This document shows, one piece after another, positions 1-59,473 of a DNA stretch of 59,473 nucleotides. Both the position numbers and the translations under genes were made by a program. Source of the stretch: an uncultured Enterobacteriaceae bacterium (GTDB lineage: Bacteria; Pseudomonadota; Gammaproteobacteria; Eutrophobiales; Eutrophobiaceae); NCBI GenBank assembly GCA_964509455.1, contig CAZDXS010000157.1, forward strand, positions 1 through 59,473, written 5' to 3'. Position 1 is the stretch's first letter, and the number at the start of each line of letters is the position of its first letter. The notes beneath the pieces are model-generated. The model made no database searches, was not told the DNA's origin, and saw nothing but the letters and a program-made list of their open reading frames with translations.

Positions 1-630
1 CTCTATGCCAGTCGTCGCAACCCCTCCCGCCAATGATGCCCCCGCAACCCGGCGATATGTAGTTCCGGCGGAGACCGGGCCGCGAGGGACTTTGCGAGGA
101 TCCTCCGCCGGAAATTCAGTCAGCGGCAATGACGGCCGGCAACTACCGGTGCCGCGCCTCCCGCGCCGCCCGCACTTGCCCGGCGAACCCGCATTTGTCC
201 GATGCCGCGCCTCCCGCGCCGTCCACCGCGCCCGAGGCCGCGCCGCTTGCCCGGCATCATCGCATTTTTCCCTGCCGGCTGTCGTAAATCCTTCCGTTAA
301 TAGCGCCCTCGCAACCCGGCGATATGTAAATCCCGGCGGAGACCGGGCCGCGAGGGACTTTGCGAGGATCCTCCGCCGGAAATTCAGTTAGCGGCAATGA
401 CGGCCGGCAACTACCGGTGCCGCGCCGCCTGCGCCTCCCGCGCCGCCCACCGCGCCCGATGCCGCGCCGCCTGCGCGGCGCCATCACATTGTCTCCATGC
501 CAGTCGTCGCAAATCCTCCCGTTAATAGCGCCCTCGCAACCCGGCGATATGTAAATCCCGGCGGAGACCGGGCTGCGAGGGACTTTTCGAGAGATCCTCC
601 GCCGGAAATTTAGTTAGCGGGGACGACAGC
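1..630. repeat. Three copies of an ~90-115 bp palindromic intergenic repeat (units start 43, 310, 535)
   Basis: CGCAACCCGGCGATATGT...CCGGCGGAG-N29-CTCCGCCGG-AAATT recurs three times; the CCGGCGGAG/CTCCGCCGG arms form a stem. Confidence 0.9.
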
Positions 631-649
631 CGGCGGCCGCCGTTCCCGG

Positions 650-1507
650 CTACTTGGCCACCACCACCATGGCCGGCCGCAACAAGCGCCCGTTCAGCTC
701 GTATCCTTTCTGCATCACCTCCATCACCAGGCCCGCTTTGTGGTCCTTGGAATCCTGCATGGAGACGGCCTCGTGCCATTCCGGGTCAAACTTCTCGCCC
801 AGCGGTTCAATGGGGCGCACCCCGAACTTGTCCAGGCAGTCGAAAAACATTTTCAGGGTAAGTTCCATGCCTTCCCGCAGGGCCGCGGCGTCCGCCTCCG
901 CCGCGGCGTCAATGCCGCGCTCCATGCTGTCCGCCACGGGCAACAACTCTTTTACAAATCTCTCCAGGGCGTACTTGTGAGCGTTCTCCATGTCGCGGGC
1001 GGTGCGCTTGCGCAGGTTGTCCATTTCCGCCGTGATGCGCAGCGCTTTGTCGAGGTTCTCCTGGGCCTGTTGTTCCAGGCGCTGGTTTTCCTGCGCCAGG
1101 ACGGCGAACTCATCCACGGCCGCGGCGGCGCTGTCGGCGACGGCCGCGGCTGTCTCGCCGTTGGTGGCGTTTCTGTCACCGGCGGTCGCATTGCCTCCGT
1201 CCGCGTCGATTGCCGCGGCGTTGCTGTCGCCGCCGGTCGCGGCGGTTGTCTCCCCGTTCGCGGCGGCGTTGTCGGCGGCGGTCGCGGCGGTCGTCTCCCC
1301 GTTCGCGGCGGCGTTGTCGTTGGCAGTCGCGGCGGTCGTCTCCCCGTTTGCGGCGCTGTTTTCGCCGGCGGCCGCTGTGTTGTTGTCGCCAGGCGCCGCG
1401 CCGTGGCCGTCAGCGCCGGCGGCCGCGCGCCCGGCAGAGTTTCCCCCGGACTCCCCGGCGGCGGCTGTTGCGTCCTGTTGTTCTGTTGCCTGTTCAGTCT
1501 TGGTCAT
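650..1507 (-). CDS. grpE: Nucleotide exchange factor GrpE with long low-complexity N-terminus
   Basis: AEMDNLRKRT, LLPVADSMERG, GEKFDPEWHEAV, QKGYELNGRLLRPAMVVVAK; ATG at 1507; downstream of hrcA. Confidence 0.96.
   Translation of the reverse strand: MTKTEQATEQQDATAAAGESGGNSAGRAAAGADGHGAAPGDNNTAAAGENSAANGETTAATANDNAAANGETTAATAADNAAANGETTAATGGDSNAAAIDADGGNATAGDRNATNGETAAAVADSAAAAVDEFAVLAQENQRLEQQAQENLDKALRITAEMDNLRKRTARDMENAHKYALERFVKELLPVADSMERGIDAAAEADAAALREGMELTLKMFFDCLDKFGVRPIEPLGEKFDPEWHEAVSMQDSKDHKAGLVMEVMQKGYELNGRLLRPAMVVVAK
1236..1360 (-). repeat. 45-bp coding tandem repeat (x3) in the grpE N-terminus
   Basis: GTCGCGGCGGT(T/C)GTCTCCCCGTT at 1236, 1281, 1326; encodes NAAANGETTAATAxD. 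Confidence 0.9.
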
Positions 1508-1571
1508 GGATGTGTCCCGTGAAGTGAAAAAAGTCCGTGCGGCGCCTTGGACGCGCACCGTCCCAACAGGA

Positions 1572-2639
1572 TTATTGGGGCTGATTTGTAGAATTCAAGG
1601 CCGAGCCCAGGATGCGGGCGGTCACGTCCACGAGAGGGATGACCCGCTCGTAGTGCATGCGGGTGGGCCCGATGACCCCCAGCACGCCTAACACCCGCCC
1701 CTCCATCTCGTAGGGAGAGGTCACGATGCTGCAGTCGTCCAGCACCTCGTAGCCCGACTCCTCGCCGATGAAGATTTGCACCCCCTTGGCGTTGATCGCG
1801 TGTTCCAGCAGGTGCAGGATGTCCCGCTTCTGGTTGAAGCTTTCGAACAGGCGCTTTAGCTTCTCCAAGTCGTGGAGGTCGGCCACGTCCATCAGGTTGG
1901 TGTGGCCCGAGATCACCACGTCGTCATCGGCGGCGGGCGCGTCAAAGGCCTGTTGCGCCATTTCAATGGCCGTTTGCATCAGCTCGTTGACGTCTTCTTT
2001 CAGCTTGTGCAACTCGCCCAGCACCTGGCCGCGAATGGCGCCCAGGGCCTTGCCGCGGCAGGCGGAGTTGAGGTAGTTGGCGGCCTCTTGCAGGCGGGCG
2101 GGGGAGTAGGGCTTGGCCGTGCGGATGATGCGGTTCTGGATTTCCTTGTTGCTCCACACCAGGATGACGAGGATGCGATTCTCCGACAGGGCGACGAACT
2201 CGATGTGTTCCAGAGCGTTTTGCCCGACCCGAGGCAACATGACGACGGCGGCCAGCCGGGTGATGTCGGACAACATGCTGGAAGTGCGCTTCACCAGCAA
2301 CTCGACGCCGCTTTCCGCGGCCATTTCCCGCGCCATGCGCTCCACCTCCCGCTCCGCCGGTTGCTCAATGCGCAACAAGTGGTCGATGAACAGTCGGTAG
2401 CCGCGGGCCGTGGGAATGCGTCCGGCGGAAGTGTGGGGGGATTGCAACAGCCCCATGTCCTCCAAGTCCGCCATTACATTGCGTATGGTGGCGGGGCTCA
2501 GCGCCAGGTCGGTGTCGCGGGCCAAGGTGCGCGACCCCACCGGCTGGCCGTCCCGGATGAAATGCTCAACCAGGGACTTGAACAGCGCCAGGTTGCGCTC
2601 GTTCAACTCGGAAACGGAACGGGGGTGATTTTTTCTCAT
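1572..2639 (-). CDS. hrcA: Heat-inducible transcription repressor HrcA
   Basis: QPVGSRTL, LSPATIRNVMADLE, PHTSAGRIPT, GVLGVIGPTRMHY; likely ATG at 2639. Confidence 0.96.
   Translation of the reverse strand: MRKNHPRSVSELNERNLALFKSLVEHFIRDGQPVGSRTLARDTDLALSPATIRNVMADLEDMGLLQSPHTSAGRIPTARGYRLFIDHLLRIEQPAEREVERMAREMAAESGVELLVKRTSSMLSDITRLAAVVMLPRVGQNALEHIEFVALSENRILVILVWSNKEIQNRIIRTAKPYSPARLQEAANYLNSACRGKALGAIRGQVLGELHKLKEDVNELMQTAIEMAQQAFDAPAADDDVVISGHTNLMDVADLHDLEKLKRLFESFNQKRDILHLLEHAINAKGVQIFIGEESGYEVLDDCSIVTSPYEMEGRVLGVLGVIGPTRMHYERVIPLVDVTARILGSALNSTNQPQ
1574..1599 (-). promoter_or_regulatory. Putative sigma32 promoter for grpE within the last codons of hrcA
   Basis: Minus strand CTTGAA-N13-CCCCAAT versus consensus CTTGAA-N13/14-CCCCATnT; upstream of a heat-shock gene. 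Confidence 0.6.
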
Positions 2640-3005
2640 GGTTTTCGCACGGCGATGCCGGGCTGTCGCCCCGGGGCGCCTCCCTAAGGGAGCAGGCGCC
2701 GCCCGGCGCATCCGGCAAGGCAATGTTGGCATGTTGCTTCGCGGTTTTGCGGTTATCCTCCGAATTTCAAGTTCCCATATTACCAGAGTTTCCCCTCGCG
2801 GCGATGCATTGTCGGCGCGGCGCTTGCTCGCCTGCGCCGCCGGGAACGGCGGCGGGCGACGCGTTGTCGGCATGGTGCGCCGCGTCCTTGATGATTTGGT
2901 TGCTGTGACCCGCGCCGGTCAGGGTTGCCTGGCGCCGAACGAATATCCCAGGTTTGCGTCCTTGCAGCGAAGCGCACCCGTTCCCCGCCTTCCCGCCTCC
3001 CCGCG

Positions 3006-4016
3006 TCAGGGATGCGCCCCAGGTTTCCGCTTTCCCTTGAACAACTCCTCCGACGGCGTCCAGTCCGTTGCCTCCCGGTCCGCCAGGCGCAACCACTCGG
3101 TGATTCGTTCCGACGGGGAACAGGGAAATCCCCAGTATTCCTCGAACAGCCGCTCGTCCAGCCTGGCGGCGGCGTTCCCCATTTCCGCCTCTATGTCGCG
3201 CAAGGCATCGATGATGTACTTGTGTCCCCGCTTTCCGCCGCGGGCACCAACGCTGCCCGCGCTGAATAAATCGCGCAGTTGCGGCGCGAATATTGCGCGT
3301 TGCGTGATCAGGTAAAGGCCCGCCCGGTCGTATTTCCCGCGCCGCCTGCCGGAGCGGGTGACTTCCGGGCACAACAGCGCGGCCTCTGCTCGCGCCTCCC
3401 GTTTTTCCTCGTCGGGCAACGTTCGGTAAACCCTTACTGCGATGGGGAGGGTATGAGACGGGTCAAGCCACCAGAGACGCTCGCCTTCCCCGAGCCGCTT
3501 TTTGGAGTATTCCCGGACGTGACGCATTTTCTCCTCGTCATCGAGGGCCGCGAATTCGTCATACCCCACCGCCAGCTGTTCAAACAGCGGGGCGCGGTCG
3601 CCGTCCATCTCGATTGCGAAGCGCGGCGAGTTGGACACGCGAACATGGGTAATGCAGTCCTCGTAGCGCCGCCATCTCACTTCCGGCGTTCCCCCGATTT
3701 TGCCCAACACAACATAGACGTCTTTTACTTTGGGGTCGCGCATCCCCTCAAAGATGCTGTTGCCCACGGCGAGCCACTTGTCCTGTTTCGTGTACTTGAC
3801 TTCAACGCCGTAGCCGTTGACCCGAATATCTGGGAAAGCGTGCCGGTGGAACGTTGGAGAAACCGCGACGTTCGCATCTCCAGCGGCGGCGCGAAGCATG
3901 GCCTGAACGCCTTGCTCAAAACTTTCCGGATCGCGGTAGCGTGCGCTCGTCCTGACACTATCAGTCAGCATCTCGACGGCGCGGTCGAGAACCAGTTCAA
4001 ATTCTTTACGGTTCAA
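3006..4016 (-). CDS. Putative type II restriction endonuclease (PD-(D/E)XK)
   Basis: FPDIRVNGYGVEVK fits PD-x(n)-EVK; TTG start overlaps the stop of the upstream C5 methyltransferase. Confidence 0.7.
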   Translation of the reverse strand: MNRKEFELVLDRAVEMLTDSVRTSARYRDPESFEQGVQAMLRAAAGDANVAVSPTFHRHAFPDIRVNGYGVEVKYTKQDKWLAVGNSIFEGMRDPKVKDVYVVLGKIGGTPEVRWRRYEDCITHVRVSNSPRFAIEMDGDRAPLFEQLAVGYDEFAALDDEEKMRHVREYSKKRLGEGERLWWLDPSHTLPIAVRVYRTLPDEEKREARAEAALLCPEVTRSGRRRGKYDRAGLYLITQRAIFAPQLRDLFSAGSVGARGGKRGHKYIIDALRDIEAEMGNAAARLDERLFEEYWGFPCSPSERITEWLRLADREATDWTPSEELFKGKRKPGAHP

Positions 4017-5061
4017 GACGTCCCCTGACGGCTTGCGCGATGTGCCACGCGAGCGCGGGAGGAACGGCGTTGCCTATCTGGCGCTCCATCTCCCGCATAC
4101 CGCCGTGAAAAGTGAAAGAGTCGGGGAAAGACTGCAACCGTGCGGCCTCGCGCAGGGAAATGCGCCGCGCCAGGCTATAGTGCCATTGAATATTGCCGTG
4201 ATGCTCCGCTCGAATCGTGGTGGCCGGCTTATTTGCCGCGAGCCGTCGGTCGCCTTGCTCCGGACTCCGCTTGGCCTTGCTCCAAATATGTCCGAATGCG
4301 GGCGTCTCGGGTTGCCCCTCAAGATCAGCCAGCGCTTCGCTCGCGGTTATATGCGCCAAGGCGGGCGCTGGATGAGCAAACGCCGCGCCGTCCCGCACGC
4401 CGACAATGAACAGGCGTTCACGCATTTGCGGCACGCCGTAATCGGCCGCCAGGTAAAGACGATAACTTACCCGGTAGCCTGTTGCCCTGAAGTCCGCAAG
4501 CATCTGGTTGAAAAATGGGCGTCCATGAGCCTGCAACAGCCCCTTTACATTTTCCGCTGCGAAAACCCTGGGTTGCACGCGCTTGATCGCCTCCACCATG
4601 TAATGATAGAGAACAGTGCGCCCGCCGCCGGCGCCGCGCTTCGCGCCGTTTATGGAAACGTCCTGGCAGGGGAAGCCGCCGATGAGCACGTCCGCCGCCT
4701 CAGGGAGGGTCTCGATGGCGTCGGCGATGTCCCCTTCGTTGATGACGCACCCCAGGTTCTCAGCGTACGTGCGGCACGCCGCCGCGTTGTTGTCGTTCGC
4801 CCACACAATCTCGAACGGCAAGCGCGGGTAGTGCGTTCCCGCGAAAAAGAAGCCGCCCGTAAAGCCAAGGTCCATGCCGCCGCAGCCTGAAAACAGGCTG
4901 ATCACCTTGTGCCTTGCCCGGGCGCGGCCGCGCCCTCCGGCGGTGCCGGGGGTGTGCGCCGCCCGGCGGCGCCCGTGCTTCTTGCGGCCGCGGCCGTCCT
5001 CTCCGGCAACAGGTTGAGCGGCGGCGCCGGAAGCGTGTTGGGGGACGGGGCGGGCGCTCAT
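4006..5061 (-). CDS. DNA (cytosine-5)-methyltransferase
   Basis: FSGCGGMDLG (I), GGFPCQ (IV), ENVKG (VI), QMRERLFIVG (VIII), RQIGNAVPP (X). Confidence 0.95.
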   Translation of the reverse strand: MSARPVPQHASGAAAQPVAGEDGRGRKKHGRRRAAHTPGTAGGRGRARARHKVISLFSGCGGMDLGFTGGFFFAGTHYPRLPFEIVWANDNNAAACRTYAENLGCVINEGDIADAIETLPEAADVLIGGFPCQDVSINGAKRGAGGGRTVLYHYMVEAIKRVQPRVFAAENVKGLLQAHGRPFFNQMLADFRATGYRVSYRLYLAADYGVPQMRERLFIVGVRDGAAFAHPAPALAHITASEALADLEGQPETPAFGHIWSKAKRSPEQGDRRLAANKPATTIRAEHHGNIQWHYSLARRISLREAARLQSFPDSFTFHGGMREMERQIGNAVPPALAWHIAQAVRGRLEP

Positions 5062-5522
5062 GGCGTGTCGCCGGGCGCGGGCTTGTCGCAGGCCGTGCCC
5101 GGCGCGGGGTTAAAAAGGCTGTTGCCGCGCCGCCGCCGTACTCCACCCGTCAGCCGTGCGCCGGGAAACCTTTCGCGGGAACTGCGGCAAGCCAGGGTGT
5201 TCCGGGCATTCATCAGGCGTTTATCCTCGTGTGATTGCTGTTGTCGGGCAAATGCCTTGCCCGGTCTGCCCGGCCGCTTCTGTGGAAATCTTGCACCGGC
5301 GCCGTTCGGGCAAGCGACGCCCCGCTTGCTCAGCTGGATATCCTGCTATTTTATCGCACAATCGTCCGCCGGGGTAAAATCATCTTGGTTGTGCGGCGCC
5401 GACGTGGTATCCTGCATGCCAATGACGGGCCGCAGCCTGCGGGCGCGGCCGGGCTTTCCGCCAATGACAACAAGGAAAAATAAGCCGTCCCGCGTTGCCC
5501 CGGGGCGTAGAGGACAACGACC

Positions 5523-6383
5523 ATGTTCAAGACCATAGCCCTTATCACCAACAGCAGCACGGAAAAAATCATCCACACCTTGCAGGCGGTCATAGAGTAC
5601 CTGCAGGGTCGAGATGTGGAGGTGGTGCTGGATGAGTTCTCCGCCGGCCTGGCGCCGGACCTGAACCTCAGGCAGGGGGGCGCCGACTATTTCGGCTCGC
5701 ACTGCGACCTGGCCATCACCATCGGCGGCGACGGCACCATGTTGCGCGCCGCGCACCTGCTGACGGACTACAACGTGCCGTTGCTGGGCATCAACCGGGG
5801 GCGGCTGGGCTTCCTTGCCGACATTCCCGCCGATTCCGTCATCGAGCGCTTGGAGGAGATACTCAGCGGCAACTACGTAGAAGACGAACGCTTTCAGTTG
5901 CACTGCGAGGTGGAGAGCAAGGGCAAAATCCTGCTGGAAAGCCGCGCCTTCAACGAGGTGATTGTGCAAAAATCCAACGCGGCCCGGCTGGTGGAGCTGG
6001 AGACGTTTGTCAACGGCAACTTCCTCCACAACCAGCGCGCCGACGGCATGATCATCTCCTCGCCCACCGGCTCCACCGCTTATGCGCTGTCCAGCGGCGG
6101 CCCCATACTGCACCCCACCCTGAACGCTCTGTTGCTGGCGCCCGTCAGTCCGCACACGTTGAGCAATCGTCCCATCGTCATCGACGGCGACAGCGTGGTG
6201 GAAATCGTCATCAGCTCGCAGCAAGTGGACCGGGCCTGCCTGACTTGCGACGGCGAAATCGTTTGCGAGCTGACCACGGGCGACAAGGTGAACGTGCAAA
6301 AGAAAGACAAAAAGATACGGCTCATCCATCCCGCAGACCACGACCATTTCAAGACGCTGCGGGACAAGCTGAACTGGGGATGA
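5523..6383 (+). CDS. nadK: NAD kinase
   Basis: GGDGT, GINRGRLGFL, FNE, ADGMIISSPTGSTAYALSSGGP; adjacent to recN. Confidence 0.96.
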   Translation: MFKTIALITNSSTEKIIHTLQAVIEYLQGRDVEVVLDEFSAGLAPDLNLRQGGADYFGSHCDLAITIGGDGTMLRAAHLLTDYNVPLLGINRGRLGFLADIPADSVIERLEEILSGNYVEDERFQLHCEVESKGKILLESRAFNEVIVQKSNAARLVELETFVNGNFLHNQRADGMIISSPTGSTAYALSSGGPILHPTLNALLLAPVSPHTLSNRPIVIDGDSVVEIVISSQQVDRACLTCDGEIVCELTTGDKVNVQKKDKKIRLIHPADHDHFKTLRDKLNWG

Positions 6384-6474
6384 ACCGCCGTCGCCCGTCT
6401 CTTCGCGTTGCGCGCGCCTTGGGCGCGGGGTGCGTTGCACCGGGTATGAACCACCACCGCGCCGGCGCCGCCCG

Positions 6475-8205
6475 ATGTTAACGCGTCTTTTCATCATCAA
6501 CTTCGCGGTCATCGACCGCGTGGAGATAGCCTTTCAGGAAGGATTGACCGTGCTGACCGGCGAAACCGGCGCCGGCAAGTCCATATTAGTGGACGCCCTG
6601 GGGCTGGCGTTGGGCGGCCGGGCGGACCCTGCCGTCATCCGCACCGGTTGCGACCGTGCGGAAATCAGCGCCGAGTTCAACATCGACGGCAACGAAGACC
6701 TGTTGCGCCTGTTGCAAGAGCAGTCCATTCCGGTGTACGAAGACGGACTGACGCTGCGCCGGGTGGTGAACGCCGCCGGCCCCTCCCGCGCCTACGTCAA
6801 TGCCGCGGCGGCGCCGGCGCAACTGTTGCGGGAAGTCGGCGCCTGCCTGGTGGATATTTACGGCCAGCATGCGCATCAGTCCCTGCTGAAAAGGGGCGAA
6901 CAGCGGGAGTTGTTGGACGATTTTGGCGACTACGGCGCCGTGCTGGGGCAGGTGCGCCGGTCTTTCGCCCGGTGGGACGCGGCCGCTCGCGAACTGGGGC
7001 GGCTGACCCAGGGCGGAGAGGAGTTTGACGCCCAGGCGGCGTTGCTTCGCTACCAGGTGGAGGAGCTGGACGGGCTGGATCTGCAGGAAAACGAGCCGGA
7101 GCGCCTGGAGGTCGAGTACCGGCAGCTGGCCAACGCCGACCGCCTGCTGGAAGTCACCCAGGCGTCCCTGCACGACCTGTACGGCGGCGACCAGTCCCTG
7201 AACGACCGCCTCGGCGCCGTGAAAAGGGAGCTGGCTTCCCTGGAGAAACTGGACGCCGGCCTGGCGAACGTGGGCGAGTTGCTGGAGAATGCGACCATAC
7301 AGGTGGCAGAGGCGGCCGACGAATTGCGCGCCTACCTGGACGGACTGGAGCAGGACCCCGCCCGCCTGCGCGCCGTGGAACAACGCCTGGAACTGTTGCA
7401 AGACACGGCCCGCAAGCACCGGGTGTCGCCCGGGCAACTGTACCAGCGTCACCTGGCGTTGCGGCAGGAGTTGGAGGAGATGGAGGGCGCCCGGGAGCGG
7501 GTAGCGGAACTGGAGCAGGCCCAAGATGCGGCGCTGGCGGAGTACCGGGCGGCGGCGGCGCAACTGGGCGAGCACCGGCGCGAGTCCGCCGCGGCCATGG
7601 CGGCGCAGGTCGCGGAGCTCATTCGCTCCCTGGGCATGCCGCAGGCGGAGTTCCAGGTCGCGGTGGAGACGGCGGCGGACGCACAACCCCGCGAAAAAGG
7701 CGACGACCAGGCGGAGTTCCTCATCTCCGCCAACCCCGGCCAGGCGCCGCAACCGCTGCGCAAGGTGGCGTCGGGCGGGGAGTTGTCGCGCATCGGCCTG
7801 GCGGTGCAAGTGAGCGTGAACCGGGACCGGGCCTTGGAGGCCATGATCTTCGACGAGATTGACGCAGGCATCGGCGGCGGAGTGGCGGAAATCGTGGGGC
7901 GGTTGTTGCACGAACTGGCGGCCGGCCGGCAGGTTTTCTGCGTCACCCACCTGCCGCAGGTGGCGTCCCAGGGAGACCATCACTTCCAGGTGGTGAAAGC
8001 CTCCGACGGGCAGGCTACTGAGACCCGCGTCGTGCCGCTGGCGGGGGACGAGCGAGTGGAGGAAATCGCCCGCATGGCCGGCGGCGTCACGGTCTCGGAG
8101 CGCTCCCGGGAACACGCACGGGAGATGTTGGGGCAGGGGGACGGGGACGCAGGCGCCGGCGCGGACGCGAGCGCCGGCGCGGAGGCGGGCGCGGACAGCC
8201 CGTGA
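6475..8205 (+). CDS. recN: DNA repair protein RecN
   Basis: TGETGAGKS, coiled coil, ASGGELSR, IFDEIDAGIGG, CVTHLPQVA; ATG at 6475. Confidence 0.96.
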   Translation: MLTRLFIINFAVIDRVEIAFQEGLTVLTGETGAGKSILVDALGLALGGRADPAVIRTGCDRAEISAEFNIDGNEDLLRLLQEQSIPVYEDGLTLRRVVNAAGPSRAYVNAAAAPAQLLREVGACLVDIYGQHAHQSLLKRGEQRELLDDFGDYGAVLGQVRRSFARWDAAARELGRLTQGGEEFDAQAALLRYQVEELDGLDLQENEPERLEVEYRQLANADRLLEVTQASLHDLYGGDQSLNDRLGAVKRELASLEKLDAGLANVGELLENATIQVAEAADELRAYLDGLEQDPARLRAVEQRLELLQDTARKHRVSPGQLYQRHLALRQELEEMEGARERVAELEQAQDAALAEYRAAAAQLGEHRRESAAAMAAQVAELIRSLGMPQAEFQVAVETAADAQPREKGDDQAEFLISANPGQAPQPLRKVASGGELSRIGLAVQVSVNRDRALEAMIFDEIDAGIGGGVAEIVGRLLHELAAGRQVFCVTHLPQVASQGDHHFQVVKASDGQATETRVVPLAGDERVEEIARMAGGVTVSERSREHAREMLGQGDGDAGAGADASAGAEAGADSP

Positions 8206-8469
8206 CAGTGTTGACCATGTCCGCTCGCCTGGATGCCGTTCCCCGAAGCGCGGCGCCTGCATCACCTTGTGCGGCGCCGCATGCGGCGCCGTGGCGCGGC
8301 GCGGGCGCACCTGCCGTTGTCGCAACGCCGCGAATGCGCCGGTGCGCAGGCGCGGCAAGCAACGCCGGCCTGGCGCGGATGCCGGCGCCCGGCGCGGCAA
8401 ACGCCTCAGCATTCTCTCCACGGCGCCCGCGAAACTGGTAAACTGGCTGGCAGGCAACAAGGCAACATC

Positions 8470-10062
8470 ATGGCATCCAAGCGCAAACAAAAAAACGACG
8501 CGAGCCGCACCGCAACCGCCGCCAACGGCGCGAATCTGGGCTTCGAGAGGCGGCTGTGGGCCGCCGCAGACAAGATGCGCGGCAGCATGGACCCCTCCGA
8601 GTACAAGCACATCGCCCTGGGCCTCATCTTCCTCAAGTACATCTCCGACGCTTTCGAGGCGCACCGCGCCGCCCTGCTGGAAAATAAACAGGCGGATGCG
8701 GAAGACCCGGACGAGTACCTGGCCGCCAACGTCTTCTGGGTTCCCGACAAGGCCCGCTGGTCCCACTTCCAGGCCCATGCCAGGCAACCGTCCATCGGCA
8801 AGATTATCGATGACGCCATGCATGCCATAGAGTCCAGGAACAAGATCCTCAAGGGCGTGTTGCCGAAAATCTACGCGCGCCCCATGCTGAACAAGGTGAT
8901 GTTGGGAGAGTTAATCGACCTTGTCAGCGGCATCGGCATGGGCGAGAAGAGCGACCGCTCGCGGGACGTGCTGGGCCGGGTCTATGAGTATTTTCTGGGC
9001 GCTTTCGCCAGCGCCGAGGGCAAAGGTGGCGGCGAGTTTTACACGCCCAGTTCCATCGTACGCCTGCTGGTCGAGATGCTGGAGCCCTACAAGGGCCGCG
9101 TCTATGACCCCTGTTGCGGCTCCGGCGGCATGTTCGTGCAGTCAGGGAGGTTCGTGGAAGAGCACGGCGGGCGCATCGTCGACGACATCGCCATCTACGG
9201 CCAGGAGAGCAACCCCACCACTTGGCGGCTGGCGCGAATGAACCTGGCGGTGCGGGGCATACCCGCGGAACTGCACTGGAACAACGAGGGCAGCTTCCAC
9301 AAGGATGCGCTGCCTGACCTCAAGGCCGACTTCATCCTGGCCAACCCGCCGTTCAACGATAAGGACTGGGGCGGCGAGCGTCTGCGGGAGGACGCCCGCT
9401 GGCGGTTTGGTGTGCCTGTGAGCAATTCCAACTACGCCTGGTTGCAACACATACGCCACCACCTGGCGCCCGGCGGCGCGGCGGGCGTGGTGCTGGCTAA
9501 CGTTACCATGTCCTCAGGAAAGTCCGACGAGGCCGCCATTCGCCGCGCCCTAGTAGCGGCAGACCAAGTGGACTGCATGGTGGAGTTGCCGGGACAACTT
9601 TTCTACACCACCTCGAGCCTCGCCTGTCTGTGGCTCCTTTCCCGCGACAAAAATGCCGACAAAAAAGGGGGGCGCGACCGCCGCGGCCAGGTGTTGTTCA
9701 TCGATGCCCGCGCCCTGGGCCGCATGGTGGACCGCAAGCACCGGGAATTTACGGACGAGGACATTGAGAAGGTGGCGCGTTGCTACCATGCCTGGCGCGG
9801 CGAACCAGACGCCGGCGAGTACCAAGACATTCCGGGCTTTTGCAAGGCCGCGACCCTGGAGGAAATCGAAGAGCGCGACTGCGTGTTGGCACCGGGACGC
9901 TACGTGGGGGCGGCGCCGGTGGAGGAGGACGGCGAGCCGTTCGCAGACAAGATGCGGCGCCTGGCCGCGGACCTGGGCGAGCAACAGGCCGAGGGGGCGC
10001 GGCTGGACGCGGAAATACGCCGCAACCTGCAAAAACTGGGCTTTGACGCGGGGAAGTCGTGA
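8470..10062 (+). CDS. hsdM: Type I R-M methyltransferase subunit
   Basis: [31 protein letters not shown]; ATG at 8470. Confidence 0.95.
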
Positions 10063-11312
10063 ACATCGACCAACAGGAAGTGGAGCGCCAACTGTGCTTG
10101 GGCGAGGACAGCCGCTGGGAATTCAAGCAAGTGGAGTTTCGCGGCGACAAGCCCGTCAGCCCGTCGCGGGATGATTTGGCCGACGAAATCGCGGCCCTCG
10201 CCAACACGGACGGCGGCGCGGTATTGTGCGGCGTAACGGATGCCGGCGCGGCCCAGGGGCTGTCCAGGGAGCAAATGGATGCTCTGGACGTGCTGGTGGT
10301 GGATGTATGCTCCGATGCCATCCATCCCCCCATAATCCCCGACACACGCCGCTTGGAAGTTGCCGGCGGCAAGCCGTTGCTGTTGGTGCGCGTTTCAGCG
10401 GGTGACGCCGTGCATGAAAGCCCCGGCGGCGACTTTCAGCGAGAGGGCAACTCCCTGCGGCGAATGACCGACGAACAGCGCCTGCGCCTGGCGCAACGGC
10501 GCGGGCAAGCGCGCTTCCTGTGGTTCGATAAGCAACCCGTGCCAGGCACCGGCTTCAACACCTTGGAAGAGAGCCTGTGGAAACCGTTGTTGAGCGCCGC
10601 CGGCGCCGCCGACCCCAGGGCGGCGCTGAAGAGGATGGGCCTGTTGATAAATGATGACAAGCAGAGGTTGCGGGCGTCGGCGGCGGGCATACTGCTGTGT
10701 TGCTCCGCGCCTGATGAGTGGTTTCCCAACGCCTGCATCACGGCTGTTTGCTATCGCGGCGAGGACCGGGCATCAGGACAGGCGGACGCGCAAACCATCA
10801 GCGGCCCGCTTCCCCGCCAAATCAAGGAAGCCGTTGCTTTCGCGGTACGCAACATGCGCGTGCCCGCTCTCAAGGCGCCGACCCGGGAGGAGCGGCCCCA
10901 GTACAGCGAACAAGCGTTGTTCGAGGCGGTGGTCAATGCCGTCGTCCACCGCGATTACGCCATCAAGGGCAGCCGGATTCGCTTGTCCATGTTTGCCGAC
11001 CGGCTGGAGCTTCAATCGCCCGGCCAGTTGCCCAACGGCATGACCGTGGACAGCCTGGGAGACCGGCAATCGGTACGCAACGAGGTGTTGGTTGCGATTC
11101 TCGGCAGGGCGCCGGTGAACGGCATTCGCGGCGGCGGCGACCGGTTGTATCTCATGGAGCGGCGCGGGGACGGCATACCCATTATTCGGCGCGAGACCCG
11201 GGCGCTCAGCGGCAAACCGGCGCAGTTCAAAATGGTGGACGGAGTGGACTTGCGCCTCACCCTGCCCGCGGCCCCGCCGCAGGCGCCGACCCCCGTCCGT
11301 CCAATGCGCTGA
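10059..11312 (+). CDS. AlbA_2 (Schlafen-like) domain + RecG-C/HATPase_c_4 domain protein
   Basis: [19 protein letters not shown] at N-terminus; [26 protein letters not shown]-terminally; GTGA overlap with hsdM stop. Confidence 0.85.
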
Positions 11313-11352
11313 GGCGCATCTCGGTAAGTTGCCGCGCTGGGACCGGGTAACG

Positions 11353-11886
11353 TGGTAAGGAAACCGCTGTTTTGTTACCATGTTCACGGCGATATGGTAA
11401 GGAAGTCGCCGTTTCGTTACCATGTCTTTGGCGATATGGTAAGGAAGTCGCCGTTTCGTTACCATGTCCTGGGCAATGTGGTAAGGAAAGTGCCGTTTTG
11501 TTACCATGTCCTCGGCGATGTGGTAAGCAAAGCACCGTTTTGTTACCATGTGCCTGGCGATATGGTAAAATAACCACCGTTTCGTTACCATGTTTCTGGC
11601 GATATGGTAAGATAACCGCCGTTTCGTTACCATGTCCACGGCAATATGGTAAGCAAACTGCCGTTTCCTTACCATGTCCTGGGCGATGTGGTAATAAAAC
11701 CGCCGTTTCGTTACCATGTTTCTGGCGATATGGTAAAGAAATCGCCGTTTCGTTACCATGTCCTCGGCGATGTGGTAAGGAAAGCGCCGTTTCGTTACCA
11801 TGCCCGCGGCAATATGGTAAGCAAAGCACCGTTTTGTTACCATGTCCTCGGAAATTTGGTAGGATAACCACAACTTTTTTATCATG
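11353..11886. repeat. Strict 42-bp tandem array (12 full units + degenerate 13th) with internal dyad symmetry TGGTAA-N16-TTACCA-N14
   Basis: TGGTAA every 42 bp from 11353 to 11815, TGGTAG at 11857; TTACCATG in all 12 full units; no indels. Confidence 0.97.
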
Positions 11887-12993
11887 TCAAAGTCAAGCGA
11901 TACCCTGACCAACCTGCCGCCAGCCGTTGACCTGGAGACGGCCCCGGTGCTGAAAGCGCTGACGACTGCCCACCGGGCGCTCGCGGAGTTGAAAGGGCGT
12001 GCCGCTACCATTCCCAACCAGAGCATTCTGGTCAATACTCTCACCCTGCAAGAGGCGAAAGCATCATCTGCAATAGAGAACATCGTTACCACCCAGGACG
12101 AACTCTTTCAGGCGGAGCTGTCTCCTGAAAATACGCAATCTGCAGCAACTAAGGAAGTAGCTCGTTACCGTGAAGCATTGAAATTGGGCTTCAAACGCCT
12201 GGAAGATTCCCAAGGCATCATCTCTAACAACACGCTGATCAAGATGTTTCAACTGTTGAAAGAAAGGAGTGGTGGCTTTCGGGAGACGCCTGGCACCGTG
12301 CTAAAAGACGGCCGCACCGGGAGAACTATCTATACGCCGCCGCAGGATGCTAACGAGATCGTGGCGTTGATGACGGACCTGGAACGCTTTGTCAACGAGG
12401 ACGATGCCTGCCCCTTGGATCCACTGACCAAGATGGCGCTCATTCACCACCAGTTCGAGAGCATCCACCCTTTCCCCGACGGCAACGGCAGGGTCGGGCG
12501 CATCCTGAATGTCCTCTACTTGGTCCGTGTCGGCTTGCTGGAATCTCCGATACTTTATCTCAGCCGCTACATTATTCGAACCAAAAATGATTATTACCAC
12601 TTGCTCCAAGCAGTGCGCGGCAACGGCGATGAGGCCGATGCGTGGAGGAAATTGGTGCTGTATATGCTGGAGGGAGTCGCGGAGACGGCGTGCGCCACGC
12701 TGGAGCTGGTGGAGGGCATGCGGGAGCAGACGGCCGCCGCCAAGCATCGCATGCGAACGGAGTTCCCCAGGATGTACTCCCAGGATTTGCTGAACAACCT
12801 GTTTCGGCACCCCTACACGCGCATCGAGTTCGTAGCGGAGGAACTGGACGTCACGCGGCACACGGCCGCCAAGTACCTGGACGCCCTGGCGGGGGCGGGC
12901 TTCGTGCGCAAGCATCGAGTGGGGCGCAACAACTACTATATTAATGAGCGGCTCGTGCAACTGTTCCTGGACGCCGCCGGCGAGTCCCAGTGA
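11884..12993 (+). CDS. Fic family protein (SoFic-like; N-terminal inhibitory helix, C-terminal HTH)
   Basis: HPFPDGNGRVGR Fic motif; SSAIEN inhibitory motif; C-terminal VTRHTAAKYLDAL...G HTH-like segment. Confidence 0.93.
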   Translation: MSKSSDTLTNLPPAVDLETAPVLKALTTAHRALAELKGRAATIPNQSILVNTLTLQEAKASSAIENIVTTQDELFQAELSPENTQSAATKEVARYREALKLGFKRLEDSQGIISNNTLIKMFQLLKERSGGFRETPGTVLKDGRTGRTIYTPPQDANEIVALMTDLERFVNEDDACPLDPLTKMALIHHQFESIHPFPDGNGRVGRILNVLYLVRVGLLESPILYLSRYIIRTKNDYYHLLQAVRGNGDEADAWRKLVLYMLEGVAETACATLELVEGMREQTAAAKHRMRTEFPRMYSQDLLNNLFRHPYTRIEFVAEELDVTRHTAAKYLDALAGAGFVRKHRVGRNNYYINERLVQLFLDAAGESQ

Positions 12994-13052
12994 GCGACGG
13001 GGAAGCATCGGTCGTCAACCCAGGCCGGCGCTGTACAGACCTGCCCTGGAGA

Positions 13053-13061
13053 TGGTATACT
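13053..13061 (+). promoter_or_regulatory. Putative extended -10 promoter for the membrane protein-TIR pair
   Basis: TG-G-TATACT about 26 nt before ATG 13087. Confidence 0.45.
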
Positions 13062-13086
13062 CGACTCAAATTTGGAAACCTTGACG

Positions 13087-13473
13087 ATGGAAGCGAAACT
13101 CAAACATCTTGAATTCATTCAGGGCGTGATTAACCGCCTTGCCGCCGCCTCGTTCAGCGTAAAACGATGGGCCGTGCTCTTGGTGTCGGCGCTCATCTTT
13201 TTGCTGGCGAGAGAGGGGACGTTCGAGTTTGCCTGGGCGGGCTTTGCGTCAGTGGCGATATTCTGGGGGCTTGACGGCTACTTCCTGTGGCAAGAGCGGC
13301 TGTTCCGCGCCCTTTACGACCACGTTCGCAACCTGGACGACCGGGAGATCGACTTCTCCATGGACGCCCGCGCTTTCAAGCGCAGTTGGCTTGGCGCGGT
13401 ATTCTCCCGGACATTGGTCCCGTTTTATCTCGTGCTGGCCGCGCTGGTCGGCGCGGTGGCGTTCATTAACTAA
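13087..13473 (+). CDS. Small multi-pass membrane protein (putative TIR-associated effector)
   Basis: HLEFIQGVINRLAAASFSVKRW, three hydrophobic segments, LDGYFLWQERLFRALYD; directly upstream of the TIR gene. Confidence 0.75.
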   Translation: MEAKLKHLEFIQGVINRLAAASFSVKRWAVLLVSALIFLLAREGTFEFAWAGFASVAIFWGLDGYFLWQERLFRALYDHVRNLDDREIDFSMDARAFKRSWLGAVFSRTLVPFYLVLAALVGAVAFIN

Positions 13474-13494
13474 CCGGACCGAGAGGTGGCAAAA

Positions 13495-13938
13495 ATGGTG
13501 CGACAAGTATTTTTCAGTTTCGAGTACAAGCACGACGTATTACGGGCCAATGTTGTCCGTAAGAGTGGGCTAACTCAGGACCGTGATGATGCTGGATTTG
13601 TGGATGCTGCCGAATTCGAGAAAATTGAGAAAAGAGGTAAAGAAGCCATCAAGAAGTGGATTAGAGAGCAACTTTACGGAACGTCTGTTACTGTCGTGCT
13701 GGTTGGTTCTCATACTTGCGATAGTTACTACGTCGATTATGAGATCGAACAGAGCAAAGCACGAGGCAACGGTCTATTGGGGATTGATATCAGCGAGATA
13801 AAGGATCCAAAGAAAGGGAGGAGCCGGTGTTGCGGTATCATCCCGGCAGGTTATCCATTCTACAGTTGGTTTGGAGACGACGGTTACAAAAATATGGGCG
13901 ATTGGATTGAGAAAGCCGCCAAGGATGCCGGGCGCTGA
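13495..13938 (+). CDS. TIR-like domain protein (ThsB/DUF1863 type)
   Basis: VFFSF, GTSVTVVLVG, YVDYEI (catalytic Glu), RGNGLLGI; GAGGTG Shine-Dalgarno before ATG 13495. Confidence 0.88.
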   Translation: MVRQVFFSFEYKHDVLRANVVRKSGLTQDRDDAGFVDAAEFEKIEKRGKEAIKKWIREQLYGTSVTVVLVGSHTCDSYYVDYEIEQSKARGNGLLGIDISEIKDPKKGRSRCCGIIPAGYPFYSWFGDDGYKNMGDWIEKAAKDAGR

Positions 13939-14084
13939 TCATTGGTAGTTCTCATGGGCATGAACGAAGCGTCCCTGCTGGTGGATTTGCGGCCCGACCG
14001 CTCGGCGCTCGTGCGAGGCACCGCTCGCCGTCCCGAGTTTTTGTCTGTGCAGATAAAATACCCGGCACGAATACCGGAGAACCC

Positions 14085-15296
14085 ATGAACTGGGTAGATA
14101 CAACGGTTGGTAACTTCTGTCCATTCAAGTATGGGAAAACCCTGCGCGCCAAGGACAGAAAAGGAGGTGGCGTTCCCGTCTATGGATCAAACGGGATCGT
14201 CGGCTACCACAACGAGGCCTGTGTGGAGGGTGGCGGTGTGATTATTGGTCGAAAGGGTAGCGTTGGATGTGTACATTATTCCGACAACTCCTTTTGGCCA
14301 ATTGACACGACATTTTACGTTTCTAGCGAAGTTAAATCGGAAAATCTATTTTGTAGTTACCTGCTTTCTACCTTGGGACTACAAAATATGAACTCCGATA
14401 CGGCGGTTCCCGGGCTGAATAGAAATTATGTCCATAGCCTGCCAATTCGGATACCCCGGACTCAGAAAGAGAGAGCAAATTTGATTAATCCTCTGCGTGC
14501 CATCGACGACAAAATCGAGTTGAACCGGCGGACGAACGAGACGCTGGAGGCGGTGGCGCGAACGATCTTCAAGGACTGGTTCGTCGATTTCGGCCCCACC
14601 CGCGCCAAGATGGAAGGCCGCGACCCCTACCTTCCCCAGCACCTCGTTGATATCTTTCCAACCCGCCTCGTGAACTCCGAACTCGGCCAAATTCCGGAGG
14701 GGTGGGCGACTGGCACGGTCGCCGATCTCGCTGATCGAATTATCGACAAGGTTGATCATTTTGCTGAATGGCAAGCAGAGCCTCTTATCGATCTCAGCCG
14801 CATGCCACAGCGAGAAATCGCTTTGATGGATTGGGGCCTTGGTGGAGAGTTGACGACCTCGATCACAAGATTTCAGTTGCGAGACACGCTGTTTGGGGCC
14901 ATACGGCCATATTTCCACAAGGTTGGGGTTGCTCCTGTAAATGGCGTAACGAATGTATCAGTGTTTGTCGTTAGGGCAAAAGTGAATGCTGACTGGCCTT
15001 TTATCGCGCTCTTCTGCTCAATGAGCGATACGGTTTCCTGGGCAACGCGTGTCGCGAAGGGGACGAAGATGCCAGTCGTGAGTTGGCCGGATTTCGCTGA
15101 TGCGTCGCTCGTAGTCCCGACATCGCCCCTGCGTATGCGTTTCAATCAGATGGTAGGGCCTCTCCTTGATCGTATCATTGCGAACGCAATCGAATCCAAT
15201 GCACTAGCGGCAACACGCGACGCGTTGTTTCCCAAGCTTATCTCCGGCGAAATCCGAGTGGAGGACGTGGGTGGAGATGTCGGGGAAGCAGTATGA
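14085..15296 (+). CDS. hsdS: Type I R-M specificity subunit
   Basis: Two TRD-like halves; conserved IDDKIELNRRTNETLEAVARTIFKDWFVDF, IPEGW, LAATRDALFPKLISGE. Confidence 0.93.
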   Translation: MNWVDTTVGNFCPFKYGKTLRAKDRKGGGVPVYGSNGIVGYHNEACVEGGGVIIGRKGSVGCVHYSDNSFWPIDTTFYVSSEVKSENLFCSYLLSTLGLQNMNSDTAVPGLNRNYVHSLPIRIPRTQKERANLINPLRAIDDKIELNRRTNETLEAVARTIFKDWFVDFGPTRAKMEGRDPYLPQHLVDIFPTRLVNSELGQIPEGWATGTVADLADRIIDKVDHFAEWQAEPLIDLSRMPQREIALMDWGLGGELTTSITRFQLRDTLFGAIRPYFHKVGVAPVNGVTNVSVFVVRAKVNADWPFIALFCSMSDTVSWATRVAKGTKMPVVSWPDFADASLVVPTSPLRMRFNQMVGPLLDRIIANAIESNALAATRDALFPKLISGEIRVEDVGGDVGEAV

Positions 15297-16357
15297 AAAA
15301 AGCAGTTCGTCAATTTCGTGAAAAGGCGATCAATGCCCTGATACTCTCCATTGATCACTTCAATCGCCCTTGGGACCAAGGTAGAACCGAAGCCGTGCTT
15401 ATTATGTTCGATCATTCGTTTGAAATGCTTCTCAAGGCTGCGATCTTGCATCGACGAGGCAAGATACGAAAGCCGCGTGAAAGGCAAACAATCGGATTCG
15501 GCGATTGCGTCCGGAAAGGGCGAACTGATGTAAATCTGAAAATTCTGAATGACGAGCAGGCGCTCACACTCCAGGCAATCCACGAACAGCGCAATGCTAC
15601 CTATCACCACCTTATCGATATTTCCGAACATCATTTGTACTTCTATGCTCAGTCTGGGATTACTCTATTCCGAGACATCCATGATGATGTTTTTGAAGAA
15701 AAATTGATAATTCATTTACCCGAAAGAGTCCTCCCAATTTCCACAACTGCACCGAAAGATTTGTCCGCACTATTCGATAATGAAGTCAACGAAGTCAAAA
15801 AACTTCTGTCTCCCGGTACTCGTACAAAAATGGAGGCCATGGCAAAGGTTAGAAGCCTGTCAACGCTTGAAAACGCAGTGAATGGAAACTACGGGCAACC
15901 AGGCGATAGAGAACTTGAAAAGATATGCAAGCGCATCTCCGGCGGAGAAGCATGGAAATCCGTTTTCCCTGGCGTGGCGCTTATCAATATCTCTTCTGCA
16001 CCTGAGGGGGCGACTATCAATTTTCGTCTTACCAGAAATGCAGGGGTTCCGATCCATCTCCTGAAAGAAGAAAGGATGGGGGCTGTCGTTGCGCTACGCC
16101 GAGTGAACGAGACTGATTTTTATAATCTGGGTGCGAAGCAATTGGCTAAGAAAGTTGGGATCACGGTGCCGAAGTTAGTCGCCATCGTAGATTATCGGGG
16201 GATCCGGACGGACGAGGATTACTACAAGGAAATCCGGATCGGTAGTACGGTGCACAAGCGATATTCGCAACATGCTATTCGTAAAATTCAGAATGCTCTG
16301 GTTACCGAATCCATCGAAGAGATATGGGTAGCTTGTCAGAAAAAACGCAAGAAATAA
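15293..16357 (+). CDS. DUF3644-like HEPN-type protein
   Basis: HSFEMLLKA and RNATYH (Rx4H); ATGA overlap with hsdS stop. Confidence 0.65.
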   Translation: MKKAVRQFREKAINALILSIDHFNRPWDQGRTEAVLIMFDHSFEMLLKAAILHRRGKIRKPRERQTIGFGDCVRKGRTDVNLKILNDEQALTLQAIHEQRNATYHHLIDISEHHLYFYAQSGITLFRDIHDDVFEEKLIIHLPERVLPISTTAPKDLSALFDNEVNEVKKLLSPGTRTKMEAMAKVRSLSTLENAVNGNYGQPGDRELEKICKRISGGEAWKSVFPGVALINISSAPEGATINFRLTRNAGVPIHLLKEERMGAVVALRRVNETDFYNLGAKQLAKKVGITVPKLVAIVDYRGIRTDEDYYKEIRIGSTVHKRYSQHAIRKIQNALVTESIEEIWVACQKKRKK

Positions 16358-16358
16358 G

Positions 16359-17078
16359 ATGGCTCGATTCACCCAAAATGATGAGGATAGCGTAGTTATG
16401 GTGGGGGAAATATTCCAAGGCAATTGCCCTTATTGTGGCACTCGACAGGTGGCATTTGAGATTCTGCGTTTTACTCCTGACGATCTTAGGGGTTTAACTA
16501 TGACGATAGGTGGGATGAATTTTCCCGTACCAATGGATGTAGATATATTTGCAAAATGCGCACAATGTGACCGTGGAGTTGCAGGGGAAGCACGGATTAC
16601 GCTCGATAGAGGCGCATCGGGTATCGAGATTCTCGAGCCCAAGGTCTTTTCTCGACCCGACATTCCAACATTGAGGCATATTCCCCCAGATGTGAGGGAT
16701 ATTTTTAGAGAAGGCCAGGAGAGTATGTGGGACAAACGCTACATGGCAGCTGGGGCGATGTTTCGCAAAGCATTGGAAGCAGGAATGAAAATCAAGTTTC
16801 CTGAACTCCGAGGGTCTTTGCAGAGGTGTATTGATCAGGCGAAGAAAGACAGTCTTCTAACGGCAGAGATGGCGGAATGGGCTCACCAAATACGCTCTCT
16901 TGGCAACGAAGCTGCGCATGAGGAACGCTTCTTGGAAGACGATGCCAAAGAGTTGCACACATTTACCCTCTTGGTACTGCTCTACCTATTTACGTTGCCG
17001 GAGATGATGAAAAACGCCCGTGAAAAGAACAAGCTTGATTCCGAAAATGCCGAGACTACGACTCGTGCTGAAGAGTAA
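16359..17078 (+). CDS. DUF4145 (HEPN) domain protein with N-terminal Zn-ribbon-like Cys pairs
   Basis: CPYC/CAQC; AAGAMFRKALE; IRSLGNEAAHE. Confidence 0.8.
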   Translation: MARFTQNDEDSVVMVGEIFQGNCPYCGTRQVAFEILRFTPDDLRGLTMTIGGMNFPVPMDVDIFAKCAQCDRGVAGEARITLDRGASGIEILEPKVFSRPDIPTLRHIPPDVRDIFREGQESMWDKRYMAAGAMFRKALEAGMKIKFPELRGSLQRCIDQAKKDSLLTAEMAEWAHQIRSLGNEAAHEERFLEDDAKELHTFTLLVLLYLFTLPEMMKNAREKNKLDSENAETTTRAEE

Positions 17079-17092
17079 GGATTGGTACTGAC

Positions 17093-17341
17093 ATGACTGC
17101 CCCTGTTTCTGATGCAAGGATGAACTACCCCGCCATCAACTATTCGGAATTTTCTGAATTCGCAGGAGCGCGTCCGCCAAGCGCCTGGATGTCCTATCTG
17201 GCGCGAGTCCAATGGGCGGTAAGCCCAGGTGAAAGCTACCATATATTGTGGAATAGCCAGGATCCAATACAGGGACTTGATCTGACATACCGTATCTGGT
17301 ACCATTCGTTGGTAGTGAATTGTCGTACATTAACTGGTTAG
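17093..17341 (+). CDS. Small hypothetical protein (82 aa)
   Basis: Fills the gap between DUF4145 and patatin on the same strand with short spacing; no motif recognised. Confidence 0.35.
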   Translation: MTAPVSDARMNYPAINYSEFSEFAGARPPSAWMSYLARVQWAVSPGESYHILWNSQDPIQGLDLTYRIWYHSLVVNCRTLTG

Positions 17342-17359
17342 CCCGGGAGGTTGCCCGCG

Positions 17360-18286
17360 ATGGAACGGGTTTGTCGCATTCTCAGCCTGGACGGCGGGGG
17401 GTCGAAAGGTTTCTACACGCTCGGCGTACTCCGGGAGGTAGAAGCCATGTTGCCGCGCCCCATCAACGAGACGTTTGATCTCATTTTTGGAACCAGCACC
17501 GGTTCGATCATCGCGGCGTGCCTGTCGCTCGGCCGCTCCGTGGACGAGATTCATCAAGCGTACCGCAAGTATGTCCCCCGCATCATGGGGGTGGCATGTC
17601 CCGGCGCCAGGACCGCGGCGTTGCGGGCGGCGGGGGAGGATATTTTCGGCGATGCGGGTTTTGACCAAGTGAAAGTCCGCCTCGGGATTGTCGCTACCCG
17701 GTGGCAACGTGAAACCCCGATGATCTTCAAGAGCAGTGAGAGCCAAGCCCATGGGCGCCGGGCAACTTTTGAACCCGGCTTTGGTTGCTCCATTGCTGAT
17801 GCGGTGGAGGCTTCCTGCGCGGCGTATCCCTTCTTCAAGCGGAAAACGGTTGCCACGTCCGGGGGCGAGAAAGTTGAACTCTTCGATGGCGGGTATTGCG
17901 CGAACAACCCGACTCTGTACGCCCTCGCCGAAGCGACCACCGTGCTTGGGCATGCGCCGGAAAATTGTCATGTTCTGAGTATTGGCTGTGGTCAATACGC
18001 GCCGCCGCGGCGCAGTTTCATTCGGCGGTTATGTAAGGCAATCATTTTTCCAGCACTTGTGGAGAAAGTCGCTAACGTAAATTCGACATCGATGGACCAG
18101 TTGCGGCAACTTCTGTTTTCGGCGGTGCCGACGGTACGAATCAGCAATACTTGCGAAAAGCCGGAATTGGCGACCGACATGTTCGAAGACGACCTGGAAA
18201 AGTTGAACCTCCTTTGGCAACAAGGCAGGCACTCGTTCGCCGCCCGGGAGAAACAAATCCGAGAACTGCTCCTGGAGGAGGAATAA
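17360..18286 (+). CDS. Patatin-like phospholipase, CBASS effector (CapE/CapV-like)
   Basis: LSLDGGGSKG, GTSTG, DGG; GGAGG before ATG 17360; 2 nt upstream of the CD-NTase. Confidence 0.9.
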   Translation: MERVCRILSLDGGGSKGFYTLGVLREVEAMLPRPINETFDLIFGTSTGSIIAACLSLGRSVDEIHQAYRKYVPRIMGVACPGARTAALRAAGEDIFGDAGFDQVKVRLGIVATRWQRETPMIFKSSESQAHGRRATFEPGFGCSIADAVEASCAAYPFFKRKTVATSGGEKVELFDGGYCANNPTLYALAEATTVLGHAPENCHVLSIGCGQYAPPRRSFIRRLCKAIIFPALVEKVANVNSTSMDQLRQLLFSAVPTVRISNTCEKPELATDMFEDDLEKLNLLWQQGRHSFAAREKQIRELLLEEE

Positions 18287-18288
18287 TC

Positions 18289-19182
18289 ATGGCAATTTCT
18301 GAACAACAGCTGGAAACCTGGTCCCACCAAGGGTCAGTGGCGCAGTCCAGCAACACCTACAATTCAATCAAGGCGGTTCTCGAAGCTGGAGAGGCGCCTT
18401 ATGCCCACAGGCACTTCGAGGTTTACCTGCAGGGTTCATACGGCAACCACACCAACGTGTATGCTGAGAGCGACATAGACATTGTTATTTGTCTTATGGG
18501 CGTTTGGTACCGTGATATATCGAATCTGTCTCCGGAAGAACAGGCCGTATACAATGCTGACCACTGGCCGGCGCAGTATGGGTTTCATCATTTCAAAAAT
18601 GACGTTTTGATCTGGCTCAGAGAAAATTTCGGGGCCGGTGTTTGCCAGGGGAAGAAAGCGATTTTCATTCCCGGAAACGGTGGCCGGCGGGAGGCGGATG
18701 TGCTTGCCTGCGTTGAACACCGTAGATACGTCTCGTACCGTCCCAATGGAATTCAATACTACACCGGGATTTGCTTCTGGGCTACTGACGGCCGAGTGTT
18801 TATCAACTTTCCCAAACAGCACAAGGAAAACTGTAAGGGCAAACACCAGAACACGCAGGAGCAATTCAAGCCGAGTGTTCGCATCTTGAAGAACATGCGC
18901 AAAGCCATGGCAGATGAGGGCTATCTGCCGGATGGCGTCGCGCCCTCCTACTTTCTCGAGGGGATGTTGTACAATGTTCCTGATCAATATTTCGGCGTAC
19001 AGTACCAGCCGACCATTGAGAATTGCCTGCGGTGGTTGGAGCAGTGTGATTCGGAAAAACTGGTCTGCGCGAATTGTTTGCACTGGCTGATTAGAGACAG
19101 CCAAGTTGAATGTTGGAACTTGGGGGACTTTCAACTTTTTCTGGACTCCGCCCGTAGATACTGGGATAATGGCGGCCGCTAA
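18289..19182 (+). CDS. cdnE: cGAS/DncV-like nucleotidyltransferase, CdnE type
   Basis: QLETWSHQG, YLQGSYGNHTNVYAESDIDIV, ADVLAC, INFPKQH, FKPSVRILKN, PSYFLEGMLYNVP. Confidence 0.9.
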   Translation: MAISEQQLETWSHQGSVAQSSNTYNSIKAVLEAGEAPYAHRHFEVYLQGSYGNHTNVYAESDIDIVICLMGVWYRDISNLSPEEQAVYNADHWPAQYGFHHFKNDVLIWLRENFGAGVCQGKKAIFIPGNGGRREADVLACVEHRRYVSYRPNGIQYYTGICFWATDGRVFINFPKQHKENCKGKHQNTQEQFKPSVRILKNMRKAMADEGYLPDGVAPSYFLEGMLYNVPDQYFGVQYQPTIENCLRWLEQCDSEKLVCANCLHWLIRDSQVECWNLGDFQLFLDSARRYWDNGGR

Positions 19183-19232
19183 CAGTGCGGCCGCTTGTGA
19201 ACCGCGTCCGCCGCCATGCTGGGTAACCGACT

Positions 19233-19451
19233 ATGAAATCTGCCACGACCAAGAAGAGACAGCGCCTCAGTCAGGAGGAAATTGAGCAGACCTTTCGCGA
19301 TCTGGGTCTCGATGACCCGGAGGTGCGCCGCCGCTTCCAGCAACTCTCAGAATTTGAGGGCTGGTCCAGCGGCTGGAAAAGGCGGGAATATTACGACCGC
19401 TTCGCCATCAACAGAAGAAATTTCGTGGGGAGAAATCCAGGAGACAAGTAA
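19233..19451 (+). CDS. Small hypothetical protein (72 aa) coupled to the S49 peptidase
   Basis: TAATG stop/start overlap with the next gene. Confidence 0.55.
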   Translation: MKSATTKKRQRLSQEEIEQTFRDLGLDDPEVRRRFQQLSEFEGWSSGWKRREYYDRFAINRRNFVGRNPGDK

Positions 19452-20446
19452 TGCCAAGTTGGAATGAACTGCTAAATGAAATTCAGAATGCCGAAGGCCC
19501 ATACGATGCAATCCTCCGTAGGTATTTAGCCAAGCTTCATAAGGTAACCGGCCGCAACGTGATCGTTTATAGCTCGGGTTGGCTTCAAAAGGGGATGATG
19601 CCGGGGGTGGAGATCAATGATGATGACAAGAATGGTTTCATGGCCGCCATTCATAAAATGGACAGGGACAAGGGGCTGGACCTTATCCTGCATACGCCGG
19701 GTGGAGAGGTGGCGGCGGTCGAATCCATTGTCAACTACTTGCGGGCAATGTTCCGAACGGACATGCGGGCGATTATTCCACAATTGGCGATGTCCGGCGG
19801 CACGGTGATTGCTTGTGCCTGCAAGGAAATCATCATGGGGAAGCACTCCAGCCTGGGGCCGATTGACCCTCAGTTAAGGGGCATTCCGGCTCATGGCGTG
19901 ATTGAGGAATTTGAGCGCGCCAAAAAGGAGGTTAAAGCAAACCCCAGCACCATTCCGGTATGGCAAGCCATAATCAACAAATATCACCCCACCCTGATTG
20001 GAGAATGTGAGAAAGCAATCGCCTGGTCCACGGAGATGACCGAGGAATGGTTGCGCACGGGGATGTTCAAGGGAGAAAGCAATGTTGGCAAGAAGATTCA
20101 GGAAATACTTGATCAGCTGGGCGATCATGCCCTGACGAAGTCCCATGAACGACACCTGGCTTTTGATCGTTGTGTAGATATGGGCCTCAAGGTGAGCGCC
20201 CTGGAGGATGACGATGATCTCCAGGAGGCGGTGTTGTCGTTGCACCATGCGTGCATGCTCGCCTTTACTTACACCCCCGCTTTCAAAATTATTGAAAACC
20301 ACGATGGGGTGGCGTTCATTAAGAAGTTTACGCCAGCGCCGTCACTGCTAACCCGGGAGATGTCGGCCACATCCCAGGACCAGCCGCCGCCCATGCCGGA
20401 TGCCAGCGGAGCGCCGGCAAAAGAATCCGCAGGCCGCCAGGGTTAG
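19451..20446 (+). CDS. SDH_sah / S49 (ClpP-crotonase fold) serine peptidase
   Basis: LDLILHTPGG, PQLAMSGGTVIA, SSLGPIDPQ. Confidence 0.85.
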   Translation: MPSWNELLNEIQNAEGPYDAILRRYLAKLHKVTGRNVIVYSSGWLQKGMMPGVEINDDDKNGFMAAIHKMDRDKGLDLILHTPGGEVAAVESIVNYLRAMFRTDMRAIIPQLAMSGGTVIACACKEIIMGKHSSLGPIDPQLRGIPAHGVIEEFERAKKEVKANPSTIPVWQAIINKYHPTLIGECEKAIAWSTEMTEEWLRTGMFKGESNVGKKIQEILDQLGDHALTKSHERHLAFDRCVDMGLKVSALEDDDDLQEAVLSLHHACMLAFTYTPAFKIIENHDGVAFIKKFTPAPSLLTREMSATSQDQPPPMPDASGAPAKESAGRQG

Positions 20447-20779
20447 CAGGGCGCCAAAGACCTTTGAAGCACGGGAGTTTGCCAACGGCGCACCGGCGGC
20501 CAACCAGGCGCCGGCGTTGCGGCTCGCGGCGTTCTATCACTGGGCGCGGGGGACGGAAATCTTGGCCCGTTGCCTGTTGCGGGGAGGGCAGGCAACCCCG
20601 TTCAACTCGCTGGACAAGCATTTCGAAGCCGGCGTCAAGGCGGCGACTGCCGCCGGCGATGCCCGGCACGAAGTCATCCTGCGCTGGTTCTGCGCCGCGG
20701 CGCACATCATGGTCGCCGATTCATCCCGGCGGGCGCCGGGCGCCGTCAACTTGAACAGGGACGCGGCGCCGCCAACCCC

Positions 20780-23700
20780 ATGAGCTACCTGGCGGAAAGC
20801 GACGTAGAAAACACGGCGCTTGAATGGTTTGCGGGGCTTGGCTACGCCGTGTTGCACGGGCCGAACATCGCTCCAGACGGGGCGGCACAAGAGCGGGTCA
20901 GTTATGACCAGCCGCTGTTGGAAGGCCGCCTGCGCGCCGCCCTGGAGCGCCTCAATCCGCACTTGCCGCCCGCCGCGTTGGAGGAGGCGTTGCGCCGTTT
21001 GCAACAATCCGAAACGCCCTCCCTGGTCGAAGAAAACCGCCGCCTGCACGGCTTCCTGGTCGAGGGCGTTCCAGTGGAGACCCGGCGCAAGGACGGCAGC
21101 CTCGGCGGCGATGCGGTGCGTTTGCTGGACTACGAACGGGCGGACGCCAATGACTGGCTGGCGGTCAACCAATATACGATGATTGAAAACGGCAACAACC
21201 GCCGCCTCGACGTCGTGGTGTTCGTCAACGGCATGCCCCTGGCGGTCATCGAGCTCAAGAATCCCGGCGATGAACACGCCACGCTGGAAAGCGCTTTCAA
21301 CCAGTTGCGCACCTACCGGGACCAGGCGCCGTCGCTGTTTCGCACCAATGCCGCGCTGGTCATCTCGGACGGGGTAACAGCGCGCATCGGTTCGCTCACC
21401 GCGCCCCGCGAACGCTTCATGCCCTGGCGCACGGTGGCGGGAGAGGAGCCGGTCCCGGGCGCCGCGCCGGAGCTGGAAACGCTGGTGAGCGGCGTGTTCG
21501 AGAAGAGCCGCTTCCTGGCGTTGGTGCGGGGGTTCACGGTGTTTGCCGACAAGGATTCCGGCCCTGCCAGGATCCTGGCGGGCTATCACCAGTTCTTTGC
21601 CGTGCGCCGGGCGGTGGAAAGCACCGTGCGGGCGTCCGCCCCCGACGGCGACCGGCGCGTCGGCGTCATCTGGCATACCCAGGGCTCCGGCAAAAGCCTG
21701 CTCATGGTGTTCTACGCGGGGCAGGTCATCCGTTGCCCCGCCATGGAGAACCCCACCATCGTGGTGCTTACCGACCGCAACGACCTGGACAGCCAGCTGT
21801 TTGCGACGTTCTCCGCCTGCCGCGACCTGTTGCGCCAGACGCCGCATCAGGCGCAGGACCGGGAAGACCTGCGGCAGCGCCTGTCCCGTCCCTCCGGCGG
21901 CGTGATTTTCACCACCATTCAGAAGTTTGCGCCCGCCGCCGACGCCGCGGATTACCCCGCCATGACCGACCGCCGCAACGTGGTCGTGATTGCCGACGAG
22001 GCGCACCGCAGCCAGTACGGATTCAGGGCGAACGTGGACCACCGAACGGGGCGGGTCTCTTACGGCTTCGCCGGCTACCTGCGCGAGGCCCTGCCCGGGG
22101 CCTCGTTCATCGGTTTCACCGGCACGCCCATCGAGCATGACGATGCGAACACGCCCGCCGTCTTTGGCGACTACCTGGACGTGTACGACATCAACCGCGC
22201 GGTGGAGGACGAGATTACTGTCCCCATCTACTACGAGAGCCGTCTCGTCCGCATCGACCTGAGCGAGACCGAGATGCCGCGTCTTGACGAGGACATCGCC
22301 CGGGTCATGGAAGGAGACGTGGAGGTTGCCGGCGCGGGCGACCATCCCGAGGCCGCCGCCTCCCAGGGCGTTGAGTACGAGCCGCCTCCTTACCAGGAGG
22401 ACGGCGCCGGCCAGGCTGAGTTGGCGGAGGAGGAGCAGGAAAGATTGACGCGCAAGTGGACGCGGGTCGAGGCCGTGGTGGGCGCCGAGAAGCGCCTCGC
22501 CATGATTGCGGAAGACCTGGTTCAGCACTTCGAGGACCGGTTGGCGGGCATGGACGGCAAGGCCATGGTCGTGTGCATGAGCCGCCGCATCTGCGTCGCC
22601 CTGTATGAGCAGATTACCAAGTTGCGCCCCGGCTGGCACAGCGATGACGACAACGCCGGGGAGATCAAGGTGGTGATGACCGGTGCGCCGTCCGACCCGG
22701 CGGAGTGGCAAGCGCACGTCGGCGGCAAGGGCCGCCGGGAATTGCTGGCGCGGCGCATTCGGGACCATGAAGACCCGCTGCGGCTGGCGCTGGTCCGGGA
22801 CATGTGGTTGACCGGCTTTGACGCGCCCTGCGTGCACACGATGTATGTTGACAAGTACATGGGCGGGCACAACCTCATGCAAGCCATTGCCCGCGTGAAC
22901 CGGGTCCATCAAGACAAGCCGGGCGGGCTGATCGTGGACTACATCGGCATTGCCCAGAAGCTTAAATCCGCGCTGGGGGAGTATTCCCACGCGGACCGGC
23001 AACATGCGGGCATAGATGAGGCGGAAGCCGTTCGGGTGTTGCAAGAGAAGTACGAAACCGTGTGCGCCATGTTCCACGGGTTTGATTACCAGGCGGCCTT
23101 GTCCGGCTCGCCGCAGGAGCGCCTGGCGACCCTGGCGGAAGCGATGGAGTGGATCCTGGCCATGCAACGGCGCGACACGGCGGCGGCGGAGTCCGCCGCG
23201 GACAAGAAGCGGGCGCGGCGCCGGTTCGATGATGCGGTGCTGGCCCTTTCCAAGGCTTTCGCCTTGGCGGCCGCTAGCGACCTGGCGCGGCAAATCCGGG
23301 ACGAAGTCGGGTTCTTCCAGGCCGTGCGCGCGGCCCTTGCCAAGACCCGGATGATGGCGGACGCGGCCACCGCCGAGCAGGAGTTTGCGATTCAGCAACT
23401 GGTCAGCCGCGCCGTCATCTCCACCGACATTGTTGACATTCTCAATGCGGATGGACTGAAAACGCCGAATGTCTCCATTCTTTCCGACGAGTTCTTGGCG
23501 GAGGTGCGCGACATGGAGAAAAAGAACCTGGCCCTGGCGGTGTTGCACAAGCTGCTCAACGACGCCATTCGCTCCCGCAGCCAGGAAAACGTGGCGCAAT
23601 CGCAGGCTTTTTCCGAGCGGCTGAGAGAGTCCGTTGCCCGTTACTACCTGAATGCCGCCACGGCGGCGGAGGTGATCCAGGAGTTGATCAACTTGGCCAA

Positions 23701-24025
23701 GGATATTCGCGCCGCCCACCAGCGCGGCGAGGAAGAGGGCCTCAGCCAGGAGGAAATCGCCTTTTATGACGCCCTGGCGCAGAATGAAAGCGCAGTGGAG
23801 GTGATGGGCAACGAGCAGCTTTGCGTCATTGCCCAAGAGTTGCTGAACAGCCTGAAAGCCAACGTGCCCGTCGACTGGCAACACCGGGAAGCCGCCCGCG
23901 CCGAAATGCGGGTGCGGGTGAAGCGCATCTTGAAAAAGCACGGCTATCCGCCGGACCTGCAAGATGCCGCGGTGCAGACGGTGTTGCAACAGGCCGAGGC
24001 GTTGGCCGCGCGCTGGGCCGCTTGA
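20780..24025 (+). CDS. hsdR: Type I restriction enzyme R subunit
   Basis: [18 protein letters not shown] nuclease motif; [39 protein letters not shown]; ATG at 20780. Confidence 0.96.
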
Positions 24026-24246
24026 CTGCGGCTCGCGCCCGCTTGAACCGTTCCCCGGCCTCCGCCCGATAAATTTGCATCGGGGCGCCTTACGGGGTAT
24101 CATCCAGAGTGGAAATTACGCCCGCGCGCGGTGCGCGGCCGCCATTGGGAGCAACTGGGAAGCCATCGCGCATCGGCGGGTGCGCGGCGGCGCCGGGGTT
24201 GCGAGAATGGCGGGGATTTGTTCAACAGAGAATAGGAGAACGGAAA

Positions 24247-25938
24247 ATGCGCCTGACGCAGGTGGACATCAAAAACTTTCGCGGCATCAATGAATTATCG
24301 CTGAATCTCAATGAGTTGTGCGTCTTGATTGGGGAAAACAACGCCGGCAAGTCGTCGGTGCTGGACGCCGTACGCTGTTGTCTGGCGGGCTCCTTGTCTT
24401 TCGCTGACTACGACTACCACCTGGCGGAACCGGGCGCCGACCCGACCACGGCCGCGCCCATTAAAATCACGCTGACTTTCGCCGAGAGTGCGTTGGAGAG
24501 GTGGCCGGACGACACCGATCAAGCCCTTGTTGGCGTTGTGCAATTTGATGAGGATGACTTGCGGGTTGTTGCCCTGCAGGCAACAAGTCAATACAGTGCC
24601 GGGGCCAATGACCATGTTCCCAAACATGAGTTTTTGGATCTGAACGGGAAGCCGTTGTCTCCAACAAAAAGCCGCGGAGCGTTAGGCGTTCTTCGCCGCA
24701 ACGTTCCGGTTTTTCATCTTTCGGCCCTGCGCGACGCCGTCCAGGCGTTTCACCCAGAGTCACCGTTCTGGGGGCCGTTCGTCAAGTCCCTGGAGCTGGA
24801 TGACGAGAGCCGCGCGGAACTCGAGAAAGCACTGCTCGCCCTGAATGACAAGATCATGGAGGGACACAAGGCTTTCGGCAAAGTGAGGGCGGGCCTGGGC
24901 GAGGCAGCAAAAATTCTGCCCCACGGGGACGCAACCCCGGTCTTGATCAATGCGCTCCCGTCCAGGGTTTTTGACCTTTTGTCCCGCACCCAGGTTACTC
25001 TTGCTTCCCAGACCGGCGCCCACATTCCCCTGGCCCGACATGGCGGCGGCACGCAAAGCGTTGCCGTCCTCTGCCTGTTTGACGCCTTTTTGCGAAGTTA
25101 CCTGAAAGCCAGGTACGGGGAGCATGCGGCGCCCATCTTGGCGCTGGAGGAGCCAGAAGCGCACTTGCATCCGGCGGCGGCCGCGGCAACCGGCAAAATG
25201 TTGCGGGCCATGTCCGGGCAAAAGCTCATATCCACCCATTCCGGCGACTTGTTGGCGAGCGTCCCGTTCCGCAACATTCGCAGGCTGCGGCGGCGCAACG
25301 GCAAAATCACCGCGCACCAGCCCTATGACGAGTTCACCGCCGCTGAACGCAAGCGGCTGGACTACCACATACGCGCCACCCGGGGCAGCCTGTTGTTCTC
25401 CCGTTGCTGGTTGCTGGTCGAAGGGGAGACGGAGGCGCTGTTGCTGGCCGGTTGCGCCCGCGCCCTGGGGTGCGACCTGTATGCGGACGGCGTCTCGTGC
25501 GTGGAGTTCAGCAAGAACCTGGCCGTTGACCAGTTCATCCGGCTGGCCGACAGCCTGGGCATTGAATGGTTCTTGTTTGTCGACGGCGACGACAGCGGGA
25601 AGAGATACGCCAGGGCCGCCCAGCGCCGCCTGCAGGACCGTGAACGGGATGGGCATATTCGCGCACATGACCATGCGAGCATCGAACTCTTGCTGTGCCG
25701 CGCAGGCTACGGCGACGTGTACCAGGCGTCCATCGCGGCCCAGAAGCGGGACAGCATCACCGCCGCGGCGGGAACGCCCGATTATTGGAGCCAGGTGCTG
25801 GCGGCCCAGGGAACCTCGAAGCCGCGCAATGCCCTGCGGGTGGCGGAGAAGATTGCCGCCGGGGGAGAAAGCGGCGTGCCCGCGGTTCTGCACGAGGTCA
25901 TAGAGCGGGTGCGAGAGCAGGCAAGGGGGGCGGGGTAG
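24247..25938 (+). CDS. OLD-family ABC-ATPase/TOPRIM nuclease (GajA-like)
   Basis: GENNAGKS, GGGTQS, LEEPEAHLHP, STHS; TOPRIM LVEGETE and DGD. Confidence 0.9.
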   Translation: MRLTQVDIKNFRGINELSLNLNELCVLIGENNAGKSSVLDAVRCCLAGSLSFADYDYHLAEPGADPTTAAPIKITLTFAESALERWPDDTDQALVGVVQFDEDDLRVVALQATSQYSAGANDHVPKHEFLDLNGKPLSPTKSRGALGVLRRNVPVFHLSALRDAVQAFHPESPFWGPFVKSLELDDESRAELEKALLALNDKIMEGHKAFGKVRAGLGEAAKILPHGDATPVLINALPSRVFDLLSRTQVTLASQTGAHIPLARHGGGTQSVAVLCLFDAFLRSYLKARYGEHAAPILALEEPEAHLHPAAAAATGKMLRAMSGQKLISTHSGDLLASVPFRNIRRLRRRNGKITAHQPYDEFTAAERKRLDYHIRATRGSLLFSRCWLLVEGETEALLLAGCARALGCDLYADGVSCVEFSKNLAVDQFIRLADSLGIEWFLFVDGDDSGKRYARAAQRRLQDRERDGHIRAHDHASIELLLCRAGYGDVYQASIAAQKRDSITAAAGTPDYWSQVLAAQGTSKPRNALRVAEKIAAGGESGVPAVLHEVIERVREQARGAG

Positions 25939-26009
25939 TGGTTGCGGACGCCGGCGTCGCCGACGGTGCTTCCCCCGGCAGGGCGACCCCCACAAGGAGA
26001 CGCAGGGCG

Positions 26010-27935
26010 ATGGTGGATGTGTCCGATTTCAGCGGCGGCCAGCGCCGGGCGGTTGAATGGCAGGACGGGCCGTTGCTGGTTCGGGGCGGCCCCGGCGCCG
26101 GCAAGACGCGCGTTCTTGTCTACCGGATAGCGCGCCTGATTCTCGACAAGCCCAGGGATAACTTCCGGGTGTTGGCCCTGTCCGCCACCGGCCAGGCCGT
26201 TGCGGAGATGAAAAAGCGTTTTATGGAGTCAGCGCCTGACTACGACAGGTTGTATTCCCTCTATGACCAGCGGGTGGAATTTGAGACGTTCCACTCGTTC
26301 CTCGCGGGGCTCTTGCGCTCCTATGGACACCATATCGGCCTTGCCTGGAGGAAGCTCACCATGCTTACCCGGGACACGGACCGGCATGGGTTGCTCGATG
26401 AGGCGATGAAACGGGCAGGGGCCTTTCAGCCCAGCGAGAAAATGTTGCCGCTGGTTGCCTGGTTGACCGAGAGGGACATTGCCCCAGGCGATGCCCTGCC
26501 TGCGCTGCGGGAAGCATCTGTTGAAAACCCCGAAGCGCCGGCGGCCGTTTACCAGCAGTACCGGGCCCTGATGATGGAACGACAATGCCTGGACTCCTGC
26601 GGCGCCATGGCCGAGGGGCTGGCCGTGTTGGATTCCCGCTCCGGCTTTGTCGGCAAGCACATGCGGGTGGTCTATCCCTACATCTGCGTGGATGAGTTCC
26701 AGGACGTCAGCTTCTTGCAGTACCAGGCGCTTTGCCGGCTTGTCAGTCCGGACACGAAGAACATTTTCATGACCACGGACGGGCGGCCCCTGCCCGCATG
26801 GAACGGCGCATACCCGGCGCGGCGGGACGCCCCGCCAGGCCCTTTCGACGCGGAGCTGTTGCAACTGCCGGAGAACCACGAATGTCCGCCCAAGGTTGTG
26901 GGACTGGCGCACCGTCTCGTGGTCCGCAACCCGGGCGGGGTTGCTGAAAAAGGCGTTCCCGAAGCGGGCCGAAAAGAGCCTGCCCCCGTCGTTCACTGCC
27001 AGGGATTTGACGACTTTGCCGGAGAGGCGGACTGGGTGGCGCAACACATCGCCGCGCGGGACCGCGCCGCCCAAGCCCGGTGCGTGGTGCTGGCGCGCAC
27101 CCGGCGGCTCATCGAGCAGGTTCCCGCGGCCCTTGGCGCCCACGGCCTTGACGGCTGCCTCGCCCCGCACCGGGAACCGTTTGACAGCGCACCCCTGCGC
27201 TGGCTTCACGCCGTTCTGCGACTGGCGCACTCGCGAAACCGCCGCGAGTATTTGCGGCGAGTCTGCGATGCGTTTTCCATGATCGAGGGCGTCCGGGTCG
27301 ATGTTGAAGATGTCGCAACCCACGCCGCCGTCGGCGACGGCGACTGCCTGCGCAGCTGGACGGAGGCGGCGCTGAGGCAGAACCTCAGTAAAAGGAGCCG
27401 CGACCTGCTGGAGCAATCGCTGGCGCCGAAGCTGGTCGACAGGCTGGAGGCGCTGGGCTTCGAGGAAGACGCCGCCCAGTGGCTGGATGCCCTCCCCGGC
27501 GCTGCCCCGAATGACGCGGACAGGCTTGCCGCGTACGAGGAAGAGAAAGAAATCTGGAAGCAACTGATGAGCGAAATCATCGCGCAACACGACCGGCGGG
27601 AGATAACCCTGCGCCTGTTGTTGCGGGAGCTGGACCTGCGCTTTTCGTCCCCGGAGCCGCCGCCGGGCGCCGTCCCCTGTCTCACCATTGACGAGGCCCG
27701 GGGCATGGCGTTTGACCACGTCTATCTCGTGGGCATGGTCGAAGAGCAGTTGCCGCACTGGGACGCAATCCAGCAAGGGGACGACAGCCGCGAGATGGAA
27801 GAAGAGCGCCGCAGTTGTTTTGCGGCCGTCACCCGCACCCAGGAAACGCTGACCCTGACGTACTCGGGCAACGTGCTTGGGCGCCCGCGCCGGCCGTCCC
27901 GGTTCCTCTACGAGATGGGGTTGCTGGAGGATTGA
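26010..27935 (+). CDS. UvrD/Rep-family helicase (GajB-like) with degenerate motifs; alternative GTG start at 25938
   Basis: GGPGAGKT and DEFQD intact; motifs III-VI diverged; immediately downstream of the OLD nuclease. Confidence 0.85.
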   Translation: MVDVSDFSGGQRRAVEWQDGPLLVRGGPGAGKTRVLVYRIARLILDKPRDNFRVLALSATGQAVAEMKKRFMESAPDYDRLYSLYDQRVEFETFHSFLAGLLRSYGHHIGLAWRKLTMLTRDTDRHGLLDEAMKRAGAFQPSEKMLPLVAWLTERDIAPGDALPALREASVENPEAPAAVYQQYRALMMERQCLDSCGAMAEGLAVLDSRSGFVGKHMRVVYPYICVDEFQDVSFLQYQALCRLVSPDTKNIFMTTDGRPLPAWNGAYPARRDAPPGPFDAELLQLPENHECPPKVVGLAHRLVVRNPGGVAEKGVPEAGRKEPAPVVHCQGFDDFAGEADWVAQHIAARDRAAQARCVVLARTRRLIEQVPAALGAHGLDGCLAPHREPFDSAPLRWLHAVLRLAHSRNRREYLRRVCDAFSMIEGVRVDVEDVATHAAVGDGDCLRSWTEAALRQNLSKRSRDLLEQSLAPKLVDRLEALGFEEDAAQWLDALPGAAPNDADRLAAYEEEKEIWKQLMSEIIAQHDRREITLRLLLRELDLRFSSPEPPPGAVPCLTIDEARGMAFDHVYLVGMVEEQLPHWDAIQQGDDSREMEEERRSCFAAVTRTQETLTLTYSGNVLGRPRRPSRFLYEMGLLED

Positions 27936-28011
27936 TCATGCGCCGGAAGACGAAGCCGATGAAATTCGCCCAGAAGACGCCCGGTCGTCCATGGGCGAGG
28001 AGGTCTCGAGC

Positions 28012-29049
28012 ATGACCGACGACAACCACGCCAACGGCGAGGTCCTGCTCTACGTCACCAAGGATGGGCGGGCCCGCGTGGAATGCCGCTTTCAGGACGA
28101 GACGATTTGGTTGTCGCAGGTCCTGATGGCGGAGTTGTTTGACCGGGATGTGCGCACCATCAATGGGCATTTGCAGAATCTGTTCGAGGAGGAGGAATTG
28201 TCTCCTCGGGCAACCATCCGGAAATTCCAGATAGTTCGCCAGGAAGGGGGCCGCCGGGTCGCCCGCACCATTGAGCATTACAACCTGGAGGCCGTTCTGG
28301 CGGTGGGCTTTCGGGTGCGCTCCCCTCGCGGGACCCAGTTCCGGCGCTGGGCCAATGAACAACTTCGGGAATACCTGCATAAGGGCTTCGTGTTGGATGA
28401 CGAACGGCTCAAGAACCCCGCCGTTCCCGGCGCATCCCCGATTCCTGACTATTTCGACGAGCTGCTCGAGCGCATCCGCGACATTCGCGCCAGCGAGCGG
28501 CGGATGTACCTGCGCGTGCGGGAAATTTTCGCACTGGCCGCCGATTATGATCCGGTGGACGCTGAAACCGCGCGGTTCTTTCGTTTCATCCAGAACAAAC
28601 TGCACTTTGCCGCTACCGGCCGAACCGCCGTCGAGATAATTGCCGAGCGCGCCGATGCGTCCCAGGCAAACATGGGGCTCGCCACTTGGAAAGGAGAGGT
28701 CGTGTGCAAGGGCGACATCACCATCGCCAAAAACTACCTGAACGAAAATGAAATCAGCGAGTTGAACCGCATTGTCGTCATGTGGCTGGATTTTGCCGAA
28801 GACCAAGCCCGGCGCCGCAAACAAGTGTTTCTTGCCCAGTGGCAGGAAAAACTGGACGACTTTCTTCGCTTCAACGAGCGGGACGTCCTGCCCGATGCCG
28901 GCAGGGTCAAGAAGCAGGACTCCGACGAAAAAGCGAACGCTGAGTATGCCGTCTATGCCGAGCGCCGCCGGCAGGCGTTGGAAAAAACGGGAGCGCAGGA
29001 GAGCGTCAAGCAACTGGAGGACCTGGCGCGCCGCGCGTCAAAAAAATGA
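28012..29049 (+). CDS. RhuM-family (virulence RhuM) DNA-binding protein
   Basis: DETIWLSQ, YNLEAVLAVGFRVRS, GFVLDDERLK, IRDIRASERR, AKNYL; GAGGAGG before ATG 28012. Confidence 0.92.
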   Translation: MTDDNHANGEVLLYVTKDGRARVECRFQDETIWLSQVLMAELFDRDVRTINGHLQNLFEEEELSPRATIRKFQIVRQEGGRRVARTIEHYNLEAVLAVGFRVRSPRGTQFRRWANEQLREYLHKGFVLDDERLKNPAVPGASPIPDYFDELLERIRDIRASERRMYLRVREIFALAADYDPVDAETARFFRFIQNKLHFAATGRTAVEIIAERADASQANMGLATWKGEVVCKGDITIAKNYLNENEISELNRIVVMWLDFAEDQARRRKQVFLAQWQEKLDDFLRFNERDVLPDAGRVKKQDSDEKANAEYAVYAERRRQALEKTGAQESVKQLEDLARRASKK

Positions 29050-29075
29050 GCCGCGAAAGCCCGCCCTTAGGTCGC

Positions 29076-29184
29076 GGGCAACTCAGGAATTTCCTGAGTT
29101 CACCTGCCGGGCGCCCGACGCTGGATTTAAGCAAGCGCCGGCCCTAGTTGCGGGCAACTATTAGGAAATTCCTAATAGTTGCCC
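29076..29184. repeat. Two related perfect palindromes (21 bp at 29080-29100; 33 bp at 29152-29184) between convergent genes
   Basis: AACTCAGGAA-T-TTCCTGAGTT and GGGCAACTATTAGGAA-A-TTCCTAATAGTTGCCC. Confidence 0.9.
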
Positions 29185-29233
29185 AAGGAAGGGGGGCGCC
29201 CGGCGTTGCTCCCGTAGCGACTGTCGTTGCCGC

Positions 29234-30055
29234 CTAAATCGGCAATTGCTCCAGCCACGGGATGAAGTCGGGGTCGGGCTTCTCCTCGACGTGATGATTG
29301 TGCCAAAGCAGGGAGTTCCGTACGGCGGCGCGGCCGCTGTGGTTGCCCAGCCACTGCGGATAGGACGGCGGCGGCGCATCATGGTATGCCGACAGCAACG
29401 CGATGCTGTTGCGCTTCAGGTAGCCGCGCTTGCTGTCGGGCCCCGGCGCATCGTCAATGCCGACCACCGCGAAAGGCAACTTGCCGATGTACTCGGAGAC
29501 CAGGCGCTCCAGCGGTAACTCCCGCTCTTCCAGAACGGCGCGGTCCATGCCCAGCGCCCTGGCGGCGCTTCCCGGGTCTGATTTAACCCCCCAGGATTCT
29601 ACGCATTCGTGGTCGCCGCGCCCCATCAGTGCATCCCCCACCAGCAAGCGAAAAATGGAGCCTCGATGGTTGCCGCCGCCGGACCTGCGGCTCCCCCGAT
29701 GTTGCGACAGGCGGCCCCACAACGTGGACTTTGCGTCGGCTTTCAAGGCATGCGTTCCCACGCGCACAACGCGGGAGCAGTCCGGCTCCCAGAAGAAATA
29801 CACGCCGCGCCGCGGCAACCCCATTCCGCCGTCGGCATCCGCCAGGTAGCGATAACCGTACTGGGCCTCGACCAAGCGCTCCAGCCAGCGGTAGAACCGC
29901 TCCCGCCATTGGCGGAGTTGCTCCCGCTCAGTCGTCACGAGCGCGGGTGGTGCGACTGGTTTGCAACCAACCAAGCGTTTTAGCCATTGGCGGAACCGCT
30001 TCCACCATTGGCAACGTTGCTTCCGCCCAGTTGTCACTGGCGCGGGCGGCACCAC
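29234..30055 (-). CDS. GIY-YIG-like protein, paralogue 2 (E-to-K at the predicted metal ligand)
   Basis: GVYFFW...RVVRVG...LWGRLSQH; YLKRNSIALL; closely similar to the adjacent paralogue. Confidence 0.6.
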   Translation of the reverse strand: MVPPAPVTTGRKQRCQWWKRFRQWLKRLVGCKPVAPPALVTTEREQLRQWRERFYRWLERLVEAQYGYRYLADADGGMGLPRRGVYFFWEPDCSRVVRVGTHALKADAKSTLWGRLSQHRGSRRSGGGNHRGSIFRLLVGDALMGRGDHECVESWGVKSDPGSAARALGMDRAVLEERELPLERLVSEYIGKLPFAVVGIDDAPGPDSKRGYLKRNSIALLSAYHDAPPPSYPQWLGNHSGRAAVRNSLLWHNHHVEEKPDPDFIPWLEQLPI

Positions 30056-30109
30056 CTTGCTACGAGGTCTGACAACGGTTTTCGTCCTCGCACCCGAACT
30101 TCTTGTCGC

Positions 30110-30805
30110 TCATTGCTTGTCGCATTTAATCGGCAACCGCTCCAGCCACGGGATGAAGTCGGGGTCGGGAGTTTCATCGACGTGATTCTGGTTCCACAAC
30201 AACGAGCGCCGCACCGCACCGCGGTTGCTGTGGTTGCCCAGCCACTGCGGGTAGGACGGCGGCGGCTTATCGTGATATGCCGACAGCAACGCGATGCTGT
30301 TGCGCTCCAGGTAGCCGCGGTCGCTGTCCGGCCCCGGTGCATCATCAATACAGGCCACCGCGAAAGGCAACTTGCCAATGTACTCGGAGACCAGGCGTTC
30401 CAGCGGCAACTCCCCCTCAGTTAGCTCGGAGCGGTCCATGCCCAGCGCCCTGGCGGCGCTTCCCGGGCTTGATTTGTACCCCCAGGATTTCACCGGTTTG
30501 TGATCGCCGCACTTCATCAGCGCTTTCCCCACCAGCAACCGAAAGATGGAGCCGCGATGATTGCCGCCGCCGGATCCGAGGGTCCCCCGATGTTGCGACA
30601 GTCGCCCCCACAACGTGGACTTCGAGCCGGCTTTCAAGGCATGCGTTCCCACGCGCACGACGCGGGAACGGTCCGACTCCCAGAAGAAATACACGCCGCG
30701 CCGCGGCAACCCCGTCCCGCTGCCGGCATCCGCCAGGTAGCGATAGCCGCCCTGATTTGCTACCAGCAATTCCAGCCACTGGTAGAACCGCTCCCGCTCA
30801 GTCAT
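30110..30805 (-). CDS. GIY-YIG-like protein, paralogue 1
   Basis: GVYFFW...RVVRVG...LWGRLSQH; YLERNSIALL; LWNQNH; ATG overlaps the DUF6884 stop (ATGACTGA). Confidence 0.65.
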   Translation of the reverse strand: MTERERFYQWLELLVANQGGYRYLADAGSGTGLPRRGVYFFWESDRSRVVRVGTHALKAGSKSTLWGRLSQHRGTLGSGGGNHRGSIFRLLVGKALMKCGDHKPVKSWGYKSSPGSAARALGMDRSELTEGELPLERLVSEYIGKLPFAVACIDDAPGPDSDRGYLERNSIALLSAYHDKPPPSYPQWLGNHSNRGAVRRSLLWNQNHVDETPDPDFIPWLERLPIKCDKQ

Positions 30806-31244
30806 CCCGGGCGCGGGAGGCACAACAGTTTTGCAACCAGCTCAGTTGCTCCCCGATTCTCATCCCCTCCATCGGCACGTCCACCTCGTATCCGGCATCC
30901 TCCAACGGCGCCGCCAGGTTTTCGCGGTACCTGGCGCCCGCCAGGAAGACGAACCGGCAGGGATCCAGTTTCAGCAAGTCCTCAAGCACCGGGGCCGCCC
31001 AGTTCCGCCGCTCCCGTGCACCCATATTGTTCAGGGTTTTCTCGTACGGCTCGATCTCCTTTTCCGGGTCAACCAGCCCGTATTTCGCCGAGAGTATGAA
31101 CCAGGGGCATCCCTTGGCCTCCACGTAGCGCCGCGCCTTGAGGAACCAGTCGGATTGATACAAGTCCTTGGCTGCGCACGGGTAGCCCTGTTTTACCGAG
31201 ACGCAGGAAACCAAGTAAATAGTGTCGTCGTTATGTGCGTTCAT
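30798..31244 (-). CDS. DUF6884-like protein
   Basis: IYLVSCVSVK...AKDLYQSDWFLKARRY...WFILSAKYGL...IEPYEKTL...LAGARY...PMEGMRIGEQL; family name from memory. Confidence 0.7.
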   Translation of the reverse strand: MNAHNDDTIYLVSCVSVKQGYPCAAKDLYQSDWFLKARRYVEAKGCPWFILSAKYGLVDPEKEIEPYEKTLNNMGARERRNWAAPVLEDLLKLDPCRFVFLAGARYRENLAAPLEDAGYEVDVPMEGMRIGEQLSWLQNCCASRARDD

Positions 31245-31302
31245 CGTTCTTATTCTGTGATGGAAACGCAGGATGATACCACAGCAGGCAAATCATGGGG
31301 CG
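31238..31302. repeat. 65-bp direct repeat, copy 1 (extended -10, 5'UTR and ATG of the DUF6884-like gene)
   Basis: 64/65 identical to 38842-38906; contains TG-G-TATCAT on the minus strand. Confidence 0.95.
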
Positions 31303-31457
31303 CAACCGGGGGAGGGCGCTACCACCGCCGCCCACCATGCCACCGGGGGCAGAGAGCGGATGGTTCGGCGTTCCCGGCGCCGCGCGGGGGAAATCATAGG
31401 CGCAACCGAGGGCGTTGTTGCCGCCGCCCGCCGCGCCGCGTCATCACTACGGAGGCG

Positions 31458-34241
31458 TCACGTTTTGTCGCCGCCCGTGGTGAGGCGCTTATCCAGTTCC
31501 ACAAATTGCTGGAGCGTGCTAAAACCGCCGCGGTCGAAGTCGACCTGGTTCACTCGCAGGTAGCGCCAGGGGATGCCGATTTCCTTGCTCACCCGTTCGC
31601 ACCACTGCGCCATGGCGTTGTCCTTTGCTTCCGTTCCCTCCCAGACACGCCCTTTCGTCTCGATGATCCAGTTCACTTCGCCGGCATCGGTTTTTTGCAC
31701 CACCACCCAGTCCGGATAGTAGAAGCCAATGGCGCCGCTCGCTTTCAGGTAGTCCACTCGAAACTGGCTGCTGGAATCTCCTTGCTCGGTGGTGCCCAGC
31801 GCGGCGAAGCGCACCACGTCTTTTGCGATGTCCAGAAACTGGGCGAAGCGGCGCTCGAAGCCGTTGTAGGTCGCCACGTAGTTGAAGACCGTCTTCTTTG
31901 CTCGAGGCGGCGGCAGGTCGCGCCGCCAGAGGAACTTCTTGGTCTCGGAAAGATGGTGGTCCTCCTTGTCGAACTCAATGACGCGCCGCACGACCGTCAA
32001 CTCCGCGATTTTGCGCGCCAGGTACTTGGCGATGCCTTCCCGCAAAGGCAGGCGGTTGAGGTGCGAGCGCACCGCTTTAGCATTAATGTCGACTTCCCTG
32101 CCGAAACAACGCGTCGTCACGTAGTCCCGCACGATGGGGTATAGCTCTGCGAAGCGGTTAGGCAGTTTAGCCTCGCCGATGACCTTGTTGGTAATGCTTG
32201 CCAGCAACTCTTGGGCAAGGAGCAACTCGCCCTCGATGGGTTCTACGTGGATCTCGGTCTCCGTGGGGGCGAATTTTATCTTGAGCGTAACGCGGAATGG
32301 CTCGTCCAGCTCCTTCTGATCGTAGATCGCCTCCAACTCGTCGACGCGAAGTTCCGCCAGCTTGCGAATGTCGTACGCCAGGCTTGGCTTGGTGATTGGA
32401 ATGGCGATGTCGTACTTTATCTTCTCCTGCACAGGCTCGATGATGACCCCCACCGGTGGGTCGGTTTTGGTGACGGCTACGCCCACGCCCTCCGCCTCCA
32501 GTTGCTCGCGCAGAACCTTCAGCAGGTTGCGTGTGCCCAGAACTTCCAGGGTTTGCGTCCGGTCCTGGCTTACCCCAGCCATGAGGCGCAACCCCCTGCC
32601 GATGACCTGCTCCGGCAGGATCTCGGCCTTGGCGGTGAACGGGCGCAGACCCAGCACCACGGAGACGTTCCGCACGTCCCAGCCTTCGCGCAACATCATC
32701 ACGCTGACGATTGCCTTGATGTTGCTCTCTGCCGCGTCGATGTCGCGCGCCGCCGCCCGGGCCTTGTCCAGGTCTTTCTTGGTGATCTCGCCCGCCGTGT
32801 CCGTGTGAATCACCAGCACTTCATCTTGCTTGAAGCCGAACTCTTTGGTTTGCCGCAGGTAGTTGCCGATGGCGTCCGCATAGACGTTTTTCTCGGTCAT
32901 GATGAACAGCACCGGGCGCGTGTTGAGTTTTTTGTAGGTCTCATGATGCACTTTCCAGCGTAGCACCGCGGCCTGCAACCAGTAACCGTACTTCTCGACG
33001 ACATTTTCCTTGGTGATGCCGTCGGGATCTTCCTGGGGTTGCTTAGGATCGTCCTCCTTGGTGACGATGAGCGGCGCCTTGACGATGCGGTCTTCCACCG
33101 CTTGGGCAAGAGGGTAGTCGCATACCGTCCAGGGGAAGTACATCCCGTTCTGATCTTTCGGCGTGGCGGAAAAGTCCAACCACATTGCGAGCCCCTGCGG
33201 CAACGCGTCGTGAATGGCGAGCAGGGATCGACTCCATTGCAGATCCTCGTCGTGAACATGGTGGGCCTCGTCATTCAGCACCACCAGATCGTTTAGCGAC
33301 TTCATCCTTTCCAGCATCGAGCGTTGACCTGAAGATGCCAGGTCTTTCGCCGGCGGGCCCAGTAGCGCATCGATGGGGTTGGCGGGCATCCACTCCTTGT
33401 CCCGCGACTCGTAAAGTTGCTGGATGTTGGTGAGAAAGAGGTTGCCCGAGGCGGCGGGATCCGCGGCATCGCCGCGCAGGATTACGTTCTGGCTGAAAGC
33501 CCCTTTCCACTCCGGCGGGACCAGCGGTAGCCTGTGAAAGATGCTGTTGTCCCTGAAGTCCTTTTCCAGCCGCTGGTAAACAATTACGTTGGGCGCGACA
33601 ATCAAGAAATTGGTCGAGAGCCCCGAGTCCGCCACTTGTTGTTTGTGAAGCCGGGCCCAGACAATGGCCATGGCCATGACCCAGGTCTTGCCCGAGCCGG
33701 TCGCCATCTTGAATGCGAAGCGGCGCAGATCCTCCGGCGGGAGATCCTGCACTCCATCATTATTCAGCTCGGGAACGTAGCGGCGCAATTGCCGTCGGCC
33801 ATCCATGGTGGTTTGGAACTCGATGTCGTCGGCTAGCAGGTCTTTTTTGAACTTGCTTGCATACTTCTTGATCAAGTCCTGTACATCGCGTTGCCCGGCG
33901 ATCTCCACCCGCCACACCAGCGTCTCGATGGCTTCGCGCTGGCAGAAGTGATAGCGGAACGTGTCATCAAACCCCGGGACTTCATGGTCCTCCTCGAACC
34001 AGTACCCGAAAAGGCGCCGCGTCACGGCGGAGGCGCCGGCGTAGCCCCCCTCCCGCCACGCATCCACAGCAGTACGGATCTTCGGCACCAGCAACCGCTG
34101 GCTGTCGCGCCGGCCGGCTTCCACCCGCCAGCCGGTAGCGGCCGCCTCGTCTTTCACCAAGTGGGAAGTGGGCTTTTCCCATGGGCAACGGCCCGGAATT
34201 TCCGGCAGGTCTTTGTCGTAGGCGATGACGGATTTTGCCAT
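31458..34241 (-). CDS. res: Type III restriction enzyme Res subunit
   Basis: FKMATGSGKT, NDEAHH, FSATP, MLREGWD, EQVIGRGLR; C-terminal YPDW...IETKG nuclease. Confidence 0.92.
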   Translation of the reverse strand: MAKSVIAYDKDLPEIPGRCPWEKPTSHLVKDEAAATGWRVEAGRRDSQRLLVPKIRTAVDAWREGGYAGASAVTRRLFGYWFEEDHEVPGFDDTFRYHFCQREAIETLVWRVEIAGQRDVQDLIKKYASKFKKDLLADDIEFQTTMDGRRQLRRYVPELNNDGVQDLPPEDLRRFAFKMATGSGKTWVMAMAIVWARLHKQQVADSGLSTNFLIVAPNVIVYQRLEKDFRDNSIFHRLPLVPPEWKGAFSQNVILRGDAADPAASGNLFLTNIQQLYESRDKEWMPANPIDALLGPPAKDLASSGQRSMLERMKSLNDLVVLNDEAHHVHDEDLQWSRSLLAIHDALPQGLAMWLDFSATPKDQNGMYFPWTVCDYPLAQAVEDRIVKAPLIVTKEDDPKQPQEDPDGITKENVVEKYGYWLQAAVLRWKVHHETYKKLNTRPVLFIMTEKNVYADAIGNYLRQTKEFGFKQDEVLVIHTDTAGEITKKDLDKARAAARDIDAAESNIKAIVSVMMLREGWDVRNVSVVLGLRPFTAKAEILPEQVIGRGLRLMAGVSQDRTQTLEVLGTRNLLKVLREQLEAEGVGVAVTKTDPPVGVIIEPVQEKIKYDIAIPITKPSLAYDIRKLAELRVDELEAIYDQKELDEPFRVTLKIKFAPTETEIHVEPIEGELLLAQELLASITNKVIGEAKLPNRFAELYPIVRDYVTTRCFGREVDINAKAVRSHLNRLPLREGIAKYLARKIAELTVVRRVIEFDKEDHHLSETKKFLWRRDLPPPRAKKTVFNYVATYNGFERRFAQFLDIAKDVVRFAALGTTEQGDSSSQFRVDYLKASGAIGFYYPDWVVVQKTDAGEVNWIIETKGRVWEGTEAKDNAMAQWCERVSKEIGIPWRYLRVNQVDFDRGGFSTLQQFVELDKRLTTGGDKT

Positions 34242-34243
34242 GA

Positions 34244-36107
34244 CTATTTCACCTCCACGGCGAACACCTGCGAGGTGTCATTGCCGAAAATGTCAATCAC
34301 CTTGACGAGGATGCGGTACTTGCCCGGCTTCTCGTAGGCATGCGGGTCGGAGACCAGCGGCAGTTGGCGCTCCTTGCGCGTGCGGTACGCCACCCAGCCT
34401 TGCATGAAAGTATCGTTGCGGAAGTCCCAGTCCACCGCCCAGTAGTCGATGTAGTCCGACGACTCCTGCACCTTGTCGCGCACGTCCTCCGGAATCAGCT
34501 CGGTGTTGGGGATGACGAAATTTTTCAGCGCCACCTGCGCGGTAAGTTTCTCCGGTTGCTTGATCTTGGCTTCCAGATACGCCAGCTGGAAAAAGTGTAC
34601 GTCGCCCTGTGCCACGGCCTGCTCCTCTATCGCCTCTCGAGGAATCTGCAAGAGCAGAAGATTCACGCCTCGGTTTCCTGCCTCTGACACCATCAGGTTT
34701 CCGTTAAGGCCCATCTCCCACTCCCAGCCAAGTACGTGCAACTCGTCCTGCTTGAGCTTCACGCATTCATCCACCGCGGCATCGATATCGTTTATGGTTA
34801 CTGGCGCTTCTACCGCGCCGATGCGGACTAGGGCCTTGCCTTTCCTGCCGTGCAGGTGCGTCATGTCTGCCAGCGGCTGGGCGCCGTAAAGATTGAGAAT
34901 GAAAGCCAGGTACTCGTAGAGCGCCTGCTCCGTGAGCGGCCTGCCTTGCGCTTCGCCGAAAGTCACATCCTGCCAGTGTTGGTGCTCGTACTTGCCGAGA
35001 TTGAGGATCTCGAAAGGTTTGCAGTTCTCGATGCCGAGCAAGCGCTTGCGGGTGACATGAGTGCCCCAGCGCCCCAGGTCGCAACCAATCCAACGACGGC
35101 CCAGCTTCTCGGCGACAGCGAGGGTGGTGCCGGAGCCGCAGAAAAAGTCGGCGACTAGGTCGCCCTCGTTGGAAGATGCCTTGATGATGCGTTCCAACAA
35201 GGCCTCGGGCTTTTGGGTGGGGTAGCCAACTCGCTCGCTACTCATCGGTTGATTCTGCATAGAATTTATATCTGCCCAGACCGTAGAAACCGCTTTGCCT
35301 TCGGTTAAATAGCGGCGGCGGCCAGCAAGAACATAATACTGTCTCCCATTCTCGTCCACTTGATCGTGTTTATCGACCCACTCTTGCGAATGCGGAACAA
35401 GTTGTTTGTTGAATACTGGACTACCTTTGTGGTAGTAAAACAAAACATCGTGATTCCTAATCCACTTATCTGCCCTGGCTTTATAGCCACTAACTGCTTC
35501 GCCCATCCGCCAAATTATCTCATTTCTAAAATTATCTTTCCCAAAAACTTCATCCATCAACAACCGAACGAAGCTATTCACACGCCAATCGCAATGTACG
35601 TAAATACTGCCGTTATCAGCGAGCAAGTCGCGCATCAAGACGAGGCGCTCCCAGATCATCGCGACATAACTGTCCACCCCCTTACTCCAAGTGTCGCGAT
35701 ACGCCTTTTCCTCGATAACAGATTGCTCCTTTTCGACCTCGAGGCTATCTTCACCAATCTGCGCCTTAAAGGAAAAATCCGCCCCTGTCGCAAACGGCGG
35801 GTCAATGTAGATGAGGTCAATTTTACCCGCCAATCTCTCCAGCAAAGACCCCATCACCAGCAAGTTGTCGCCCCATATCAGCTTGTTTTGCCAGCCATTT
35901 TCGGGGTTGCCCCCCCCAGGTTTTAAATAACGTGTCTTGTGGGCCGAGTCGTCCTTTATGAGCCTCGCGCGTGGCGCGGGTCTCGTTCACGGCCTCGATG
36001 ACCTGGAACGGCAGGTTGACGCGCGGCACCTCCTTGAGTGCGCCATTCTCGTCGTACTTGCCCGGCCACACCAGTTCGGTTTTTTCTACGGCGTTGATTG
36101 TTGTCAT
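34244..36107 (-). CDS. mod: Type III Mod (beta-class N6-adenine MTase), copy A; frameshifted at a G8 tract (G7 or G10 restores the frame, ~620 aa)
   Basis: ELVWPGK N-terminus in one frame, NKLIWGDN-IDPPF-TRD-DFFCGSGTT in another; junction is the homopolymer at 35910-35917. Confidence 0.9.
35910..35917 (-). repeat. Poly-G(8) tract in mod copy A
   Basis: C8 on the plus strand at the frameshift point. Confidence 0.9.
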
Positions 36108-36270
36108 GGTCTCTGATGTCTTGTATGGGTTCGCAATTGCTTGGGATTGTAACACAGGTTCGCCTCTCCCTGTTAGTGGGAATACAACTCCCCGCCAGGG
36201 TCTATGGGAAGCCAAGGGCGCATCGCCCAAGCCGCTCCCGGCGCGATGGCGATGACGGACCCCGGCATGG

Positions 36271-38141
36271 CTACTTCACCTCCACGTCGAAGACCTGCGA
36301 GGTGTCGTTGCCGAAAATGTCAATCACCTTGACGAGGATGCGGTACTTGCCCGGCTTCTCGTAGGCATGCAGGTCGGAGACCAGCGGCAGATTGCGCTCC
36401 TTGCGCGTGCGGTATGTCACCCAGCCCTGCATGAAAGTGTCGTTGCGGAAGTCCCAGTCCACCGCCCAGTAGTCGATGTAGTCCGACGACTTCTGCACCT
36501 TGTCGCGCACGCTCTCCGGAAGCAGCCCGGTGTCAGGGATGACGAACTCTTTCAGCGCCACTTGTACAGTGAGTTCCTTCGGGCGCTTGATCTCGGCTTC
36601 CAGATACGCCAGCTCGAAGAAACGCACGTCGCCCTTGGCCACGGCCTGCTCCTCCATCACCTCGCGAGGGATCCGCAAGAGTTGGAGCTTTACGCCTTTT
36701 TGCTTCGCCAGCCCCACCACCAGTTTGTTGAGTCCCATCTCCCATTCCCAGCCGAGCACGTGCAACTCGCCCTGCTTGATCTTCACGCACTCTTCTACCG
36801 CGGCATCGATCTCGTCTATCGTTACCGGGGCATCTACGGCGCCGATGTGAACCATCGCCTTGCCTTGCTTGCCGTGCAGGTGCGCCATGCCCGCCAGCGG
36901 TTGGGCGCCGTAAAGCTTCAGAATGAAAGCCAAGTACTCGTAGAGGGCCCGCTCGGTGAGCGGCTTGTCCTGCGCCTCACCGAAAGTCACGCCTTGCCAG
37001 TACTGGCGTTCGTACTTTCCGAGGTTTAGCACTTCGAATGGATTGCAGTTATCGATGCCGAGCAAGCGCTTGCGGCTGACGTGGATGCCCCAGCGTCCCA
37101 GGTCGCAACCGATCCAGCAGCGGCCCAACTTTTCGGCAACGGCAAGGGTGGTACCGGAACCGCAGAAAAAGTCAGCGACCAGATCTCCCTCATTAGACGA
37201 TGTCCGAATGATTCTCCTGAGGATGCTTTCGTTTTTCTGGGTATCGTATCCTGTCTTCTCCTGCGAGAAGCTTTTGATCTGAATCGAATCAAGTGAATCT
37301 TCCCCCCTGAGCTCGAACTCGAACGAGTTAGCATTCCATACGTCCTCTATGGGATAGCCCTTGCCTTCTGTCTCACCGCCCCTTCGTTCGTAGCCAGAGG
37401 GGTACGGAACGTACTCTTTATTAAACGTGAAATCATCAGGCGCCTTAACATAGAAGAGAATCGTGTCGTGATTCCGAATCCAGTTCTTTGCGGCGCTCTT
37501 GTAGCCTGAAATCCAGCCGATTCGCCAGACGACCTCCCGCTGGAATGAGTCGATGCCAAAAATTTCGTCCATCAAGGACTTAACGTAGTGGCCGACCGTG
37601 GCATCCAGATGAACATAAATTGAACCTCGCGGGCTCAAGAGAGAACGCATAAGGGTGAGGCGATCCCGGATCATCTCCAGATAGCCGGCAAGGCCGCTCC
37701 CCCAGGTGTCGTGATACGCTTTTTCCTCGATAACAGATCGCTCTTTCTTTAACTCGGGGCCCTTTTCGCCAACCTGCGTTTTGAATGAAAAATCCGCCCC
37801 CGTCGCAAACGGCGGGTCAATGTAAATGAGGTCAATTTTCCCCGCCAACTTCTCTAGCAACGACCCCATCACCAGCAGATTGTCGCCCCAGATTAGCTTG
37901 TTGCGCCAACTCTCCGCCTCGACGCTGTCGCTTTCGGGCGCACCCCCCCCCCCCAGATTTTGTAGAACGTGTCTTGTGGGCCGAGCCGTCCCTTATTCGC
38001 CTCCCGCGTGGCGCGGCTCTCGTTCACGGTCTCGATGACCTGGAACGGCAGGCTGACGCACGGCGTCTCCTTGAGACGGCCGTCCTCGTCGTACTTGCCC
38101 GGCCATACCAGTTCGGTCTTGGTTATGTCGATTTTCGCCAT
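36271..38141 (-). CDS. mod: Type III Mod, copy B with a different TRD; frameshifted at a G12 tract (G13 or G10 restores the frame, ~623 aa)
   Basis: MAKIDITKTELVWPGK N-terminus out of frame with NKLIWGDN-IDPPF-TRD-DFFCGSGTT; junction is the homopolymer at 37943-37954. Confidence 0.9.
37943..37954 (-). repeat. Poly-G(12) tract in mod copy B
   Basis: C12 on the plus strand at the position homologous to the G8 tract of copy A. Confidence 0.92.
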
Positions 38142-38155
38142 GTGCTTCGGAGTGC

Positions 38156-38848
38156 TTACAACAGCCCGGCTTTGCGGAAACTGAAAGTCTCTTGTTGCGA
38201 CACAATCAGGTGGTCCAGGATGCGCAGGTCGACGGTTTCCGCGGCTAGGACGACGGCGCGCGTGGTCACCTTGTCCTGCTCGCTGGGCTGGACGTTGCCG
38301 TTCGGATGATTGTGGGCAAGTACCAGGGCCGCCGCCCGGCGCCGTAGCGCTGCCTCGACCACGCGGCGCGGATACACGGCGGCGCGATTGACCGTGCCTT
38401 CCTGCAAGGTCTCCACGCCGTCGCGGAGCAGTCGGCAACCGGAGTCCAGGTACGCCACGGCAAACACCTCGTGCTGGAGCATGCCGATTTTGGCGCGCCA
38501 GAAATCACTGAGCCGGCCGGGGTCGAGCAACACCTCCCCTTCCTCGGACGCCTGTTGCAGGTAGAGCGTTGCCGCGGCGCGAACGGCCTGCAGGTTGACG
38601 GCGGCCACTTCGCCCACGCCCTTGACCGACTGGAGTTCCGCCAGGGGCGCATCGAGGATGCCGCGCAGGCTGCCGAAACGCGCCAGCAGGGCCTTGGCGG
38701 CCGGCTTGGTGTCTTTTCGGGGGATGGCCAGGGTCAGGAGCATCTCGATGACCTCGTACTCCGCAAATCCCGCCAATCCTCCCTTGCGGAAGCGCTCGCG
38801 CAGTCGCCGGCGGTGCTGTACGTAGTGCGGCTGTTCCTGTCCGTTCAT
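38156..38848 (-). CDS. radC: RadC-family JAB/MPN domain protein
   Basis: HRRRLRERF, LLTLAIPRKDTKP, GTVNRAAVYPRRV, HNHPNG...PSEQD, ILDHLIV. Confidence 0.93.
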   Translation of the reverse strand: MNGQEQPHYVQHRRRLRERFRKGGLAGFAEYEVIEMLLTLAIPRKDTKPAAKALLARFGSLRGILDAPLAELQSVKGVGEVAAVNLQAVRAAATLYLQQASEEGEVLLDPGRLSDFWRAKIGMLQHEVFAVAYLDSGCRLLRDGVETLQEGTVNRAAVYPRRVVEAALRRRAAALVLAHNHPNGNVQPSEQDKVTTRAVVLAAETVDLRILDHLIVSQQETFSFRKAGLL

Positions 38849-38906
38849 CGTTTTTATTCTGTGATGGAAACGCAGGATGATACCACAGCAGGCAAATCAT
38901 GGGGCG
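38842..38906. repeat. 65-bp direct repeat, copy 2 (extended -10, 5'UTR and ATG of radC)
   Basis: 64/65 identical to 31238-31302. Confidence 0.95.
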
Positions 38907-39016
38907 GTGCGCTGACGCCCCGGCTTTCCCAGTGCCGCATGGGCGCCGCCGCACGTGTCGGACAGGGACAGCGTCCTCTCGCCGGCGTCTCCGCCGTAAC
39001 ACCTGCACGGCGCCGC

Positions 39017-42000
39017 CTAATCCAGCGCCGCCGCGTCCGCCGGCGCGCCCGCCGCCCGGCCGGTCAGCCGCAGGCGCAGGTCAAACACCAGGCTCAGCAT
39101 GGCGGGCACCACAAACAAGGTGAGCAAGGTGGCGAGCAGCAGGCCGCCAATCACCACGCCGCCTATGCCCCGGTACAACTCCGAGCCGGCGCCGGGGGCC
39201 AGGACCAGGGGCAGCATGGCGAACGTGGAGGTGCCGGCGCTCATGAAGATGGGGCGAATGCGGTTGCGCACCGCCTCCCGAATGGCCGCGCGCGGCGCCA
39301 TGCCCTCCTTGCGGGCGTGATTCAGGGACTGGTGCACGATGAGGATGGGGTTGTTGACCACCGTCCCCAGCAGGATGATGAAGCCCAGCATCGTCAGGGC
39401 GTCCAGGGGTTGATAGGCCAGGGTCGCGTTGACCAGGGCCAGCCCTAAGAAGCCGCCCAACACGGCCAACGGTACGCTGAGCAGGATGACCACGGGATAG
39501 AGAAAGCTTTCAAACAGCGCGGCCATGAGCAGGAAGGTAATGAGCAGGGCCAGCAACAGGTTCCATTTCAGCGCCGCGCCCGCCGCCGCCAGCTTGTCGG
39601 CGCTGCCGCTCAGCTCCACCCGGTACAGCCCGCCGAACTTCCCCTGGTCTTTCATGGGAGCGATGAGGTCCCGCTGAATGATTTCAATGGCCGTTTCCGT
39701 CGGCATTTCCGCAACGGGCAGGACGCGAATGGTGATGGTGCGCTCCCGTTCCCGGTGGTTGATTTGCACCGGCCCGGCGGCCGGCGACACCCGGGCGATG
39801 GCGCCCAGGGTGACCAGGCGCCCGTCCGGCGTGGCGATGGGCATCTGTTCCAGGGTATGGGTGCTGTGGGCGAAGTTTTTCTCGGCGCGCACCCGGATGT
39901 CCAGCTCCCGCCCCTCGTGCTGGTAGTCGCTGACCTTGACGCCGTCCACTAGGGCGCTCACCGCAAAGCCCAGGTCGCGGTTGGAGACGCCCAGCTCCGC
40001 CGCCCGCCGCCGGTCAATTTCCACCCGCACCTCCGGGTTGCCCAGGTCCAGCCCCGGTATGGGGAAGGCCTGGGCGCCGGGCATGGCCGCGCCCACCGCC
40101 TGGAATATTTCCGCCCCCAGGGCGATGAGGCGGGACAGGTCCGGCCCCTTGATTTCAATGTCAATGCTGCGCCCCTCGCCGCTTTCATCCTCGAAGATGC
40201 CCCATTGTTGCAATATGGGGATGGCGCCGGGAACGCCCGCCATGGTTTCATACAGCAACGGCATCAGCTCGCGGGTGCGGCGCGGCTCGTTGACGGTGGC
40301 GCCCAGGAACAGGATGGGGCCCTGGAAGCCAAAAAAGAACGTGTCCAGCCCGCCGCCGGGCTGCGCCGCGGCCGCCGGCGAGTTGCGGGGGTGGGTCTTG
40401 AGTTCTTTCAGGGCGTGGTAAAACCGCTGGTGAATGTCGGCCCGCTCTGCCACCGTGTACCCCGGCGGCGGCAGGATCAGGCCGAACAGGAAGTCGGTGT
40501 CGCCCATGGGTAGGTACTCCGTCTTGGGCATGATGGCGATGCTGACGCTGACCGCCAGCGCCATCGCCGCGCCCACGACAACCAGCCGCCGCGCTATCGA
40601 GGCGTTGATCCAGTCTGCCAGGGTCACGATGCGCTCCCGCGCCGCCAGCGCCAGGGCGGCTCCGCCCCAGATCCCGTGAAAGCCGCCGGCCCTGACAATG
40701 CCTCCAGCGATGGCGTTTCCAGCAATACCTCCGCCGCTTCCCTCGCCGCCGGCGCCGCCGGCAACACCTCCACCGCCGCCGGTATCTTTCTCGCCGCCAG
40801 TGCCCTCGGCAATGCCCCCGGTGTCGGTAATGGCACCGCCGCCGGCACCGCCCGCGTCGGCTCCGCCGGCGATGGCGCCCGCGCCCCCACCAGCGCCGCC
40901 CCCCAACATGCGCGCCGCCATGGTGGGAATCACGGTGACGGCCGCCAGCAGACTGAGGGCGACGGCGCAACTGATGGCCACGGCAATGTCGGCGAACAGC
41001 CTGCCGATTTCCTCCTCGATCAAGACCACCGGAGCGAACACGGCCACCGTGGTCAGGGTGCTGGCCAGCACCGCCCCCCACACTTCCGTCACGCCGTCCT
41101 GGGCGGCCCGCAACCGGGACTTGCCGCCTTGCCGGTGGCGGTAGATGTTCTCCAGCACCACGATGGAGTTGTCCACCACCATGCCGGTGGCAAAAGCGAG
41201 GCCGGCCAGGCTGATCACGTTAATGGTGCTGCCGAACACCGCCATCATCAAGAACGTGCCGATGATGCTGATGGGAATGGCGAGGGCGGCGATCAAGGTG
41301 CTGGCGGCGCTGCGCAGGAACACCAGCAACACCAGCACCGCCAGTGCCCCGCCCAACAACAGGTTGTTGCGAACCAGCTTCACGGCGCTCTTGATGTAGC
41401 CGGTCTGCTCCCATGCCAGGACCAGGCGCAAGCCGCGCGGCTCCAGCAACTCCTCGTTGATGCGCGCCGCTTTTTCCGTCACCGCCGCCATGATGTCCAG
41501 CTCGTTGGCGCCCGGCTCGCGCTGTATGTTCAGGGCGATGGTGCGGTCGCGCAGGGTGAACAGGGCGCTGGTGGGTTTTTCGTGGGTCAGCTCCACCCGG
41601 GCCACGTCCCGCAGATAGACGGGCACGCCGTTGCGGCTGGCAATCACGATGTTTTCCAGGTCCTGCGGCGACCGGTACTCGCCCACGGTGCGCACCACGT
41701 AGCGGCGCTTGCCTTCGTCAAAATCACCGCCGCTGTAGTTGCGGTTCTCCCGCTCAACAGCGGCGGCGAATTCCAGCAGCGTCACCTGCCGCAAGGCCAG
41801 CCTGGCCGGGTCGACGACGACGTGCACCTCCGCCTCGCGCCCGCCGTACACGTAGGACGCCGACACGCCCTCCACCCGCTCCAGCTCGGGCACCACGTAG
41901 TCGTCGATGAAGTCGTACACGGTGGAAATGTCGCCGGCGAAGCCGTTGTCCGGGGTCGGGTCCAGCTGAAACCAGGCGATGGCGCCGGAAATGCCCGACT

Positions 42001-42388
42001 GCCCCGAGATCACCGGCTTTTTGGCGTTCGCCGGGTACGATTCCACCTGGTCCAGGCGGTTCGACGCCTTGAGGCGGGCGGCGTCCTTGTCGGTCCCCAC
42101 CTGGAAGCGCAAGGTGATTTCGCCGTAGCCGTCGTGGCTTTCGCTTTCCATTTTCACCAGTCCCGGCAGTGACTTGAGCTCCTCTTCTTGCTCGTTGATG
42201 ACGTCTTGTTCAATTTCCAGGGGGCTGGCGCCGGGCCATTCGGTGGTCACCGTGATTTCCGGCTTGACCACGTCCGGGGTCAGCTGCACGGGCAGGTTGA
42301 ACAGGGCAATGAGACCGAACAGCGCCAGGAAGATGACCCCCACCGAGGTGGAGACCGGGTAGCGAATGCAGGCCTGTATGAGGTTCAC
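39017..42388 (-). CDS. RND efflux transporter permease (AcrB/AcrD/AcrF family) with Gly-rich insert
   Basis: NLPVQLTPDV, SLAGLAFATGMVVDNSIVVLENI, RIRPIFMS; GTG at 42388 overlaps the MFP stop. Confidence 0.93.
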   Translation of the reverse strand: MNLIQACIRYPVSTSVGVIFLALFGLIALFNLPVQLTPDVVKPEITVTTEWPGASPLEIEQDVINEQEEELKSLPGLVKMESESHDGYGEITLRFQVGTDKDAARLKASNRLDQVESYPANAKKPVISGQSGISGAIAWFQLDPTPDNGFAGDISTVYDFIDDYVVPELERVEGVSASYVYGGREAEVHVVVDPARLALRQVTLLEFAAAVERENRNYSGGDFDEGKRRYVVRTVGEYRSPQDLENIVIASRNGVPVYLRDVARVELTHEKPTSALFTLRDRTIALNIQREPGANELDIMAAVTEKAARINEELLEPRGLRLVLAWEQTGYIKSAVKLVRNNLLLGGALAVLVLLVFLRSAASTLIAALAIPISIIGTFLMMAVFGSTINVISLAGLAFATGMVVDNSIVVLENIYRHRQGGKSRLRAAQDGVTEVWGAVLASTLTTVAVFAPVVLIEEEIGRLFADIAVAISCAVALSLLAAVTVIPTMAARMLGGGAGGGAGAIAGGADAGGAGGGAITDTGGIAEGTGGEKDTGGGGGVAGGAGGEGSGGGIAGNAIAGGIVRAGGFHGIWGGAALALAARERIVTLADWINASIARRLVVVGAAMALAVSVSIAIMPKTEYLPMGDTDFLFGLILPPPGYTVAERADIHQRFYHALKELKTHPRNSPAAAAQPGGGLDTFFFGFQGPILFLGATVNEPRRTRELMPLLYETMAGVPGAIPILQQWGIFEDESGEGRSIDIEIKGPDLSRLIALGAEIFQAVGAAMPGAQAFPIPGLDLGNPEVRVEIDRRRAAELGVSNRDLGFAVSALVDGVKVSDYQHEGRELDIRVRAEKNFAHSTHTLEQMPIATPDGRLVTLGAIARVSPAAGPVQINHRERERTITIRVLPVAEMPTETAIEIIQRDLIAPMKDQGKFGGLYRVELSGSADKLAAAGAALKWNLLLALLITFLLMAALFESFLYPVVILLSVPLAVLGGFLGLALVNATLAYQPLDALTMLGFIILLGTVVNNPILIVHQSLNHARKEGMAPRAAIREAVRNRIRPIFMSAGTSTFAMLPLVLAPGAGSELYRGIGGVVIGGLLLATLLTLFVVPAMLSLVFDLRLRLTGRAAGAPADAAALD

Positions 42389-43677
42389 GGCAGGGGGTAG
42401 GACAACGGCTCGCCGCGCACCGGTTGCCCCGGGCGCAGGCGCTCGTTGCCGCGCGTGATGACCCGGGCGCCGGGGGCGATGTCGCCCTCCACCACGGACC
42501 ATACGCCCATGGCCGCTGTTGTCGTCACCGGCGCCGCCACGGCGGTTGAGTCTTCTCCCACCAGGTATACCAGGTCGTTGCCGCCTTGTTGCACAACGGC
42601 GTCCTTGGGCACCAGCACGCCGGACGCGGCGCGGCGCAACGGAAACGCGGCGCGGGCCAGCATGCCCGCCCCGATGCCGGCGCCGGGGTTTTCCAGGCGC
42701 AGCTTCACCGGAAAGGTGCGGGCCTGCGGGTCGGCGCGCGGCACCACCGCGCGAATGGTCGCCGCGTACTCCTTGCCCGGCAACGAGTCGAAAGCAACGG
42801 CGGCCGCGGCGCCCGGCGCCAGGTCGCCGAAGTATTTTTCCGGCACGTCAACGTGGACTTCCAGCGTTTCCGTGGACAGGATCTCCAGCGCCTCATCGCC
42901 CACGCCGCTCCATTGCCCCACCTCGGTGTGGCGGGCGACCACCACGCCGTTGAAGGGCGCGTGAATGACGCTGCGCTCCAAGTCAAAGCGGATGCCGGCG
43001 ATTTCCGCGCGCAGGCTTTCAATGTTCCACTGCCAGGCGGCGAATTCGTATTGCGCCTCGTCCATCACCTGTTGCGAGATGGTGTTCTCCTCGATCAACT
43101 GCCGCGAGCGTTCCAGCCTTTTTTCCGCCAGGTTTTTGCGGGCCTGCGCCTCTTTCAGGCGCGCCTGCGCCGCTTTCAGGCGCAGCTCCAGCGCCGTGGT
43201 GCGCAACCTCACCAGGGGTTGACCCTGGGTGACCCGGTCTCCCTCCCGCGCTTCCAGCGCCACCACCAGCCCCGCCGTTTCGCCGGCCAGCATGCTGACG
43301 TAAGGCGCTTCTACGTAGCCCGGCAGTTTTACAAGTTGCTCGACCGGCCGCGCCACGGCCTCGGTGTATTTCACCGGGGCTGCCGGCGGCGCCGGGTCCT
43401 GGGCGTGCGTTGCCGCGCTGAAACAGCACAGGCAGGCGGCCGCCAGCGCCGCGCGCCCGCGTTGCTGGAAGATGCCGGCCCGGCGGCAGCCGGATTGCCG
43501 TTGCCCGCTCACGGGGCGGGCATGCGACCTAGGCGGTTGCGCCGCGTTGCCCGGTGCGCCCGTTGCGGCGCCGACCCGGGCCGGGGGTCGTGCGGCGGTT
43601 GCCGGGGACGCCCGTCCGCGGAATGAGGGGTTGCCGCGGGCACGTTCAGCCCGGCCCAGAGGCCGCGCGTCCGGCAA
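42385..43677 (-). CDS. RND periplasmic adaptor (membrane fusion protein); true start uncertain, probably downstream of 43677
   Basis: EGDRVTQGQPLV, IHAPFNGVV, PRADPQARTFPVK, GMLA, VPKDAV. Confidence 0.88.
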   Translation of the reverse strand: MPDARPLGRAERARGNPSFRGRASPATAARPPARVGAATGAPGNAAQPPRSHARPVSGQRQSGCRRAGIFQQRGRAALAAACLCCFSAATHAQDPAPPAAPVKYTEAVARPVEQLVKLPGYVEAPYVSMLAGETAGLVVALEAREGDRVTQGQPLVRLRTTALELRLKAAQARLKEAQARKNLAEKRLERSRQLIEENTISQQVMDEAQYEFAAWQWNIESLRAEIAGIRFDLERSVIHAPFNGVVVARHTEVGQWSGVGDEALEILSTETLEVHVDVPEKYFGDLAPGAAAAVAFDSLPGKEYAATIRAVVPRADPQARTFPVKLRLENPGAGIGAGMLARAAFPLRRAASGVLVPKDAVVQQGGNDLVYLVGEDSTAVAAPVTTTAAMGVWSVVEGDIAPGARVITRGNERLRPGQPVRGEPLSYPLP

Positions 43678-44551
43678 AGCGGGTGGAGAACCTGAATACC
43701 TGCGCCTCGCACACGTCCAGGCAACGGCCGCAGTTGGTGCAATCGCCGTGGCGGATGACCGTCGTGTCCTGCTCGCGTTCCGGCTTCAAGGCCGGCATGA
43801 TCACGTGCGGTTCCGGGCAGACGCGAAAACAATCGCCGCAGTCGGTGCAGGCCGTGCGCCGGGCGGCGTTCATGCGCACGATGGAGAACCGGCCAATCAA
43901 GCCGTAAAACACGCCCACCGGGCACAGGTGGCCGCACCAGCCGCGGCGCGTTATCAGCAGGTCGAACAAGAACACGGCCGCGACGACGGCCCACGCCATG
44001 CCCAGCCCGAAAACCAGCCCCCGTTGCAACATGGTGATGGGGTTCACCGCCTCCCAGGCAATCACGCCGGCCGCGGCGGAGACCGCCAGCGCCGTCGCCA
44101 GGAGCCAGGCGCGGGCGGACTTCTTGATGGGCCAGTTCAGGTTGAGCCGCAGGCGGCAACGCAACCAGTGGGCCGCGTCCGTAACCACGTTGATGGGGCA
44201 TACCCAGGAGCAGTAGGCGCGGCCGCCGACCAGGAAATAAAAGGCGAAAACAATGGCGGCGCCGCTGAGGGCGGCGCTTTCCACGGCGTGGCCCGAGGCC
44301 ATGGATTGCGCCAGGATGAACGGGTCCGTCAGGGAGACCGTACCCAGGATGGAGCTGGACGCCAGGTTGCCCTTCACCCACCAGACGCCAAGCCAGGGGC
44401 CTGCCAGGAACAGGGCCAGGGTGGAGAATTGCACGGCCCGCCGCAACAAGAGCCACTTGTTTCTCGCCAGCGGGCCGCGACGCCCGGCCGCCGGCGTCGG
44501 TCGCGGCGCACACTCAGGCGGCGGTGCGCGCTCAGGCAATGCCGCCGGCAT
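43646..44551 (-). CDS. NapH/MauN-family membrane polyferredoxin
   Basis: LRRAVQ, GRAYCSWVCP, WCGHLCPVG, CTDCGDCFRVCP, CTNCGRCLDVC. Confidence 0.9.
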   Translation of the reverse strand: MPAALPERAPPPECAPRPTPAAGRRGPLARNKWLLLRRAVQFSTLALFLAGPWLGVWWVKGNLASSSILGTVSLTDPFILAQSMASGHAVESAALSGAAIVFAFYFLVGGRAYCSWVCPINVVTDAAHWLRCRLRLNLNWPIKKSARAWLLATALAVSAAAGVIAWEAVNPITMLQRGLVFGLGMAWAVVAAVFLFDLLITRRGWCGHLCPVGVFYGLIGRFSIVRMNAARRTACTDCGDCFRVCPEPHVIMPALKPEREQDTTVIRHGDCTNCGRCLDVCEAQVFRFSTRFAGRAASGPG

Positions 44552-45188
44552 CCTGCTTGGCCAGTCGCCGCGGCAACACCTTGATGGACGCTTTTTCCGT
44601 CACGCAGTCCCGCTCACACTTGCCGCAACCGGTGCAGTGCTCGGCATGCACCGTGGGCTCGAAGTAGGTGCGGTTGTCCGTGCGCTTTTGCTCCATGGTG
44701 ATGGCCTCGCCCTTGACGGGGCACGCCAGGAAGCAGGCGCGGCAATGGGCGGTGCCGGTGACGCTGTAGCAGGTGTCCGGGCCGGTGAGCACGGCGACGC
44801 CCATGTCGGCGTCCCTGATGTCGTCCAGCTCCTGGGACAGGGCGCCCGTGGGGCAGGCCGCGGCGCAGGGAATGTCCTCGCACATCTCGCAGGGAATCTC
44901 GCGGGCGATGAAGTAAGGGGTGCCCGCCGCCGGCCCCGGCGCCCCGAACGCGGCCAGCTTCAAGGTGTCGTAAGGACAATCCCGAACGCACAGGCCGCAC
45001 CTGACGCAGGCGCCTAAAAAGTCGTTCTCGGGCAGGGCCCCGGGCGGGCGAATGGCCCAGGGCGGCGTGGCGGCGGACTGCCGGGAATACACGCCCAGCA
45101 ACAGCCCCACGACGCTCATGGAGCCTGCTGCGTGGGCGCATTGCCCGATGAAACGCCGCCGGTTCATTCGTTGTTGCTCAGCGCTCAT
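44532..45188 (-). CDS. NapG/MauM-family ferredoxin with Tat-like signal
   Basis: MNRRRF; IRPPGA; CVRCGLCVRDCP, CEMCEDIPCAAACP, CTGCGKCERDC. Confidence 0.9.
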   Translation of the reverse strand: MSAEQQRMNRRRFIGQCAHAAGSMSVVGLLLGVYSRQSAATPPWAIRPPGALPENDFLGACVRCGLCVRDCPYDTLKLAAFGAPGPAAGTPYFIAREIPCEMCEDIPCAAACPTGALSQELDDIRDADMGVAVLTGPDTCYSVTGTAHCRACFLACPVKGEAITMEQKRTDNRTYFEPTVHAEHCTGCGKCERDCVTEKASIKVLPRRLAKQDAGGIA

Positions 45189-45394
45189 TATTCATTACCT
45201 GCCCGGGCGGCGCACGGTAAACGGCGCCGGATTCATTGCGCCTCCCCCCGGTTGCTGTTGTGACCCGGCCATCATCGCACAAAACGGGACGACTCTCCAG
45301 CGGCGCCGTGTTGCGGCGGTCGCGGCGCGGCGCCTTGGCGGGGGCGGGGAACACTAGAGCGGCGCTTCTGCGTGTTGTCGCCTGTTGGCAGACG

Positions 45395-45654
45395 CGCTGT
45401 GTCGAGAGCGCCGGGCGCGGCGCGGTGCTTCGAAAGGGGGAGGCGGGAAAGCGCCAGGGCGGTGCCGCATCCATGTCATGCCGCCGGTTGGCGGCCGTGC
45501 TGTGTCGAGAGCGCCGGTCGCGGCGCCGCGGGCCGCGGTATTTCTGCCGCCGCGCTTCGATAAGGAGGCAGGTGGGAAAGCGCCAGGGCGGTGCCGCATC
45601 CATGTCATGCCGCCGGTTGGCGGCCGTGCTGTGTCGAGAGCGCCGGTCGCGGCG
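45395..45654. repeat. Intergenic direct repeat (81 bp identical at 45445 and 45574, plus a partial third copy)
   Basis: GGGAAAGCGCCAGGGCGGTGCCGCATCCATGTCATGCCGCCGGTTGGCGGCCGTGCTGTGTCGAGAGCGCCGGTCGCGGCG twice, period 129. Confidence 0.9.
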
Positions 45655-45770
45655 TTTCTGCCGCCGCGCATAACGTTGTAGAATCGGCATGGAACTGCAA
45701 CCCGTCAACCAAAGCAATGCATATATAATGGCTCTTGTGCTCTCCACGACCGGCGCCGGGGACGTCTCCC

Positions 45771-46322
45771 ATGGCGTTTGACCCGGTCATTCACCAGGCC
45801 GCCGCGCTGGCGCTCGCTTACGTCTTCATCCTGGCGGGACTGCACAAGTGCCGCGCCCCGCGAGAGTTCGCGCTCACCCTGGAAAATTACCGGGTGTTGC
45901 CGGGCTGGTTGAATCGCCAGTGCGTTTACCTGATTCCCGTGGCGGAAATCATGACCGGCGCCGCCCTGGCGTTGCCGCCCACCGCCCGCCCGGCGGCGTG
46001 GTCGGCAACCGTATTGTTGGGCGCCTACACGGCGGCCATCGGCGTCAACCTGCGGCGCGGGCGGCGCGACATGGACTGCGGTTGCGGCGGCCCCCGGCAG
46101 AAGCAGACTCTGGGCGAATGGATGTTGGCGCGCAACGCCCTGCTGTTGCTCCTGGCGTTCATCGCGGCCTGCCCGGTGCAGCCGCGGCCCATGCTCTGGT
46201 TGGACTGGGCGGTCACGTTGCTGGCAGCCGCGGCGGGTTGCCTGTGCTATGACATCGTCAACCAGTTGCTGGCGAACCGGGACCTGTTGAAGAACCTGCA
46301 AGAGGAGCGCCGCCATGCTTGA
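45771..46322 (+). CDS. mauE: Methylamine utilisation protein MauE-like
   Basis: FILAGLHK, LENYRVLP, NLRRGRRDMDCGCGG, LARNALL; overlaps mauD. Confidence 0.85.
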   Translation: MAFDPVIHQAAALALAYVFILAGLHKCRAPREFALTLENYRVLPGWLNRQCVYLIPVAEIMTGAALALPPTARPAAWSATVLLGAYTAAIGVNLRRGRRDMDCGCGGPRQKQTLGEWMLARNALLLLLAFIAACPVQPRPMLWLDWAVTLLAAAAGCLCYDIVNQLLANRDLLKNLQEERRHA

Positions 46323-46941
46323 CGCCCTGGTTGTCTCCAACCTGGCGCTCTGGGTCATCGTGCTGGTCTTGTTGGTGGTGGTTTTCGCGTTGGCGCGGCA
46401 AATCGGCGTGCTGTATGAACGGGTGGCGCCGGCGGGCGCTTTGATGGTCAACCAGTCCCTGCGTCCCGGCGCCGTCGCGCCCGAGCTGGACCTTGTGACC
46501 ATCGATGAGCGGCAGATCCATGTCGGCGGTGCGCGGCAGGACGCCAGGAGCACCCTGCTGTTTTTCCTGGCGCCCGATTGCCCGGTGTGCAAAACCCTGT
46601 TGCCGGTGCTGTTCTCGGCGCACCGGGAGGAGAAGGACTGGCTGGACGTCGTGCTGGCCAGCGACGGCGCCGCGGAGCAGCACCGGGAGTTCATCGAGCG
46701 CCACAAGCTGTCGCGCTTCGACTACGTGCTGTCGGAACTGCTGGGACGCAGCTACGGGGTGGGCAAGTTGCCTTACGCGGTACTGGTGGACGAGCAGGGC
46801 AAGGTCGTCACCATGGGCATCGTCAACTCCCGGGAGCACCTGGAAAGCCTGTTCGAGGCGAAAGAACGCGGCGTGGCGTCCATCCAGGAATACGTCCAAA
46901 AATACCACGCCGACAACGCACCTCGGAAAGAGACGGGGTGA
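46315..46941 (+). CDS. mauD: Methylamine dehydrogenase accessory protein MauD
   Basis: ALARQIGVLYERVAPAGAL, FLAPDCPVCK, LPYAVL, GIVNSREHLESLFEA. Confidence 0.93.
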   Translation: MLDALVVSNLALWVIVLVLLVVVFALARQIGVLYERVAPAGALMVNQSLRPGAVAPELDLVTIDERQIHVGGARQDARSTLLFFLAPDCPVCKTLLPVLFSAHREEKDWLDVVLASDGAAEQHREFIERHKLSRFDYVLSELLGRSYGVGKLPYAVLVDEQGKVVTMGIVNSREHLESLFEAKERGVASIQEYVQKYHADNAPRKETG

Positions 46942-46949
46942 GACCCGCG

Positions 46950-47260
46950 GCGGCGGTTGTCGCGGCGGCGGGGCACTGAGTCCTGCGTCCCTGCCCGTTG
47001 TCGCGGCGGCGGTTGTCGCAGCGGCGGTTGTCGGTGGGTGCGGCGCGAGGCGGTGCGGTTATGCCCGCGCAGCAATGCGGCGGTGGGCTGAGGCCCGCGC
47101 CCCTTGTCGGTTTCCCGCGACGGCGGTTGTCGTAGCAACGGGCTGAGCCTTCCGTCCTTGCCCGTTGTCGCGGCGCCGGTTGTCGGCGAGTGCGGCGCGA
47201 GGCGGTGCGGTTATGCCCGCGCAGCAATGCGCCGTCGGGCTGAGCTCCGTGCCCCTTGCC
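46950..47260. repeat. Imperfect ~150-bp duplication with GCGGCGGTTGTC microrepeats
   Basis: TGCGGCGCGAGGCGGTGCGGTTATGCCCGCGCAGCAATGCG at 47039 and 47191. Confidence 0.8.
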
Positions 47261-47332
47261 GGTTCTTGACCAGGCCATTGCGCCGGCCCGGGGGCGCGGT
47301 GAAATGTCGAGGCCGGCCGACCGGCCCGGTTG

Positions 47333-48247
47333 CTACGCTATTCTGAGGGCGTGGTGAAACAGCTCCTGCGTAAAAGCATCCCATTGCTCGCCGTCGGACG
47401 CGAGCTCATCCAGCAGAAACACCTTGATTGCGCCGATTTGCTCCAGGCGTTGTTGCATTTCGGGCGTGACCACGCCCGCAATTAAAATGTTGACGCACCC
47501 GGGGGGCGTTTCAGCAAAACTTTTTTGCATGGCGCCCAGGCGCTCAAGTGCGCCGGCTGGGTCTTTGCCGCCTTTTATCTCGACGGTCGCGATGGCGGCG
47601 CCGTTTCTCTCAAACTTGATGTCGGGCTCGGACCCGTAAAACATCAGGGTGTCCTGTTTCAGCGTGAACGCGCCGTCCGGGTCCTCGGCAACCACCATCC
47701 CCTGTTTCCTCAGCCGGTCCGCGACCCTTGTTTTGATCAGGCGTTCCGCCGCCTGTCCAATTTTGTTGCGGAACATGCCGTCAAGGCGGATCCCCATGGT
47801 CGCCAGGATGCTCCGATAGCCGTTTTCCAGCGTCCAGTCCGTTGATCCCGTAATGATCGATGAAATGACGGAGTTATAGACGCGATCCACTCGAATGGCG
47901 CTTTGCGGGGAAATGGCCCGTTTTCGGGCGCCGGTCTCCCAGTCCGCCACCGATACCGCCAGTTGCGTTACCTGTTTCTGCGACAACAGCGCCATGCCCC
48001 GGTAATACTGGGAGGCGGTCGGATGGGCCGACAATACCTCGGGGTGAGCAAATACCCGGGATGGGCGTATCCCGTTTTCAGCAACATGTTCCCAGGCTTT
48101 CGGGCAGATCATGAAGTTCTCCAGGGGCTGGAAATCCAGGGGCTTGTCGTACCCATCCACCAGTTCCCTGAGTGTTTCATCCGTGCGTTGCCGTATGAGA
48201 TCCGAGAGCAGGCGCGAGCGGTACTGCGCGTCCTGCAAGTCAGTCAT
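47333..48247 (-). CDS. Putative type II restriction endonuclease (resembles XcyI-family proteins)
   Basis: EPDIKF...VEIKGGKDPAGALER PD-(D/E)XK core; ATG overlaps the MTase stop. Confidence 0.7.
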   Translation of the reverse strand: MTDLQDAQYRSRLLSDLIRQRTDETLRELVDGYDKPLDFQPLENFMICPKAWEHVAENGIRPSRVFAHPEVLSAHPTASQYYRGMALLSQKQVTQLAVSVADWETGARKRAISPQSAIRVDRVYNSVISSIITGSTDWTLENGYRSILATMGIRLDGMFRNKIGQAAERLIKTRVADRLRKQGMVVAEDPDGAFTLKQDTLMFYGSEPDIKFERNGAAIATVEIKGGKDPAGALERLGAMQKSFAETPPGCVNILIAGVVTPEMQQRLEQIGAIKVFLLDELASDGEQWDAFTQELFHHALRIA

Positions 48248-49784
48248 TCTTTCTTACCCAGCGGTAAACGCACTTGCGGATTTCCCGCCTGCCGAATTTC
48301 GCCATTTGCTGGCTGGAGTTCCCCTTGCCGCGCGGCAACATCCACAGGTCGGCGCAGGCAAACCCGCACTGCTCCGCAAAGTCCGACAGGATGAAGTCAA
48401 CCGGCACTTCCTCGCCGTGGTACTGCACGTTGTCGTTCACCATGACGACCACGCCGCCGGGGCGCACCACCCTGCCCAGCTCCGCGATGACAATCGCCAT
48501 TTCGAAGAAGTAGCCTTCCAGCAGGCGTATGACGTGCTTGTTGCTCAGTTCCTCGGCCTTTTCTTGCAAGATGCTGAGAATTTCCTGCAGGGCCGGCTGC
48601 TCCTGGTGCATGGCGCAGGCTTGTTGCAGTATGCGGTCATCGTCGGCGTAGATGCGCCGCAGCCACTCCCGCTTGCTTTTGTTCTCGACGGTCGCCGTCA
48701 GCAGGCTTTGCCGGAGCCGGGAGAAGCCCGCCTGGTCGAGCCCCAGCCATGCCAGCTCCAGGGCGTAGGTTCGCGTGTAGTCGTACCGGTTGGCGTAGGG
48801 CGGCGAGGTCATCACCATGTCGAACCGGCCGGTCGGTTGTTGTCTGAGCAACTCCAGGCAGGAGCCGTTCAGCAGGTCCGGGCGCCCGCGCCGACGCATC
48901 TCTTTGAAAACCGATATGTCCTGCAAGATGTCGGACAGCCGGTCTTTCAGCGCTTGCTGGAAAGGGACGATGGGGCCAACGTCAAACTTCGCGCGCAACG
49001 AGCGCCCGGCGCGATAGTCCCAGCGCAGGTATTGCCCGTCTTTGCGGGTGAAACTGGCGGCTTCCAGTCCCGTCATGCACGCCAGGTCCAGCAACAACTT
49101 GACTTCCGGATCATCCGCCCCGGCCAGGAAGCGGCGGGCTTTGGCTATCTCTGCTTCCGCGGCGTCGGAAAAAGCGTGCTTCGTGATGTTGACATGGGGG
49201 AACGCAAACCGCGCCGGGGCGCGTTCCGCAGAAGCGACTTCCCGCAACAGCGCATCGCCGGCGCGGCGCAACTTCGTCGCCGATGCGCCGTTGGCCGCGC
49301 GGGCGATCCCCCGCCCCACCTGGATGCCCACCGGCATGATTTCAATGCCCGTGCCGTTCAGCCCGTTCCAGGCCGCGGCCAGCGGGGTTGTCGCGATGCC
49401 GGCGAACGGGTCCAGCACTTCCCGCGGGCGATGCTCGTTCAGAAAACGCTCCACCAGCGCCAGCGAAAATCCCTCCTTGTACTTGGCCCAGCGAAAGCCG
49501 GGAACCGCGCGGTTCCCCTGATAGGACACCAGCGTTCGCGTGAGACGCTCATCGACGGACAGCCTGGCGGCAAAACGCTCGTACAGGGCGCGGCGGGCGG
49601 CGGCCTGTCCGCCCGAGAGCGATGCGGCCTTGTTGCCCGGGACGGATGCGCCGGGCTCCTCGAACAGCGGCAGGTTTGTCATTTGCGGACCCGCGGCGGC
49701 GCCTGTCTCATGTTGTCGCCGGTTGCCTGTTGTCGCGGATGTGTGTTTGCTTGCGGCCGCCGGGTGCGCCGGCCGCCGGGTCAT
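48240..49784 (-). CDS. DNA N4-cytosine methyltransferase (alpha order)
   Basis: DPFAGIATT (motif I variant) precedes TSPPY (motif IV); ATG at 49784 overlaps the DUF2783 stop (alternative 49682). Confidence 0.85.
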   Translation of the reverse strand: MTRRPAHPAAASKHTSATTGNRRQHETGAAAGPQMTNLPLFEEPGASVPGNKAASLSGGQAAARRALYERFAARLSVDERLTRTLVSYQGNRAVPGFRWAKYKEGFSLALVERFLNEHRPREVLDPFAGIATTPLAAAWNGLNGTGIEIMPVGIQVGRGIARAANGASATKLRRAGDALLREVASAERAPARFAFPHVNITKHAFSDAAEAEIAKARRFLAGADDPEVKLLLDLACMTGLEAASFTRKDGQYLRWDYRAGRSLRAKFDVGPIVPFQQALKDRLSDILQDISVFKEMRRRGRPDLLNGSCLELLRQQPTGRFDMVMTSPPYANRYDYTRTYALELAWLGLDQAGFSRLRQSLLTATVENKSKREWLRRIYADDDRILQQACAMHQEQPALQEILSILQEKAEELSNKHVIRLLEGYFFEMAIVIAELGRVVRPGGVVVMVNDNVQYHGEEVPVDFILSDFAEQCGFACADLWMLPRGKGNSSQQMAKFGRREIRKCVYRWVRKND

Positions 49785-49975
49785 GCGTTTTTCACGTATT
49801 CCAGCACTTCGTCCAGCACCTCCATGTCGCCGATGTGGTTGGCCAGCATCAAGATGACCTTGGCGTTGAGCTTGTGGCTTTCTTCGGACGACAATCCCTC
49901 GTGCAACGCTATCAGGCGGGCGTAGAAGTCGTCCGGGTTGGAAACGCCCAGTTCGGTTCGCAGCCTGCCGGCCAT
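49781..49975 (-). CDS. DUF2783-family protein
   Basis: PDDFYARLIALHEGLS...LNAKVILMLANHIGD. Confidence 0.85.
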   Translation of the reverse strand: MAGRLRTELGVSNPDDFYARLIALHEGLSSEESHKLNAKVILMLANHIGDMEVLDEVLEYVKNA

Positions 49976-50928
49976 CAGTTCCCTTCCAGCGCCTCCCACA
50001 TCTCGGCGTCCCGCTGGGCCGTCCAGATCTGCGGGTCAGTTGTGCCGCCGGCGATGTCGTAGGCGCGGGCCACATTGAACGGCAGGCAGTGGTCGAAGAT
50101 CACCCAGTCGCTAAAGCGCGGCTTCAGTGCATCGTAGGTATCCTGGTAAATCTCTTTCAGGTCTTTTCTCTGGTCCCTGCCGGCCTTGACTTCGTCGTAC
50201 AGGGCGATGATGAAATCGCGGGTGCCCTGGACGCCGTCGCGGATCGTCTCGGGCGTGGTCAGCGCATCGCCGCGCCCCGGCACGACGGCCGCCGGCTCTA
50301 ACGCCAGGATGTTGTCCAGGGTGGCGGGCCAGTCCAGCAGGTAGGCGTCGCCGGTGTAGGGGGTGGCCCCGTATTCCACCAGGTCGCCGCTGTACAGCAC
50401 TTTTTGTTGCGGCAACCAGACCACGGTATCGCCCTTGGTGTGGCCGCGCCCCAGTTGTAAAAACCTGACCTCCATGTCGCCCAGCCACAGCGACATCTCG
50501 CCGCGGAACGTGATGGTGGGCCAGGTCAGCCCCGGTATGCTTTCATGGCCGTTGAACAGCCGGGGGAAGCGCTCAAACTCGGATTGCCAGTCCTGCTCGC
50601 CGCGCTCCACGATGAGGTCGCGGGTGTCCTGGCTGGCGATGATGTGCTCCGGGCCGTAGGCGGCGGCGCCCAACACGCGCACCGCATGGTAATGAGTCAG
50701 CGCCACGTATTTGACGGGCAGGGGCGTCGTCTCGCGGATGAAGTCCAGCACGCGCTGGGCCATGAGCGGCGTGGCCTGCGTGTCCACCACGATTACGCAG
50801 TCGTCGCCGACGATCACGCCGGTGTTCGGGTCGCCCTCGGCGGTGTAGGCGTAGGCGCCGTCCGCCAGCCGGCTGAAAGTGACCTGTTTCTCCTCGGTAT
50901 CCGCCTTGGATGCAAATTCTTTCGCCAT
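49975..50928 (-). CDS. MBL-fold metallo-hydrolase
   Basis: EGDPNTGVIVG, THYHAVR, GRGHTKGD, SGDL, PGRG. Confidence 0.9.
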   Translation of the reverse strand: MAKEFASKADTEEKQVTFSRLADGAYAYTAEGDPNTGVIVGDDCVIVVDTQATPLMAQRVLDFIRETTPLPVKYVALTHYHAVRVLGAAAYGPEHIIASQDTRDLIVERGEQDWQSEFERFPRLFNGHESIPGLTWPTITFRGEMSLWLGDMEVRFLQLGRGHTKGDTVVWLPQQKVLYSGDLVEYGATPYTGDAYLLDWPATLDNILALEPAAVVPGRGDALTTPETIRDGVQGTRDFIIALYDEVKAGRDQRKDLKEIYQDTYDALKPRFSDWVIFDHCLPFNVARAYDIAGGTTDPQIWTAQRDAEMWEALEGN

Positions 50929-51281
50929 TTTGGACTGGTTCTCCTGTCGTTTTGGGTGCGCCCATCATAGACGAATTGCCGCGCTTGGGCAAGCGGACTT
51001 TGGCGCGGCGGGCGGGAGGCGCGCGTCGCCGCGGCAACGTCGGCGCCGCCGCGGCGTTCCGCCGCCGGCATGGCCCGCTGGCGCGGGCGTGCTTACCTGG
51101 TTGCGGCGCTGAATCGGCGCTTGCTCCGATGCCGCGGCGAAGTCCGTTGTTGCGGTGCGCCCCCACCCCTCTCGCGTCATTACTGCCTGCCGTTGCAGTA
51201 GTCGGCGGCGCGGCGGGCGGCGGCGCACGGCGCCGCGGCGTCTTGCCGACGGCATTGCCCGCCGGCGCACCGCAGGCGCAC

Positions 51282-52355
<1,074 letters not shown>

Positions 52356-52733
52356 TCACGCCCCCGCCCGCCAGGTTGCGTGCGCCTCGCAGGGCGCACA
52401 CACATCGTAGCCTGGTGCGGCGGCGAGCCTGGCGCACGGCCACGGCCCCGCCCGCCCTGCCATTCGTGCGGAATATTGTCTCGGTTGGTTCATATCGTTC
52501 TTGCCGGCGCCGCGCAACACTCCTCCGGCCGGCGCGGCCGTGAGGCGGACGAAGCCCTGGTCGCCCCGGCCACGGCGAAGCGCCGGGCGGCCGGCACCGG
52601 GCGTCGGCATCGCCGTCGGCATGGGTTCCGCTACGGGGCTCCTTTCGGTCTTGCGTTGCTATCGGATTCTACAACAGAAAAAATTCCCGTCCAAGCGCAT
52701 GGGCGGCTCTGCTCGCACCGCAACTCGTCTCCG

Positions 52734-54026
52734 TCAGGGTTGCTCGATGTCGTAGTCGGTGAACGGCCGCAGCCCCTCCGCCCAGGCGAACAGCTGTTCG
52801 TCCCGCCCTCGGTCGCAGACCAGTTGCACGCCCACGGGCAGTCCCTGCGCCCCCCGGGTCAGCGGTAGATTCAGGCAGGGGGTTTGCAACAGGGTCCAGA
52901 TGCGGTTGAACGTCGGGTCGCCCGTGTTGTCCAGCCCCGGCGGGGCCGTGTCCGGCGCACTGGGGGTGAGCAACAGGTCGGCCCGGGCGAACACGGCGGC
53001 GAGAAACCGCCGGCCCCGGTCGCGGGCGTCCGCCGGCTCCTTGTCAAGGGAGGCGTCCAGTCGCCGCCCCTGCGCCACCAGGTCCCGGGTCTCCGGCCTG
53101 GTTTTGTCGGGGCATCGGTCCACGACGGGCCCCAAGGAGCGGGCGGCGCCCCGGGCCAGGCATGCATGCAGGGCTTCTGCCAGCCCCTGGAGCAGGTCTT
53201 CGTCCGGCTCAATGACTTCCACGCCGGCCGCCGCCAGTTTCCGGGCAAAGCCGATCACGCTGTCCCGGGTGTGGGCGGAAGCCTCGTCCCACGCCGGCGT
53301 GCGCACCAGGGCGACCGCGGCGGGGCGCACCGCGGGCGGCGCCGCCGGGCGGCGGCCGGACAGCACGCCGTGCAACAGGCGCAGGTCCTCCGGCTCGCGG
53401 GCGAACCCGCCCAGGGTGTCCAACTCCGGCGCCAGCGGATGCACGCCGTCCAGGGAGTAAGCGCCGTAGCTGGGCTTGTAGCCGAAGATGCCGGTATAGG
53501 CCGCCGGGCGGATGATGGACCCCGCGGTCTGCGTCCCCAGGGCCGCGGGCACGTGAAAGTCCGCCACGGCCGCCGCGGAGCCGCTGGAGGAACCGCCCGG
53601 CGTGTGGTCCAGGGCATGGGGATTGGCGGTTTTGCCGGGCGCGTAAAAGGCGAACTCCGTGGTGACCGTTTTTCCCATGATCACCGCGCCCGCCTGTTTC
53701 AGCAGGCGCACGCAGGCCGCGTCCGCGGCGGGGTAGTGGTCCAGGTACGCCTGCGACCCGTAGCCGGTGGGCAGGTTCACGGTGTTGATGATGTCCTTGA
53801 CGCCCACCGGTACGCCGTGCACGGGACTGGACGGCGGCCGCTCATCGCAGGCCCGCGCCTGCGCCAGGGCCTGCTCCGGCTCCAAGTACGCCCAGGCCTT
53901 GAGTTGCGTCTCCCTGGCGTGGATGCGCTCCAAACAGGCGGTTGCCAGGTCAACGGAGGTGAACTTGCCGGCGGCAATGCCCCTGGCGGCGGCCGCCAGT
54001 CCCAGCAGGTGCAACTGCGCCGTCAT
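52734..54026 (-). CDS. Amidase signature family protein
   Basis: GVKD (Lys), PGGSSSGSAAAVA, GTQTAGSIIRPA. Confidence 0.93.
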   Translation of the reverse strand: MTAQLHLLGLAAAARGIAAGKFTSVDLATACLERIHARETQLKAWAYLEPEQALAQARACDERPPSSPVHGVPVGVKDIINTVNLPTGYGSQAYLDHYPAADAACVRLLKQAGAVIMGKTVTTEFAFYAPGKTANPHALDHTPGGSSSGSAAAVADFHVPAALGTQTAGSIIRPAAYTGIFGYKPSYGAYSLDGVHPLAPELDTLGGFAREPEDLRLLHGVLSGRRPAAPPAVRPAAVALVRTPAWDEASAHTRDSVIGFARKLAAAGVEVIEPDEDLLQGLAEALHACLARGAARSLGPVVDRCPDKTRPETRDLVAQGRRLDASLDKEPADARDRGRRFLAAVFARADLLLTPSAPDTAPPGLDNTGDPTFNRIWTLLQTPCLNLPLTRGAQGLPVGVQLVCDRGRDEQLFAWAEGLRPFTDYDIEQP

Positions 54027-54156
54027 AGCGCGCGGATTGGAAGCGGAGCAAATTTTTGTATGATATGCCGCATACCTGGATTATAATGACACAATGCGTT
54101 GCCTGGAGCATCGCCATTGTAAACCCAACAACACACATTAATGTAAGGAGCATGAG

Positions 54157-54639
54157 ATGAAGCTATCTAATCTTGTTCTTGCCGCCGCGGTATTGGCGCT
54201 TTCGGGTTGCACGGAATCAGGGCCGCCGGCTTTGAAAGTGGATAAGTCCGTGTACGTCGACGCCCCGTTTGACCGGGTGTGGAGCGAACTGAGCCCTTTC
54301 TGCGCCATCAGCGACTGGCATCCCGCCGTGACCGGTTGCGAAGAACGCGATGAAAACGGTTCCTCGTTTCGGATTCTCACCCTGGGAGACGGCGCCCAGA
54401 TCAAGGAAAAACACCTGAAAGATCTGGATAACGGCTACGCCTACTCGATCATCGAAGGGCCGTTGCCGGTGAAAAACTACAACGCCAGCTTCGAGATCGA
54501 CAAGCAGGGCGAGGGCGCGAGAATTACCTGGAAGACGTCTTTCCATGCCGCCGAGGGCGCCGGCGACAGCGAGGCGACGGACGTCATCTCCGGTGTTTTC
54601 GATGCCGGCCTTGCCGAAATCAAGAAGCGCTTTATGTAA
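54157..54639 (+). CDS. SRPBCC/polyketide cyclase (MxaD-like) lipoprotein
   Basis: LALSGC lipobox; ISDWHPAV, RILTLGDG, YSIIEGPLPVKNY. Confidence 0.8.
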   Translation: MKLSNLVLAAAVLALSGCTESGPPALKVDKSVYVDAPFDRVWSELSPFCAISDWHPAVTGCEERDENGSSFRILTLGDGAQIKEKHLKDLDNGYAYSIIEGPLPVKNYNASFEIDKQGEGARITWKTSFHAAEGAGDSEATDVISGVFDAGLAEIKKRFM

Positions 54640-55287
54640 CCAGGCGCGGTAGCCGGGCAGGGGCGTGCGGGCGGGTGACCGCGGCGCCCGCCCTTGCGCC
54701 CTCGTCTGATGCAGGCGCCGGCGGCTGCGGCCGCACTCGCGGCGCTTGCGGCGAGGCGGCGCGTTGTGACCGCGGCGGCATAAGGGCGGCCGGCGGCACG
54801 AGTAGTCGTGCGGCGCGGGAGAAAGTCGGGAAGTGAAGGCGCTCGCGGCGAGATGCGGCGCGAAAGTGCGCTCTTGCTCGCATTAACGAGGCGGCTGTTG
54901 CGCCCGCACCCGTAACAACCTTGCTCGCGGCGCGGCGTCAAAAAAGTGCGCCCCGGGGCGCGGCCATGATACTGCCCCCGGCCGGAACCGCGCCCCAAGG
55001 CGGCTTTGTGGAGATAACCCGACCGGGCAGACTCCAGCAAACAGCGTATTCAGTTTTTCCCGTTTTCGATGCCGGGCAACATCTCCCTGCGCGGGGTCTC
55101 CCCCTACCTTGGCGCGTTCGTTGCGCCTGCGGCCGCGCCCGTGCCTGTGGCGCGGCGCAATGCCCGGGGGCGCTCCTGCCGGCATTGGCGGCGCTTGTTG
55201 TGTCCGTAGCCGCGGTTGCGCCAAGCGGATGCCCGGTGCTTGGGCTCTCATGTTGCTCCTGCGCCCGGCGGACACCCGGCGCTTGGG

Positions 55288-55459
55288 CCCTCGCGTTGCC
55301 CCCGCGTTCGGCGGACGCCTGTCGCCTGGGCCCTCGCGTTGCCCCCGCGTTCGGCGGATGCCTGTCGCCTGGCCCCTCGCGTTGCCCCCGCGTTCGGCGG
55401 ATGCCTGTCGCCTGGCCCCTCGCGTTGCCCCCGCGTTCGGCGGACGCCCGGCGCCTGGG
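55288..55459. repeat. 43-bp tandem repeat x4
   Basis: CCCTCGCGTTGCCCCCGCGTTCGGCGGA(C/T)GCC units at 55288, 55331, 55374, 55417. Confidence 0.92.
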
Positions 55460-55480
55460 CGCTCGCGGCGCCCGCGCCCC

Positions 55481-56617
55481 TCAGGTCTCGTCAAATATGT
55501 CCAGCGGCAGGAAGGCGGAGACCACGAAGTTGGGAACGTCCACCATCTCGGAGATCTTCAAATCCACGGCGACGCTGCATATAGCGTAAGCCTGTTGCTC
55601 GTTGTAACCCCGTTCGCCGACCAGGTACTCAATCATGTTAAGCAGGGCGTTGCGCGCCGCCAGGGTGGCGTCTTCCGCTTCCGCCGTGCCGTCCTTGCGG
55701 CAGGACTGGCCGGTGGTAGCGAAAAACCGGCGCGGGGCGGCCGCCGCCGGCGCGTCCGGGGCGGTCTCGCCGTCGCAGTAGAATTGCAGGTCTGTTATGC
55801 CGCCCGCGGCCGCCGCGCCTTTCAACAGGGAAAACGAGCCGTAAAAAGTCGCGCTCATTTCCACCGCCGTGCCGCAACATTCATTGTCCCCCTGGGCAAA
55901 ATGGGCGTCGCCCACTGAAAACAAGGCGCCCGGCACATACACCGGCAGGCGCACTGTGACGCCGGCGGTCAGCTGCTTGACGTCCACGTTGCCGCCGGTC
56001 TCGTGGGGGGCGACGGTGCGTATGGCCCGGGCGGCAATGCCGGGTTGCTGCGGCACCGCATCGGCGGCATCGGGCAACAACACCATCCCGCCGCGGGCCT
56101 GTAAGTCCGCCTCGCGCTGGTTGATCCGCTCCAGCAGCTCGTGGGACGGCGCCGTGCCCATCACGCCCATGAAAGGAGCGCCCGGCAACCGCACGCCGGG
56201 CAGGTCGTCGGACACGGCAAAACCGTCGGCAATGTTCCAGCGGACGATGTGCGGCTCCGTGTAAACATCGCGCAGAAAGCCAAAGCCCGGCACTTGCACG
56301 GTGAAGCCGAACGGTTGCGGCGCCACCTGGTGAATCTTGACCTCCAGCACGTCGCCCGGCGCGGCGCCGTTGACGTACACCGGGCCGGTCAGGGGATGCA
56401 CCCGGTTCAGGTTGACAGCGCCCACCTCCGCCGCCGTGGTGGTCGGCGTTACCTGTCCGTCGAAAGCGTCCCGCGTCTCCATGCCGATGACCTGCCCCGG
56501 GTCCACTTCCGCCGCGGGCTTGATGTCGGGATGCCAGCGGTTGTGCCCCGTTGCCGGCTCCTCGCCCAGGGCGCGGGCGCGGTCAATGCGAATGTACTCG
56601 TTGGCGCTTGTGGTCAT
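55481..56617 (-). CDS. Acetamidase/formamidase family protein
   Basis: HNRWHPDI, HPLTGPVYV, PHETGGNVD, LFSVGDAHFAQGDNE, YAICSVAVDL. Confidence 0.92.
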   Translation of the reverse strand: MTTSANEYIRIDRARALGEEPATGHNRWHPDIKPAAEVDPGQVIGMETRDAFDGQVTPTTTAAEVGAVNLNRVHPLTGPVYVNGAAPGDVLEVKIHQVAPQPFGFTVQVPGFGFLRDVYTEPHIVRWNIADGFAVSDDLPGVRLPGAPFMGVMGTAPSHELLERINQREADLQARGGMVLLPDAADAVPQQPGIAARAIRTVAPHETGGNVDVKQLTAGVTVRLPVYVPGALFSVGDAHFAQGDNECCGTAVEMSATFYGSFSLLKGAAAAGGITDLQFYCDGETAPDAPAAAAPRRFFATTGQSCRKDGTAEAEDATLAARNALLNMIEYLVGERGYNEQQAYAICSVAVDLKISEMVDVPNFVVSAFLPLDIFDET

Positions 56618-56641
56618 GGCGGGGCGGTTTCTCCCAGGTTG

Positions 56642-57130
56642 TTATTTTGAGGGCGCCGGCTGCGGCGCGGGCATGGGCGCATCATGGTACGGTACGACTT
56701 TCTTCACATCCAGGACCAGGTGCTTGATTTTCCAGCCGTTCGCGGCGCGCGCGAAATCGCACTCGTAGGTGGCGGCCAACCAGTGGTCGCGTTCTGCGCC
56801 GGTCTCCTCGCGCATGGCGGCCAGCTCCCACAGCCACCAGAAAGCGTGGGCGGAATCCAGGTCTGCGGCAAGATCGATGATGGGAGAAACCGGAAAGTGC
56901 AAGGACCAGGTGATCCTCTCTCTGCCGATTTTCGCAAGTTCTGCGGCAATTATGTCCCCTCCGACGAATTTTCCGAAGCCTTTTGCCTCCCAAACCGCAT
57001 TTTCTGCTAATAATGGGCGTATTTTTGCAGGATTATTGCGTTCGTCTCCCGCCCGGGCGTACCGGGCGATGACGCCCCGTATGTCTTCCGCCGCCGCCAG
57101 CCGCGCCACTTGCCGCTCCAGTTCGGTCAT
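56642..57130 (-). CDS. SnoaL-like/NTF2-fold protein
   Basis: LAAAEDIRGVIARYAR, YECDFAR...WKIKHL. Confidence 0.8.
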   Translation of the reverse strand: MTELERQVARLAAAEDIRGVIARYARAGDERNNPAKIRPLLAENAVWEAKGFGKFVGGDIIAAELAKIGRERITWSLHFPVSPIIDLAADLDSAHAFWWLWELAAMREETGAERDHWLAATYECDFARAANGWKIKHLVLDVKKVVPYHDAPMPAPQPAPSK

Positions 57131-57142
57131 GGTCGGCGCCGC

Positions 57143-57490
57143 TCAGTGCGGGTCATCGCCGTGCACGGCAATGAAGCGCTTTTCTTCGAAGCTGTGCGGC
57201 ACGTCCGGGTCGCCGTCGTACAACTCGACGTTGGGCGCGATTTCCGCTTGCATCAGCGCCAGGTCAAACAGGCGCGCGGACCGCTCGGGCAGCTTCCCCA
57301 GGGGGTACTCGTCCACGTGTTCCAGGATGCGCTCTAGGTGCGGCAGTACGGCGTTGTAAAAGGCGATCAGCTCCTCCCGGGTGGACGCCAGCCGCTTGTC
57401 CCAGCGGCTGTTCTGCGTGGGCAAGGCCCATTCCTCCGCCCAGCTTTCCAGCTCGGCGAAGCCCTCGGGCAACCGCTTAGCCGCCGCCAT
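57143..57490 (-). CDS. Conserved hypothetical protein (115 aa)
   Basis: Overlaps the Rieske gene stop, 12 bp from the next gene; LPEGFAELESWAEEWAL...FYNAVLPHLE. Confidence 0.7.
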   Translation of the reverse strand: MAAAKRLPEGFAELESWAEEWALPTQNSRWDKRLASTREELIAFYNAVLPHLERILEHVDEYPLGKLPERSARLFDLALMQAEIAPNVELYDGDPDVPHSFEEKRFIAVHGDDPH

Positions 57491-58685
57491 TCAGGTACTT
57501 CTCCAGCACGTGGTAGCCGTGCCTGACGAGTATCTCCTCGTCGTGCAGGTTCATATACTCCTTGCTGCCGGACTTGAGGGAGAAAAACGTACCCTCCATG
57601 GTCGCCGTGTCTTCCAGCCAGGCGTTGCGTTGCAACACCATGGCGTGCTCCAGCGCCCACTTCTCGCTGTTGGTGGTGGGCGCCTTCACGTAATATTTCC
57701 CCTCCCACAGGCAACGCTCGCAGCCAATGGGCCAGAACTGGTGGGTGAACCAGATGCCTTCCGCTACGTGCAACAGCCAGTTGGGAAAGAACACGCTCAG
57801 CTCGAACGCGTAATCATCGCGCCGCTCGTCGTTCAGGGTGGGCGGCAGGATGGTCTCGTTGATGTTGTTCACCAGCGAGCCCCGGGCCTTGACCTGGGCC
57901 AGGGCGGCCACGGGCGGCGTCTCCCGGGGCGGGTTGAAGCACACCGCGGTGGTGCGATGGTCGCCTAGCAGTTTGATCATCTGCAAGCCGATTGAGAACG
58001 TGCCGGGGAACGAGCCCGCGTGGATGGTGTTTACGTGGTAGGCCTCGGAAAAAGCGTCCAGCCCCACTTTCCAGTTGCAGTTGAGATAGGTGTAGTAGGT
58101 GAAGTTATGGCTGATCTCGCCGTAGGGGAACCCGGCGAAATGCTTGCCCATATCGCCCAGGTACTCGCGCAGTCCCACGGCGGGGTTCTCGTCCAGGTTG
58201 ATGAAAATGAAGCCCTCCCAGGTGTCGCAACTGATGGGCGCCAGGCCGTTTTCGGACTTTTGGAAGCAGGGCGGCATGCCGGCTTCTTCTTGCACGCCGA
58301 TGAGTTCGCCCTGGTCGTTGTAGGTCCAGGCGTGGAAGCGGCAACTGAACGCCGCCCGGCGCCCGAAGTTGTCCCACTCGCCCTCGGGCACGACCACCGT
58401 GTTTCCCCGATGGGAGCAGGTGTTGTGGAATGCGCGAATCTCGCCGTCCTTGCCGCGCAGCAACAACACCGAGGTGGAGGCGAAATCCAGTCGCTTTAGC
58501 TTGTAGCAACCCGGTTCCGGCAACTCCTCCTCCCTGCCGGCGTGCAACCAGGTTTTTTTGAAGACCCGCTCCATTTCCCGCTCATAGACCTTTTCCGAGA
58601 TGCAGGACTCGACGGGAACAGGGGCCTCGCCCAGCCAGGGATACTCCCCGGCCCAGCGCCGCCCTTCGGTTGCGGTCGCGCACAT
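57477..58685 (-). CDS. Rieske non-heme iron ring-hydroxylating oxygenase alpha subunit
   Basis: CSHRG...CRFHAW Rieske ligands; NWK, EAYHVNTIH, ED iron ligands. Confidence 0.94.
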   Translation of the reverse strand: MCATATEGRRWAGEYPWLGEAPVPVESCISEKVYEREMERVFKKTWLHAGREEELPEPGCYKLKRLDFASTSVLLLRGKDGEIRAFHNTCSHRGNTVVVPEGEWDNFGRRAAFSCRFHAWTYNDQGELIGVQEEAGMPPCFQKSENGLAPISCDTWEGFIFINLDENPAVGLREYLGDMGKHFAGFPYGEISHNFTYYTYLNCNWKVGLDAFSEAYHVNTIHAGSFPGTFSIGLQMIKLLGDHRTTAVCFNPPRETPPVAALAQVKARGSLVNNINETILPPTLNDERRDDYAFELSVFFPNWLLHVAEGIWFTHQFWPIGCERCLWEGKYYVKAPTTNSEKWALEHAMVLQRNAWLEDTATMEGTFFSLKSGSKEYMNLHDEEILVRHGYHVLEKYLNGGG

Positions 58686-58750
58686 AATAGCGCACCCCCC
58701 TTTATGCGTGTGATGAAGTGGGTTATTATAGCCGCAAATCCGCGCCAATG

Positions 58751-58930
58751 GAACGGGGCGCGAAGTCGCCGCCCCGCCGCGGCGGAGTGCGCGTCAGCGG
58801 CGCCGGCGGGAACGGGGCGCAGTCCCGCCTCTTCCGCTACGGCGGGGTGCAGATTGTCGACGCCGGCAGAAACGGGGCGCGAAGTCGCCGCCGCGGCGGA
58901 GTGTGCGTCAGCGGCGCCGGCAGGCGCGAA
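58751..58930. repeat. Imperfect ~59-bp tandem repeat x3 in a divergent intergenic region
   Basis: AACGGGGCGC(GA)AGTC...CGCCGGC units near 58751, 58810, 58870. Confidence 0.8.
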
Positions 58931-58988
58931 GCAAGAACAACAACCAACGGCAAGAACGGCAACAAGACCAACAGGGGGGAACGCCGCC

Positions 58989-59473
58989 ATGACCGAATCA
59001 TTGCGCTTTGGCGCTTACGTTGAATTCCAGTGCCCGCCGGGCCATGACCACGCCGCGCTCATCGAGGACGTGTTGAGCCTGGCCGTGCACCTGGACCAGA
59101 GCGGCTTTCACGTGTTCACCACGCTGGAGCACCCGTTTTACGAAAAGTTCGCCGTCAATCCCAACCCGCTGGCGGTGTTCGCGCACCTGGCGGAGCGCAC
59201 CGAAAACCTGCGGTTTCGCGCCTTGTGTCACACCCTGCCGTTGCACAACCCCATGGTCCTGGCCGGCGAGATTGCGATGGTGGACATACTGACGAAGGGG
59301 CGCATTGAATGCGGCGTCGGGCGCGGGCATCCCTGGCTGTGCGCACCGGCAGACTTGCCCATGGAGGAAAGCATGGGGCGCTACGTGGAATGTCTGGACA
59401 TCTTGCAAAAAGCCTGGACCGAGCCGTCTTTTTCCTACGCGGGCGAGTACTACAACGTAACAGACGTCGCCGT
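58989..59473 (+). CDS. LLM-class flavin-dependent oxidoreductase (runs off the window end)
   Basis: Hand translation from ATG 58989: MTESLRFG...EHPF...PNPLAVFAHLAERTENLRF...HNPMVLAGEIAMVDILTKGRIECGVGRG. Confidence 0.9.
   Translation, partial: MTESLRFGAYVEFQCPPGHDHAALIEDVLSLAVHLDQSGFHVFTTLEHPFYEKFAVNPNPLAVFAHLAERTENLRFRALCHTLPLHNPMVLAGEIAMVDILTKGRIECGVGRGHPWLCAPADLPMEESMGRYVECLDILQKAWTEPSFSYAGEYYNVTDVA

Follow-up and report, generated by a model that had tools for sequence, protein, structure and literature searches.

The window analysed here, 59,473 nt in length, is the entire contig CAZDXS010000157.1 of assembly GCA_964509455.1 from an uncultured Enterobacteriaceae bacterium. Between recN and an RND efflux operon it carries an island of about 30.7 kb with at least nine anti-phage systems. 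Genes were assigned by Pfam, PADLOC, and NCBIfam searches together with motif checks, as listed below.

8470–10062, +, hsdM, type I restriction-modification (RM) methyltransferase, 530 aa, NPPF motif (Pfam N6_Mtase 2.9e-99, HsdM_N; PADLOC MTase_I 2e-202)
10059–11312, +, Schlafen/AlbA_2 and HATPase_c_4 protein, 417 aa (Pfam); start overlaps the hsdM stop
11353–11851, no strand, 42-bp × 11.9 tandem array just upstream of SoFic (TRF score 607; repeat family D1)
11884–12993, +, SoFic, Fic AMPylase, a known defence gene, HPFPDGNGR motif (PADLOC SoFic 1.1e-114; Pfam Fic_N/Fic/SoFic-like_C)
13072–13473, +, PDC-M50A, small predicted membrane protein (PADLOC 3.9e-42; hydrophobic segments visible in the translation)
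13486–13938, +, PDC-M50B, ThsB-like TIR protein (Pfam ThsB_TIR 2.7e-21; PADLOC ThsB 1.5e-52, PDC-M50B 3.7e-43)
14085–15296, +, hsdS, specificity subunit, 403 aa (PADLOC Specificity_I 7.6e-75, residues 1–395; Pfam Methylase_S, residues 2–155)
15293–16357, +, PDC-S19 (DUF3644; PADLOC 3.5e-150); start overlaps the hsdS stop
16359–17078, +, DUF4145 protein, not a PADLOC system (Pfam DUF4145 1.1e-12)
17093–17341, +, 82-aa ORF (gene call in an independent Logan contig identical to 14588–17473)
17351–18286, +, CBASS effector, patatin-like phospholipase, GGGSK, GTSTG, and DGG motifs (PADLOC Effector 2.5e-140; Pfam Patatin)
18289–19182, +, CBASS CD-NTase, GS...DID motif (PADLOC Cyclase 7.8e-120)
19233–19451, +, 72-aa ORF (ORF call), coupled to the next gene
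19451–20446, +, SDH-type ClpP-like serine protease (Pfam SDH_protease 3.1e-25; NCBIfam Clp_like_SDH 99 bits, below the cut-off)
20780–24025, +, hsdR, restriction subunit, 1081 aa, GSGKS and DEAH motifs (Pfam HSDR_N, SWI2_SNF2, T1R_D3-like, T1RH-like_C; PADLOC REase_I E = 0)
24247–25938, +, GajA, Gabija OLD-family ATPase-TOPRIM nuclease (PADLOC GajA 6.2e-196; Pfam DUF2813, AAA_15, OLD-like_TOPRIM)
26010–27935, +, GajB, Gabija UvrD-like helicase (PADLOC GajB 1.6e-175; Pfam UvrD-helicase)
28012–29049, +, RhuM family protein, PDC-S05 (Pfam Virulence_RhuM 2.4e-109; PADLOC PDC-S05 3.6e-154)
29234–30055, −, PDC-M57B copy 1, tandem duplicate (PADLOC 8.1e-67; repeat family D4)
30110–30823, −, PDC-M57B copy 2 (PADLOC 6e-67)
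30798–31244, −, PDC-M57A, 148 aa (PADLOC 1.2e-41); start codon inside the left 69-nt repeat copy
31234–31302, no strand, left copy of a 69-nt direct repeat: leader and first 11 nt of the PDC-M57A coding sequence (repeat family D19)
31458–34241, −, type III res, intact, GSGKT and DEAH motifs (Pfam ResIII, RE_endonuc; PADLOC REase_III)
34244–36107, −, type III mod copy 1, frameshift at G8 (35910–35917) (PADLOC MTase_III 6.4e-119 from profile position 87)
36271–38141, −, type III mod copy 2, frameshift at G12 (37943–37954) (PADLOC MTase_III 5.9e-116; N-terminal fragment matches profile positions 3–59)
38156–38848, −, accessory RadC-like JAB protein (Pfam RadC 4.3e-35)
38838–38906, no strand, right copy of the 69-nt repeat: leader and first 11 nt of the radC coding sequence (blastn)

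The type I RM locus and its embedded genes

The hsd genes are arranged in the order hsdM-hsdS-hsdR, and hsdM is only 264 nt from recN. HsdM combines HsdM_N with an N6 methylase domain, HsdS is full-length, and HsdR has a nuclease N-terminus, an SF2 motor, and a C-terminal domain; a simple regular expression for the PD-(D/E)xK nuclease motif found no match in HsdR. All three genes look intact. The original prediction described hsd genes split by ~4 kb and ~5.5 kb of co-oriented cargo, and the gaps were indeed 4,022 nt (hsdM-hsdS, slot 1) and 5,483 nt (hsdS-hsdR, slot 2). The two slots together hold 11 genes, each in the + orientation, as in loci described by guilt-by-embedding. The predicted stop/start overlaps were likewise located: GTGA at 10059–10062, ATGA at 15293–15296, and TAATG at 19449–19453. 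Promoter and terminator scans of the island gave signals not above chance; therefore, the operon structure of the locus is putative and unproven.

In slot 1, an ORF at 11372–11908 that runs over the 42-bp array matches no family in Pfam or PADLOC and is unlikely to be a real gene. A promoter-like site precedes PDC-M50A at 13032–13061, on the weak evidence of a scan not above chance. The TIR protein PDC-M50B is reminiscent of Thoeris, but this assignment was rejected because its partner is PDC-M50A and no SIR2/ThsA family occurred among the island ORFs scanned.

In slot 2, a CD-NTase with a GS...DxD motif adjoins its effector, as in two-gene CBASS; Pfam and PADLOC found none of the CBASS accessory families among the adjacent ORFs. 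The 82-aa ORF matched no family, and the SDH protease had no PADLOC match. Small ORFs of 66–67 aa overlap the starts of SDH homologues in three other loci (L157, L159, and L161), and their alignment with the 72-aa ORF has 10 invariant columns. Elsewhere, the SDH module is inserted on its own, as two genes, in unrelated surroundings, and the arrangement is conserved between phyla. As a lesser reading, the small ORF and the ClpP-like protease may form a module not yet described, either anti-phage or toxin-antitoxin-like. PADLOC models match seven of the 11 embedded genes at strong E-values, and four embedded modules have no PADLOC model. The proposal that every unannotated ORF in the slots is a defence candidate was thus overstated; it restates the published guilt-by-embedding heuristic, and most of the embedded genes already have a defence model.

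The GC content of the island is 0.592, compared with 0.649 for the genome and 0.658–0.678 for the window backbone. The cargo had been described as more AT-rich than the backbone. This is correct for slot 2 (0.528) and for slot 1 minus the Schlafen-like gene (0.543), that is, 0.53–0.54 against a backbone of about 0.65–0.66, but not for the Schlafen-like gene itself, the first cargo gene, at 0.654. hsdM (0.638) and hsdR (0.652) flank an hsdS (0.526) that is as AT-rich as the cargo. GC3 varies among the modules from 0.47 to 0.76.

The right half and the limits of the island

The dense defence island of ~30 kb is real. However, the type I RM scaffold, which had been extended over all of it, spans only 8470–24025, about half. 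The remainder (24.0–38.9 kb) consists of adjacent non-embedded systems, and half of these run in the opposite direction. GajA is followed by GajB, as in Gabija. The type III res is intact and 68–72% identical to the res of two relatives (G011 and G012). The N-terminal part of mod copy 1 is in a different frame, with the homopolymer visible. Since the assembled sequence puts both mod genes out of frame, the type III system may be off, by phase variation, or the homopolymer lengths may be wrong through assembly error. The accessory RadC is 34% identical to the housekeeping radC product encoded on another contig (C251), and its close homologues were found only in G011 and G012, where they adjoin mod-res.

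Local duplication, as originally suggested, is evident in the two PDC-M57B genes (891-nt period, 78% aa identity), the two mod genes (~2,027-nt period, 68% aa identity), and the 42-bp × 12 array. The 69-nt direct repeats are 97% identical (blastn 67/69), are unique in the genome, and flank the res-mod-mod-radC module; the right copy ends at 38906, the end originally given for the feature. The view that the island lacks an att pair is right in that no repeat pairs its ends (8.2 kb with 39.0 kb), but this internal pair had been missed.

The reported lack of a recombinase or transposase was borne out for the contig. All sizeable ORFs between 8.2 and 39.0 kb were assigned, none of them to a recombinase or transposase, and no integrase, transposase, tRNA, or Rfam family was found on the contig. 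A six-frame search of the whole assembly found only two tyrosine recombinases, on contigs C174 and C249, and rve transposases on other small contigs only; for serine recombinases and for DDE families other than rve, coverage came only from the per-ORF Pfam scans. No transfer genes or terminal repeats were found at 8.2 kb or 39.0 kb. The region was accordingly rejected as an integrase-borne island of the ICE, IME, or PICI type, having no boundary recombinase, no att repeats at its ends, and no tRNA.

Accessory RadC-like genes are often carried by mobile elements. The presence of such a gene, the lower GC content of the island, its absence from relatives at the recN site, and the fragmented, ~95% complete assembly would agree with a present or former site-specific mobile island (ICE/IME-like) that has lost its integrase and att sites or has them on sequence missing from the assembly. 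We consider this very improbable. The contig includes the backbone genes on either side, and neither boundary (8.2 kb or 39.0 kb) has an integrase, a tRNA, a transfer gene, or a terminal repeat. The sole repeat pair is internal, and one of the two tyrosine recombinases (C249) has conserved backbone surroundings.

recN and the RND pump were not neighbours in any relative examined; therefore, the island is located at a synteny break, and the suggested check across relatives of the interval from recN to RND is impossible. No part of the island follows recN in 17 same-genus relatives, and 13 of them have, 3–172 nt after recN, an orthologue of a gene that is found here on a separate 2-kb contig (C240). 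Same-genus relatives carry the same hsd family elsewhere in the genome, with 3–12 kb from hsdM to hsdR. Two hotspot islands might have been joined near 29.1 kb by chromosomal rearrangement or by chimeric assembly, with no single 30-kb island: hsd, Gabija, and RhuM (+) on the recN side, and RadC, type III RM, and PDC-M57 (−) on the RND side. The halves converge at 29049–29234, and the assembly comprises 270 contigs. The usual neighbour of recN is on C240, and the RND pump's usual neighbours are on contig C22, which ends inside that gene. Moreover, the RadC-mod-res module stands alone in G011 and G012, and both sites are variable, with HipA (G003) or IS110 and RTX/cadherin genes (G018) after recN, and CBASS (G010) or methylases and a DUF4143 ATPase (G001) after the RND genes. 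However, the junction sequence is shared with no other contig, and the relatives are distant (RecN ~60% identical, GC 0.50–0.60). Synteny upstream of the pump also differs, so rearrangement is common here regardless. We regard a joining of two islands as unlikely, though deserving consideration; it would leave the embedded cargo untouched.

In our judgement, the region is very probably a composite, integrase-free defence island, its left half a type I RM operon with both slots filled and its right half neighbouring systems, built by several acquisitions and local duplication.

Cargo turnover in the hsd family

Among 5.8 billion proteins, the best relative of this HsdM reaches only 76% identity, and no close relative of the island was found in the collections searched. 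We compared a family set of 80 loci with HsdM 61–74% identical, of which 67 have hsdR downstream. Only 10 of these 67 are compact; the median distance from the hsdM stop to the hsdR start is 2,884 nt, compared with 10,718 nt in the window. The slot ORFs of the family fell into 89 families, 62 of them singletons, with matches to SoFic, PDC-S04/S05/S14/S23, HEC-01A, and others. For 59 pairs of loci whose HsdM proteins are at least 90% identical, a median of 13% of the hsdM-to-hsdR interval aligned, and 85% of such pairs scored for cargo families had none in common. Similarity between related loci is limited to hsdM, a 190–295-nt hsdS core, and hsdR from its first codons, and the target-recognition domains and the cargo are exchanged together in nearly all close pairs. 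In orthologous Paracoccaceae loci, the chromosomal flanks are conserved and the slot genes differ. The prediction that cargo turns over between conserved hsd flanks is thus correct for the hsd family; at the window locus, where the best HsdM relative is 76% identical, it goes beyond what the comparison reaches.

The mosaic would reflect several independent acquisitions and local tandem duplication. In the proposed scheme, hsdM, the central region of hsdS, and hsdR would stay while the target-recognition domains and slot cargo are swapped, and the most economical cause of the swaps would be homologous recombination in the conserved hsd genes. The 69-nt repeat around res-mod-mod-radC may provide another route, based on short homology, by which a module is gained or lost. 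Nesting would tie the transfer, and partly the expression, of modules to the hsd genes: in each slot, the leading gene appears to be stop/start-coupled to hsdM or hsdS, and several later modules may have promoter-like sites of their own. Each module is expected to act by the mechanism of its own family, namely restriction, AMPylation, TIR/NAD+ signalling, a cyclic-nucleotide-activated phospholipase, or an OLD nuclease with a helicase.

Alternatively, the cargo may have entered mainly by illegitimate insertion into a tolerant locus, the 'genomic sink' hypothesis discussed in bioRxiv 10.1101/2024.01.29.577857, with no special part for hsd-flank recombination. The spread of GC3 between modules, the promoter-like sites before PDC-M50 and Gabija, and the isolated SDH insertions elsewhere would fit such a process. 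Members of one family also occupy different slots across loci: the Schlafen-like gene is in the M-S slot in the window, its homologues (57–58% identity) are in the S-R slot in L061 and L083, and Fic occurs in both slots. Therefore, simple flank recombination is not the sole route. However, the similarity of related loci stops exactly at the hsd gene boundaries with the hsdS core kept, target-recognition domains change together with the cargo, and the first cargo gene of each slot keeps the stop/start overlaps of the canonical operon. Insertion as the main process is, in our opinion, rather doubtful.

We tentatively propose, at somewhat less than even odds, that operons of this hsd family are integrase-free cassette platforms, in which hsdM, the ~200-nt hsdS core, and hsdR act as homology arms and one exchange replaces a target-recognition domain and its neighbouring cargo. 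If so, a single step would alter both the restriction specificity and the nested second-line defences, and the window would carry the heaviest load among the products seen to date.

Comparison with known systems

Integron platforms resemble the window in having a fixed platform with changing co-oriented cassettes. An integron was rejected because no IntI, attI, or attC was found; exchange here would proceed via ordinary homology. Variable genes within or next to hsd operons, at a fixed place in the chromosome, are also a feature of the rlo-containing hsd loci of Campylobacter jejuni and of the immigration control region of E. coli. The window differs in that its flanking genes are not conserved neighbours in relatives.

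EcoprrI-PrrC also has a second-line defence gene in the S-R slot of hsdM-hsdS-hsdR. According to published work, the PrrC anticodon nuclease encoded between hsdS and hsdR is kept silent by the RM enzyme until a phage anti-restriction factor triggers it. In contrast, the window has no PrrC/RloC homologue, and any functional coupling of its cargo to the RM enzyme is hypothetical. In the RptR-RMS-DarTG2-M48 island of enteropathogenic E. coli, a toxin-antitoxin defence lies between hsdS and hsdR, a site that its authors describe as a potential recombination hotspot (PMC12255303). The window has no RptR-like first gene, DarTG, or M48 peptidase; it has many more modules, and the M-S slot is filled as well.

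Embedding in type I RM is frequent, with 96.7% of the genes co-oriented (Payne et al., bioRxiv 10.1101/2024.01.29.577857), and guilt-by-embedding loci of the type I RM, BREX, DISARM, and Hma systems have extra defence genes nested on the same strand, as in the window. PDC-S19 and PDC-M50, which are embedded, and PDC-S05 and PDC-M57, which are outside the operon, match candidate models released with that study. Embedding in type I RM has thus already been published, as guilt-by-embedding, PrrC, and DarTG2. The two slots of the window carry 11 genes and 9.5 kb, whereas the extra DNA in the 67 related loci has a median of ~1.6 kb. The island is an unusually heavily loaded case of an already described arrangement rather than a new kind of system.

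The hsd operon and its embedded genes

The island (8470–38906) was mapped from Pfam, PADLOC and NCBIfam scans, and the start sites were then refined. The type I restriction-modification genes hsdM, hsdS and hsdR are split, as the original prediction stated, by 4.0 kb (slot 1, hsdM to hsdS) and 5.5 kb (slot 2, hsdS to hsdR) of co-oriented cargo, comprising 11 genes, all on the plus strand. The stop/start overlaps (GTGA at 10059, ATGA at 15293 and TAATG at 19449–19453) were confirmed.

Features of the hsd operon
8470–10062 (+), hsdM
10059–11312 (+), Schlafen/AlbA_2 + HATPase_c_4 protein, slot 1
11353–11851, 42-bp × 11.9 (~12) tandem array of dyad-like units, filling the interval from the Schlafen-like gene to SoFic
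11884–12993 (+), SoFic, slot 1
13072–13473 (+), PDC-M50A, slot 1
13486–13938 (+), TIR partner of PDC-M50A, slot 1
14085–15296 (+), hsdS
15293–16357 (+), PDC-S19, slot 2
16359–17078 (+), DUF4145 protein, slot 2
17093–17341 (+), 82-aa ORF, slot 2
17351–18286 (+), patatin effector, slot 2
18289–19182 (+), CD-NTase, slot 2
19233–19451 (+), 72-aa ORF, slot 2
19451–20446 (+), SDH-type ClpP-like protease, slot 2
20780–24025 (+), hsdR

Strong E-values link seven of the 11 embedded genes to existing PADLOC models. The Schlafen-like ATPase, the DUF4145 protein, the 82-aa ORF and the small-ORF/SDH-protease pair are four embedded modules without a model. An ORF at 11372–11908 was rejected as a gene because it coincides with the 42-bp array. 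Intact catalytic motifs were identified in HsdM, HsdR, SoFic, patatin, CD-NTase, GajA/B, res and the bodies of both mod genes. The predicted AT-richness of the cargo holds for slot 2 (GC 0.528) and for slot 1 without the Schlafen-like gene (0.543), compared with 0.638 for hsdM, 0.652 for hsdR and 0.658–0.678 for the window backbone; the Schlafen-like gene is an exception, with a GC content as high as that of hsdM. The hsdS gene (0.526) is as AT-rich as the cargo, and its conserved core is richer in GC than its recognition domains. Promoter and terminator scans did not rise above shuffled expectation, and an Rfam scan detected no family. An exact-protein look-up of PDC-S19 found one 2.9-kb Logan contig (SRR16090826), which is 100% identical to 14588–17473 and carries no information on the island junctions; look-ups of RadC, HsdM and PDC-M57A gave no match.

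The SDH-type protease has no PADLOC model. The stop of the preceding 72-aa ORF overlaps the protease start. Protease homologues with 62–72% identity occur in several phyla, and those at three loci (L157, L159 and L161) likewise follow an overlapping ORF of 66–67 aa. The small ORFs have the pattern F-x-x-L-x-L ... R-x-R ... R-N in common, and 10 columns of their alignment are invariant. With a further locus (L148) included, a conserved bicistronic pair is observed across phyla (19233–20446 (+) in the window), in which an ORF of 66–78 aa overlaps the protease start. A distant copy (37% identical) lies directly upstream of hsdM in a relative (G008), also with a small overlapping ORF. Two occurrences of the pair have a defence-like context, and two are insertions of the two genes on their own. 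Our literature search found no paper connecting the SDH protease family with defence. The pair is a reasonable candidate defence module.

Adjacent systems and signals of mobility

The hsd operon had been proposed as the scaffold of the whole ~30 kb island. It holds 15.6 kb in this way, but the other 15 kb consists of adjacent systems.

Features downstream of hsdR
24247–27935 (+), Gabija
28012–29049 (+), RhuM/PDC-S05
30798–31244 (−), PDC-M57A, followed by two PDC-M57B copies
31458–34241 (−), type III res
between res and the RadC-like gene (−), two tandem type III mod genes
38156–38848 (−), RadC-like gene

The minus-strand group (PDC-M57, res, the two mod genes and the RadC-like gene) converges on Gabija and RhuM. 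Both mod genes are read through only with a frame change at a poly-G tract (G8 at 35910–35917 and G12 at 37943–37954). This looks like phase variation, with a homopolymer assembly error as the alternative. The RadC-like gene is an accessory paralogue, and the housekeeping radC is on another contig (C251). Close homologues of the accessory gene occur only in two relatives, G011 and G012, where they also lie beside mod-res, at another chromosomal site. A 388-aa gene beside these RadC modules was suspected to be an integrase; its homologue in the source genome reads like a DUF4143-type AAA ATPase, and a similar gene in the relative G001 is AAA_14/DUF4143 by Pfam. The integrase assignment was therefore rejected.

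As predicted, no recombinase or transposase is present among the ORFs at 8.2–39.0 kb, and the intergenic gaps there are too small to conceal one. The whole assembly contains two tyrosine recombinases, both outside this contig, and rve transposases on small contigs only. A tRNA search found none on the contig. The original prediction had, however, overlooked a 69-nt direct repeat (31234–31302 and 38838–38906). The copies are identical at 67 of 69 positions, including the last 53 nt, and each includes a leader, a start codon and the beginning (11 nt) of a coding sequence, that of PDC-M57A in the left copy and that of radC in the right copy. They bracket the 7.6-kb res-mod-mod-radC module. No further copy was found in the source genome or the relatives' loci, and the RadC-mod-res modules of G011 and G012 have no flanking repeats. 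A stretch of 53 identical nt is long enough for RecA-dependent homologous recombination; therefore, we infer that this short homology could allow loss or gain of the module.

Chromosomal setting of the island

The window is one entire contig (C157) of an assembly of 270 contigs (2.78 Mb, GC 0.649). The left end of the window carries grpE, hrcA, an NAD-kinase-sized gene and recN (NCBIfam equivalog, E = 4e-165), an order kept in 17 same-genus relatives. The island genes are absent after recN in all 17. Fifteen of them have, converging on recN, an orthologue of a gene that lies on another contig here (C240); it is located 3–172 nt from recN in 13 and farther away in the other two (1.6 kb, with HipA; 7.4 kb, with IS110 and RTX/cadherin genes). 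The right part of the window contains metabolic genes and an RND pump with its membrane-fusion protein (71–78% identical in relatives). In nine of 10 relatives examined, the genes after the pump are those on contig C22 here, with 1–6 kb of variable DNA between. The tenth (G010) has ~14 kb of unmatched low-GC DNA after the pump, including a CBASS-like pair of SMODS cyclase and patatin (6866–9657 of locus L049). In G001, the variable stretch after the pump encodes two N6/N4 methylases and an AAA_14/DUF4143 ATPase (3967–7446 of locus L059). The DNA downstream of the pump is thus a defence hotspot in relatives too.

In every relative examined, recN and the pump are far apart and never adjacent; therefore, the island lies at a synteny break. 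It may represent two hotspot islands fused by rearrangement. A chimeric assembly, with its join at the convergent junction near 29.1 kb, is less likely. The island and the right end of the window have no overlapping contig in the assembly, the only overlap being that of C63 (dnaK) at the left end. The junction sequence itself is common to no other contig.

Type II restriction-modification pairs were also observed outside the island. One (3006–5061, −), inserted between hrcA and the NAD-kinase-like gene, pairs an endonuclease (PADLOC REase_II, 7e-91) with a C5 cytosine methylase, the two overlapping by 11 nt; none of the 17 relatives has it in this interval. The other (47333–50075, −), amid metabolic genes and with a local GC of 0.61–0.64, consists of an XcyI-like endonuclease and an N4/N6 methylase with an 8-nt overlap. 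Therefore, defence genes occupy four separate places in the window. Outside the island, gene ends carry further diverged tandem repeats at 1–650, 1121–1393, 45330–45654 and 55182–55477, with periods of about 225–268, 45, about 103–129 and 43 nt, respectively.

Cargo turnover and comparison with known systems

We compared 80 loci with the closest HsdM (61–74% identical), from many phyla including archaea. A downstream hsdR on the same strand is present in 67, of which only 10 are compact. The distance from the hsdM stop to the hsdR start has a median of 2,884 nt and a maximum of 7,364 nt (capped by the 10-kb flank), versus 10,718 nt here. Slots longer than 500 nt are found between hsdS and hsdR in 51 of 66 loci and between hsdM and hsdS in 11 of 66. 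Same-genus relatives have the same hsd family at other positions, with 3–12 kb from hsdM to hsdR. The co-oriented slot ORFs from all these loci and nine window cargo genes (161 in total) group into 89 families, including 62 singletons, and many match PADLOC (SoFic, PDC-S04, S05, S14, S23, HEC-01A and RmrA/CapP-like).

HsdM identity reaches 90% or more in 61 pairs, and 85% of these have no common cargo family. For the 59 pairs alignable as DNA, a median of 13% of the hsdM–hsdR interval aligns, and none exceeds 80%. Nucleotide similarity in close pairs is limited to hsdM from start to stop, a 190–295-nt core of hsdS, and hsdR beginning at its first codons, suggesting that cargo can be exchanged along with recognition domains. 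Two Paracoccaceae pairs (L107/L128 and L109/L091) also have homologous chromosomal flanks and represent orthologous sites at which the slot content has been swapped. Such near-complete replacement, with similarity ending at gene boundaries, fits hsd slots as recombination hotspots. The predicted turnover of cargo between conserved hsd flanks is thereby supported for the family, but not for the window locus, whose nearest HsdM among 5.8 billion proteins is 76% identical. A given cargo family can occupy either slot; therefore, routes other than flank recombination must exist. One alphaproteobacterial MAG (OZ219790/OZ219791) carries three copies of one hsdM (L068–L070), each 72% identical to the query: one in a full M-S-RhuM-R operon, one with a truncated hsdR downstream and one as hsdM alone. 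These copies could show slot rearrangement within a single genome.

Overall, the original observation is confirmed and its interpretation partly supported. The family comparison gives quantitative support to a hotspot idea mentioned only in passing in the literature. The island, with nine recognised or candidate systems and four unmodelled embedded modules, is a compact natural test bed, and its analysis yielded a few candidate genes as well as a repeat pair missed in the original prediction.

The nesting of genes within type I operons is an established phenomenon. Type I, BREX, DISARM and Hma systems often carry embedded genes, 96.7% of them in host orientation; PrrC is almost exclusively type I-embedded, and the PDC candidates now in PADLOC were defined by embedding (Payne et al., bioRxiv 10.1101/2024.01.29.577857). 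Therefore, the proposal to treat unannotated slot ORFs as candidates for defence corresponds to this published heuristic, and seven of the embedded genes already match PADLOC models. In an EPEC island, DarTG2 lies between hsdS and hsdR, a site labelled by its authors a potential recombination hotspot (PMC12255303), whereas both slots are filled here. The unusual features of the window locus are its load and the presence of cargo in both slots; it reveals no new kind of system and is a heavily loaded locus of a known type.

Follow-up and report, generated by a model that had tools for sequence, protein, structure and literature searches.

A 42-bp tandem array at the start of a SoFic-type fic gene, probably amplified from the gene's own operator

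The array and its genomic setting

The window, by which we mean the whole 59,473-nucleotide stretch of DNA analysed here (from an uncultured Enterobacteriaceae bacterium), carries a type I restriction-modification (R-M) operon with cargo genes, and a 42-bp tandem array sits within this operon at the start of a fic gene (Table 1). Twelve units of exactly 42 bp follow one another in perfect register, TRF reporting 11.9 copies at positions 11353–11851, and 24 of the 42 columns are invariant in all twelve, including TGGTAA (columns 1–6) and TTACCATG (columns 23–30). TGGTAA and TTACCA alternate at 22 and 20 bp, and the window contains 12 occurrences of TGGTAA-N16-TTACCA where chance would give 0.01. 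The thirteenth unit is degenerate yet in register, and its TTATCATG contains the ATG at 11884 with which fic starts. Alternating half-sites number 25 at the array, from −532 to −5 relative to this ATG, and together with a degenerate 40-bp remnant the array takes up all the DNA from the upstream stop codon (11312) to the fic start. The first-pass annotation had described twelve indel-free units in register, the invariant 22/20-bp alternation, a thirteenth unit supplying the Fic start codon and extended −10 boxes in units 6, 7 and 13 (TGGTAAAAT, TGGTAAGAT and TGGTAGGAT), and our analysis confirmed each of these features.

The G+C content of the array is 48%, compared with 63% for the window. Its longest internal exact repeat is 39 bp, so that short-read assembly through it is plausible. 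A weak higher-order pattern is present, in that units 4–6 resemble units 11–13. Units 6 and 7 share ATAACC and a −10 ending in T with unit 13, and unit 6 also shares the AC that follows.

Table 1. Features of the locus, in positions of the window
Feature	Position	Strand	Basis
hsdM	8233–10062		
Schlafen AlbA_2 + HATPase_c_4 gene, short 417-aa form, overlapping the hsdM stop	10059–11312	+	Pfam
Degenerate partial unit (GGCGCATCTCGGTAAG...GGGTAACG)	11313–11352	+	Sequence reading; resemblance by eye only
Twelve 42-bp units, each a long dyad A/G-TGGTAA-N16-TTACCAT (predicted operator) plus 12-nt linker	11353–11856	+	
Internal promoter-like site TTACCA-17-TAAAAT with TG, spanning units 5 and 6	11543–11571	+	Consensus match
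Predicted fic promoter: −35-like TTACCA (11837–11842), 17-bp spacer, extended −10 TGgTAGGAT (11857–11865)	11837–11865	+	Sequence reading
Unit 13, promoter-proximal, degenerate, TGGTAG...TTATCATG; extended −10 and Fic start codon	11857–11898	+	
Antisense promoter-like site TTGACA-18-TATCCT, 10/12 matches	11861–11890	−	Consensus match
SoFic-type class II Fic AMPylase gene, predicted array binder	11884–12993	+	Pfam, PADLOC, PDB
Predicted recognition helix codons, residues 325–337 (His326, 12859–12861)	12856–12894	+	AlphaFold2 and covariation
PDC-M50A/B pair (small protein and ThsB-like TIR)	13072–13938		PADLOC
hsdS	14085–15296		
DUF3644	15293–16357		

The Schlafen-type gene upstream is context and lies outside the element. 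Its homologues (roughly 65–74% identical) are mostly about 584 aa long compared with 417 aa here, and no remnant of the missing C-terminal ~170 aa was found anywhere in the window. In other 417-aa forms (L048 and L049) a separate ORF of 136–154 aa comes after, and the fic cassette may have displaced the C-terminal part of the gene here. The two genes that follow fic match the PADLOC candidate PDC-M50A/B (E = 4e-42 and 4e-43), the second also matching ThsB-type TIR proteins (E = 1.5e-52), with no ThsA-like partner among the neighbours scanned.

The fic product combines Fic_N, Fic and a SoFic-like C-terminal winged helix (Pfam: SoFic-like_C), matches SoFic in PADLOC (E = 1e-114) and SoFic structures in the PDB (E = 1e-73), and conserves the motifs HPFxDGNGR and SxxxEN (H195–R206 and S61/E65/N66); no exact protein match was found beyond this contig. 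The N-terminus M[SL]K is conserved in Fic homologues, which supports ATG 11884 as the true start. An AlphaFold2 model (pLDDT 81 overall, about 90 locally at the wHTH) places helices at residues 300–308, 314–321 and 325–337, a strand at 311–313 and the wing at 342–353. Residues 325–337 form the third helix of the winged helix, followed by the β-wing, and residue 326 is the second residue of this predicted recognition helix, within the motif V-T/S-R-x-T-A-x-K/R-Y-L. The class II Fic protein CccR, discussed below, is only distantly related to the window Fic and no matched PDB chain bears its name; the matched entry 7xux, a 380-aa 'Fido domain-containing protein' (E = 9e-12 to the window Fic), we take, as a guess, to be the CccR structure.

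Promoter elements and constraint on the half-sites

The −35-like TTACCA of the predicted fic promoter is the right half-site of unit 12, and inverted half-sites overlap both the predicted −35 (TTACCA) and the predicted extended −10 (TGgTAnnAT). A like arrangement is found in the two closest related loci, L023 (TTACCA-17-TAAAAT with TGn) and L022 (TAAGAT with TGn). The internal site in units 5 and 6 could be a relict duplicate of the proximal promoter unit, while the antisense site is made of the reverse complement of the fic start region and is directed back into the array. Simple sigma-70 scoring across homologues gave heterogeneous calls, and promoter positions therefore remain predictions.

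The predicted fic leader is ~11 nt long, without a Shine-Dalgarno sequence. The closest fic homologues likewise lack a Shine-Dalgarno sequence, with predicted leaders of ~11 nt (the window, L022, L023 and L025) or 22–46 nt (L030–L032), and clear GGAGG sites occur in the 52–57% identical group of fic genes (for example, L037 and L039). Members of the Fic family thus seem to differ in how their translation starts.

Relative to their consensus, the units differ by 61 substitutions, which belong to 26 distinct types and affect 18 columns. The 14 half-site columns are free of all 26 types (P about 1e-5); in the twelve full units, 24 of 24 half-sites are invariant next to 18 variable spacer columns, which argues that every unit is under purifying selection. 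The −10-like hexamer ends in A in 10 of the 12 internal units (TAAGGA, TAAGCA, TAATAA or TAAAGA) and in T in units 6, 7 and 13 as well as in the last units of L022 and L023. That half-sites are kept while a usable −10 has mostly been lost in the internal units fits operator-only sites, and the combination of a lost −10 T with intact half-sites is hard to reconcile with a neutral satellite.

Related loci and covariation with the Fic recognition helix

A search upstream of homologous fic genes for 42-bp arrays, which the first-pass annotation had suggested, returned an array in L022 and palindromes with a period of ~42 bp in about 25 of 29 more distant homologues. The closest Fic relatives, L022 (82% identical) and L023 (78% identical), lie on independent Logan contigs that end inside the array, L022 coming from a separate metagenome. 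L022 has at least 3.7 units to the contig end, comprising three units and the promoter-proximal unit, with one unit of 41 nt. L023 has like half-sites in at least 1.5, or about 2, units up to the contig end, the family-normal number being ~2, so that amplification is documented in just two lineages. In both, TTTACCATG provides the fic start codon, and the last unit contains TGGTAAGAT or TGGTAAAAT. The L022 units best match window units 10, 11 and 13, in that order, unit 13 being the closest to the last unit of L022 (36/42). The fic genes of the window and L022 are 75% identical at 4-fold sites. This order of units, taken with the 4-fold identity, indicates that the multi-copy state is probably older than the split between the window and L022 lineages. 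Conservation between the window and L022 exceeds that of a second intergenic region only slightly. A search for the other end of the L022 array through Schlafen homologues yielded no contig from the sample of L022.

The 29 more distant homologues (41–74% identical) come from many genera and several classes, and about 25 of them have a matching layout in 1–3 copies, rising to about 6 in the SoFic-proper clade. The operator of the family is a long palindrome, ATGxxxA-GAAAA-N4-6-TTTTC-TxxxCAT, with a period of about 41–42 bp, placed next to or over the start codon, and its half-sites occupy near-fixed positions relative to that codon (for example, −60<, −41>, −19<, 0>). Half-sites per locus number 3–7 in most cases, 10–13 in the SoFic-proper clade and 25 at the window; no clear dyad was found in the remaining four of the 29 (L013–L016) or in L035. 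Since the genes adjoining fic vary from locus to locus (Schlafen-type in L024, hsdM in L025, a membrane protein in L011), the palindromes go with fic. L011, a genome of the same family as the window whose fic homologue is 68% identical, also has a 378-bp tandem duplication (2.0 copies, 86% match) just downstream of that homologue, at 2746–3504.

No other ATGGTAA-N16-TTACCAT site occurs elsewhere in the 2.78-Mb genome, and blastn of the array against plasmid and phage collections gave zero matches. Scanning for TGGTAA-N16-TTACCATG-N12-TGGTAA gave a single chance match, in Roseburia, among 185,579 species genomes, zero matches among viral contigs and, in JGI metagenomes, only unrelated AT-rich 14-bp TACCATGGTAA arrays. 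The Ga0126335 contigs (L027–L029), retrieved solely because the search pattern is present in them, are AT-rich with long arrays of 11–14-bp units built on the full palindrome TACCATGGTA(A) and are unrelated to fic.

The half-site changes together with the predicted recognition helix. Histidine at residue 326 accompanies ATGGTAA (the window, L022 and L023; 3/3), glutamine ATGTTAA (5/5 loci) and proline ATGTAAA (one locus). Loci with leucine, isoleucine or methionine have ATGTATA in 7 of 9 cases by top 7-mer, L033 (also methionine) having ATGCTCA, and the three loci with alanine have ATGTCGA and CTTCTCA. The helix AKRQ goes with ATGTCGA at four loci. Each of these groups is a clade, so that phylogeny confounds the covariation.

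Two Fic proteins with HTH domains have been reported to bind their own upstream DNA. The Yersinia pseudotuberculosis toxin CccR, a class II Fic protein with a C-terminal HTH, represses its own promoter as a dimer. In DNase footprinting it protects inverted boxes with an ATGAT(A/T)A core, which overlap the −35 and −10, and a distance of 70 Å separates its DNA-binding helices (PMC9755527). In the array, half-site centres are 23 bp (about 78 Å) apart within units and 19 bp (65 Å) apart across unit junctions, a spacing compatible with that of the CccR helices. CccR differs from the window Fic in having one operator, of two 10-bp boxes 26 bp apart, compared with 12–13 phased operators with N16/N12 spacing, and in being a T6SS effector (PMC9755527) rather than a component of a type I R-M island.

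SoFic (MloA) of Shewanella oneidensis and the single-gene SoFic anti-phage defence (PMC12249575) share their domain architecture with the window Fic, as the PADLOC and PDB matches above attest. SoFic is about 42% identical and differs in both helix (AKRQ, compared with VTRH in the window) and half-site. Dimeric SoFic specifically binds a 100-bp fragment, F1, upstream of its own start codon; the study neither defines an operator motif nor reports a long tandem array (bioRxiv 10.64898/2026.07.09.737422). F1 has ATGTCGA palindromes: it contains ATGTCGAT-N3-ATCGACAT and a third ATGTCGA, reading ...ACATGTCGATTGAATCGACAT...TATGTCGATAAAAG..., and the helix of S. oneidensis SoFic is AKRQTASVYL. At the level of sequence, the putative rule linking AKRQ to ATGTCGA thus agrees with the SoFic-bound fragment in an out-of-sample check. 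The window Fic is, by the same reasoning, a predicted specific dimeric binder of the array half-sites. For Escherichia coli Sofic, a downstream 47-aa AS1 antitoxin gene has been reported, for which the 78-bp gap after the window fic leaves no room.

The published 300-bp SoFic upstream fragment (Table S2 of bioRxiv 10.64898/2026.07.09.737422) has distal GTATAGA-type dyads with a 41-bp period and ATGTCGA-type dyads near the start. L042–L044 likewise pair ATGTCGA sites with CTTCTCAAAAA dyads. Such mixed dyad types hint at cross-regulation between paralogous Fic-HTH proteins.

Origin and possible role of the array

The comparative evidence, together with the published behaviour of CccR and SoFic, indicates that the array is probably a tandem amplification of the operator/promoter unit of the SoFic-type fic gene itself. 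A promoter/operator array bound by the Fic HTH was one of three hypotheses put forward in the first-pass annotation, and it is supported by the existence of two self-binding Fic-HTH proteins in the literature. The accompanying statement that no described system has this layout holds for the 12–13-unit phased array but not for Fic-HTH self-operators, which have been described (CccR, PMC9755527). What was known already is thus that Fic-HTH proteins have self-operators (CccR, and SoFic as promoter binding), and what is new is their indel-free, phased amplification to 12–13 units.

We considered whether the extra repeats might carry no function of their own. An ancestral two-unit operator could have been amplified by slippage or unequal recombination into a minisatellite whose extra units are useless but tolerated, and tandem 42-bp units with exact repeats of up to 39 bp are indeed slippage-prone. 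The resemblance of units 4–6 to units 11–13 fits this origin, as do the 1–3 units with which about 25 of the 29 distant homologues make do (up to about 6 in the SoFic-proper clade) and the lack of array-like DNA in the 185,579 species genomes, plasmids and phages. We nevertheless judge it unlikely, given the invariance of 24/24 half-sites against 18 variable spacer columns (P about 1e-5), the multi-copy state of L022, whose units are apparently collinear at about 25% synonymous divergence, and the 10 of 12 internal units without the −10 T in which intact half-sites look like selection on binding without transcription. It is very unlikely that the array acts instead as a structured repeat RNA, made either from internal promoters or by read-through of hsdM and the Schlafen-like gene, whose 12 hairpins would serve as an RNA antitoxin, as a platform for processing or as a long leader that regulates fic. 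The predicted fold of the plus strand is indeed much more stable than in shuffles (z = −12.6), and also more stable than that of the minus strand (−252 versus −190 kcal/mol), but a strong fold follows from the repetition of a palindrome. For pairing and covariation inside the array, 451–474 of 500 shuffles equalled or exceeded the observed value. Inner-stem changes mostly break pairing, family-wide mismatches (24 G-T versus 17 A-C) have no strand signature, and the half-site at the −35 position is conserved although it lies upstream of the predicted transcript. Rfam gave only sub-threshold matches to miRNA models, which we took as chance. The resemblance to type III toxin–antitoxin repeats (toxI of ToxIN, cptI and tenpI) is one of position and length, with 36–45-nt tandem units directly upstream of a toxin gene, a range that includes 42 nt. 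Also in favour of an array RNA, no convincing terminator separates the upstream gene from the array, the sole terminator-like hits being two weak 5-bp stems in units 1 and 9. However, the window toxin is an AMPylase rather than an endoribonuclease, the conserved parts of its array are sequence motifs without compensatory changes, and no ToxN/AbiQ/CptN/TenpN-type nuclease was found by Pfam among the eight neighbouring products scanned. The start codon falls within the last unit, and no rho-independent terminator intervenes between array and fic; the same two weak stems are the sole candidates, fewer than shuffles allow. The proposal of a type III-like RNA antitoxin found no support in covariation, in G-T/A-C strand bias, in a convincing terminator or in a ToxN-type RNase.

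Arrays of ~10–12 phased units with short inverted repeats for HTH or RHH proteins are familiar from partition loci, namely sopC of the F plasmid (12 units of 43 bp with 7-bp inverted repeats), parC of R1 and the omega heptads of pSM19035, and the parC and omega arrays double as the operator of an adjacent promoter. This likeness in anatomy, and the Schlafen-type gene directly upstream both at the window and in L024, could point to another binder, either the Schlafen AlbA_2/HATPase_c_4 protein or a centromere-binding protein of the sopC/parC kind. We regard this as highly improbable: the palindromes accompany fic whatever lies upstream (hsdM in L025, a membrane protein in L011), the half-site covaries with the Fic recognition helix, and L024 has the Schlafen gene but just 5 half-sites. 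The window array, unlike those of sopC, parC and omega, has neither adjacent partition genes nor a plasmid context, and a toxin/defence enzyme is what we predict to bind it. Among the neighbours (hsdM, the Schlafen-like gene, fic, the TIR pair and hsdS), neither a ParA or ParB domain nor a parA/parB-type (sopAB or parMR) gene was found. Scarcely credible, and already largely refuted, is the reading of the array as an antisense (or sense) gene for a 14-aa-repeat protein, MVTKRRFPYHIAED x 12. The first-pass annotation had reported a minus-strand MVTKRR frame, open across all units, in which the recurrent substitutions are synonymous. The frame is indeed open, with an ATG in each unit, and the antisense promoter-like site (11890–11861) would suit it; two other frames are equally open, however, and three of six are so merely because 42 is a multiple of 3. 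Its synonymous fraction, 22 of 61 substitutions (0.36, against a random expectation of 0.22 and 0.21–0.31 in other frames), is the highest of the six, but 39 of 61 substitutions are nonsynonymous, there is no 3-periodicity (14/25/22 by phase), and by distinct types 6 of 26 are synonymous, tied lowest of the six, so that the claimed frame-specific bias does not stand. In L022 the 41-nt unit breaks the frame, in L023 a stop codon does so, and the repeat peptide has no homologues in 5.8 billion protein clusters.

If the array is an amplified fic operator, one Fic dimer would bind each ATGGTAA-N16-TTACCAT dyad, using the C-terminal winged helix of both subunits. Because 42 bp correspond to four helical turns, all 12–13 operators lie on one face of the DNA, which could favour cooperative, filament-like occupancy. 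The half-sites would double as promoter hexamers (TTACCA as −35-like, TGgTAAnnT as extended −10), with the last two units as the working fic promoter that bound Fic would shut off in negative autoregulation; the ten internal units without the final −10 T would serve as operator-only sites. As for the effect of amplification itself, we infer that the extra sites would give tighter, more cooperative repression and a DNA-bound pool of up to about 12–13 Fic dimers per chromosome. In decoy-site theory, a negative autoregulator with extra high-affinity sites needs more total protein to reach its repressing free concentration, and on this basis the array could store about 12–13 dimers on DNA. A further possible effect is to stop transcription that reads through from hsdM and the Schlafen-like gene before it enters fic and, further downstream, hsdS.

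A further reading, which we consider quite unlikely, is that the array goes beyond repression and is a DNA 'antitoxin' and infection sensor for a one-gene toxin, whose 12–13 same-face operators would keep most AMPylation-competent Fic dimers of the cell on the chromosome, harmless or deAMPylating, until phage attack frees them to AMPylate EF-Tu. The trigger would be phage attack on host DNA or on its topology, and how much toxin is stored would depend on the number of units. A precedent is Coxiella CbFic2, whose enzymatic state is switched by binding to DNA, and the SoFic dimer is required for both DNA binding and AMPylation (bioRxiv 10.64898/2026.07.09.737422).

SoFic is widespread as a one-gene defence against phages, and the means by which its toxicity is restrained are not yet settled. 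The locus and the family survey yield an operator model, ATGxxxA-GAAAA-N-TTTTC-TxxxCAT with a 42-bp period, a candidate specificity residue at position 326 and a natural extreme case of 25 half-sites. This extreme case makes testable the relation of operator number to toxin level, the DNA-bound toxin pool and read-through into the embedded type I R-M genes. Even if the extra sites are merely decoys, the array would still be a rare natural example of regulation by amplified transcription-factor sites.

What the first reader, a model, noticed from the sequence alone, without database searches (positions are those of the whole stretch)
13053..13938. Two-gene membrane protein + ThsB-like TIR cassette with its own promoter
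Known: Thoeris ThsB TIR domains make a signal that activates ThsA (SIR2-SLOG or TM-Macro). Seen: a TIR with intact catalytic Glu (VDYEI) is paired with a 128-aa, about 3-TM protein that has no room for a SLOG or Macro sensor. Inference: a minimal TIR-signalling system in which the membrane protein itself senses the signal, or the TIR acts directly.
Basis: partly seen in the sequence, partly recalled or inferred. Interest (0 to 1): 0.65.

Follow-up and report, generated by a model that had tools for sequence, protein, structure and literature searches.

The report
Type V Thoeris cassette (ThsF–ThsB)
The two genes are a real small-membrane-protein plus TIR-enzyme phage-defence pair, but the pair is already catalogued (PADLOC candidate PDC-M50) and was named type V Thoeris in a 2025 preprint, so this is an ordinary new copy sitting inside a restriction-modification operon.

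Summary
Window 13087-13473 encodes a 128-aa protein with three hydrophobic helices. Window 13495-13938, 21 nt downstream, encodes a 147-aa ThsB-type TIR whose VDYEI glutamate (E83) aligns with the catalytic E85 of Bacillus cereus ThsB.

The pair is not new. Both proteins match PADLOC's candidate system PDC-M50 (A 3.9e-42; B 3.7e-43, ThsB1 1.5e-52). The membrane protein is 47% identical (E 1e-34) to the gene next to a ThsB that is 71% identical to the validated type V Thoeris ThsB of Bacillus sp. 1NLA3E. The window TIR is 63% identical to a TIR listed as "DUF2270 - Type V" by Yirmiya et al. (bioRxiv 2025). That paper shows type V defence in Bacillus and 3'cADPR-triggered toxicity of the 3-TM effector ThsF.

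Linkage is strong: at least 59 of 80 genome loci carrying the membrane gene have a ThsB TIR beside it.

The cassette lies in a low-GC cargo block between hsdM and hsdR of a type I R-M system, alongside SoFic, PDC-S19 and a CBASS.

This TIR clade, its signal and its gene order remain untested. Interest is low.

The parts
13032..13061 (+). sigma-70-like promoter candidate (TGTACA, 18 nt, TG-n-TATACT) 26 nt upstream of the thsF start codon
   Evidence: 9 of 12 positions match, with a TG extension. The region has 3 such sites against 1.2 expected. Consensus match only.
13087..13473 (+). thsF-like gene: 128-aa, 3-TM membrane effector (PADLOC PDC-M50A)
   Evidence: Family assignment: PDC-M50A 3.9e-42. 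It is 47% identical, E 1e-34, to the effector next to a close homologue of a validated type V ThsB. That effector also matches PDC-M50A, at 2.4e-49.

Structure: AF2 pLDDT 84 with three long helices and three hydropathy peaks.

Conservation: R17, D63 and E70 are invariant in 91 diverse members.
13495..13938 (+). thsB: 147-aa ThsB-type TIR protein with catalytic Glu E83 (VDYEI)
   Evidence: Matches: Pfam ThsB_TIR 2.7e-21; PADLOC ThsB1 1.5e-52 and PDC-M50B 3.7e-43; PDB 6LHY/9B7D 6.5e-21 with the Glu aligned.

E83 is invariant in 54 of 54 partners.

It is 63% identical to IMG 2265063291, which Yirmiya Table S1 lists as 'DUF2270 - Type V'.
14023..14038 (+). weak terminator-like hairpin followed by a T run, after thsB and before hsdS
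   Evidence: 5-bp stem with 3 GC pairs. The count of such sites is no higher than in shuffles, so it is uncertain.
8233..10062 (+). hsdM, methylase of the type I R-M system that holds the cassette. The true start is probably about 78 codons inside this ORF.
   Evidence: PADLOC MTase_I 2.2e-202, matching residues 100-604.
14085..15296 (+). hsdS, type I specificity subunit, immediately downstream of the cassette
   Evidence: Pfam Methylase_S 9e-13; PADLOC Specificity_I 7.6e-75.
20570..24025 (+). hsdR, type I restriction subunit, closing the R-M operon
   Evidence: Pfam HSDR_N, SWI2_SNF2 and T1RH-like_C; PADLOC REase_I, E reported as 0.

Best explanation
The cassette is a type V Thoeris anti-phage system (equivalent to PADLOC candidate PDC-M50), carried as cargo inside a type I restriction-modification operon.

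Proposed mechanism:
1. ThsB, a TIR enzyme with catalytic E83, is inactive until it detects phage infection.
2. It then converts NAD+ into a cyclic ADP-ribose isomer. The best guess is 3'cADPR.
3. ThsF is a 128-aa inner-membrane protein with a cytosolic N-terminal helix, a TM hairpin, a cytosolic helix carrying conserved E70/R71/R74, and a third TM helix. It sits in the membrane as a ring-shaped homo-oligomer.
4. The nucleotide binds cytosolic, positively charged pockets between ThsF protomers. ThsF then breaches or depolarises the membrane, and the infected cell stops growing or dies before phage is released.

Shown here: the gene pair, the family membership of both proteins, the conserved catalytic Glu, and the conserved linkage.

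Taken from the literature on homologues: defence, 3'cADPR production, effector toxicity and the oligomer model.

Inferred for this locus: that it is active, what triggers it, and which signal it uses.
For: Catalogue matches:
- Both proteins match the two-gene PADLOC candidate PDC-M50 (A 3.9e-42; B 3.7e-43, ThsB1 1.5e-52).
- Payne et al. list that cassette as CAS_00164, seen 57 times, found by 'guilt by embedding' in R-M, BREX and DISARM systems.

Link to type V Thoeris:
- In Exiguobacterium (L106) and Thalassobacillus (L107), a ThsB 71% identical to the validated type V ThsB of Bacillus sp. 1NLA3E is followed by a 135-aa gene.
- That gene is 47% identical (E 1e-34) to window protein A and matches PDC-M50A at 2.4e-49 and 7.2e-51.
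- The window TIR is 63% identical to a TIR that Yirmiya Table S1 labels 'DUF2270 - Type V'.
- 17 of 91 diverse family members weakly hit PF10028, best E 1.4e-5.
- The catalytic Glu aligns with BcThsB E85 and is invariant in 54 of 54 partners.

Linkage and effector role:
- At least 59 of 80 loci have thsB next to thsF.
- The ThsF TM module also occurs fused to an N-terminal SLOG sensor (LD_cluster2 1.7e-15), in an operon with a TIR gene. That marks it as an effector module of nucleotide signalling.

Genome context:
- The own genome has no SIR2_2 (ThsA-type) gene.
- The published type V work reports defence in B. subtilis, infection-dependent 3'cADPR, 3'cADPR-induced toxicity, inhibition by Tad1, and an AF3 heptamer with positive pockets.
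Against: - No experiment exists on this clade. The validated type V systems are from Bacillus, have the opposite gene order (thsB then thsF), and use TIRs only about 22% identical to this one.
- The one proteobacterial type V system tested (Vibrio cholerae) gave no defence in E. coli.
- For a second validated type V system, added 3'cADPR was not toxic. The signal is therefore not settled even within the type.
- The window protein itself does not reach Pfam DUF2270 (no hit at E <= 0.1).
- A profile-profile comparison with housekeeping-type DUF2270 proteins is weak (probability 25%, E 7.7e-4). The 'DUF2270' label is thus a remote-homology label.
- About a quarter of thsF homologues among the 80 loci had no TIR detected within 6 kb.
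- The oligomeric state could not be modelled with the tools available.
Confidence: 0.85

Rival explanations
1. It is the same gene pair, but the TIR is the killing effector: it depletes NAD+. The small membrane protein would be a sensor, anchor or regulator rather than the effector.
For: Some bacterial TIRs are NAD+-depleting effectors, for example in CBASS, Pycsar and TIR-pAgo contexts (named). The 128-aa partner has no recognisable ligand-binding domain.
Against: - The TIR is of the ThsB family (PADLOC ThsB1 1.5e-52) and is 43% identical to the signal-producing BcThsB.
- In type V Thoeris, added 3'cADPR alone makes effector-carrying cells stop growing.
- The same TM module is fused to SLOG sensors in a TIR operon. 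That is the layout expected of an effector.
Confidence: 0.06
2. It is a type V-like system that uses a signal other than 3'cADPR, such as 2'cADPR, canonical cADPR or an undescribed ADPR derivative. The reason would be that this TIR clade differs from the validated ones.
For: - The TIR is about 22% identical to the validated Bacillus sp. 1NLA3E type V TIR.
- The TIR cluster it falls in (2612507145) also holds TIRs paired with patatin effectors, and it resembles TIR 2 of the P. aeruginosa type III system.
- One validated type V system did not respond to 3'cADPR.
Against: The closest TIR with a known product is BcThsB (43% identity), and it makes 3'cADPR. The only ThsF with a known ligand responds to 3'cADPR.
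Confidence: 0.3
3. The cassette is a silent or decaying passenger in this genome. It is kept by hitch-hiking in the defence island and gives no protection.
For: - Related loci show decay: frameshifted or remnant TIRs in L001, L017, L021, L044 and L068, and insertions between the two genes in L033, L039 and L072.
- The island is foreign by composition: 44-55% GC against 62-73% in the flanks.
Against: Both ORFs are intact and full length. All invariant residues are kept: R17/D63/E70 in ThsF and E83 and the other conserved TIR positions in ThsB. A promoter-like site and a ribosome-binding site are present.
Confidence: 0.07

Closest known systems
Type V Thoeris (ThsB + ThsF 'DUF2270' 3-TM effector), Yirmiya et al., bioRxiv 10.64898/2025.12.03.692087 (Dec 2025)
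   Same: - It is a two-gene TIR plus small 3-TM effector operon with no separate sensor domain.
- The effector family is the same: 47% identity to the effector beside a 71%-identical homologue of a validated ThsB.
- TIRs 54-63% identical to the window's are listed as type V in Table S1.
   Different: - The gene order is reversed: thsF then thsB here, thsB then thsF in the Firmicute loci.
- The TIR clade differs from the validated Bacillus systems (about 22% identity).
- Nothing from this clade, or from a gammaproteobacterial host, has been shown to defend.
- The signal is not known for this clade.
PADLOC phage-defence candidate PDC-M50 (Payne et al., bioRxiv 10.1101/2024.01.29.577857; cassette CAS_00164)
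   Same: Both proteins hit the PDC-M50A and PDC-M50B models over their full length. The cassette is embedded in a type I R-M operon, which is how PDC-M50 was discovered.
   Different: PDC-M50 is an untested, computational candidate with no mechanism attached.
Type I Thoeris ThsB of Bacillus cereus MSX-D12 (PDB 6LHY, 9B7D)
   Same: It has the same TIR family and fold. Identity is 43% over the TIR core, and the catalytic Glu is aligned.
   Different: The partner is not ThsA (SIR2-SLOG). No SIR2_2 gene exists anywhere in this genome.
Type II (TM-Macro, ThsC) and type VII (SLATT, ThsH) Thoeris membrane effectors
   Same: They follow the same logic: a TIR-made ADPR derivative activates a membrane-disrupting effector.
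   Different: ThsF has no Macro domain and hits no Pfam SLATT model. It has three TM helices rather than the SLATT 2-TM layout.
TIR 2 of the Pseudomonas aeruginosa L0872 type III Thoeris (multi-TIR + SLOG effector)
   Same: The TIR is 54% identical over 137 residues.
   Different: That system has four TIR genes and a SLOG effector. It was proposed from operon architecture only.

Membership tests
Type V Thoeris (ThsB-ThsF) | A ThsB-type TIR protein with the catalytic glutamate | tested here: met
   Pfam ThsB_TIR 2.7e-21. PADLOC ThsB1 1.5e-52. E83 aligns with BcThsB E85 and is invariant in 54 of 54 partners.
Type V Thoeris (ThsB-ThsF) | An effector of the ThsF family: a small protein with three membrane helices | tested here: met
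   It is 47% identical, E 1e-34, to the 135-aa gene next to a ThsB that is 71% identical to the validated Bacillus sp. 1NLA3E ThsB. Both effectors hit PDC-M50A. Three helices or hydrophobic segments are seen. The validated ThsF sequence itself was not available, so the link runs through a close homologue of its partner.
Type V Thoeris (ThsB-ThsF) | The effector is annotated Pfam PF10028 (DUF2270) | tested here: inconclusive
   The window protein has no PF10028 hit at E <= 0.1. 17 of 91 family members hit it weakly, best 1.4e-5, which is below the 25-bit cut-off. hhalign against housekeeping DUF2270 gives probability 25% and E 7.7e-4.
Type V Thoeris (ThsB-ThsF) | The two genes are adjacent in one operon, and this is conserved across genomes | tested here: met
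   The gap is 21 nt and both genes are on the same strand. At least 59 of 80 loci have the TIR next to thsF.
Type V Thoeris (ThsB-ThsF) | Protects against phage, with infection-dependent 3'cADPR that triggers effector toxicity | not testable with these tools
   This is known only for Bacillus representatives.
Type V Thoeris (ThsB-ThsF) | The effector forms a ring-shaped homo-oligomer with positively charged inter-protomer pockets | not tested
   Only a monomer could be predicted. Conserved basic and polar residues on the cytosolic helices (H7, R17, K26, R74) are compatible with such pockets.
PADLOC PDC-M50 | Adjacent genes matching the PDC-M50A and PDC-M50B models | tested here: met
   A: PDLC04686 3.9e-42, residues 6-130 of the 133-aa reading. 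B: PDLC04688 3.7e-43, residues 4-147.
Type I Thoeris | A ThsA SIR2-SLOG effector next to ThsB | tested here: not met
   The neighbours are SoFic and hsdS. There is no SIR2_2 anywhere in the genome.
Type II Thoeris | A TM-Macro effector | tested here: not met
   The 128-aa partner has no Macro domain.
Type VII Thoeris / SLATT effectors | A Pfam SLATT-domain effector | tested here: not met
   No SLATT model is hit by the window protein or by any of 91 family members at E <= 1.

The most novel reading that the evidence does not exclude
The thsF-then-thsB clade seen here may use a signal or gating mode different from the Bacillus type V systems. This clade has a BcThsB-like TIR from cluster 2612507145, is embedded in R-M systems, and among the hits is common in MAGs of uncultured lineages.

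Two observations leave this open. First, the same TM module is elsewhere driven by a fused SLOG sensor. Second, many intact thsF genes have no adjacent TIR. Standalone ThsF might therefore be a general-purpose receiver that listens in trans to several TIRs, or it might be gated by direct contact with ThsB rather than by a diffusible nucleotide.
Probability: 0.12. Interest if true: 0.55.

Novelty: already known. Interest (0 to 1): 0.2.

Why it matters
Little is new for biology at large. The pair is picked up by existing PADLOC models, and the kind was named and validated (in Bacillus) in 2025.

Three points are still useful:
- The untested PADLOC candidate PDC-M50 and type V Thoeris are the same effector family. 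That gives PDC-M50 a mechanism.
- This is a clean proteobacterial example with the opposite gene order and a BcThsB-like TIR, a clade for which neither defence nor signal has been tested.
- The locus is a textbook case of defence genes nested inside a type I R-M operon. About 10.5 kb of cargo lies between hsdM and hsdR.

Tried and rejected
- Pfam on the membrane protein: only a sub-threshold DUF3899 hit, 17 bits against a 23.4-bit cut-off. I treat it as noise.
- Foldseek of the AF2 monomer against the PDB: no match at E <= 0.001. The best was a designed TM nanopore at E 2.4.
- Sequence and profile searches of the PDB with ThsF: nothing.
- Literature: 'PDC-M50' appears in no paper's main text. 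Searches for '8xMP' and 'octameric membrane protein' found nothing relevant.
- BLASTP between ThsF and the genome's second TIR-associated TM protein (8xMP family): no similarity.
- A hunt for an alternative conserved partner in the 20 loci without a TIR: none found. The only recurrent neighbour is a large upstream gene, in about 6 loci.
- An attempt to reach the validated B. thuringiensis DAR 81934 system through its TIR in plasmid records: the hits were multi-TIR islands with SIR2 or Macro genes and no ThsF next to them.
- SLATT membership was considered because of the helix-TM-TM-helix layout and the SLOG fusions. No SLATT model is hit.

Full report
**What is there**

Between the stop of a SoFic-type Fic gene (11884-12993) and the start of hsdS (14085-15296) lie two co-directional ORFs.

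The first, read from the ATG at 13087, is 128 aa.
- Its homologues all begin MEAKLKHLE, so the TTG at 13072 is unlikely to be the start.
- It has three hydrophobic segments, at about residues 27-43, 48-62 and 109-128.
- An AlphaFold2 model built on 23 homologues (mean pLDDT 84) has one long helix at 2-42, a second at 48-82 and a third at 110-127.
- This reads as a cytosolic N-terminal helix running into TM1, a tight hairpin into TM2 that continues as a cytosolic helix, a loop, and TM3.

The second ORF starts 21 nt later at ATG 13495, with a GAGG about 8 nt upstream, and is 147 aa.
- It matches Pfam ThsB_TIR (2.7e-21).
- It matches the solved ThsB of Bacillus cereus MSX-D12 (6LHY/9B7D, 6.5e-21). 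Its VDYEI lies over VRYEI, which places E83 on the catalytic E85.

The 'own promoter' is a TGTACA-18 nt-TATACT site with a TG extension at 13032-13061. It is a 9-of-12 match in a region where such sites are only modestly over-represented. It is plausible but not demonstrated.

**What it is**

PADLOC's library settles the catalogue question. The membrane protein hits PDC-M50A (3.9e-42). The TIR hits ThsB1 (1.5e-52) and PDC-M50B (3.7e-43).

PDC-M50 is one of 145 'phage defence candidates' that Payne et al. derived from genes embedded inside R-M, BREX and DISARM operons. Their supplementary table lists it as cassette CAS_00164, FAM_00415>>FAM_00416, seen 57 times. It was never tested, and no paper mentions it by name.

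A later preprint scanned defence islands for TIR operons (Yirmiya et al., Dec 2025, 10.64898/2025.12.03.692087). It proposed 29 effector classes and validated seven new Thoeris types.

Type V pairs a TIR with a three-TM protein that the authors annotate DUF2270 and rename ThsF. For this type they report:
- defence in B. subtilis;
- infection-dependent 3'cADPR;
- growth arrest when 3'cADPR is added to cells carrying the B. thuringiensis system;
- inhibition by the sponge Tad1;
- an AF3 homo-heptamer with positively charged pockets between protomers.

Two independent links tie the window to that type.
1. Their Table S1 holds TIR domains of the window's kind labelled 'DUF2270 - Type V'. IMG 2265063291 is 63% identical over 138 residues, and IMG 2517867518 is 54% identical.
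2. I used the TIR domain of the validated Bacillus sp. 1NLA3E system as bait and recovered loci in Exiguobacterium and Thalassobacillus. Each has a TIR 71% identical to the bait, followed directly by a 135-aa gene. That gene is 47% identical to the window's membrane protein (E 1e-34). It hits PDC-M50A even more strongly than the window's own protein does (2.4e-49 and 7.2e-51).

So PDC-M50A and ThsF are one family, and the window cassette is a type V Thoeris by both of its components.

**Caveats on the family label**

The window protein does not itself reach Pfam PF10028.
- Among 91 diverse members, 17 give weak sub-threshold hits, best 1.4e-5.
- A profile-profile comparison with full-length 'housekeeping' DUF2270 proteins of the same phylum gives only 25% probability (E 7.7e-4). 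The aligned columns are sensible, though: W28 falls with the NW motif, and E70-R71..R74 falls with EARRYR.

'DUF2270' is thus a remote-homology label. The robust statement is membership of the ThsF / PDC-M50A family.

That family is large. It has 2111 clusters at 90% identity and 5009 representatives at 50% identity with E <= 0.001.

**Linkage**

Of the 80 best genome loci carrying a ThsF homologue, from many phyla, at least 59 have a ThsB-type TIR beside it.
- Most have it starting within a few tens of nucleotides downstream.
- Five are frameshifted or remnants (L001, L017, L021, L044, L068).
- One is inverted (L046).
- Three are separated from thsF by an inserted gene (L033, L039, L072).

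59 is a lower bound. A Pfam-level scan found a weak TIR directly after thsF in one locus (L028) that my own profile had called empty.

The 20 loci with no TIR share no alternative partner. Ten of twelve such genomes encode ThsB-type TIRs elsewhere, against 1 of 14 control genomes. These effectors could therefore be served in trans.

The catalytic Glu is invariant in 54 of 54 partner TIRs. In ThsF, R17, D63 and E70 are invariant. H7, Q12, K26, W28, R74, Y77 and D89 are nearly so. They cluster on the cytosolic helices and the membrane boundary, where a nucleotide pocket would be expected.

**Support for an effector role**

In some proteins the ThsF module is the C-terminal third of a fusion whose N-terminus is a SLOG domain (LD_cluster2, 1.7e-15). 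One such gene sits in an operon with a TIR gene.

A membrane module that can be bolted onto a nucleotide sensor in a TIR operon is an effector. It is not a sensor of phage.

**Context**

The cassette is cargo inside a type I R-M operon. In order:
- hsdM (8233-10062; MTase_I 2e-202);
- a Schlafen/AlbA_2-HATPase_c_4 gene (10059-11312);
- a 42-bp x 12 tandem array;
- SoFic (PADLOC 1e-114);
- thsF-thsB;
- hsdS;
- PDC-S19/DUF3644;
- DUF4145;
- a CBASS pair, patatin effector (2.5e-140) and cyclase (7.8e-120);
- an S49/SDH-type peptidase;
- hsdR (20570-24025).

From about 11.5 to 20.3 kb the GC content is 44-55%, against 62-73% outside. thsF is about 59% GC and thsB about 46%. This suggests a mosaic history.

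Within the genus, only 3 of 22 other species have a ThsF homologue, and those are more distant. The gene is accessory. The genome has no SIR2_2 gene, so a classical ThsA is not hiding elsewhere.

**Mechanism and rivals**

The best-supported account is the published type V model. ThsB detects infection and makes a cyclic ADPR isomer. ThsF oligomers bind it on the cytosolic side and damage the membrane, which aborts the infection.

For this locus every step after 'the genes are there and conserved' is inference. The signal is the least secure step.
- For 3'cADPR: the nearest TIR with a known product (BcThsB, 43% identity) and the only ThsF with a known ligand both point to it.
- Against: the window's TIR is only about 22% identical to a validated type V TIR.
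- Against: its TIR cluster also serves patatin effectors.
- Against: one validated type V system did not respond to 3'cADPR.

I put about 0.3 on a different signal. I put well under 0.1 each on 'the TIR is the NADase effector' and on 'silent passenger'.

**Verdict**

What remains open is modest. This TIR clade, the reversed gene order and a proteobacterial host have not been tested, and the signal is unknown.

Noticed in passing
own genome, contig C163 (locus L082: 1411-1821 minus strand and 960-1406 minus strand): The same genome has a second TIR plus small-membrane-protein pair.
- It consists of a 136-aa ThsB_TIR (7.1e-17) followed by a 148-aa 3-TM protein of Pfam 8xMP, 'octameric membrane protein family' (1e-33).
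- The TM protein has no PADLOC hit, no solved structure and no BLASTP similarity to ThsF.
- By eye, its TIR resembles those listed with an untested '3TM' effector in Yirmiya Table S1. This pair may be the less-characterised of the two.
   Followed up: partly
window 11353-11851: There is a 42-bp tandem repeat of 11.9 copies with 83% matches. Its unit contains a dyad (GGTAAGGAAACCGCCGTTTCGTTACC). It lies between the Schlafen-like gene and the SoFic start.
   Followed up: partly
window 8233-24025: A type I R-M operon is split by about 10.5 kb of nested defence cargo: a SLFN/AlbA_2 ATPase, SoFic, ThsF-ThsB, PDC-S19, DUF4145, a patatin + cyclase CBASS, and an S49/SDH peptidase. hsdS sits in the middle of the cargo.
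   Followed up: partly
window 11500-20300: There is a sharp GC drop to 44-55%, against 62-73% in the flanks. Within the cassette, thsF is about 59% GC and thsB about 46%. This hints that the two genes were combined from different sources.
   Followed up: no
L112 2689-5137 (metagenome contig); proteins P0185 and P0162: There are fusion proteins with an N-terminal SLOG (LD_cluster2) and a C-terminal ThsF module. One lies in an operon of a TIR_2 gene, a 152-aa unknown gene and the fusion, next to a patatin gene and an nSTAND-like gene. It looks like a Thoeris-like variant in which ThsF is driven by a fused sensor.
   Followed up: partly
L012 and L034 (same MAG chromosome, about 17 kb apart); also L003, L010, L015, L020 and others: These are intact 'orphan' thsF genes with no TIR within 6 kb. 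Ten of twelve such genomes have ThsB TIRs elsewhere. The genome holding L012 and L034 has two orphan copies and no PF08937 hit at all.
   Followed up: partly
L033, L039 (about 1.9-2.2 kb insert) and L072 (about 1.3 kb insert): A gene is inserted exactly between thsF and thsB. In L033 and L039 it is a 525-aa ORF, and in L072 a 416-aa ORF; I guessed an ATPase and a transposase from the sequence but did not scan either. The TIR is intact downstream. The short intergenic spacer may be a recurrent insertion point.
   Followed up: no
loci L001-L080 (record titles): The closest ThsF homologues come overwhelmingly from MAGs of uncultured lineages: Latescibacterota, Binatia, Entotheonella, Vicinamibacterales, Azotimanducaceae, Spirochaetia and Aphanocapsa feldmannii. 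Several of these are lineages I know as sponge symbionts. The sampling sources were not checked.
   Followed up: no

What the first reader, a model, noticed from the sequence alone, without database searches (positions are those of the whole stretch)
29234..31244. Candidate new defence operon: DUF6884-like gene + active and apparently inactive GIY-YIG-like paralogues
Seen: a three-gene operon behind its own promoter copy. The two nucleases are close paralogues, but the distal one has YLKRNS instead of YLERNS (GAG to AAG at the Glu matching the GIY-YIG metal-ligand helix) and LWHNH instead of LWNQNH. It sits beside four methyltransferase systems. Inference: a modification-dependent or abortive nuclease with the DUF6884-like protein as sensor or partner, and the dead paralogue as regulator or heterodimer subunit; alternatively a decaying duplicate.
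Basis: partly seen in the sequence, partly recalled or inferred. Interest (0 to 1): 0.7.

Follow-up and report, generated by a model that had tools for sequence, protein, structure and literature searches.

The report
PDC-M57 cassette with dead nuclease duplicate
The three genes are a copy of an already catalogued but never tested phage-defence candidate (a DNA base-reading protein plus a putative GIY-YIG nuclease), unusual only because the nuclease gene is tandemly duplicated and the second copy has lost two otherwise invariant residues.

Summary
Three co-oriented minus-strand genes lie at 29234-31244 behind a 69-nt promoter and 5'UTR repeat.

- **Gene A (148 aa):** a clear DUF6884 protein with a YaaA-like predicted fold.
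- **B1 and B2:** 79% identical paralogues from an 891-nt tandem duplication.
- **B2:** carries E173K (GAG to AAG) and N211H. Both positions are essentially invariant in about 270 homologues.

The operon is not a new system. A and B match PADLOC PDC-M57A and PDC-M57B (E 1e-41 and 6e-67). PDC-M57 is one of 145 untested "guilt-by-embedding" defence candidates. Pfam calls the B family GIY_YIG_3 (PF26468). The A-B pairing is strongly conserved: adjacent in 67 of 80 genomes, often fused, and reversed in the same genus.

I could not confirm the GIY-YIG fold independently. Motifs and strand/helix order fit, but Foldseek and hhalign gave no significant match.

The B duplication is unique among the roughly 86 loci examined. 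B2 has not drifted neutrally since duplication (pairwise dN/dS 0.39, frame still open). I cannot decide whether it is a retained non-catalytic partner or a recently inactivated copy.

Defence linkage is strong in this window (Gabija, RhuM, type I and III R-M). It is weak around homologues in other genomes.

Verdict: a new member of a known candidate system, of low-to-moderate interest.

The parts
31234..31302 (-). Promoter and 5'UTR repeat that also holds the first codons of gene A (extended -10-like TGGTATCAT). A second copy lies at 38838-38906 in front of RadC.
   Evidence: family D19 (97% identity over 69 nt). Sequence read. The sigma-70 consensus scan found no canonical promoter.
30798..31244 (-). 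Gene A: DUF6884 / PDC-M57A, a YaaA-fold putative DNA base-flipping reader. It has the CVSVK (CxxxK) and LSAKYG (LSAxxG) motifs.
   Evidence: Pfam PF21818, E 1.9e-49. PADLOC PDC-M57A, 1.2e-41, plus weak DpdC hits. AF2 pLDDT 92.5. Foldseek top hit 5CAJ YaaA, E 3.2e-4, prob 1.00. Invariant C14, K18, S52 and G56.
30110..30823 (-). Gene B1: GIY_YIG_3 / PDC-M57B putative nuclease with every family-invariant residue intact. Its likely start is ATG 30805, overlapping A's stop by 8 nt.
   Evidence: PADLOC PDLC04714, 6e-67. PF26468 assigned. AF2 pLDDT 92.1. Conservation. Overlap read.
29939..30109 (-). B1-B2 spacer. It holds two degenerate copies of the junction between A's 3' end and B's 5' end (30000-30068 and 29901-29969, 99-nt period). 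It is open in B2's frame up to GTG 30055.
   Evidence: family D2. Sequence.
29234..29938 (-). Gene B2: tandem paralogue of B1 with E173K (codon at 29414-29416) and N211H (codon at 29300-29302). It has no convincing ribosome-binding site. The segment equivalent to residues 97-120 is acidic, whereas it is basic in B1.
   Evidence: Database gene call P0002, 234 aa.
29040..29184 (-). Region downstream of the operon. It contains two perfect palindromes with a GGAAnTTCC core (29152-29184, 29084-29104). A terminator-like hairpin with a T-run lies on the minus strand at 29048-29062.
   Evidence: inverted repeat I1. terminator scan. Sequence.

Best explanation
This is a horizontally acquired copy of the two-gene cassette that PADLOC lists as the untested defence candidate PDC-M57. 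It sits in a roughly 35-kb defence island.

Gene A is a small YaaA/DpdC-superfamily DNA-binding protein. It is inferred to flip out and read a base: either a modified base in foreign DNA or a lesion.

Gene B1 is translationally coupled to A and is the effector, a divergent GIY-YIG-type DNA nuclease (Pfam GIY_YIG_3). It is inferred to be recruited or licensed by A to nick or cut the DNA that A has marked.

B2 arose by an 891-bp tandem duplication found only in this lineage. It stayed under purifying selection for much of the time since. It has lost the putative metal-binding Glu and an invariant Asn, so it is very probably catalytically dead. My odds for B2:
- about 45%: a recently inactivated, redundant copy on its way out;
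- about 35%: a retained non-catalytic partner or regulator of B1;
- the rest: other readings.

Shown here: gene identities, conserved pairing and fusion, the duplication, the loss of invariant residues, and non-neutral evolution.

Inferred: nuclease activity, base reading, a defence role, and any role for B2.
For: Identity
- PADLOC PDC-M57A and M57B hits at 1e-41 and 6e-67.
- DUF6884 at 167.7 bits.
- PF26468 GIY_YIG_3 for B.

A's fold and superfamily
- A folds like YaaA.
- A related YaaA-type protein, DpdC, chemically converts a modified base inside DNA (PMC10164549; DUF328 assignment in PMC5699537).
- Pfam curators predict base flipping for the DUF6884 member YfjM (PMC11701544).

Functional linkage of A and B
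- A lies immediately upstream of B in 67 of 80 genomes.
- At least 7 of those are single fused ORFs, and there are further fusions.
- The same-genus variant has the order B then divergent DUF6884.
- A and B1 overlap by 8 nt.

Nuclease reading of B
- Invariant GVY / RVG / R74-x3-H78 / E173 lie on a strand-strand-helix...strand-helix order.

B2
- 79% identity to B1.
- Only B2 changes E173 and N211, which are E in 264 of 267 and N in 256 of 259 aligned homologues.
- dN/dS is 0.39 and dS 0.33, with Fisher p 1.7e-5 against neutrality.
- The chance of keeping an open frame under neutral drift is 0.03.
- Polarised changes are B1 12 versus B2 11.

Context
- The neighbours are Gabija, RhuM, type III and type I R-M with embedded CBASS, TIR and Fic genes.
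- The cassette is patchy in the genus, present in 6 of 22 genomes.
Against: - No experiment exists for PDC-M57.
- Foldseek of a high-confidence B1 model finds no solved or viral GIY-YIG structure at E below 0.6.
- Profile comparisons with UvrC-type and T5orf172-type GIY-YIG domains are not significant.
- Around homologues in 41 other genomes the neighbours are mostly metabolic. Only about 10 of 125 hit PADLOC models. A DNA-repair role therefore fits as well as defence.
- The A-B-B' layout occurs in none of 80 other loci nor in 6 same-genus genomes, so nothing shows that B2 is selected for.
- The two other Glu-less homologues found are orphans without A, one of them in a visibly decayed locus.
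- The window is a contig from a metagenome-assembled genome. No independent assembly carries the junction.
Confidence: 0.6

Rival explanations
1. B2 is a selected, catalytically dead paralogue that works with B1. It could be the non-cutting half of a heterodimer, turning a double-strand cutter into a nickase or adding substrate control. Alternatively it could be an inhibitor or regulator of B1. The analogy is ERCC1 beside XPF (established knowledge).
For: - The frame is open after dS 0.33, where the neutral expectation of staying open is 0.03.
- Pairwise dN/dS of 0.39 is below 0.5, so B2 cannot have been neutral throughout.
- Polarised substitution counts are equal for B1 and B2 (12 versus 11). 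This rejects a 'B2 neutral, B1 constrained' split at p 8e-6.
- Only 2 of about 24 invariant residues changed.
- Residues 97-120 carry net charge +4 in B1 and -3 in B2, both at or beyond the family range of -1 to +4.
Against: - The layout is seen only in this genome.
- B2 has no coupled start or clear ribosome-binding site.
- The same statistics fit a copy that was active until recently.
- No structural or interaction evidence could be obtained.
Confidence: 0.3
2. The A-B pair is an accessory DNA-repair module and not an immune system. A recognises a damaged or abnormal nucleotide (abasic site, ribonucleotide, oxidised base). The GIY-YIG enzyme incises next to it, as UvrC's N-terminal domain does in excision repair.
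For: - The DUF6884 protein YfjM was recovered on abasic and ribonucleotide lesions, and YaaA is a peroxide-stress protein (PMC11701544).
- A fusion with a 5'-3' flap exonuclease exists (P0235).
- Neighbours in 41 other genomes are mostly housekeeping or metabolic genes.
- Weaker Foldseek hits of A include the uracil-DNA-glycosylase-fold enzymes SMUG1 and MUG.
Against: - The cassette was catalogued because it is repeatedly embedded inside BREX, DISARM or type I R-M loci, 46 times.
- In this window it sits between Gabija/RhuM and a type III R-M system.
- Its distribution is patchy and clearly horizontal: 6 of 22 genomes in the genus, with a different subtype there.
Confidence: 0.25
3. The tandem B1-B2 arrangement is an assembly artefact of the metagenome-assembled genome. 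Two strain variants of one gene would have been stitched in tandem.
For: The window is a whole 59-kb contig of a 270-contig MAG. No second assembly carries the junction.
Against: - The copies differ by about 15% in DNA, enough for assemblers to keep them apart.
- The junction has a coherent biological structure: a remnant of gene A's 3' end, a further 99-nt repeat, and a preserved frame.
- The same island holds an independent 2-kb tandem duplication of the mod gene.
Confidence: 0.04

Closest known systems
PADLOC phage-defence candidate PDC-M57 (Payne et al., bioRxiv 10.1101/2024.01.29.577857; cassette CAS_00183, FAM_03160>>FAM_00294)
   Same: Both proteins match the PDC-M57A and PDC-M57B models strongly. 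Gene order, strand and tight coupling are the same, and the cassette lies next to R-M systems.
   Different: This copy has a second, tandem B gene lacking two invariant residues, which I saw in none of about 86 other loci. PDC-M57 itself has no experimental support.
DpdC of the Dpd 7-deazaguanine restriction-modification system, and E. coli YaaA (PDB 5CAJ)
   Same: Gene A shares the YaaA-type fold (Foldseek E 3.2e-4). It gives weak hits to the DpdC models (E 1.8e-5). DpdC acts on a base inside duplex DNA.
   Different: A is half their size. It is a DUF6884 protein, not a DUF328 one. It has no associated transglycosylase or preQ0 genes, and it is paired with a nuclease. No enzymatic activity is known for it.
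GIY-YIG nucleases (UvrC N-terminal domain, I-TevI, restriction enzymes Eco29kI and Hpy188I)
   Same: - A GxY motif and an xxG motif lie on two adjacent strands.
- An invariant Arg-x3-His lies on the next helix.
- An invariant Glu lies on the helix after the third strand.
- Pfam names the family GIY_YIG_3.
   Different: - The second Tyr is Arg (RVG).
- A 50-residue helical insertion and extra N- and C-terminal helices are present.
- Many additional invariant residues exist (N88-H89-R90, E138, E142, W210-N211).
- There is no significant Foldseek or profile match to canonical members.
Nuclease heterodimers with a dead paralogue (XPF-ERCC1, Mus81-Eme1; from established knowledge)
   Same: A nuclease sits beside a close paralogue that has lost catalytic residues.
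   Different: The family and the domain of life are unrelated. No evidence here shows that B1 and B2 interact.

Membership tests
PADLOC PDC-M57 | Protein A matches the PDC-M57A model | tested here: met
   PDLC04712, E 1.2e-41, model positions 3-135 of 138
PADLOC PDC-M57 | Protein B matches the PDC-M57B model | tested here: met
   PDLC04714: B1 6e-67, B2 8.1e-67
PADLOC PDC-M57 | A and B adjacent on the same strand, in the order A then B | tested here: met
   A's stop and B1's start overlap by 8 nt. The same order is seen in 67 of 80 other loci.
PADLOC PDC-M57 | Confers anti-phage protection | not testable with these tools
   The 145 PDC systems are stated to be untested. No paper mentions PDC-M57.
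Pfam DUF6884 (PF21818) | HMM score above the gathering threshold | tested here: met
   167.7 bits against a cut-off of 30, covering 1-134 of 135 positions
Pfam DUF6884 (PF21818) | CxxxK and LSAxxG motifs | tested here: met
   C14-VSV-K18 and L51-S-A-KY-G56. Both are invariant in 28 orthologues. Motif definition from PMC11701544.
Pfam DUF6884 (PF21818) | YaaA-like alpha/beta 'cantaloupe' fold | tested here: met
   AF2 pLDDT 92.5. Foldseek top PDB hit 5CAJ YaaA, E 3.2e-4, prob 1.00, TM 0.60.
GIY-YIG superfamily (via Pfam GIY_YIG_3, PF26468) | Match to the PF26468 model | tested here: inconclusive
   PF26468 is the precomputed Pfam hit for the window's own B1 and B2 and for all 120 listed homologues. 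The family name was seen. The model is absent from the local Pfam copy, so my own scan found nothing.
GIY-YIG superfamily (via Pfam GIY_YIG_3, PF26468) | GIY and YIG motifs on a beta-hairpin, a catalytic Arg on helix 1, and a Glu on the helix after strand 3 | tested here: inconclusive
   G43-V-Y45 lies on strand 43-48 and R57-V-G59 on strand 55-60. R74 and H78 lie on helix 71-79. E173 lies on helix 168-180, after strand 153-158. The second Tyr is replaced by Arg. The 3-D proximity of these residues could not be checked because no coordinates were available.
GIY-YIG superfamily (via Pfam GIY_YIG_3, PF26468) | Significant structural similarity to a solved GIY-YIG domain | tested here: not met
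   Foldseek against the PDB: best E 1.5, with no GIY-YIG entry in the top 50. Against BFVD, GIY-YIG-named proteins appear only at E 1.8-3.6, ranks 7, 8, 13 and 38.
GIY-YIG superfamily (via Pfam GIY_YIG_3, PF26468) | Profile-profile similarity to canonical GIY-YIG (PF01541) or T5orf172 (PF10544) sequences | tested here: inconclusive
   hhalign against the UvrC-type alignment gives P 0.0075 and probability 5%, but aligns GVY with GVY and R74/H78 with the Arg helix. Against T5orf172 there is nothing. Both profiles have low diversity.
Modification-dependent (type IV-like) restriction | Cleaves only DNA that carries a specific base modification, with no cognate methyltransferase | not testable with these tools
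   No methyltransferase lies inside the cassette. Substrate preference is unknown.

The most novel reading that the evidence does not exclude
B2 is not junk. It would be a selected pseudo-nuclease that pairs with B1. Its acidic 97-120 patch would face B1's basic one. It would tune cutting by the YaaA-fold reader plus GIY-YIG effector, for example turning cleavage into nicking or keeping B1 off until A finds its target base. This would be the first dead-paralogue regulatory subunit described for a GIY-YIG defence nuclease. It would also offer a natural handle for working out how PDC-M57 operates.
Probability: 0.25. Interest if true: 0.55.

Novelty: new member of a known kind. Interest (0 to 1): 0.3.

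Why it matters
PDC-M57 is widespread: 6,560 B homologues in the word-indexed search, and 1,506 cluster representatives at 50% identity. It is entirely uncharacterised. A YaaA/DpdC-type base reader wired to a nuclease would be a distinct way of recognising foreign or damaged DNA.

This locus adds little to the catalogue. It does supply a natural paired comparison: B1 is intact, and B2 carries E173K and N211H. Together with one other homologue that changes the same two positions, this marks the residues to mutate first.

The locus also documents how quickly this island reshuffles by tandem duplication.

Tried and rejected
**B against sequence libraries**
- Pfam, NCBIfam and PHROG scans of B found no hit, because PF26468 is missing from the local Pfam copy.
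- phmmer and profile searches against PDB sequences gave only a spurious RbcX match.

**B against structures and GIY-YIG profiles**
- Foldseek of the B1 model against the PDB and BFVD gave nothing significant.
- hhalign of the B family against GIY-YIG domains harvested from related genomes, and against T5orf172 domains, was not significant.

**Literature**
- Searches for PDC-M57 and PF26468 found nothing.

**Promoter**
- I looked for the upstream GGTTGCGCC..ATGATTT motif elsewhere in the window as a 'promoter copy'. It was not repeated. The real repeat is the 69-nt block found.

**Checking the duplication**
- An exact-match scan of metagenome contigs for the B1-B2 junction found nothing.

**Toxin-antitoxin reading**
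- I considered a toxin-antitoxin reading, with A neutralising B. I rejected it because A and B are frequently fused into one protein.

**Two acquisitions**
- I considered two independent acquisitions of B. I rejected that because the copies are 79-81% identical to each other but at most 59% identical to anything else.
Full report
**What is there**

The region 29234-31244 holds three co-oriented minus-strand genes.
- **Gene A:** 30798-31244, 148 aa.
- **Gene B1:** ORF 30110-30823. The likely start is ATG at 30805, which overlaps A's stop codon in the string ATGACTGA.
- **Gene B2:** ORF 29234-30055. The public gene call (P0002, 234 aa) starts at GTG 29938.

B1 and B2 are 79% identical over 238 residues (E 8e-133). 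They lie 891 nt apart in register. The duplicated unit includes the last ~40 nt of gene A. A second, more degenerate 99-nt copy of that junction sits in the B1-B2 spacer. The array was therefore built by at least two rounds of unequal recombination.

Upstream of A, 31234-31302 is 97% identical to 38838-38906, which heads a RadC gene. Downstream of B2 there are two perfect palindromes and a hairpin with a T-run on the minus strand.

**What the proteins are**

*Gene A.* It is an unambiguous DUF6884 protein (PF21818, 167.7 bits).
- It has the family's CxxxK and LSAxxG motifs. Both are invariant in 28 orthologues.
- Its AlphaFold2 model has pLDDT 92.5. The best PDB match is E. coli YaaA, 5CAJ (E 3.2e-4, probability 1.00). 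This agrees with the Pfam curators' description of a YaaA-like DNA-binding fold with predicted base flipping (PMC11701544).
- PADLOC also gives weak hits to DpdC. DpdC is a YaaA/DUF328-type protein (PMC5699537). It converts preQ0 to ADG inside DNA (PMC10164549).

*Genes B1 and B2.* They have no hit in the local Pfam, NCBIfam or PHROG libraries, nor to PDB sequences.
- Both match PADLOC PDC-M57B at about 1e-66, and A matches PDC-M57A at 1e-41.
- PDC-M57 is cassette CAS_00183 in the 'guilt-by-embedding' study. It is one of 145 candidates stated to be untested.
- The precomputed Pfam assignment for B1, B2 and all listed homologues is PF26468. Its name is GIY_YIG_3.

**Is B a GIY-YIG nuclease?**

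The B1 model is confident (pLDDT 92.1). Its element order and motifs fit the superfamily:

| Element | Residues | Motif or key residues |
|---|---|---|
| strand | 43-48 | GVYFFW |
| strand | 55-60 | VVRVGT |
| helix | 71-79 | R74, H78 |
| helices | 88-150 | insertion relative to canonical members |
| strand | 153-158 | |
| helix | 168-180 | E173, R174, N175 |

Every residue named in the table except R174 and N175 (about 88% conserved) is essentially invariant across 270 homologues. My independent tests did not reach significance:
- Foldseek against the PDB gave a best E of 1.5 with no GIY-YIG entry.
- Foldseek against BFVD placed GIY-YIG-named phage proteins only at E 1.8-3.6.
- hhalign against UvrC-type domains taken from related genomes gave P 0.0075, probability 5%. 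It did align GVY with GVY and the R74 helix with the catalytic-Arg helix.
- T5orf172 domains gave nothing.

I therefore treat 'GIY-YIG' as supported by curation and by inspection, but not verified here.

**Is the pair real and conserved?**

Yes.
- In 80 loci from other species, A lies immediately upstream of B in 67.
- At least seven of those are single fused ORFs. More fusions appear in the protein searches, including a 5'-3' exonuclease-DUF6884-B protein and a YaaA-like-B protein.
- Six of 22 other genomes of the same genus carry one B gene at about 50% identity. In the one locus read in full, a divergent DUF6884 protein lies downstream of it.

The partnership between a YaaA-fold protein and B thus holds across gene orders and fusions. 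None of these loci has a second full B copy.

**Is it defence?**

In this window, clearly by association. The cassette sits between Gabija (OLD-type nuclease plus UvrD-type helicase), a RhuM gene and a type III R-M system. A type I R-M system nearby has many embedded genes, and two further methyltransferase systems lie in the window.

In 41 other genomes, the two genes on either side are mostly metabolic. Only about 10 of 125 hit PADLOC models. The defence label therefore rests on the original embedding statistic and on this island. A DNA-repair role remains a serious rival, about 25%.

**The second nuclease copy**

B2 alone replaces E173 (GAG to AAG) and N211 (AAC to CAC).
- Among 273 aligned rows, E173 is Glu in 264 and N211 is Asn in 256.
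- The only other sequence changing both positions (P0181, E to K and N to S) is an orphan without A in a decayed locus. An E to V variant (P0191) is also an orphan.

The paired loss suggests that the two residues work together.

B2 is not a long-dead pseudogene:
- Pairwise dN/dS is 0.39 with dS 0.33. This is significantly below 1 (p 1.7e-5).
- It is also below 0.5, which is impossible if one copy had been neutral throughout.
- A neutral copy would keep an open frame with probability about 0.03.
- Changes polarised by the family consensus are symmetric, 12 in B1 and 11 in B2.
- Residues 97-120 have diverged to net charge +4 in B1 and -3 in B2. The family range is -1 to +4.

These facts fit either a retained non-catalytic partner or a copy that was inactivated recently. 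I could not separate the two. The uniqueness of the layout and the lack of a clear start signal tilt me slightly towards the latter.

**Limits**

- The window is a whole contig of a 270-contig metagenome-assembled genome.
- No model coordinates were available, so active-site geometry could not be inspected.

**Verdict**

The 'new system' claim is not: this is PDC-M57, which earlier notes of this scan have met repeatedly, an identification I had reached independently. The only distinctive feature is a lineage-specific, probably catalytically dead nuclease duplicate.

Noticed in passing
window 29084-29104 and 29152-29184: Two perfect palindromes share a GGAAnTTCC core (AACTCAGGAAaTTCCTGAGTT and GGGCAACTATTAGGAAtTTCCTAATAGTTGCCC). 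They lie between the convergent B2 and RhuM genes. They could be protein-binding sites or a bidirectional terminator.
   Followed up: no
window 29493-29564 (B2) versus 30384-30455 (B1), residues 97-120: The same surface segment carries net charge +4 in B1 (four lysines gained) and -3 in B2 (D/E gained). Both values are at or beyond the family range of -1 to +4.
   Followed up: partly
window 29901-30068: A 99-nt tandem repeat of the junction between A's 3' remnant and B's 5' end lies inside the B1-B2 spacer. It stays open in B2's frame. It may be the remnant of a third B copy or a local re-duplication.
   Followed up: partly
L084:1465-2918 (same-genus genome) and L082-L087: Same-genus genomes carry a different subtype of the cassette. 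It has a single B gene, about 50% identical. In L084 it is followed downstream by a 228-aa divergent DUF6884 protein with CAGSK and LSAGWG motifs, so the gene order is reversed. In L082-L087 no DUF6884 gene of the window's type lies within 1.5 kb of B.
   Followed up: partly
proteins P0235, P0186, P0133/P0128, P0162: The B domain occurs in several fusions: a 5'-3' exonuclease plus DUF6884; a YaaA-like domain; DUF7662; and, possibly through a merged gene call, a Mur ligase.
   Followed up: partly
window 8233-24025: The type I R-M genes are spread over 16 kb (hsdM 8233-10062, hsdS 14085-15296, hsdR 20570-24025). About ten genes are embedded between them: Schlafen/AlbA, Fic, ThsB-type TIR, DUF3644, DUF4145, patatin, and an SDH-type protease. 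This is the arrangement the 'guilt-by-embedding' approach relies on.
   Followed up: partly
window 4006-5061 and 47333-50075: Two further R-M-type elements lie in the window. One is a C5-cytosine methyltransferase. The other is an XcyI-like restriction endonuclease next to a weak N4/N6-methyltransferase hit.
   Followed up: no
window 34221-38120: The type III mod region is itself a tandem duplication of about 2,027 nt, at 81-92% identity. This island has therefore undergone several local duplications.
   Followed up: no

What the first reader, a model, noticed from the sequence alone, without database searches (positions are those of the whole stretch)
31238..38906. 65-bp promoter-plus-start-codon direct repeat brackets the 7.6-kb radC-mod-mod-res block
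Seen: 64/65 identical copies 7604 bp apart, each with TG-G-TATCAT, the 5'UTR and ATGAACG of the following gene. Inference: recombination between them would excise the whole type III block as a circle and leave the DUF6884 operon correctly promoted; the reverse event explains its insertion or amplification. This is an integrase-free, promoter-anchored cassette mechanism.
Basis: partly seen in the sequence, partly recalled or inferred. Interest (0 to 1): 0.68.

Follow-up and report, generated by a model that had tools for sequence, protein, structure and literature searches.

The report
Duplicated promoter flanking a restriction-modification block
A 7.6-kb type III restriction-modification block in a phage-defence island lies between two near-identical 65-base copies of the neighbouring defence operon's promoter and start codon; restriction genes flanked by a long duplicated target are already described, so this is a clear but fairly ordinary new example.

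Summary
Window 31238-31302 and 38842-38906 match at 64/65 bases (67/69 if extended), 7604 bp apart. They are the only two copies in the 2.78-Mb genome. Each ends in the ATGAACG start of a minus-strand gene: radC and the DUF6884 gene (PDC-M57A).

The element (P) belongs to the PDC-M57 operon. A close relative's contig (L051; acrB 91% nt) has acrB, an unrelated 372-aa gene, one P, then DUF6884 and M57B, with no type III block.

radC is the first gene of this type III module family in six other loci, and none has P upstream. Homology to the nearest radC relative starts 2 nt before the ATG. The P-radC joint is therefore a 9-nt microhomology (CGATGAACG), which points to illegitimate recombination.

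No recombinase gene lies in the ~31-kb island. No further copy of P was found anywhere searched.

This fits "insertion with long target duplication" of restriction-modification units (Furuta et al. 2010), including their invade-amplify-release idea. One misfit: the ancestral left flank sits at the downstream copy.

Verdict: new member of a known kind, modest interest.

The parts
38842..38906 (-). Copy A of element P (65 nt): extended -10-like TGGTATCAT (TATCAT at 38882-38877), short leader, and the ATGAACG start of radC.
   Evidence: Identity is 64/65 to copy B and 59/65 to the single copy in relative L051.
31238..31302 (-). Copy B of element P, in its ancestral place in front of the DUF6884 / PDC-M57 operon (TATCAT at 31278-31273; ATG at 31244).
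   Evidence: Identity is 60/65 to L051. Homology to L051 runs from 31311 through the operon at 87% nt.
38842..38850 (-). 9-nt microhomology CGATGAACG at the joint between P and the radC module.
   Evidence: homology to the nearest radC relative (L052, 87% nt) begins at 38850. Homology to P of L051 and copy B ends at 38842.
31388..31433 (-). Degenerate third partial copy: copy B's left flank plus the first ~16 nt of P.
   Evidence: local alignment score 34, against 16.0 +/- 2.5 in 2000 shuffles (maximum 28; none reached 34).
31303..31457 (-). 155-nt spacer between the res stop and copy B. Only its last 9 nt (31303-31311) are shared with L051.
38907..39016 (-). Spacer between the acrB stop and copy A. 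The first 36 nt (39016-38981) are shared with L051. The remaining 74 nt (38980-38907) are unique.
   Evidence: homology to L051 ends at 38981.
38156..38848 (-). radC (RadC-like JAB domain), first gene of the type III module. It is not the housekeeping radC of the genus.
   Evidence: PF04002, 4e-35; the genus-wide radC is elsewhere, at 34% identity; radC leads mod-res in six other loci.
36271..38141 (-). mod1, a type III methyltransferase with a G12 tract (37943-37954). It is out of frame as assembled; G10 or G13 gives a full-length open frame.
34244..36107 (-). mod2, a tandem paralogue with a G8 tract (35910-35917). It is out of frame as assembled; G7 or G10 gives a full-length open frame. The central recognition domain differs from mod1 (17-45% identity over aa ~200-320).
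31458..34241 (-). res, the type III restriction subunit (927 aa).
   Evidence: the nearest homologues are 78% identical and occur across many phyla.
30798..31244 (-). DUF6884 protein = PDC-M57A, first gene of the target operon.
   Evidence: PF21818, 2e-49. (PDC-M57A, 1e-41).
29234..30823 (-). Two tandem PDC-M57B paralogues (30823-30110 and 30055-29234), 79% identical to each other.
39017..42502 (-). AcrB-family RND transporter: the conserved core gene that bounds the island.
   Evidence: 80-83% nt in 22 species of the genus. (91% nt to L051).

Best explanation
P is the native promoter, leader and start-codon region of the PDC-M57 candidate defence operon (DUF6884 gene plus GIY-YIG-like genes). 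In this lineage that operon lies next to acrB.

The slot between acrB and that operon turns over. Here it holds a horizontally acquired type III restriction-modification module (radC-mod-mod-res). The module's own upstream region has been replaced by a second copy of P. That copy is joined to radC at a 9-nt microhomology (CGATGAACG) shared by the natural starts of radC and the DUF6884 gene.

The joint was made by illegitimate, microhomology-guided recombination, not by a site-specific enzyme. Possible routes are an unequal exchange or template switch between the two gene starts 7.6 kb apart, or the unknown process behind 'insertion with long target duplication' of R-M units.

Consequences:
- The incoming R-M operon is transcribed and translated from the same signals as its neighbour (promoter capture), while the neighbour keeps its own start.
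- The two 65-nt direct repeats (53 nt exact) are a passive substrate for RecA-type deletion or tandem amplification of the block.

Shown: the repeat and its uniqueness, P native to PDC-M57, a relative without the block, and the microhomology joint.
Inferred: promoter activity, the recombination route, and any excision or amplification.
For: - The repeat is real and has two copies only.
- L051 carries acrB (91% nt), then a 1.26-kb unrelated reverse gene, then a single P and DUF6884-M57B at 87% nt. Homology resumes at 31311, 9 nt upstream of copy B.
- radC heads the same module family in L048, L049, L053, L054, L141 and L142, with no P upstream of radC in the three loci read at sequence level (L048, L049, L053) and no P hit in L054 (blastn); L141 and L142 were seen only as gene lists. 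The nearest radC (L052) also starts ATGAACGGAC, and its homology to the window begins at 38850.
- No P exists in 60 relatives or in the genome and metagenome collections.
- No integrase or transposase domain was found among the island ORFs scanned.
- The block has lower GC than the core flank.
- The literature describes R-M units flanked by repeats longer than 30 bp that duplicate a target and often span a translation start, including type III cases. It also reports amplification through such repeats (PMC2853133).
Against: - Promoter activity is not shown. The generic sigma-70 scan does not call it.
- Only one relative carries P, and it is not a clean empty site. The polarity of events therefore rests on 9 shared nucleotides and on gene order.
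- A simple one-step target duplication predicts the ancestral left flank at copy A, but it is at copy B. Extra steps, or a copy-paste route, are needed.
- The degenerate third partial copy hints at more than one event at this spot.
- No reads were available to confirm the assembly across a 53-nt exact repeat.
Confidence: 0.6

Rival explanations
1. Classical one-step 'insertion with long target duplication'. The type III unit entered at the start of the DUF6884 gene, and 65 bp of target were copied to both ends in the same event, as described for R-M units in Helicobacter, Haemophilus, Campylobacter and others.
For: - It meets the published criteria: R and M genes inside, insert under 20 kb, direct repeats over 30 bp, repeats unique in the genome, no mobility gene, and both repeats align to a single copy in a related genome (criteria in PMC2853133).
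- The repeat spans a translation start, as that paper notes for many cases.
Against: - The 9 nt to the left of P that are shared with L051 lie at copy B, not copy A. In a simple target duplication the upstream copy should keep the native left flank.
- The relative's slot holds another gene, so there is no clean empty site.
- A degenerate third partial copy exists.
Confidence: 0.2
2. One reading: P is a working recombination anchor of an integrase-free cassette system. The block excises as a 7.6-kb circle, leaving a promoted DUF6884 operon, and re-enters or amplifies through P. Other defence cassettes use the same anchor.
For: - The repeats are in direct orientation and have a 53-nt exact core.
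- A relative has a single P and no block.
- A third partial P copy lies upstream of copy B.
- There is no recombinase gene nearby.
- Amplification through flanking repeats is documented for an R-M unit, and release is hypothesised (PMC2853133).
Against: - There are only two copies in the genome, and none before any other defence gene of this 31-kb island.
- No P was found in the collections.
- radC modules elsewhere lack P.
- The joint is a microhomology, not a conserved site.
- The relative's alternative slot content is not flanked by P.
- An excised circle would have no replicon.
Confidence: 0.1
3. Assembly artefact. In a metagenome-assembled genome, a 53-nt exact repeat let the assembler thread a separate molecule or a strain variant into the chromosome. 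The tandem arrangement would then not exist as drawn.
For: - The genome is a 270-contig MAG.
- The exact core of 53 nt is close to common k-mer sizes.
- Reads could not be inspected.
Against: - Both junction contexts are biologically coherent. The outer flanks (acrB and PDC-M57) are neighbours in the independent contig L051.
- The copies differ by one base and have distinct flanks.
- The block's genes are co-oriented with both flanks.
Confidence: 0.05

Closest known systems
Insertion with long target duplication of restriction-modification gene units (Nobusato et al. 2000, as cited in Furuta, Abe & Kobayashi, Nucleic Acids Res 2010, PMC2853133)
   Same: - R and M genes with no mobility gene.
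- Flanked by direct repeats well over 30 bp that are unique in the genome and align to one copy in a related genome.
- The repeat spans a translation start, so the target gene stays intact.
- Type III examples are known.
- The same authors proposed invasion, amplification through the repeats, and release.
   Different: - The native left flank is at the downstream copy.
- The related genome has another gene in the slot instead of a clean empty site.
- The insert's left end coincides exactly with the radC start codon through a 9-nt microhomology, so the duplicated target also becomes the promoter, leader and start of the incoming operon.
- The target is itself a candidate defence operon inside a defence island.
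Promoter capture by duplication (for example the rnk-citT junction in the E. coli long-term evolution experiment; from my own knowledge, not checked here)
   Same: A rearrangement places a copy of a neighbouring promoter in front of another gene, giving direct repeats and a new expression state.
   Different: In that case the whole segment is tandemly duplicated and the captured gene was silent. Here only 65 nt are repeated, 7.6 kb apart, and the expression change is inferred.
Defence-island hotspots between conserved core genes, with turnover by recombination
   Same: - A ~31-kb integrase-free stack of defence systems lies between core genes (recN side and acrB).
- The content next to acrB differs between close relatives.
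   Different: Hotspot turnover is usually explained by homologous recombination in the core flanks. It does not by itself create an internal duplicated promoter.
Integron cassettes
   Same: Promoter-proximal stacking of defence-type genes, with excision as circles proposed.
   Different: There is no integrase and no attC-like site. Only two repeats are present and the joint is a microhomology. Not a member.

Membership tests
R-M insertion with long target duplication (Furuta et al. 2010 criteria) | The inserted segment contains both R and M gene homologues | tested here: met
   res (PF04851, REase_III) and two MTase_III genes lie between the repeats.
R-M insertion with long target duplication (Furuta et al. 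2010 criteria) | Insert shorter than 20 kb and direct repeats longer than 30 bp | tested here: met
   Spacing is 7604 bp. The repeat is 65 nt at 64/65.
R-M insertion with long target duplication (Furuta et al. 2010 criteria) | Repeats are low-copy in the genome and no mobility gene is linked | tested here: met
   Two copies only in G000. No integrase, transposase or resolvase domain among the island ORFs scanned.
R-M insertion with long target duplication (Furuta et al. 2010 criteria) | Both repeats align to a single target copy in a related genome that lacks the R-M genes | tested here: met
   L051 has one copy (59/65 to A, 60/65 to B) and no type III genes between acrB and DUF6884.
R-M insertion with long target duplication (Furuta et al. 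2010 criteria) | Clean empty site: the flanks outside the two repeats are contiguous around the single target in the related genome | tested here: not met
   The right flank is contiguous. On the left, L051 has a 1259-nt unrelated segment, and its 9 nt abutting P match the flank of copy B, not copy A.
Site-specific integrative element or integron cassette | A recombinase gene and a conserved attachment site shared by several units | tested here: not met
   No recombinase domain was found. The repeat occurs twice only. The joint is a microhomology with the radC start.
Type III restriction-modification system | A Mod methyltransferase (N6_N4_Mtase with a variable central domain) followed by a Res helicase-nuclease | tested here: met
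   MTase_III scores 6e-119 and 6e-116. Res matches ResIII plus an endonuclease domain. Both mod genes are frameshifted at poly-G tracts as assembled.
Sigma-70 promoter (for element P) | -35 and -10 hexamers at 16-18 nt spacing, or an extended -10 (TGnTATAAT), plus demonstrated transcription | tested here: inconclusive
   TGGTATCAT fits an extended -10 at 8 of 9 positions. There is no -35, so the scan does not call it. No transcript data were available.

The most novel reading that the evidence does not exclude
P is more than a scar. It is a recurrent landing pad at which this lineage gains, amplifies and sheds whole defence modules without any recombinase, through short-homology recombination at a promoter and start-codon element. 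Every module that lands is expressed at once, and its loss restores the neighbour exactly.

The degenerate third partial copy would be a remnant of an earlier cycle. The similar promoter-duplicating defence insertions noted elsewhere in this scan would be the same process.
Probability: 0.1. Interest if true: 0.7.

Novelty: new member of a known kind. Interest (0 to 1): 0.3.

Why it matters
How restriction-modification and other defence genes move without their own recombinases is still unresolved. "Insertion with long target duplication" has been catalogued since 2000, but its mechanism is unknown.

This case adds a well-resolved joint. The incoming module's first codon is fused to the target's promoter and start through a 9-nt microhomology. 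That points to microhomology-guided joining or template switching. It also shows how such an insertion can give the newcomer ready-made expression signals while sparing the target operon.

It further gives a concrete 65-nt substrate on which deletion and amplification rates could be measured. Taken alone it is one more example. It matters mainly as part of the growing set of defence blocks bracketed by duplicated host promoters.

Tried and rejected
- Dispersed repeat or MITE family: rejected, because there are only two copies in the genome.
- Known RNA element or structured leader: no Rfam match. The fold z-score is -0.14.
- P native to the radC module: rejected. The nearest radC relative and six other module loci lack it.
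- P unusually conserved relative to the coding sequence, which would suggest a regulatory element: rejected. The whole operon is 87% identical to L051, against 92% over 76 nt at P.
- Templated 'filler' DNA in the spacer (a 23-nt exact match to contig C252): rejected as background. Exact 20-mers recur about every 1.5 kb in this GC-rich genome.
- Searches for more carriers of P, with exact and degenerate patterns in genome and metagenome collections: none found.
- Synteny in 12 species of the genus: acrB is followed by an orphan methylase, rimK and hslVU. There is nothing from the island, so these species give no empty site.
- Closer relatives of res: none above 78% identity.
Full report
**Observation**

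The repeat finder reports 31234-31302 and 38838-38906 as a 69-nt direct repeat at 97%, spaced 7604 bp apart.

A 31-mer from the core occurs exactly twice in the window, against 0.00 expected from shuffles. A search of the window's whole assembly (2.78 Mb, 270 contigs) finds only these two copies.

The genes lie on the minus strand. Read that way, each copy is CGCCCCATGATTTGCCTGCTG-TG-G-TATCAT, then 28 nt, then ATGAACG. The ATG is the start of radC (38848-38156) in copy A. In copy B it is the start of a DUF6884 gene (31244-30798).

**Anatomy**

Going downstream on the minus strand, the order is:
- An AcrB-family RND transporter (42502-39017).
- A 110-nt spacer.
- Copy A.
- radC.
- Two tandem type III mod genes.
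- res (34241-31458).
- A 155-nt spacer.
- Copy B.
- DUF6884 (PADLOC PDC-M57A).
- Two PDC-M57B paralogues.

Further on, the opposite strand carries RhuM, Gabija, and a type I R-M system with several modules inserted in it. These extend as far as recN, nadK, hrcA and grpE. The setting is therefore a ~31-kb defence island between core genes.

No integrase, transposase or resolvase domain was found among the ORFs scanned. GC falls from about 0.68 in the core flank to 0.54-0.62 in the block.

**Where P belongs**

The closest DUF6884 homologue in the large protein collection (72% aa) lies on a 5.1-kb contig, L051. That contig is from a close relative. Its first 2.6 kb are the acrB orthologue at 91% nt.

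Its order is acrB, then a 1259-nt segment with an unrelated 372-aa gene on the other strand, then a single copy of P, then DUF6884 and M57B. The homology has these limits:
- It is continuous at 87% nt from window 31311 to 30140.
- L051's copy of P matches copy A at 59/65 and copy B at 60/65.
- On the acrB side it ends 36 nt after the acrB stop (38981).
- It resumes 9 nt upstream of copy B.

P is therefore part of the PDC-M57 operon, and PDC-M57 beside acrB predates the split of the two lineages. The space between them is a variable slot.

**Where the block belongs**

The radC here is not the housekeeping radC of the genus, which lies elsewhere at 34% identity. Homologues of this radC head a radC-(helicase-nuclease)-mod-res module in two species of the genus (L048, L049) and in unrelated metagenomic contexts (L053, L054, L141, L142). 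All of these have a single mod. No P-like sequence lies upstream of radC in L048, L049 or L053, where the sequence was read, and blastn with P found no hit in L054. L141 and L142 were seen only as gene lists.

The nearest relative (L052; 90% aa, 87% nt) also starts ATGAACGGAC. Its homology to the window begins at 38850, 2 nt before the ATG. Homology of copy A to P ends at 38842. The joint is thus a 9-nt overlap, CGATGAACG, present natively at both gene starts. Microhomology of this kind is typical of illegitimate recombination, not of a site-specific reaction.

**Polarity and route**

Copy B has both ancestral flanks: the 9 nt shared with L051 on its left and the operon on its right. Copy A has neither. 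A one-step target duplication predicts the ancestral left flank at copy A, so that model does not fit as it stands.

The alternatives are:
- An unequal exchange between the two gene starts followed by a deletion.
- A double template switch.
- Acquisition, by flank recombination, of a slot allele in which the joint already existed.

I cannot decide among them.

A degenerate third partial copy lies 96 nt upstream of copy B, at 31388-31433. It comprises copy B's left flank plus the first ~16 nt of P. It is significant against shuffles: score 34 against 16.0 +/- 2.5, with 0 of 2000 shuffles reaching it. It shows that this spot has been rearranged more than once.

A 23-nt exact match of the spacer to another contig turned out to be background for this GC-rich genome.

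**What it does**

P has an extended -10-like motif but no -35, and the generic scan does not call it. It matches no Rfam family and has no unusual fold. Its function as promoter, leader and start is inferred from the motif, from its position before two verified gene starts, and from its conservation before DUF6884 in L051.

If it is active, the acquired R-M operon and PDC-M57 share expression signals. The direct repeats would allow homologous deletion, which would restore acrB-spacer-P-DUF6884, or tandem amplification.

Only one related contig carries P, and no strain-level relatives exist in the collections.

**Comparison with what is known**

Furuta, Abe and Kobayashi (2010, PMC2853133) describe R-M units of types I to IV inserted "with long target duplication". 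The main points are these:
- The units are flanked by direct repeats over 30 bp that are unique in the genome, without mobility genes.
- The repeats align to a single copy in an empty-site genome.
- The repeats often span a translation start or stop, which spares the target gene.
- The list includes type III cases in Campylobacter.
- The authors hypothesise a cycle of invasion, amplification through the repeats (for which they cite direct evidence) and release.

The present case meets four of the five criteria I could list. It fails the clean-empty-site criterion.

Its particular features are the start-codon microhomology, which makes the duplicated target the newcomer's promoter, and the fact that the target is another defence operon. 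Earlier notes of this scan list several other defence blocks bracketed by duplicated host promoters or gene starts. I used them only as a pointer to the literature.

**Verdict**

This is a new member of a known kind, with modest interest (0.3).

I put the bolder reading at about 0.1. In it, P is a recurrent recombinase-free landing pad for defence modules.

Noticed in passing
window 34244-38141 (poly-G tracts at 37943-37954 and 35910-35917): The two tandem type III mod genes each carry a homopolymeric G tract at the same N-terminal position, G12 and G8. Both are out of frame as assembled. G10 or G13 (mod1) and G7 or G10 (mod2) give full-length open frames of 620-623 aa. The two proteins differ mainly in the central recognition domain. 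This looks like two independently phase-variable Mod specificities sharing one Res. All six related modules examined have a single mod.
   Followed up: partly
window 29234-30823: PDC-M57B is tandemly duplicated. The paralogues are 79% aa identical and spaced 891 bp apart. The relative's contig L051 ends inside its first M57B, so whether the duplication is shared is unknown. With the mod pair and P, this makes three separate duplications within 10 kb.
   Followed up: partly
L050 (G015:C1, about 3916600-3916870): In one species of the genus, a 3' fragment of this accessory radC abuts a C-terminal fragment of res. This is a remnant of the same module with mod and most of res deleted.
   Followed up: no
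L027, L031, L033 and other loci: In the 12 species of the genus whose region downstream of acrB was examined, seven show a match to the methylase motif (PF01555 in L027) on the strand opposite to acrB within about 2.3 kb of its end. rimK, an ATP-grasp gene, hslVU, ubiE and ubiB follow. None of the window's ~31-kb island is present, so this genome is rearranged at that point.
   Followed up: partly
L053 9399-9806 and L054 15522-15929: In the two closest complete modules, a PIN-domain gene overlaps the res stop. In the window that position is taken by the 155-nt spacer and copy B.
   Followed up: no
window 8233-29049: The island between recN and acrB stacks these systems with no recombinase gene detected: type I R-M (hsdM, hsdS, hsdR) interrupted by Schlafen/AlbA, Fic, DUF3644 and DUF4145 genes, a patatin gene and a ClpP/SDH-type protease, followed by Gabija (GajA, GajB) and RhuM/PDC-S05.
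   Followed up: partly
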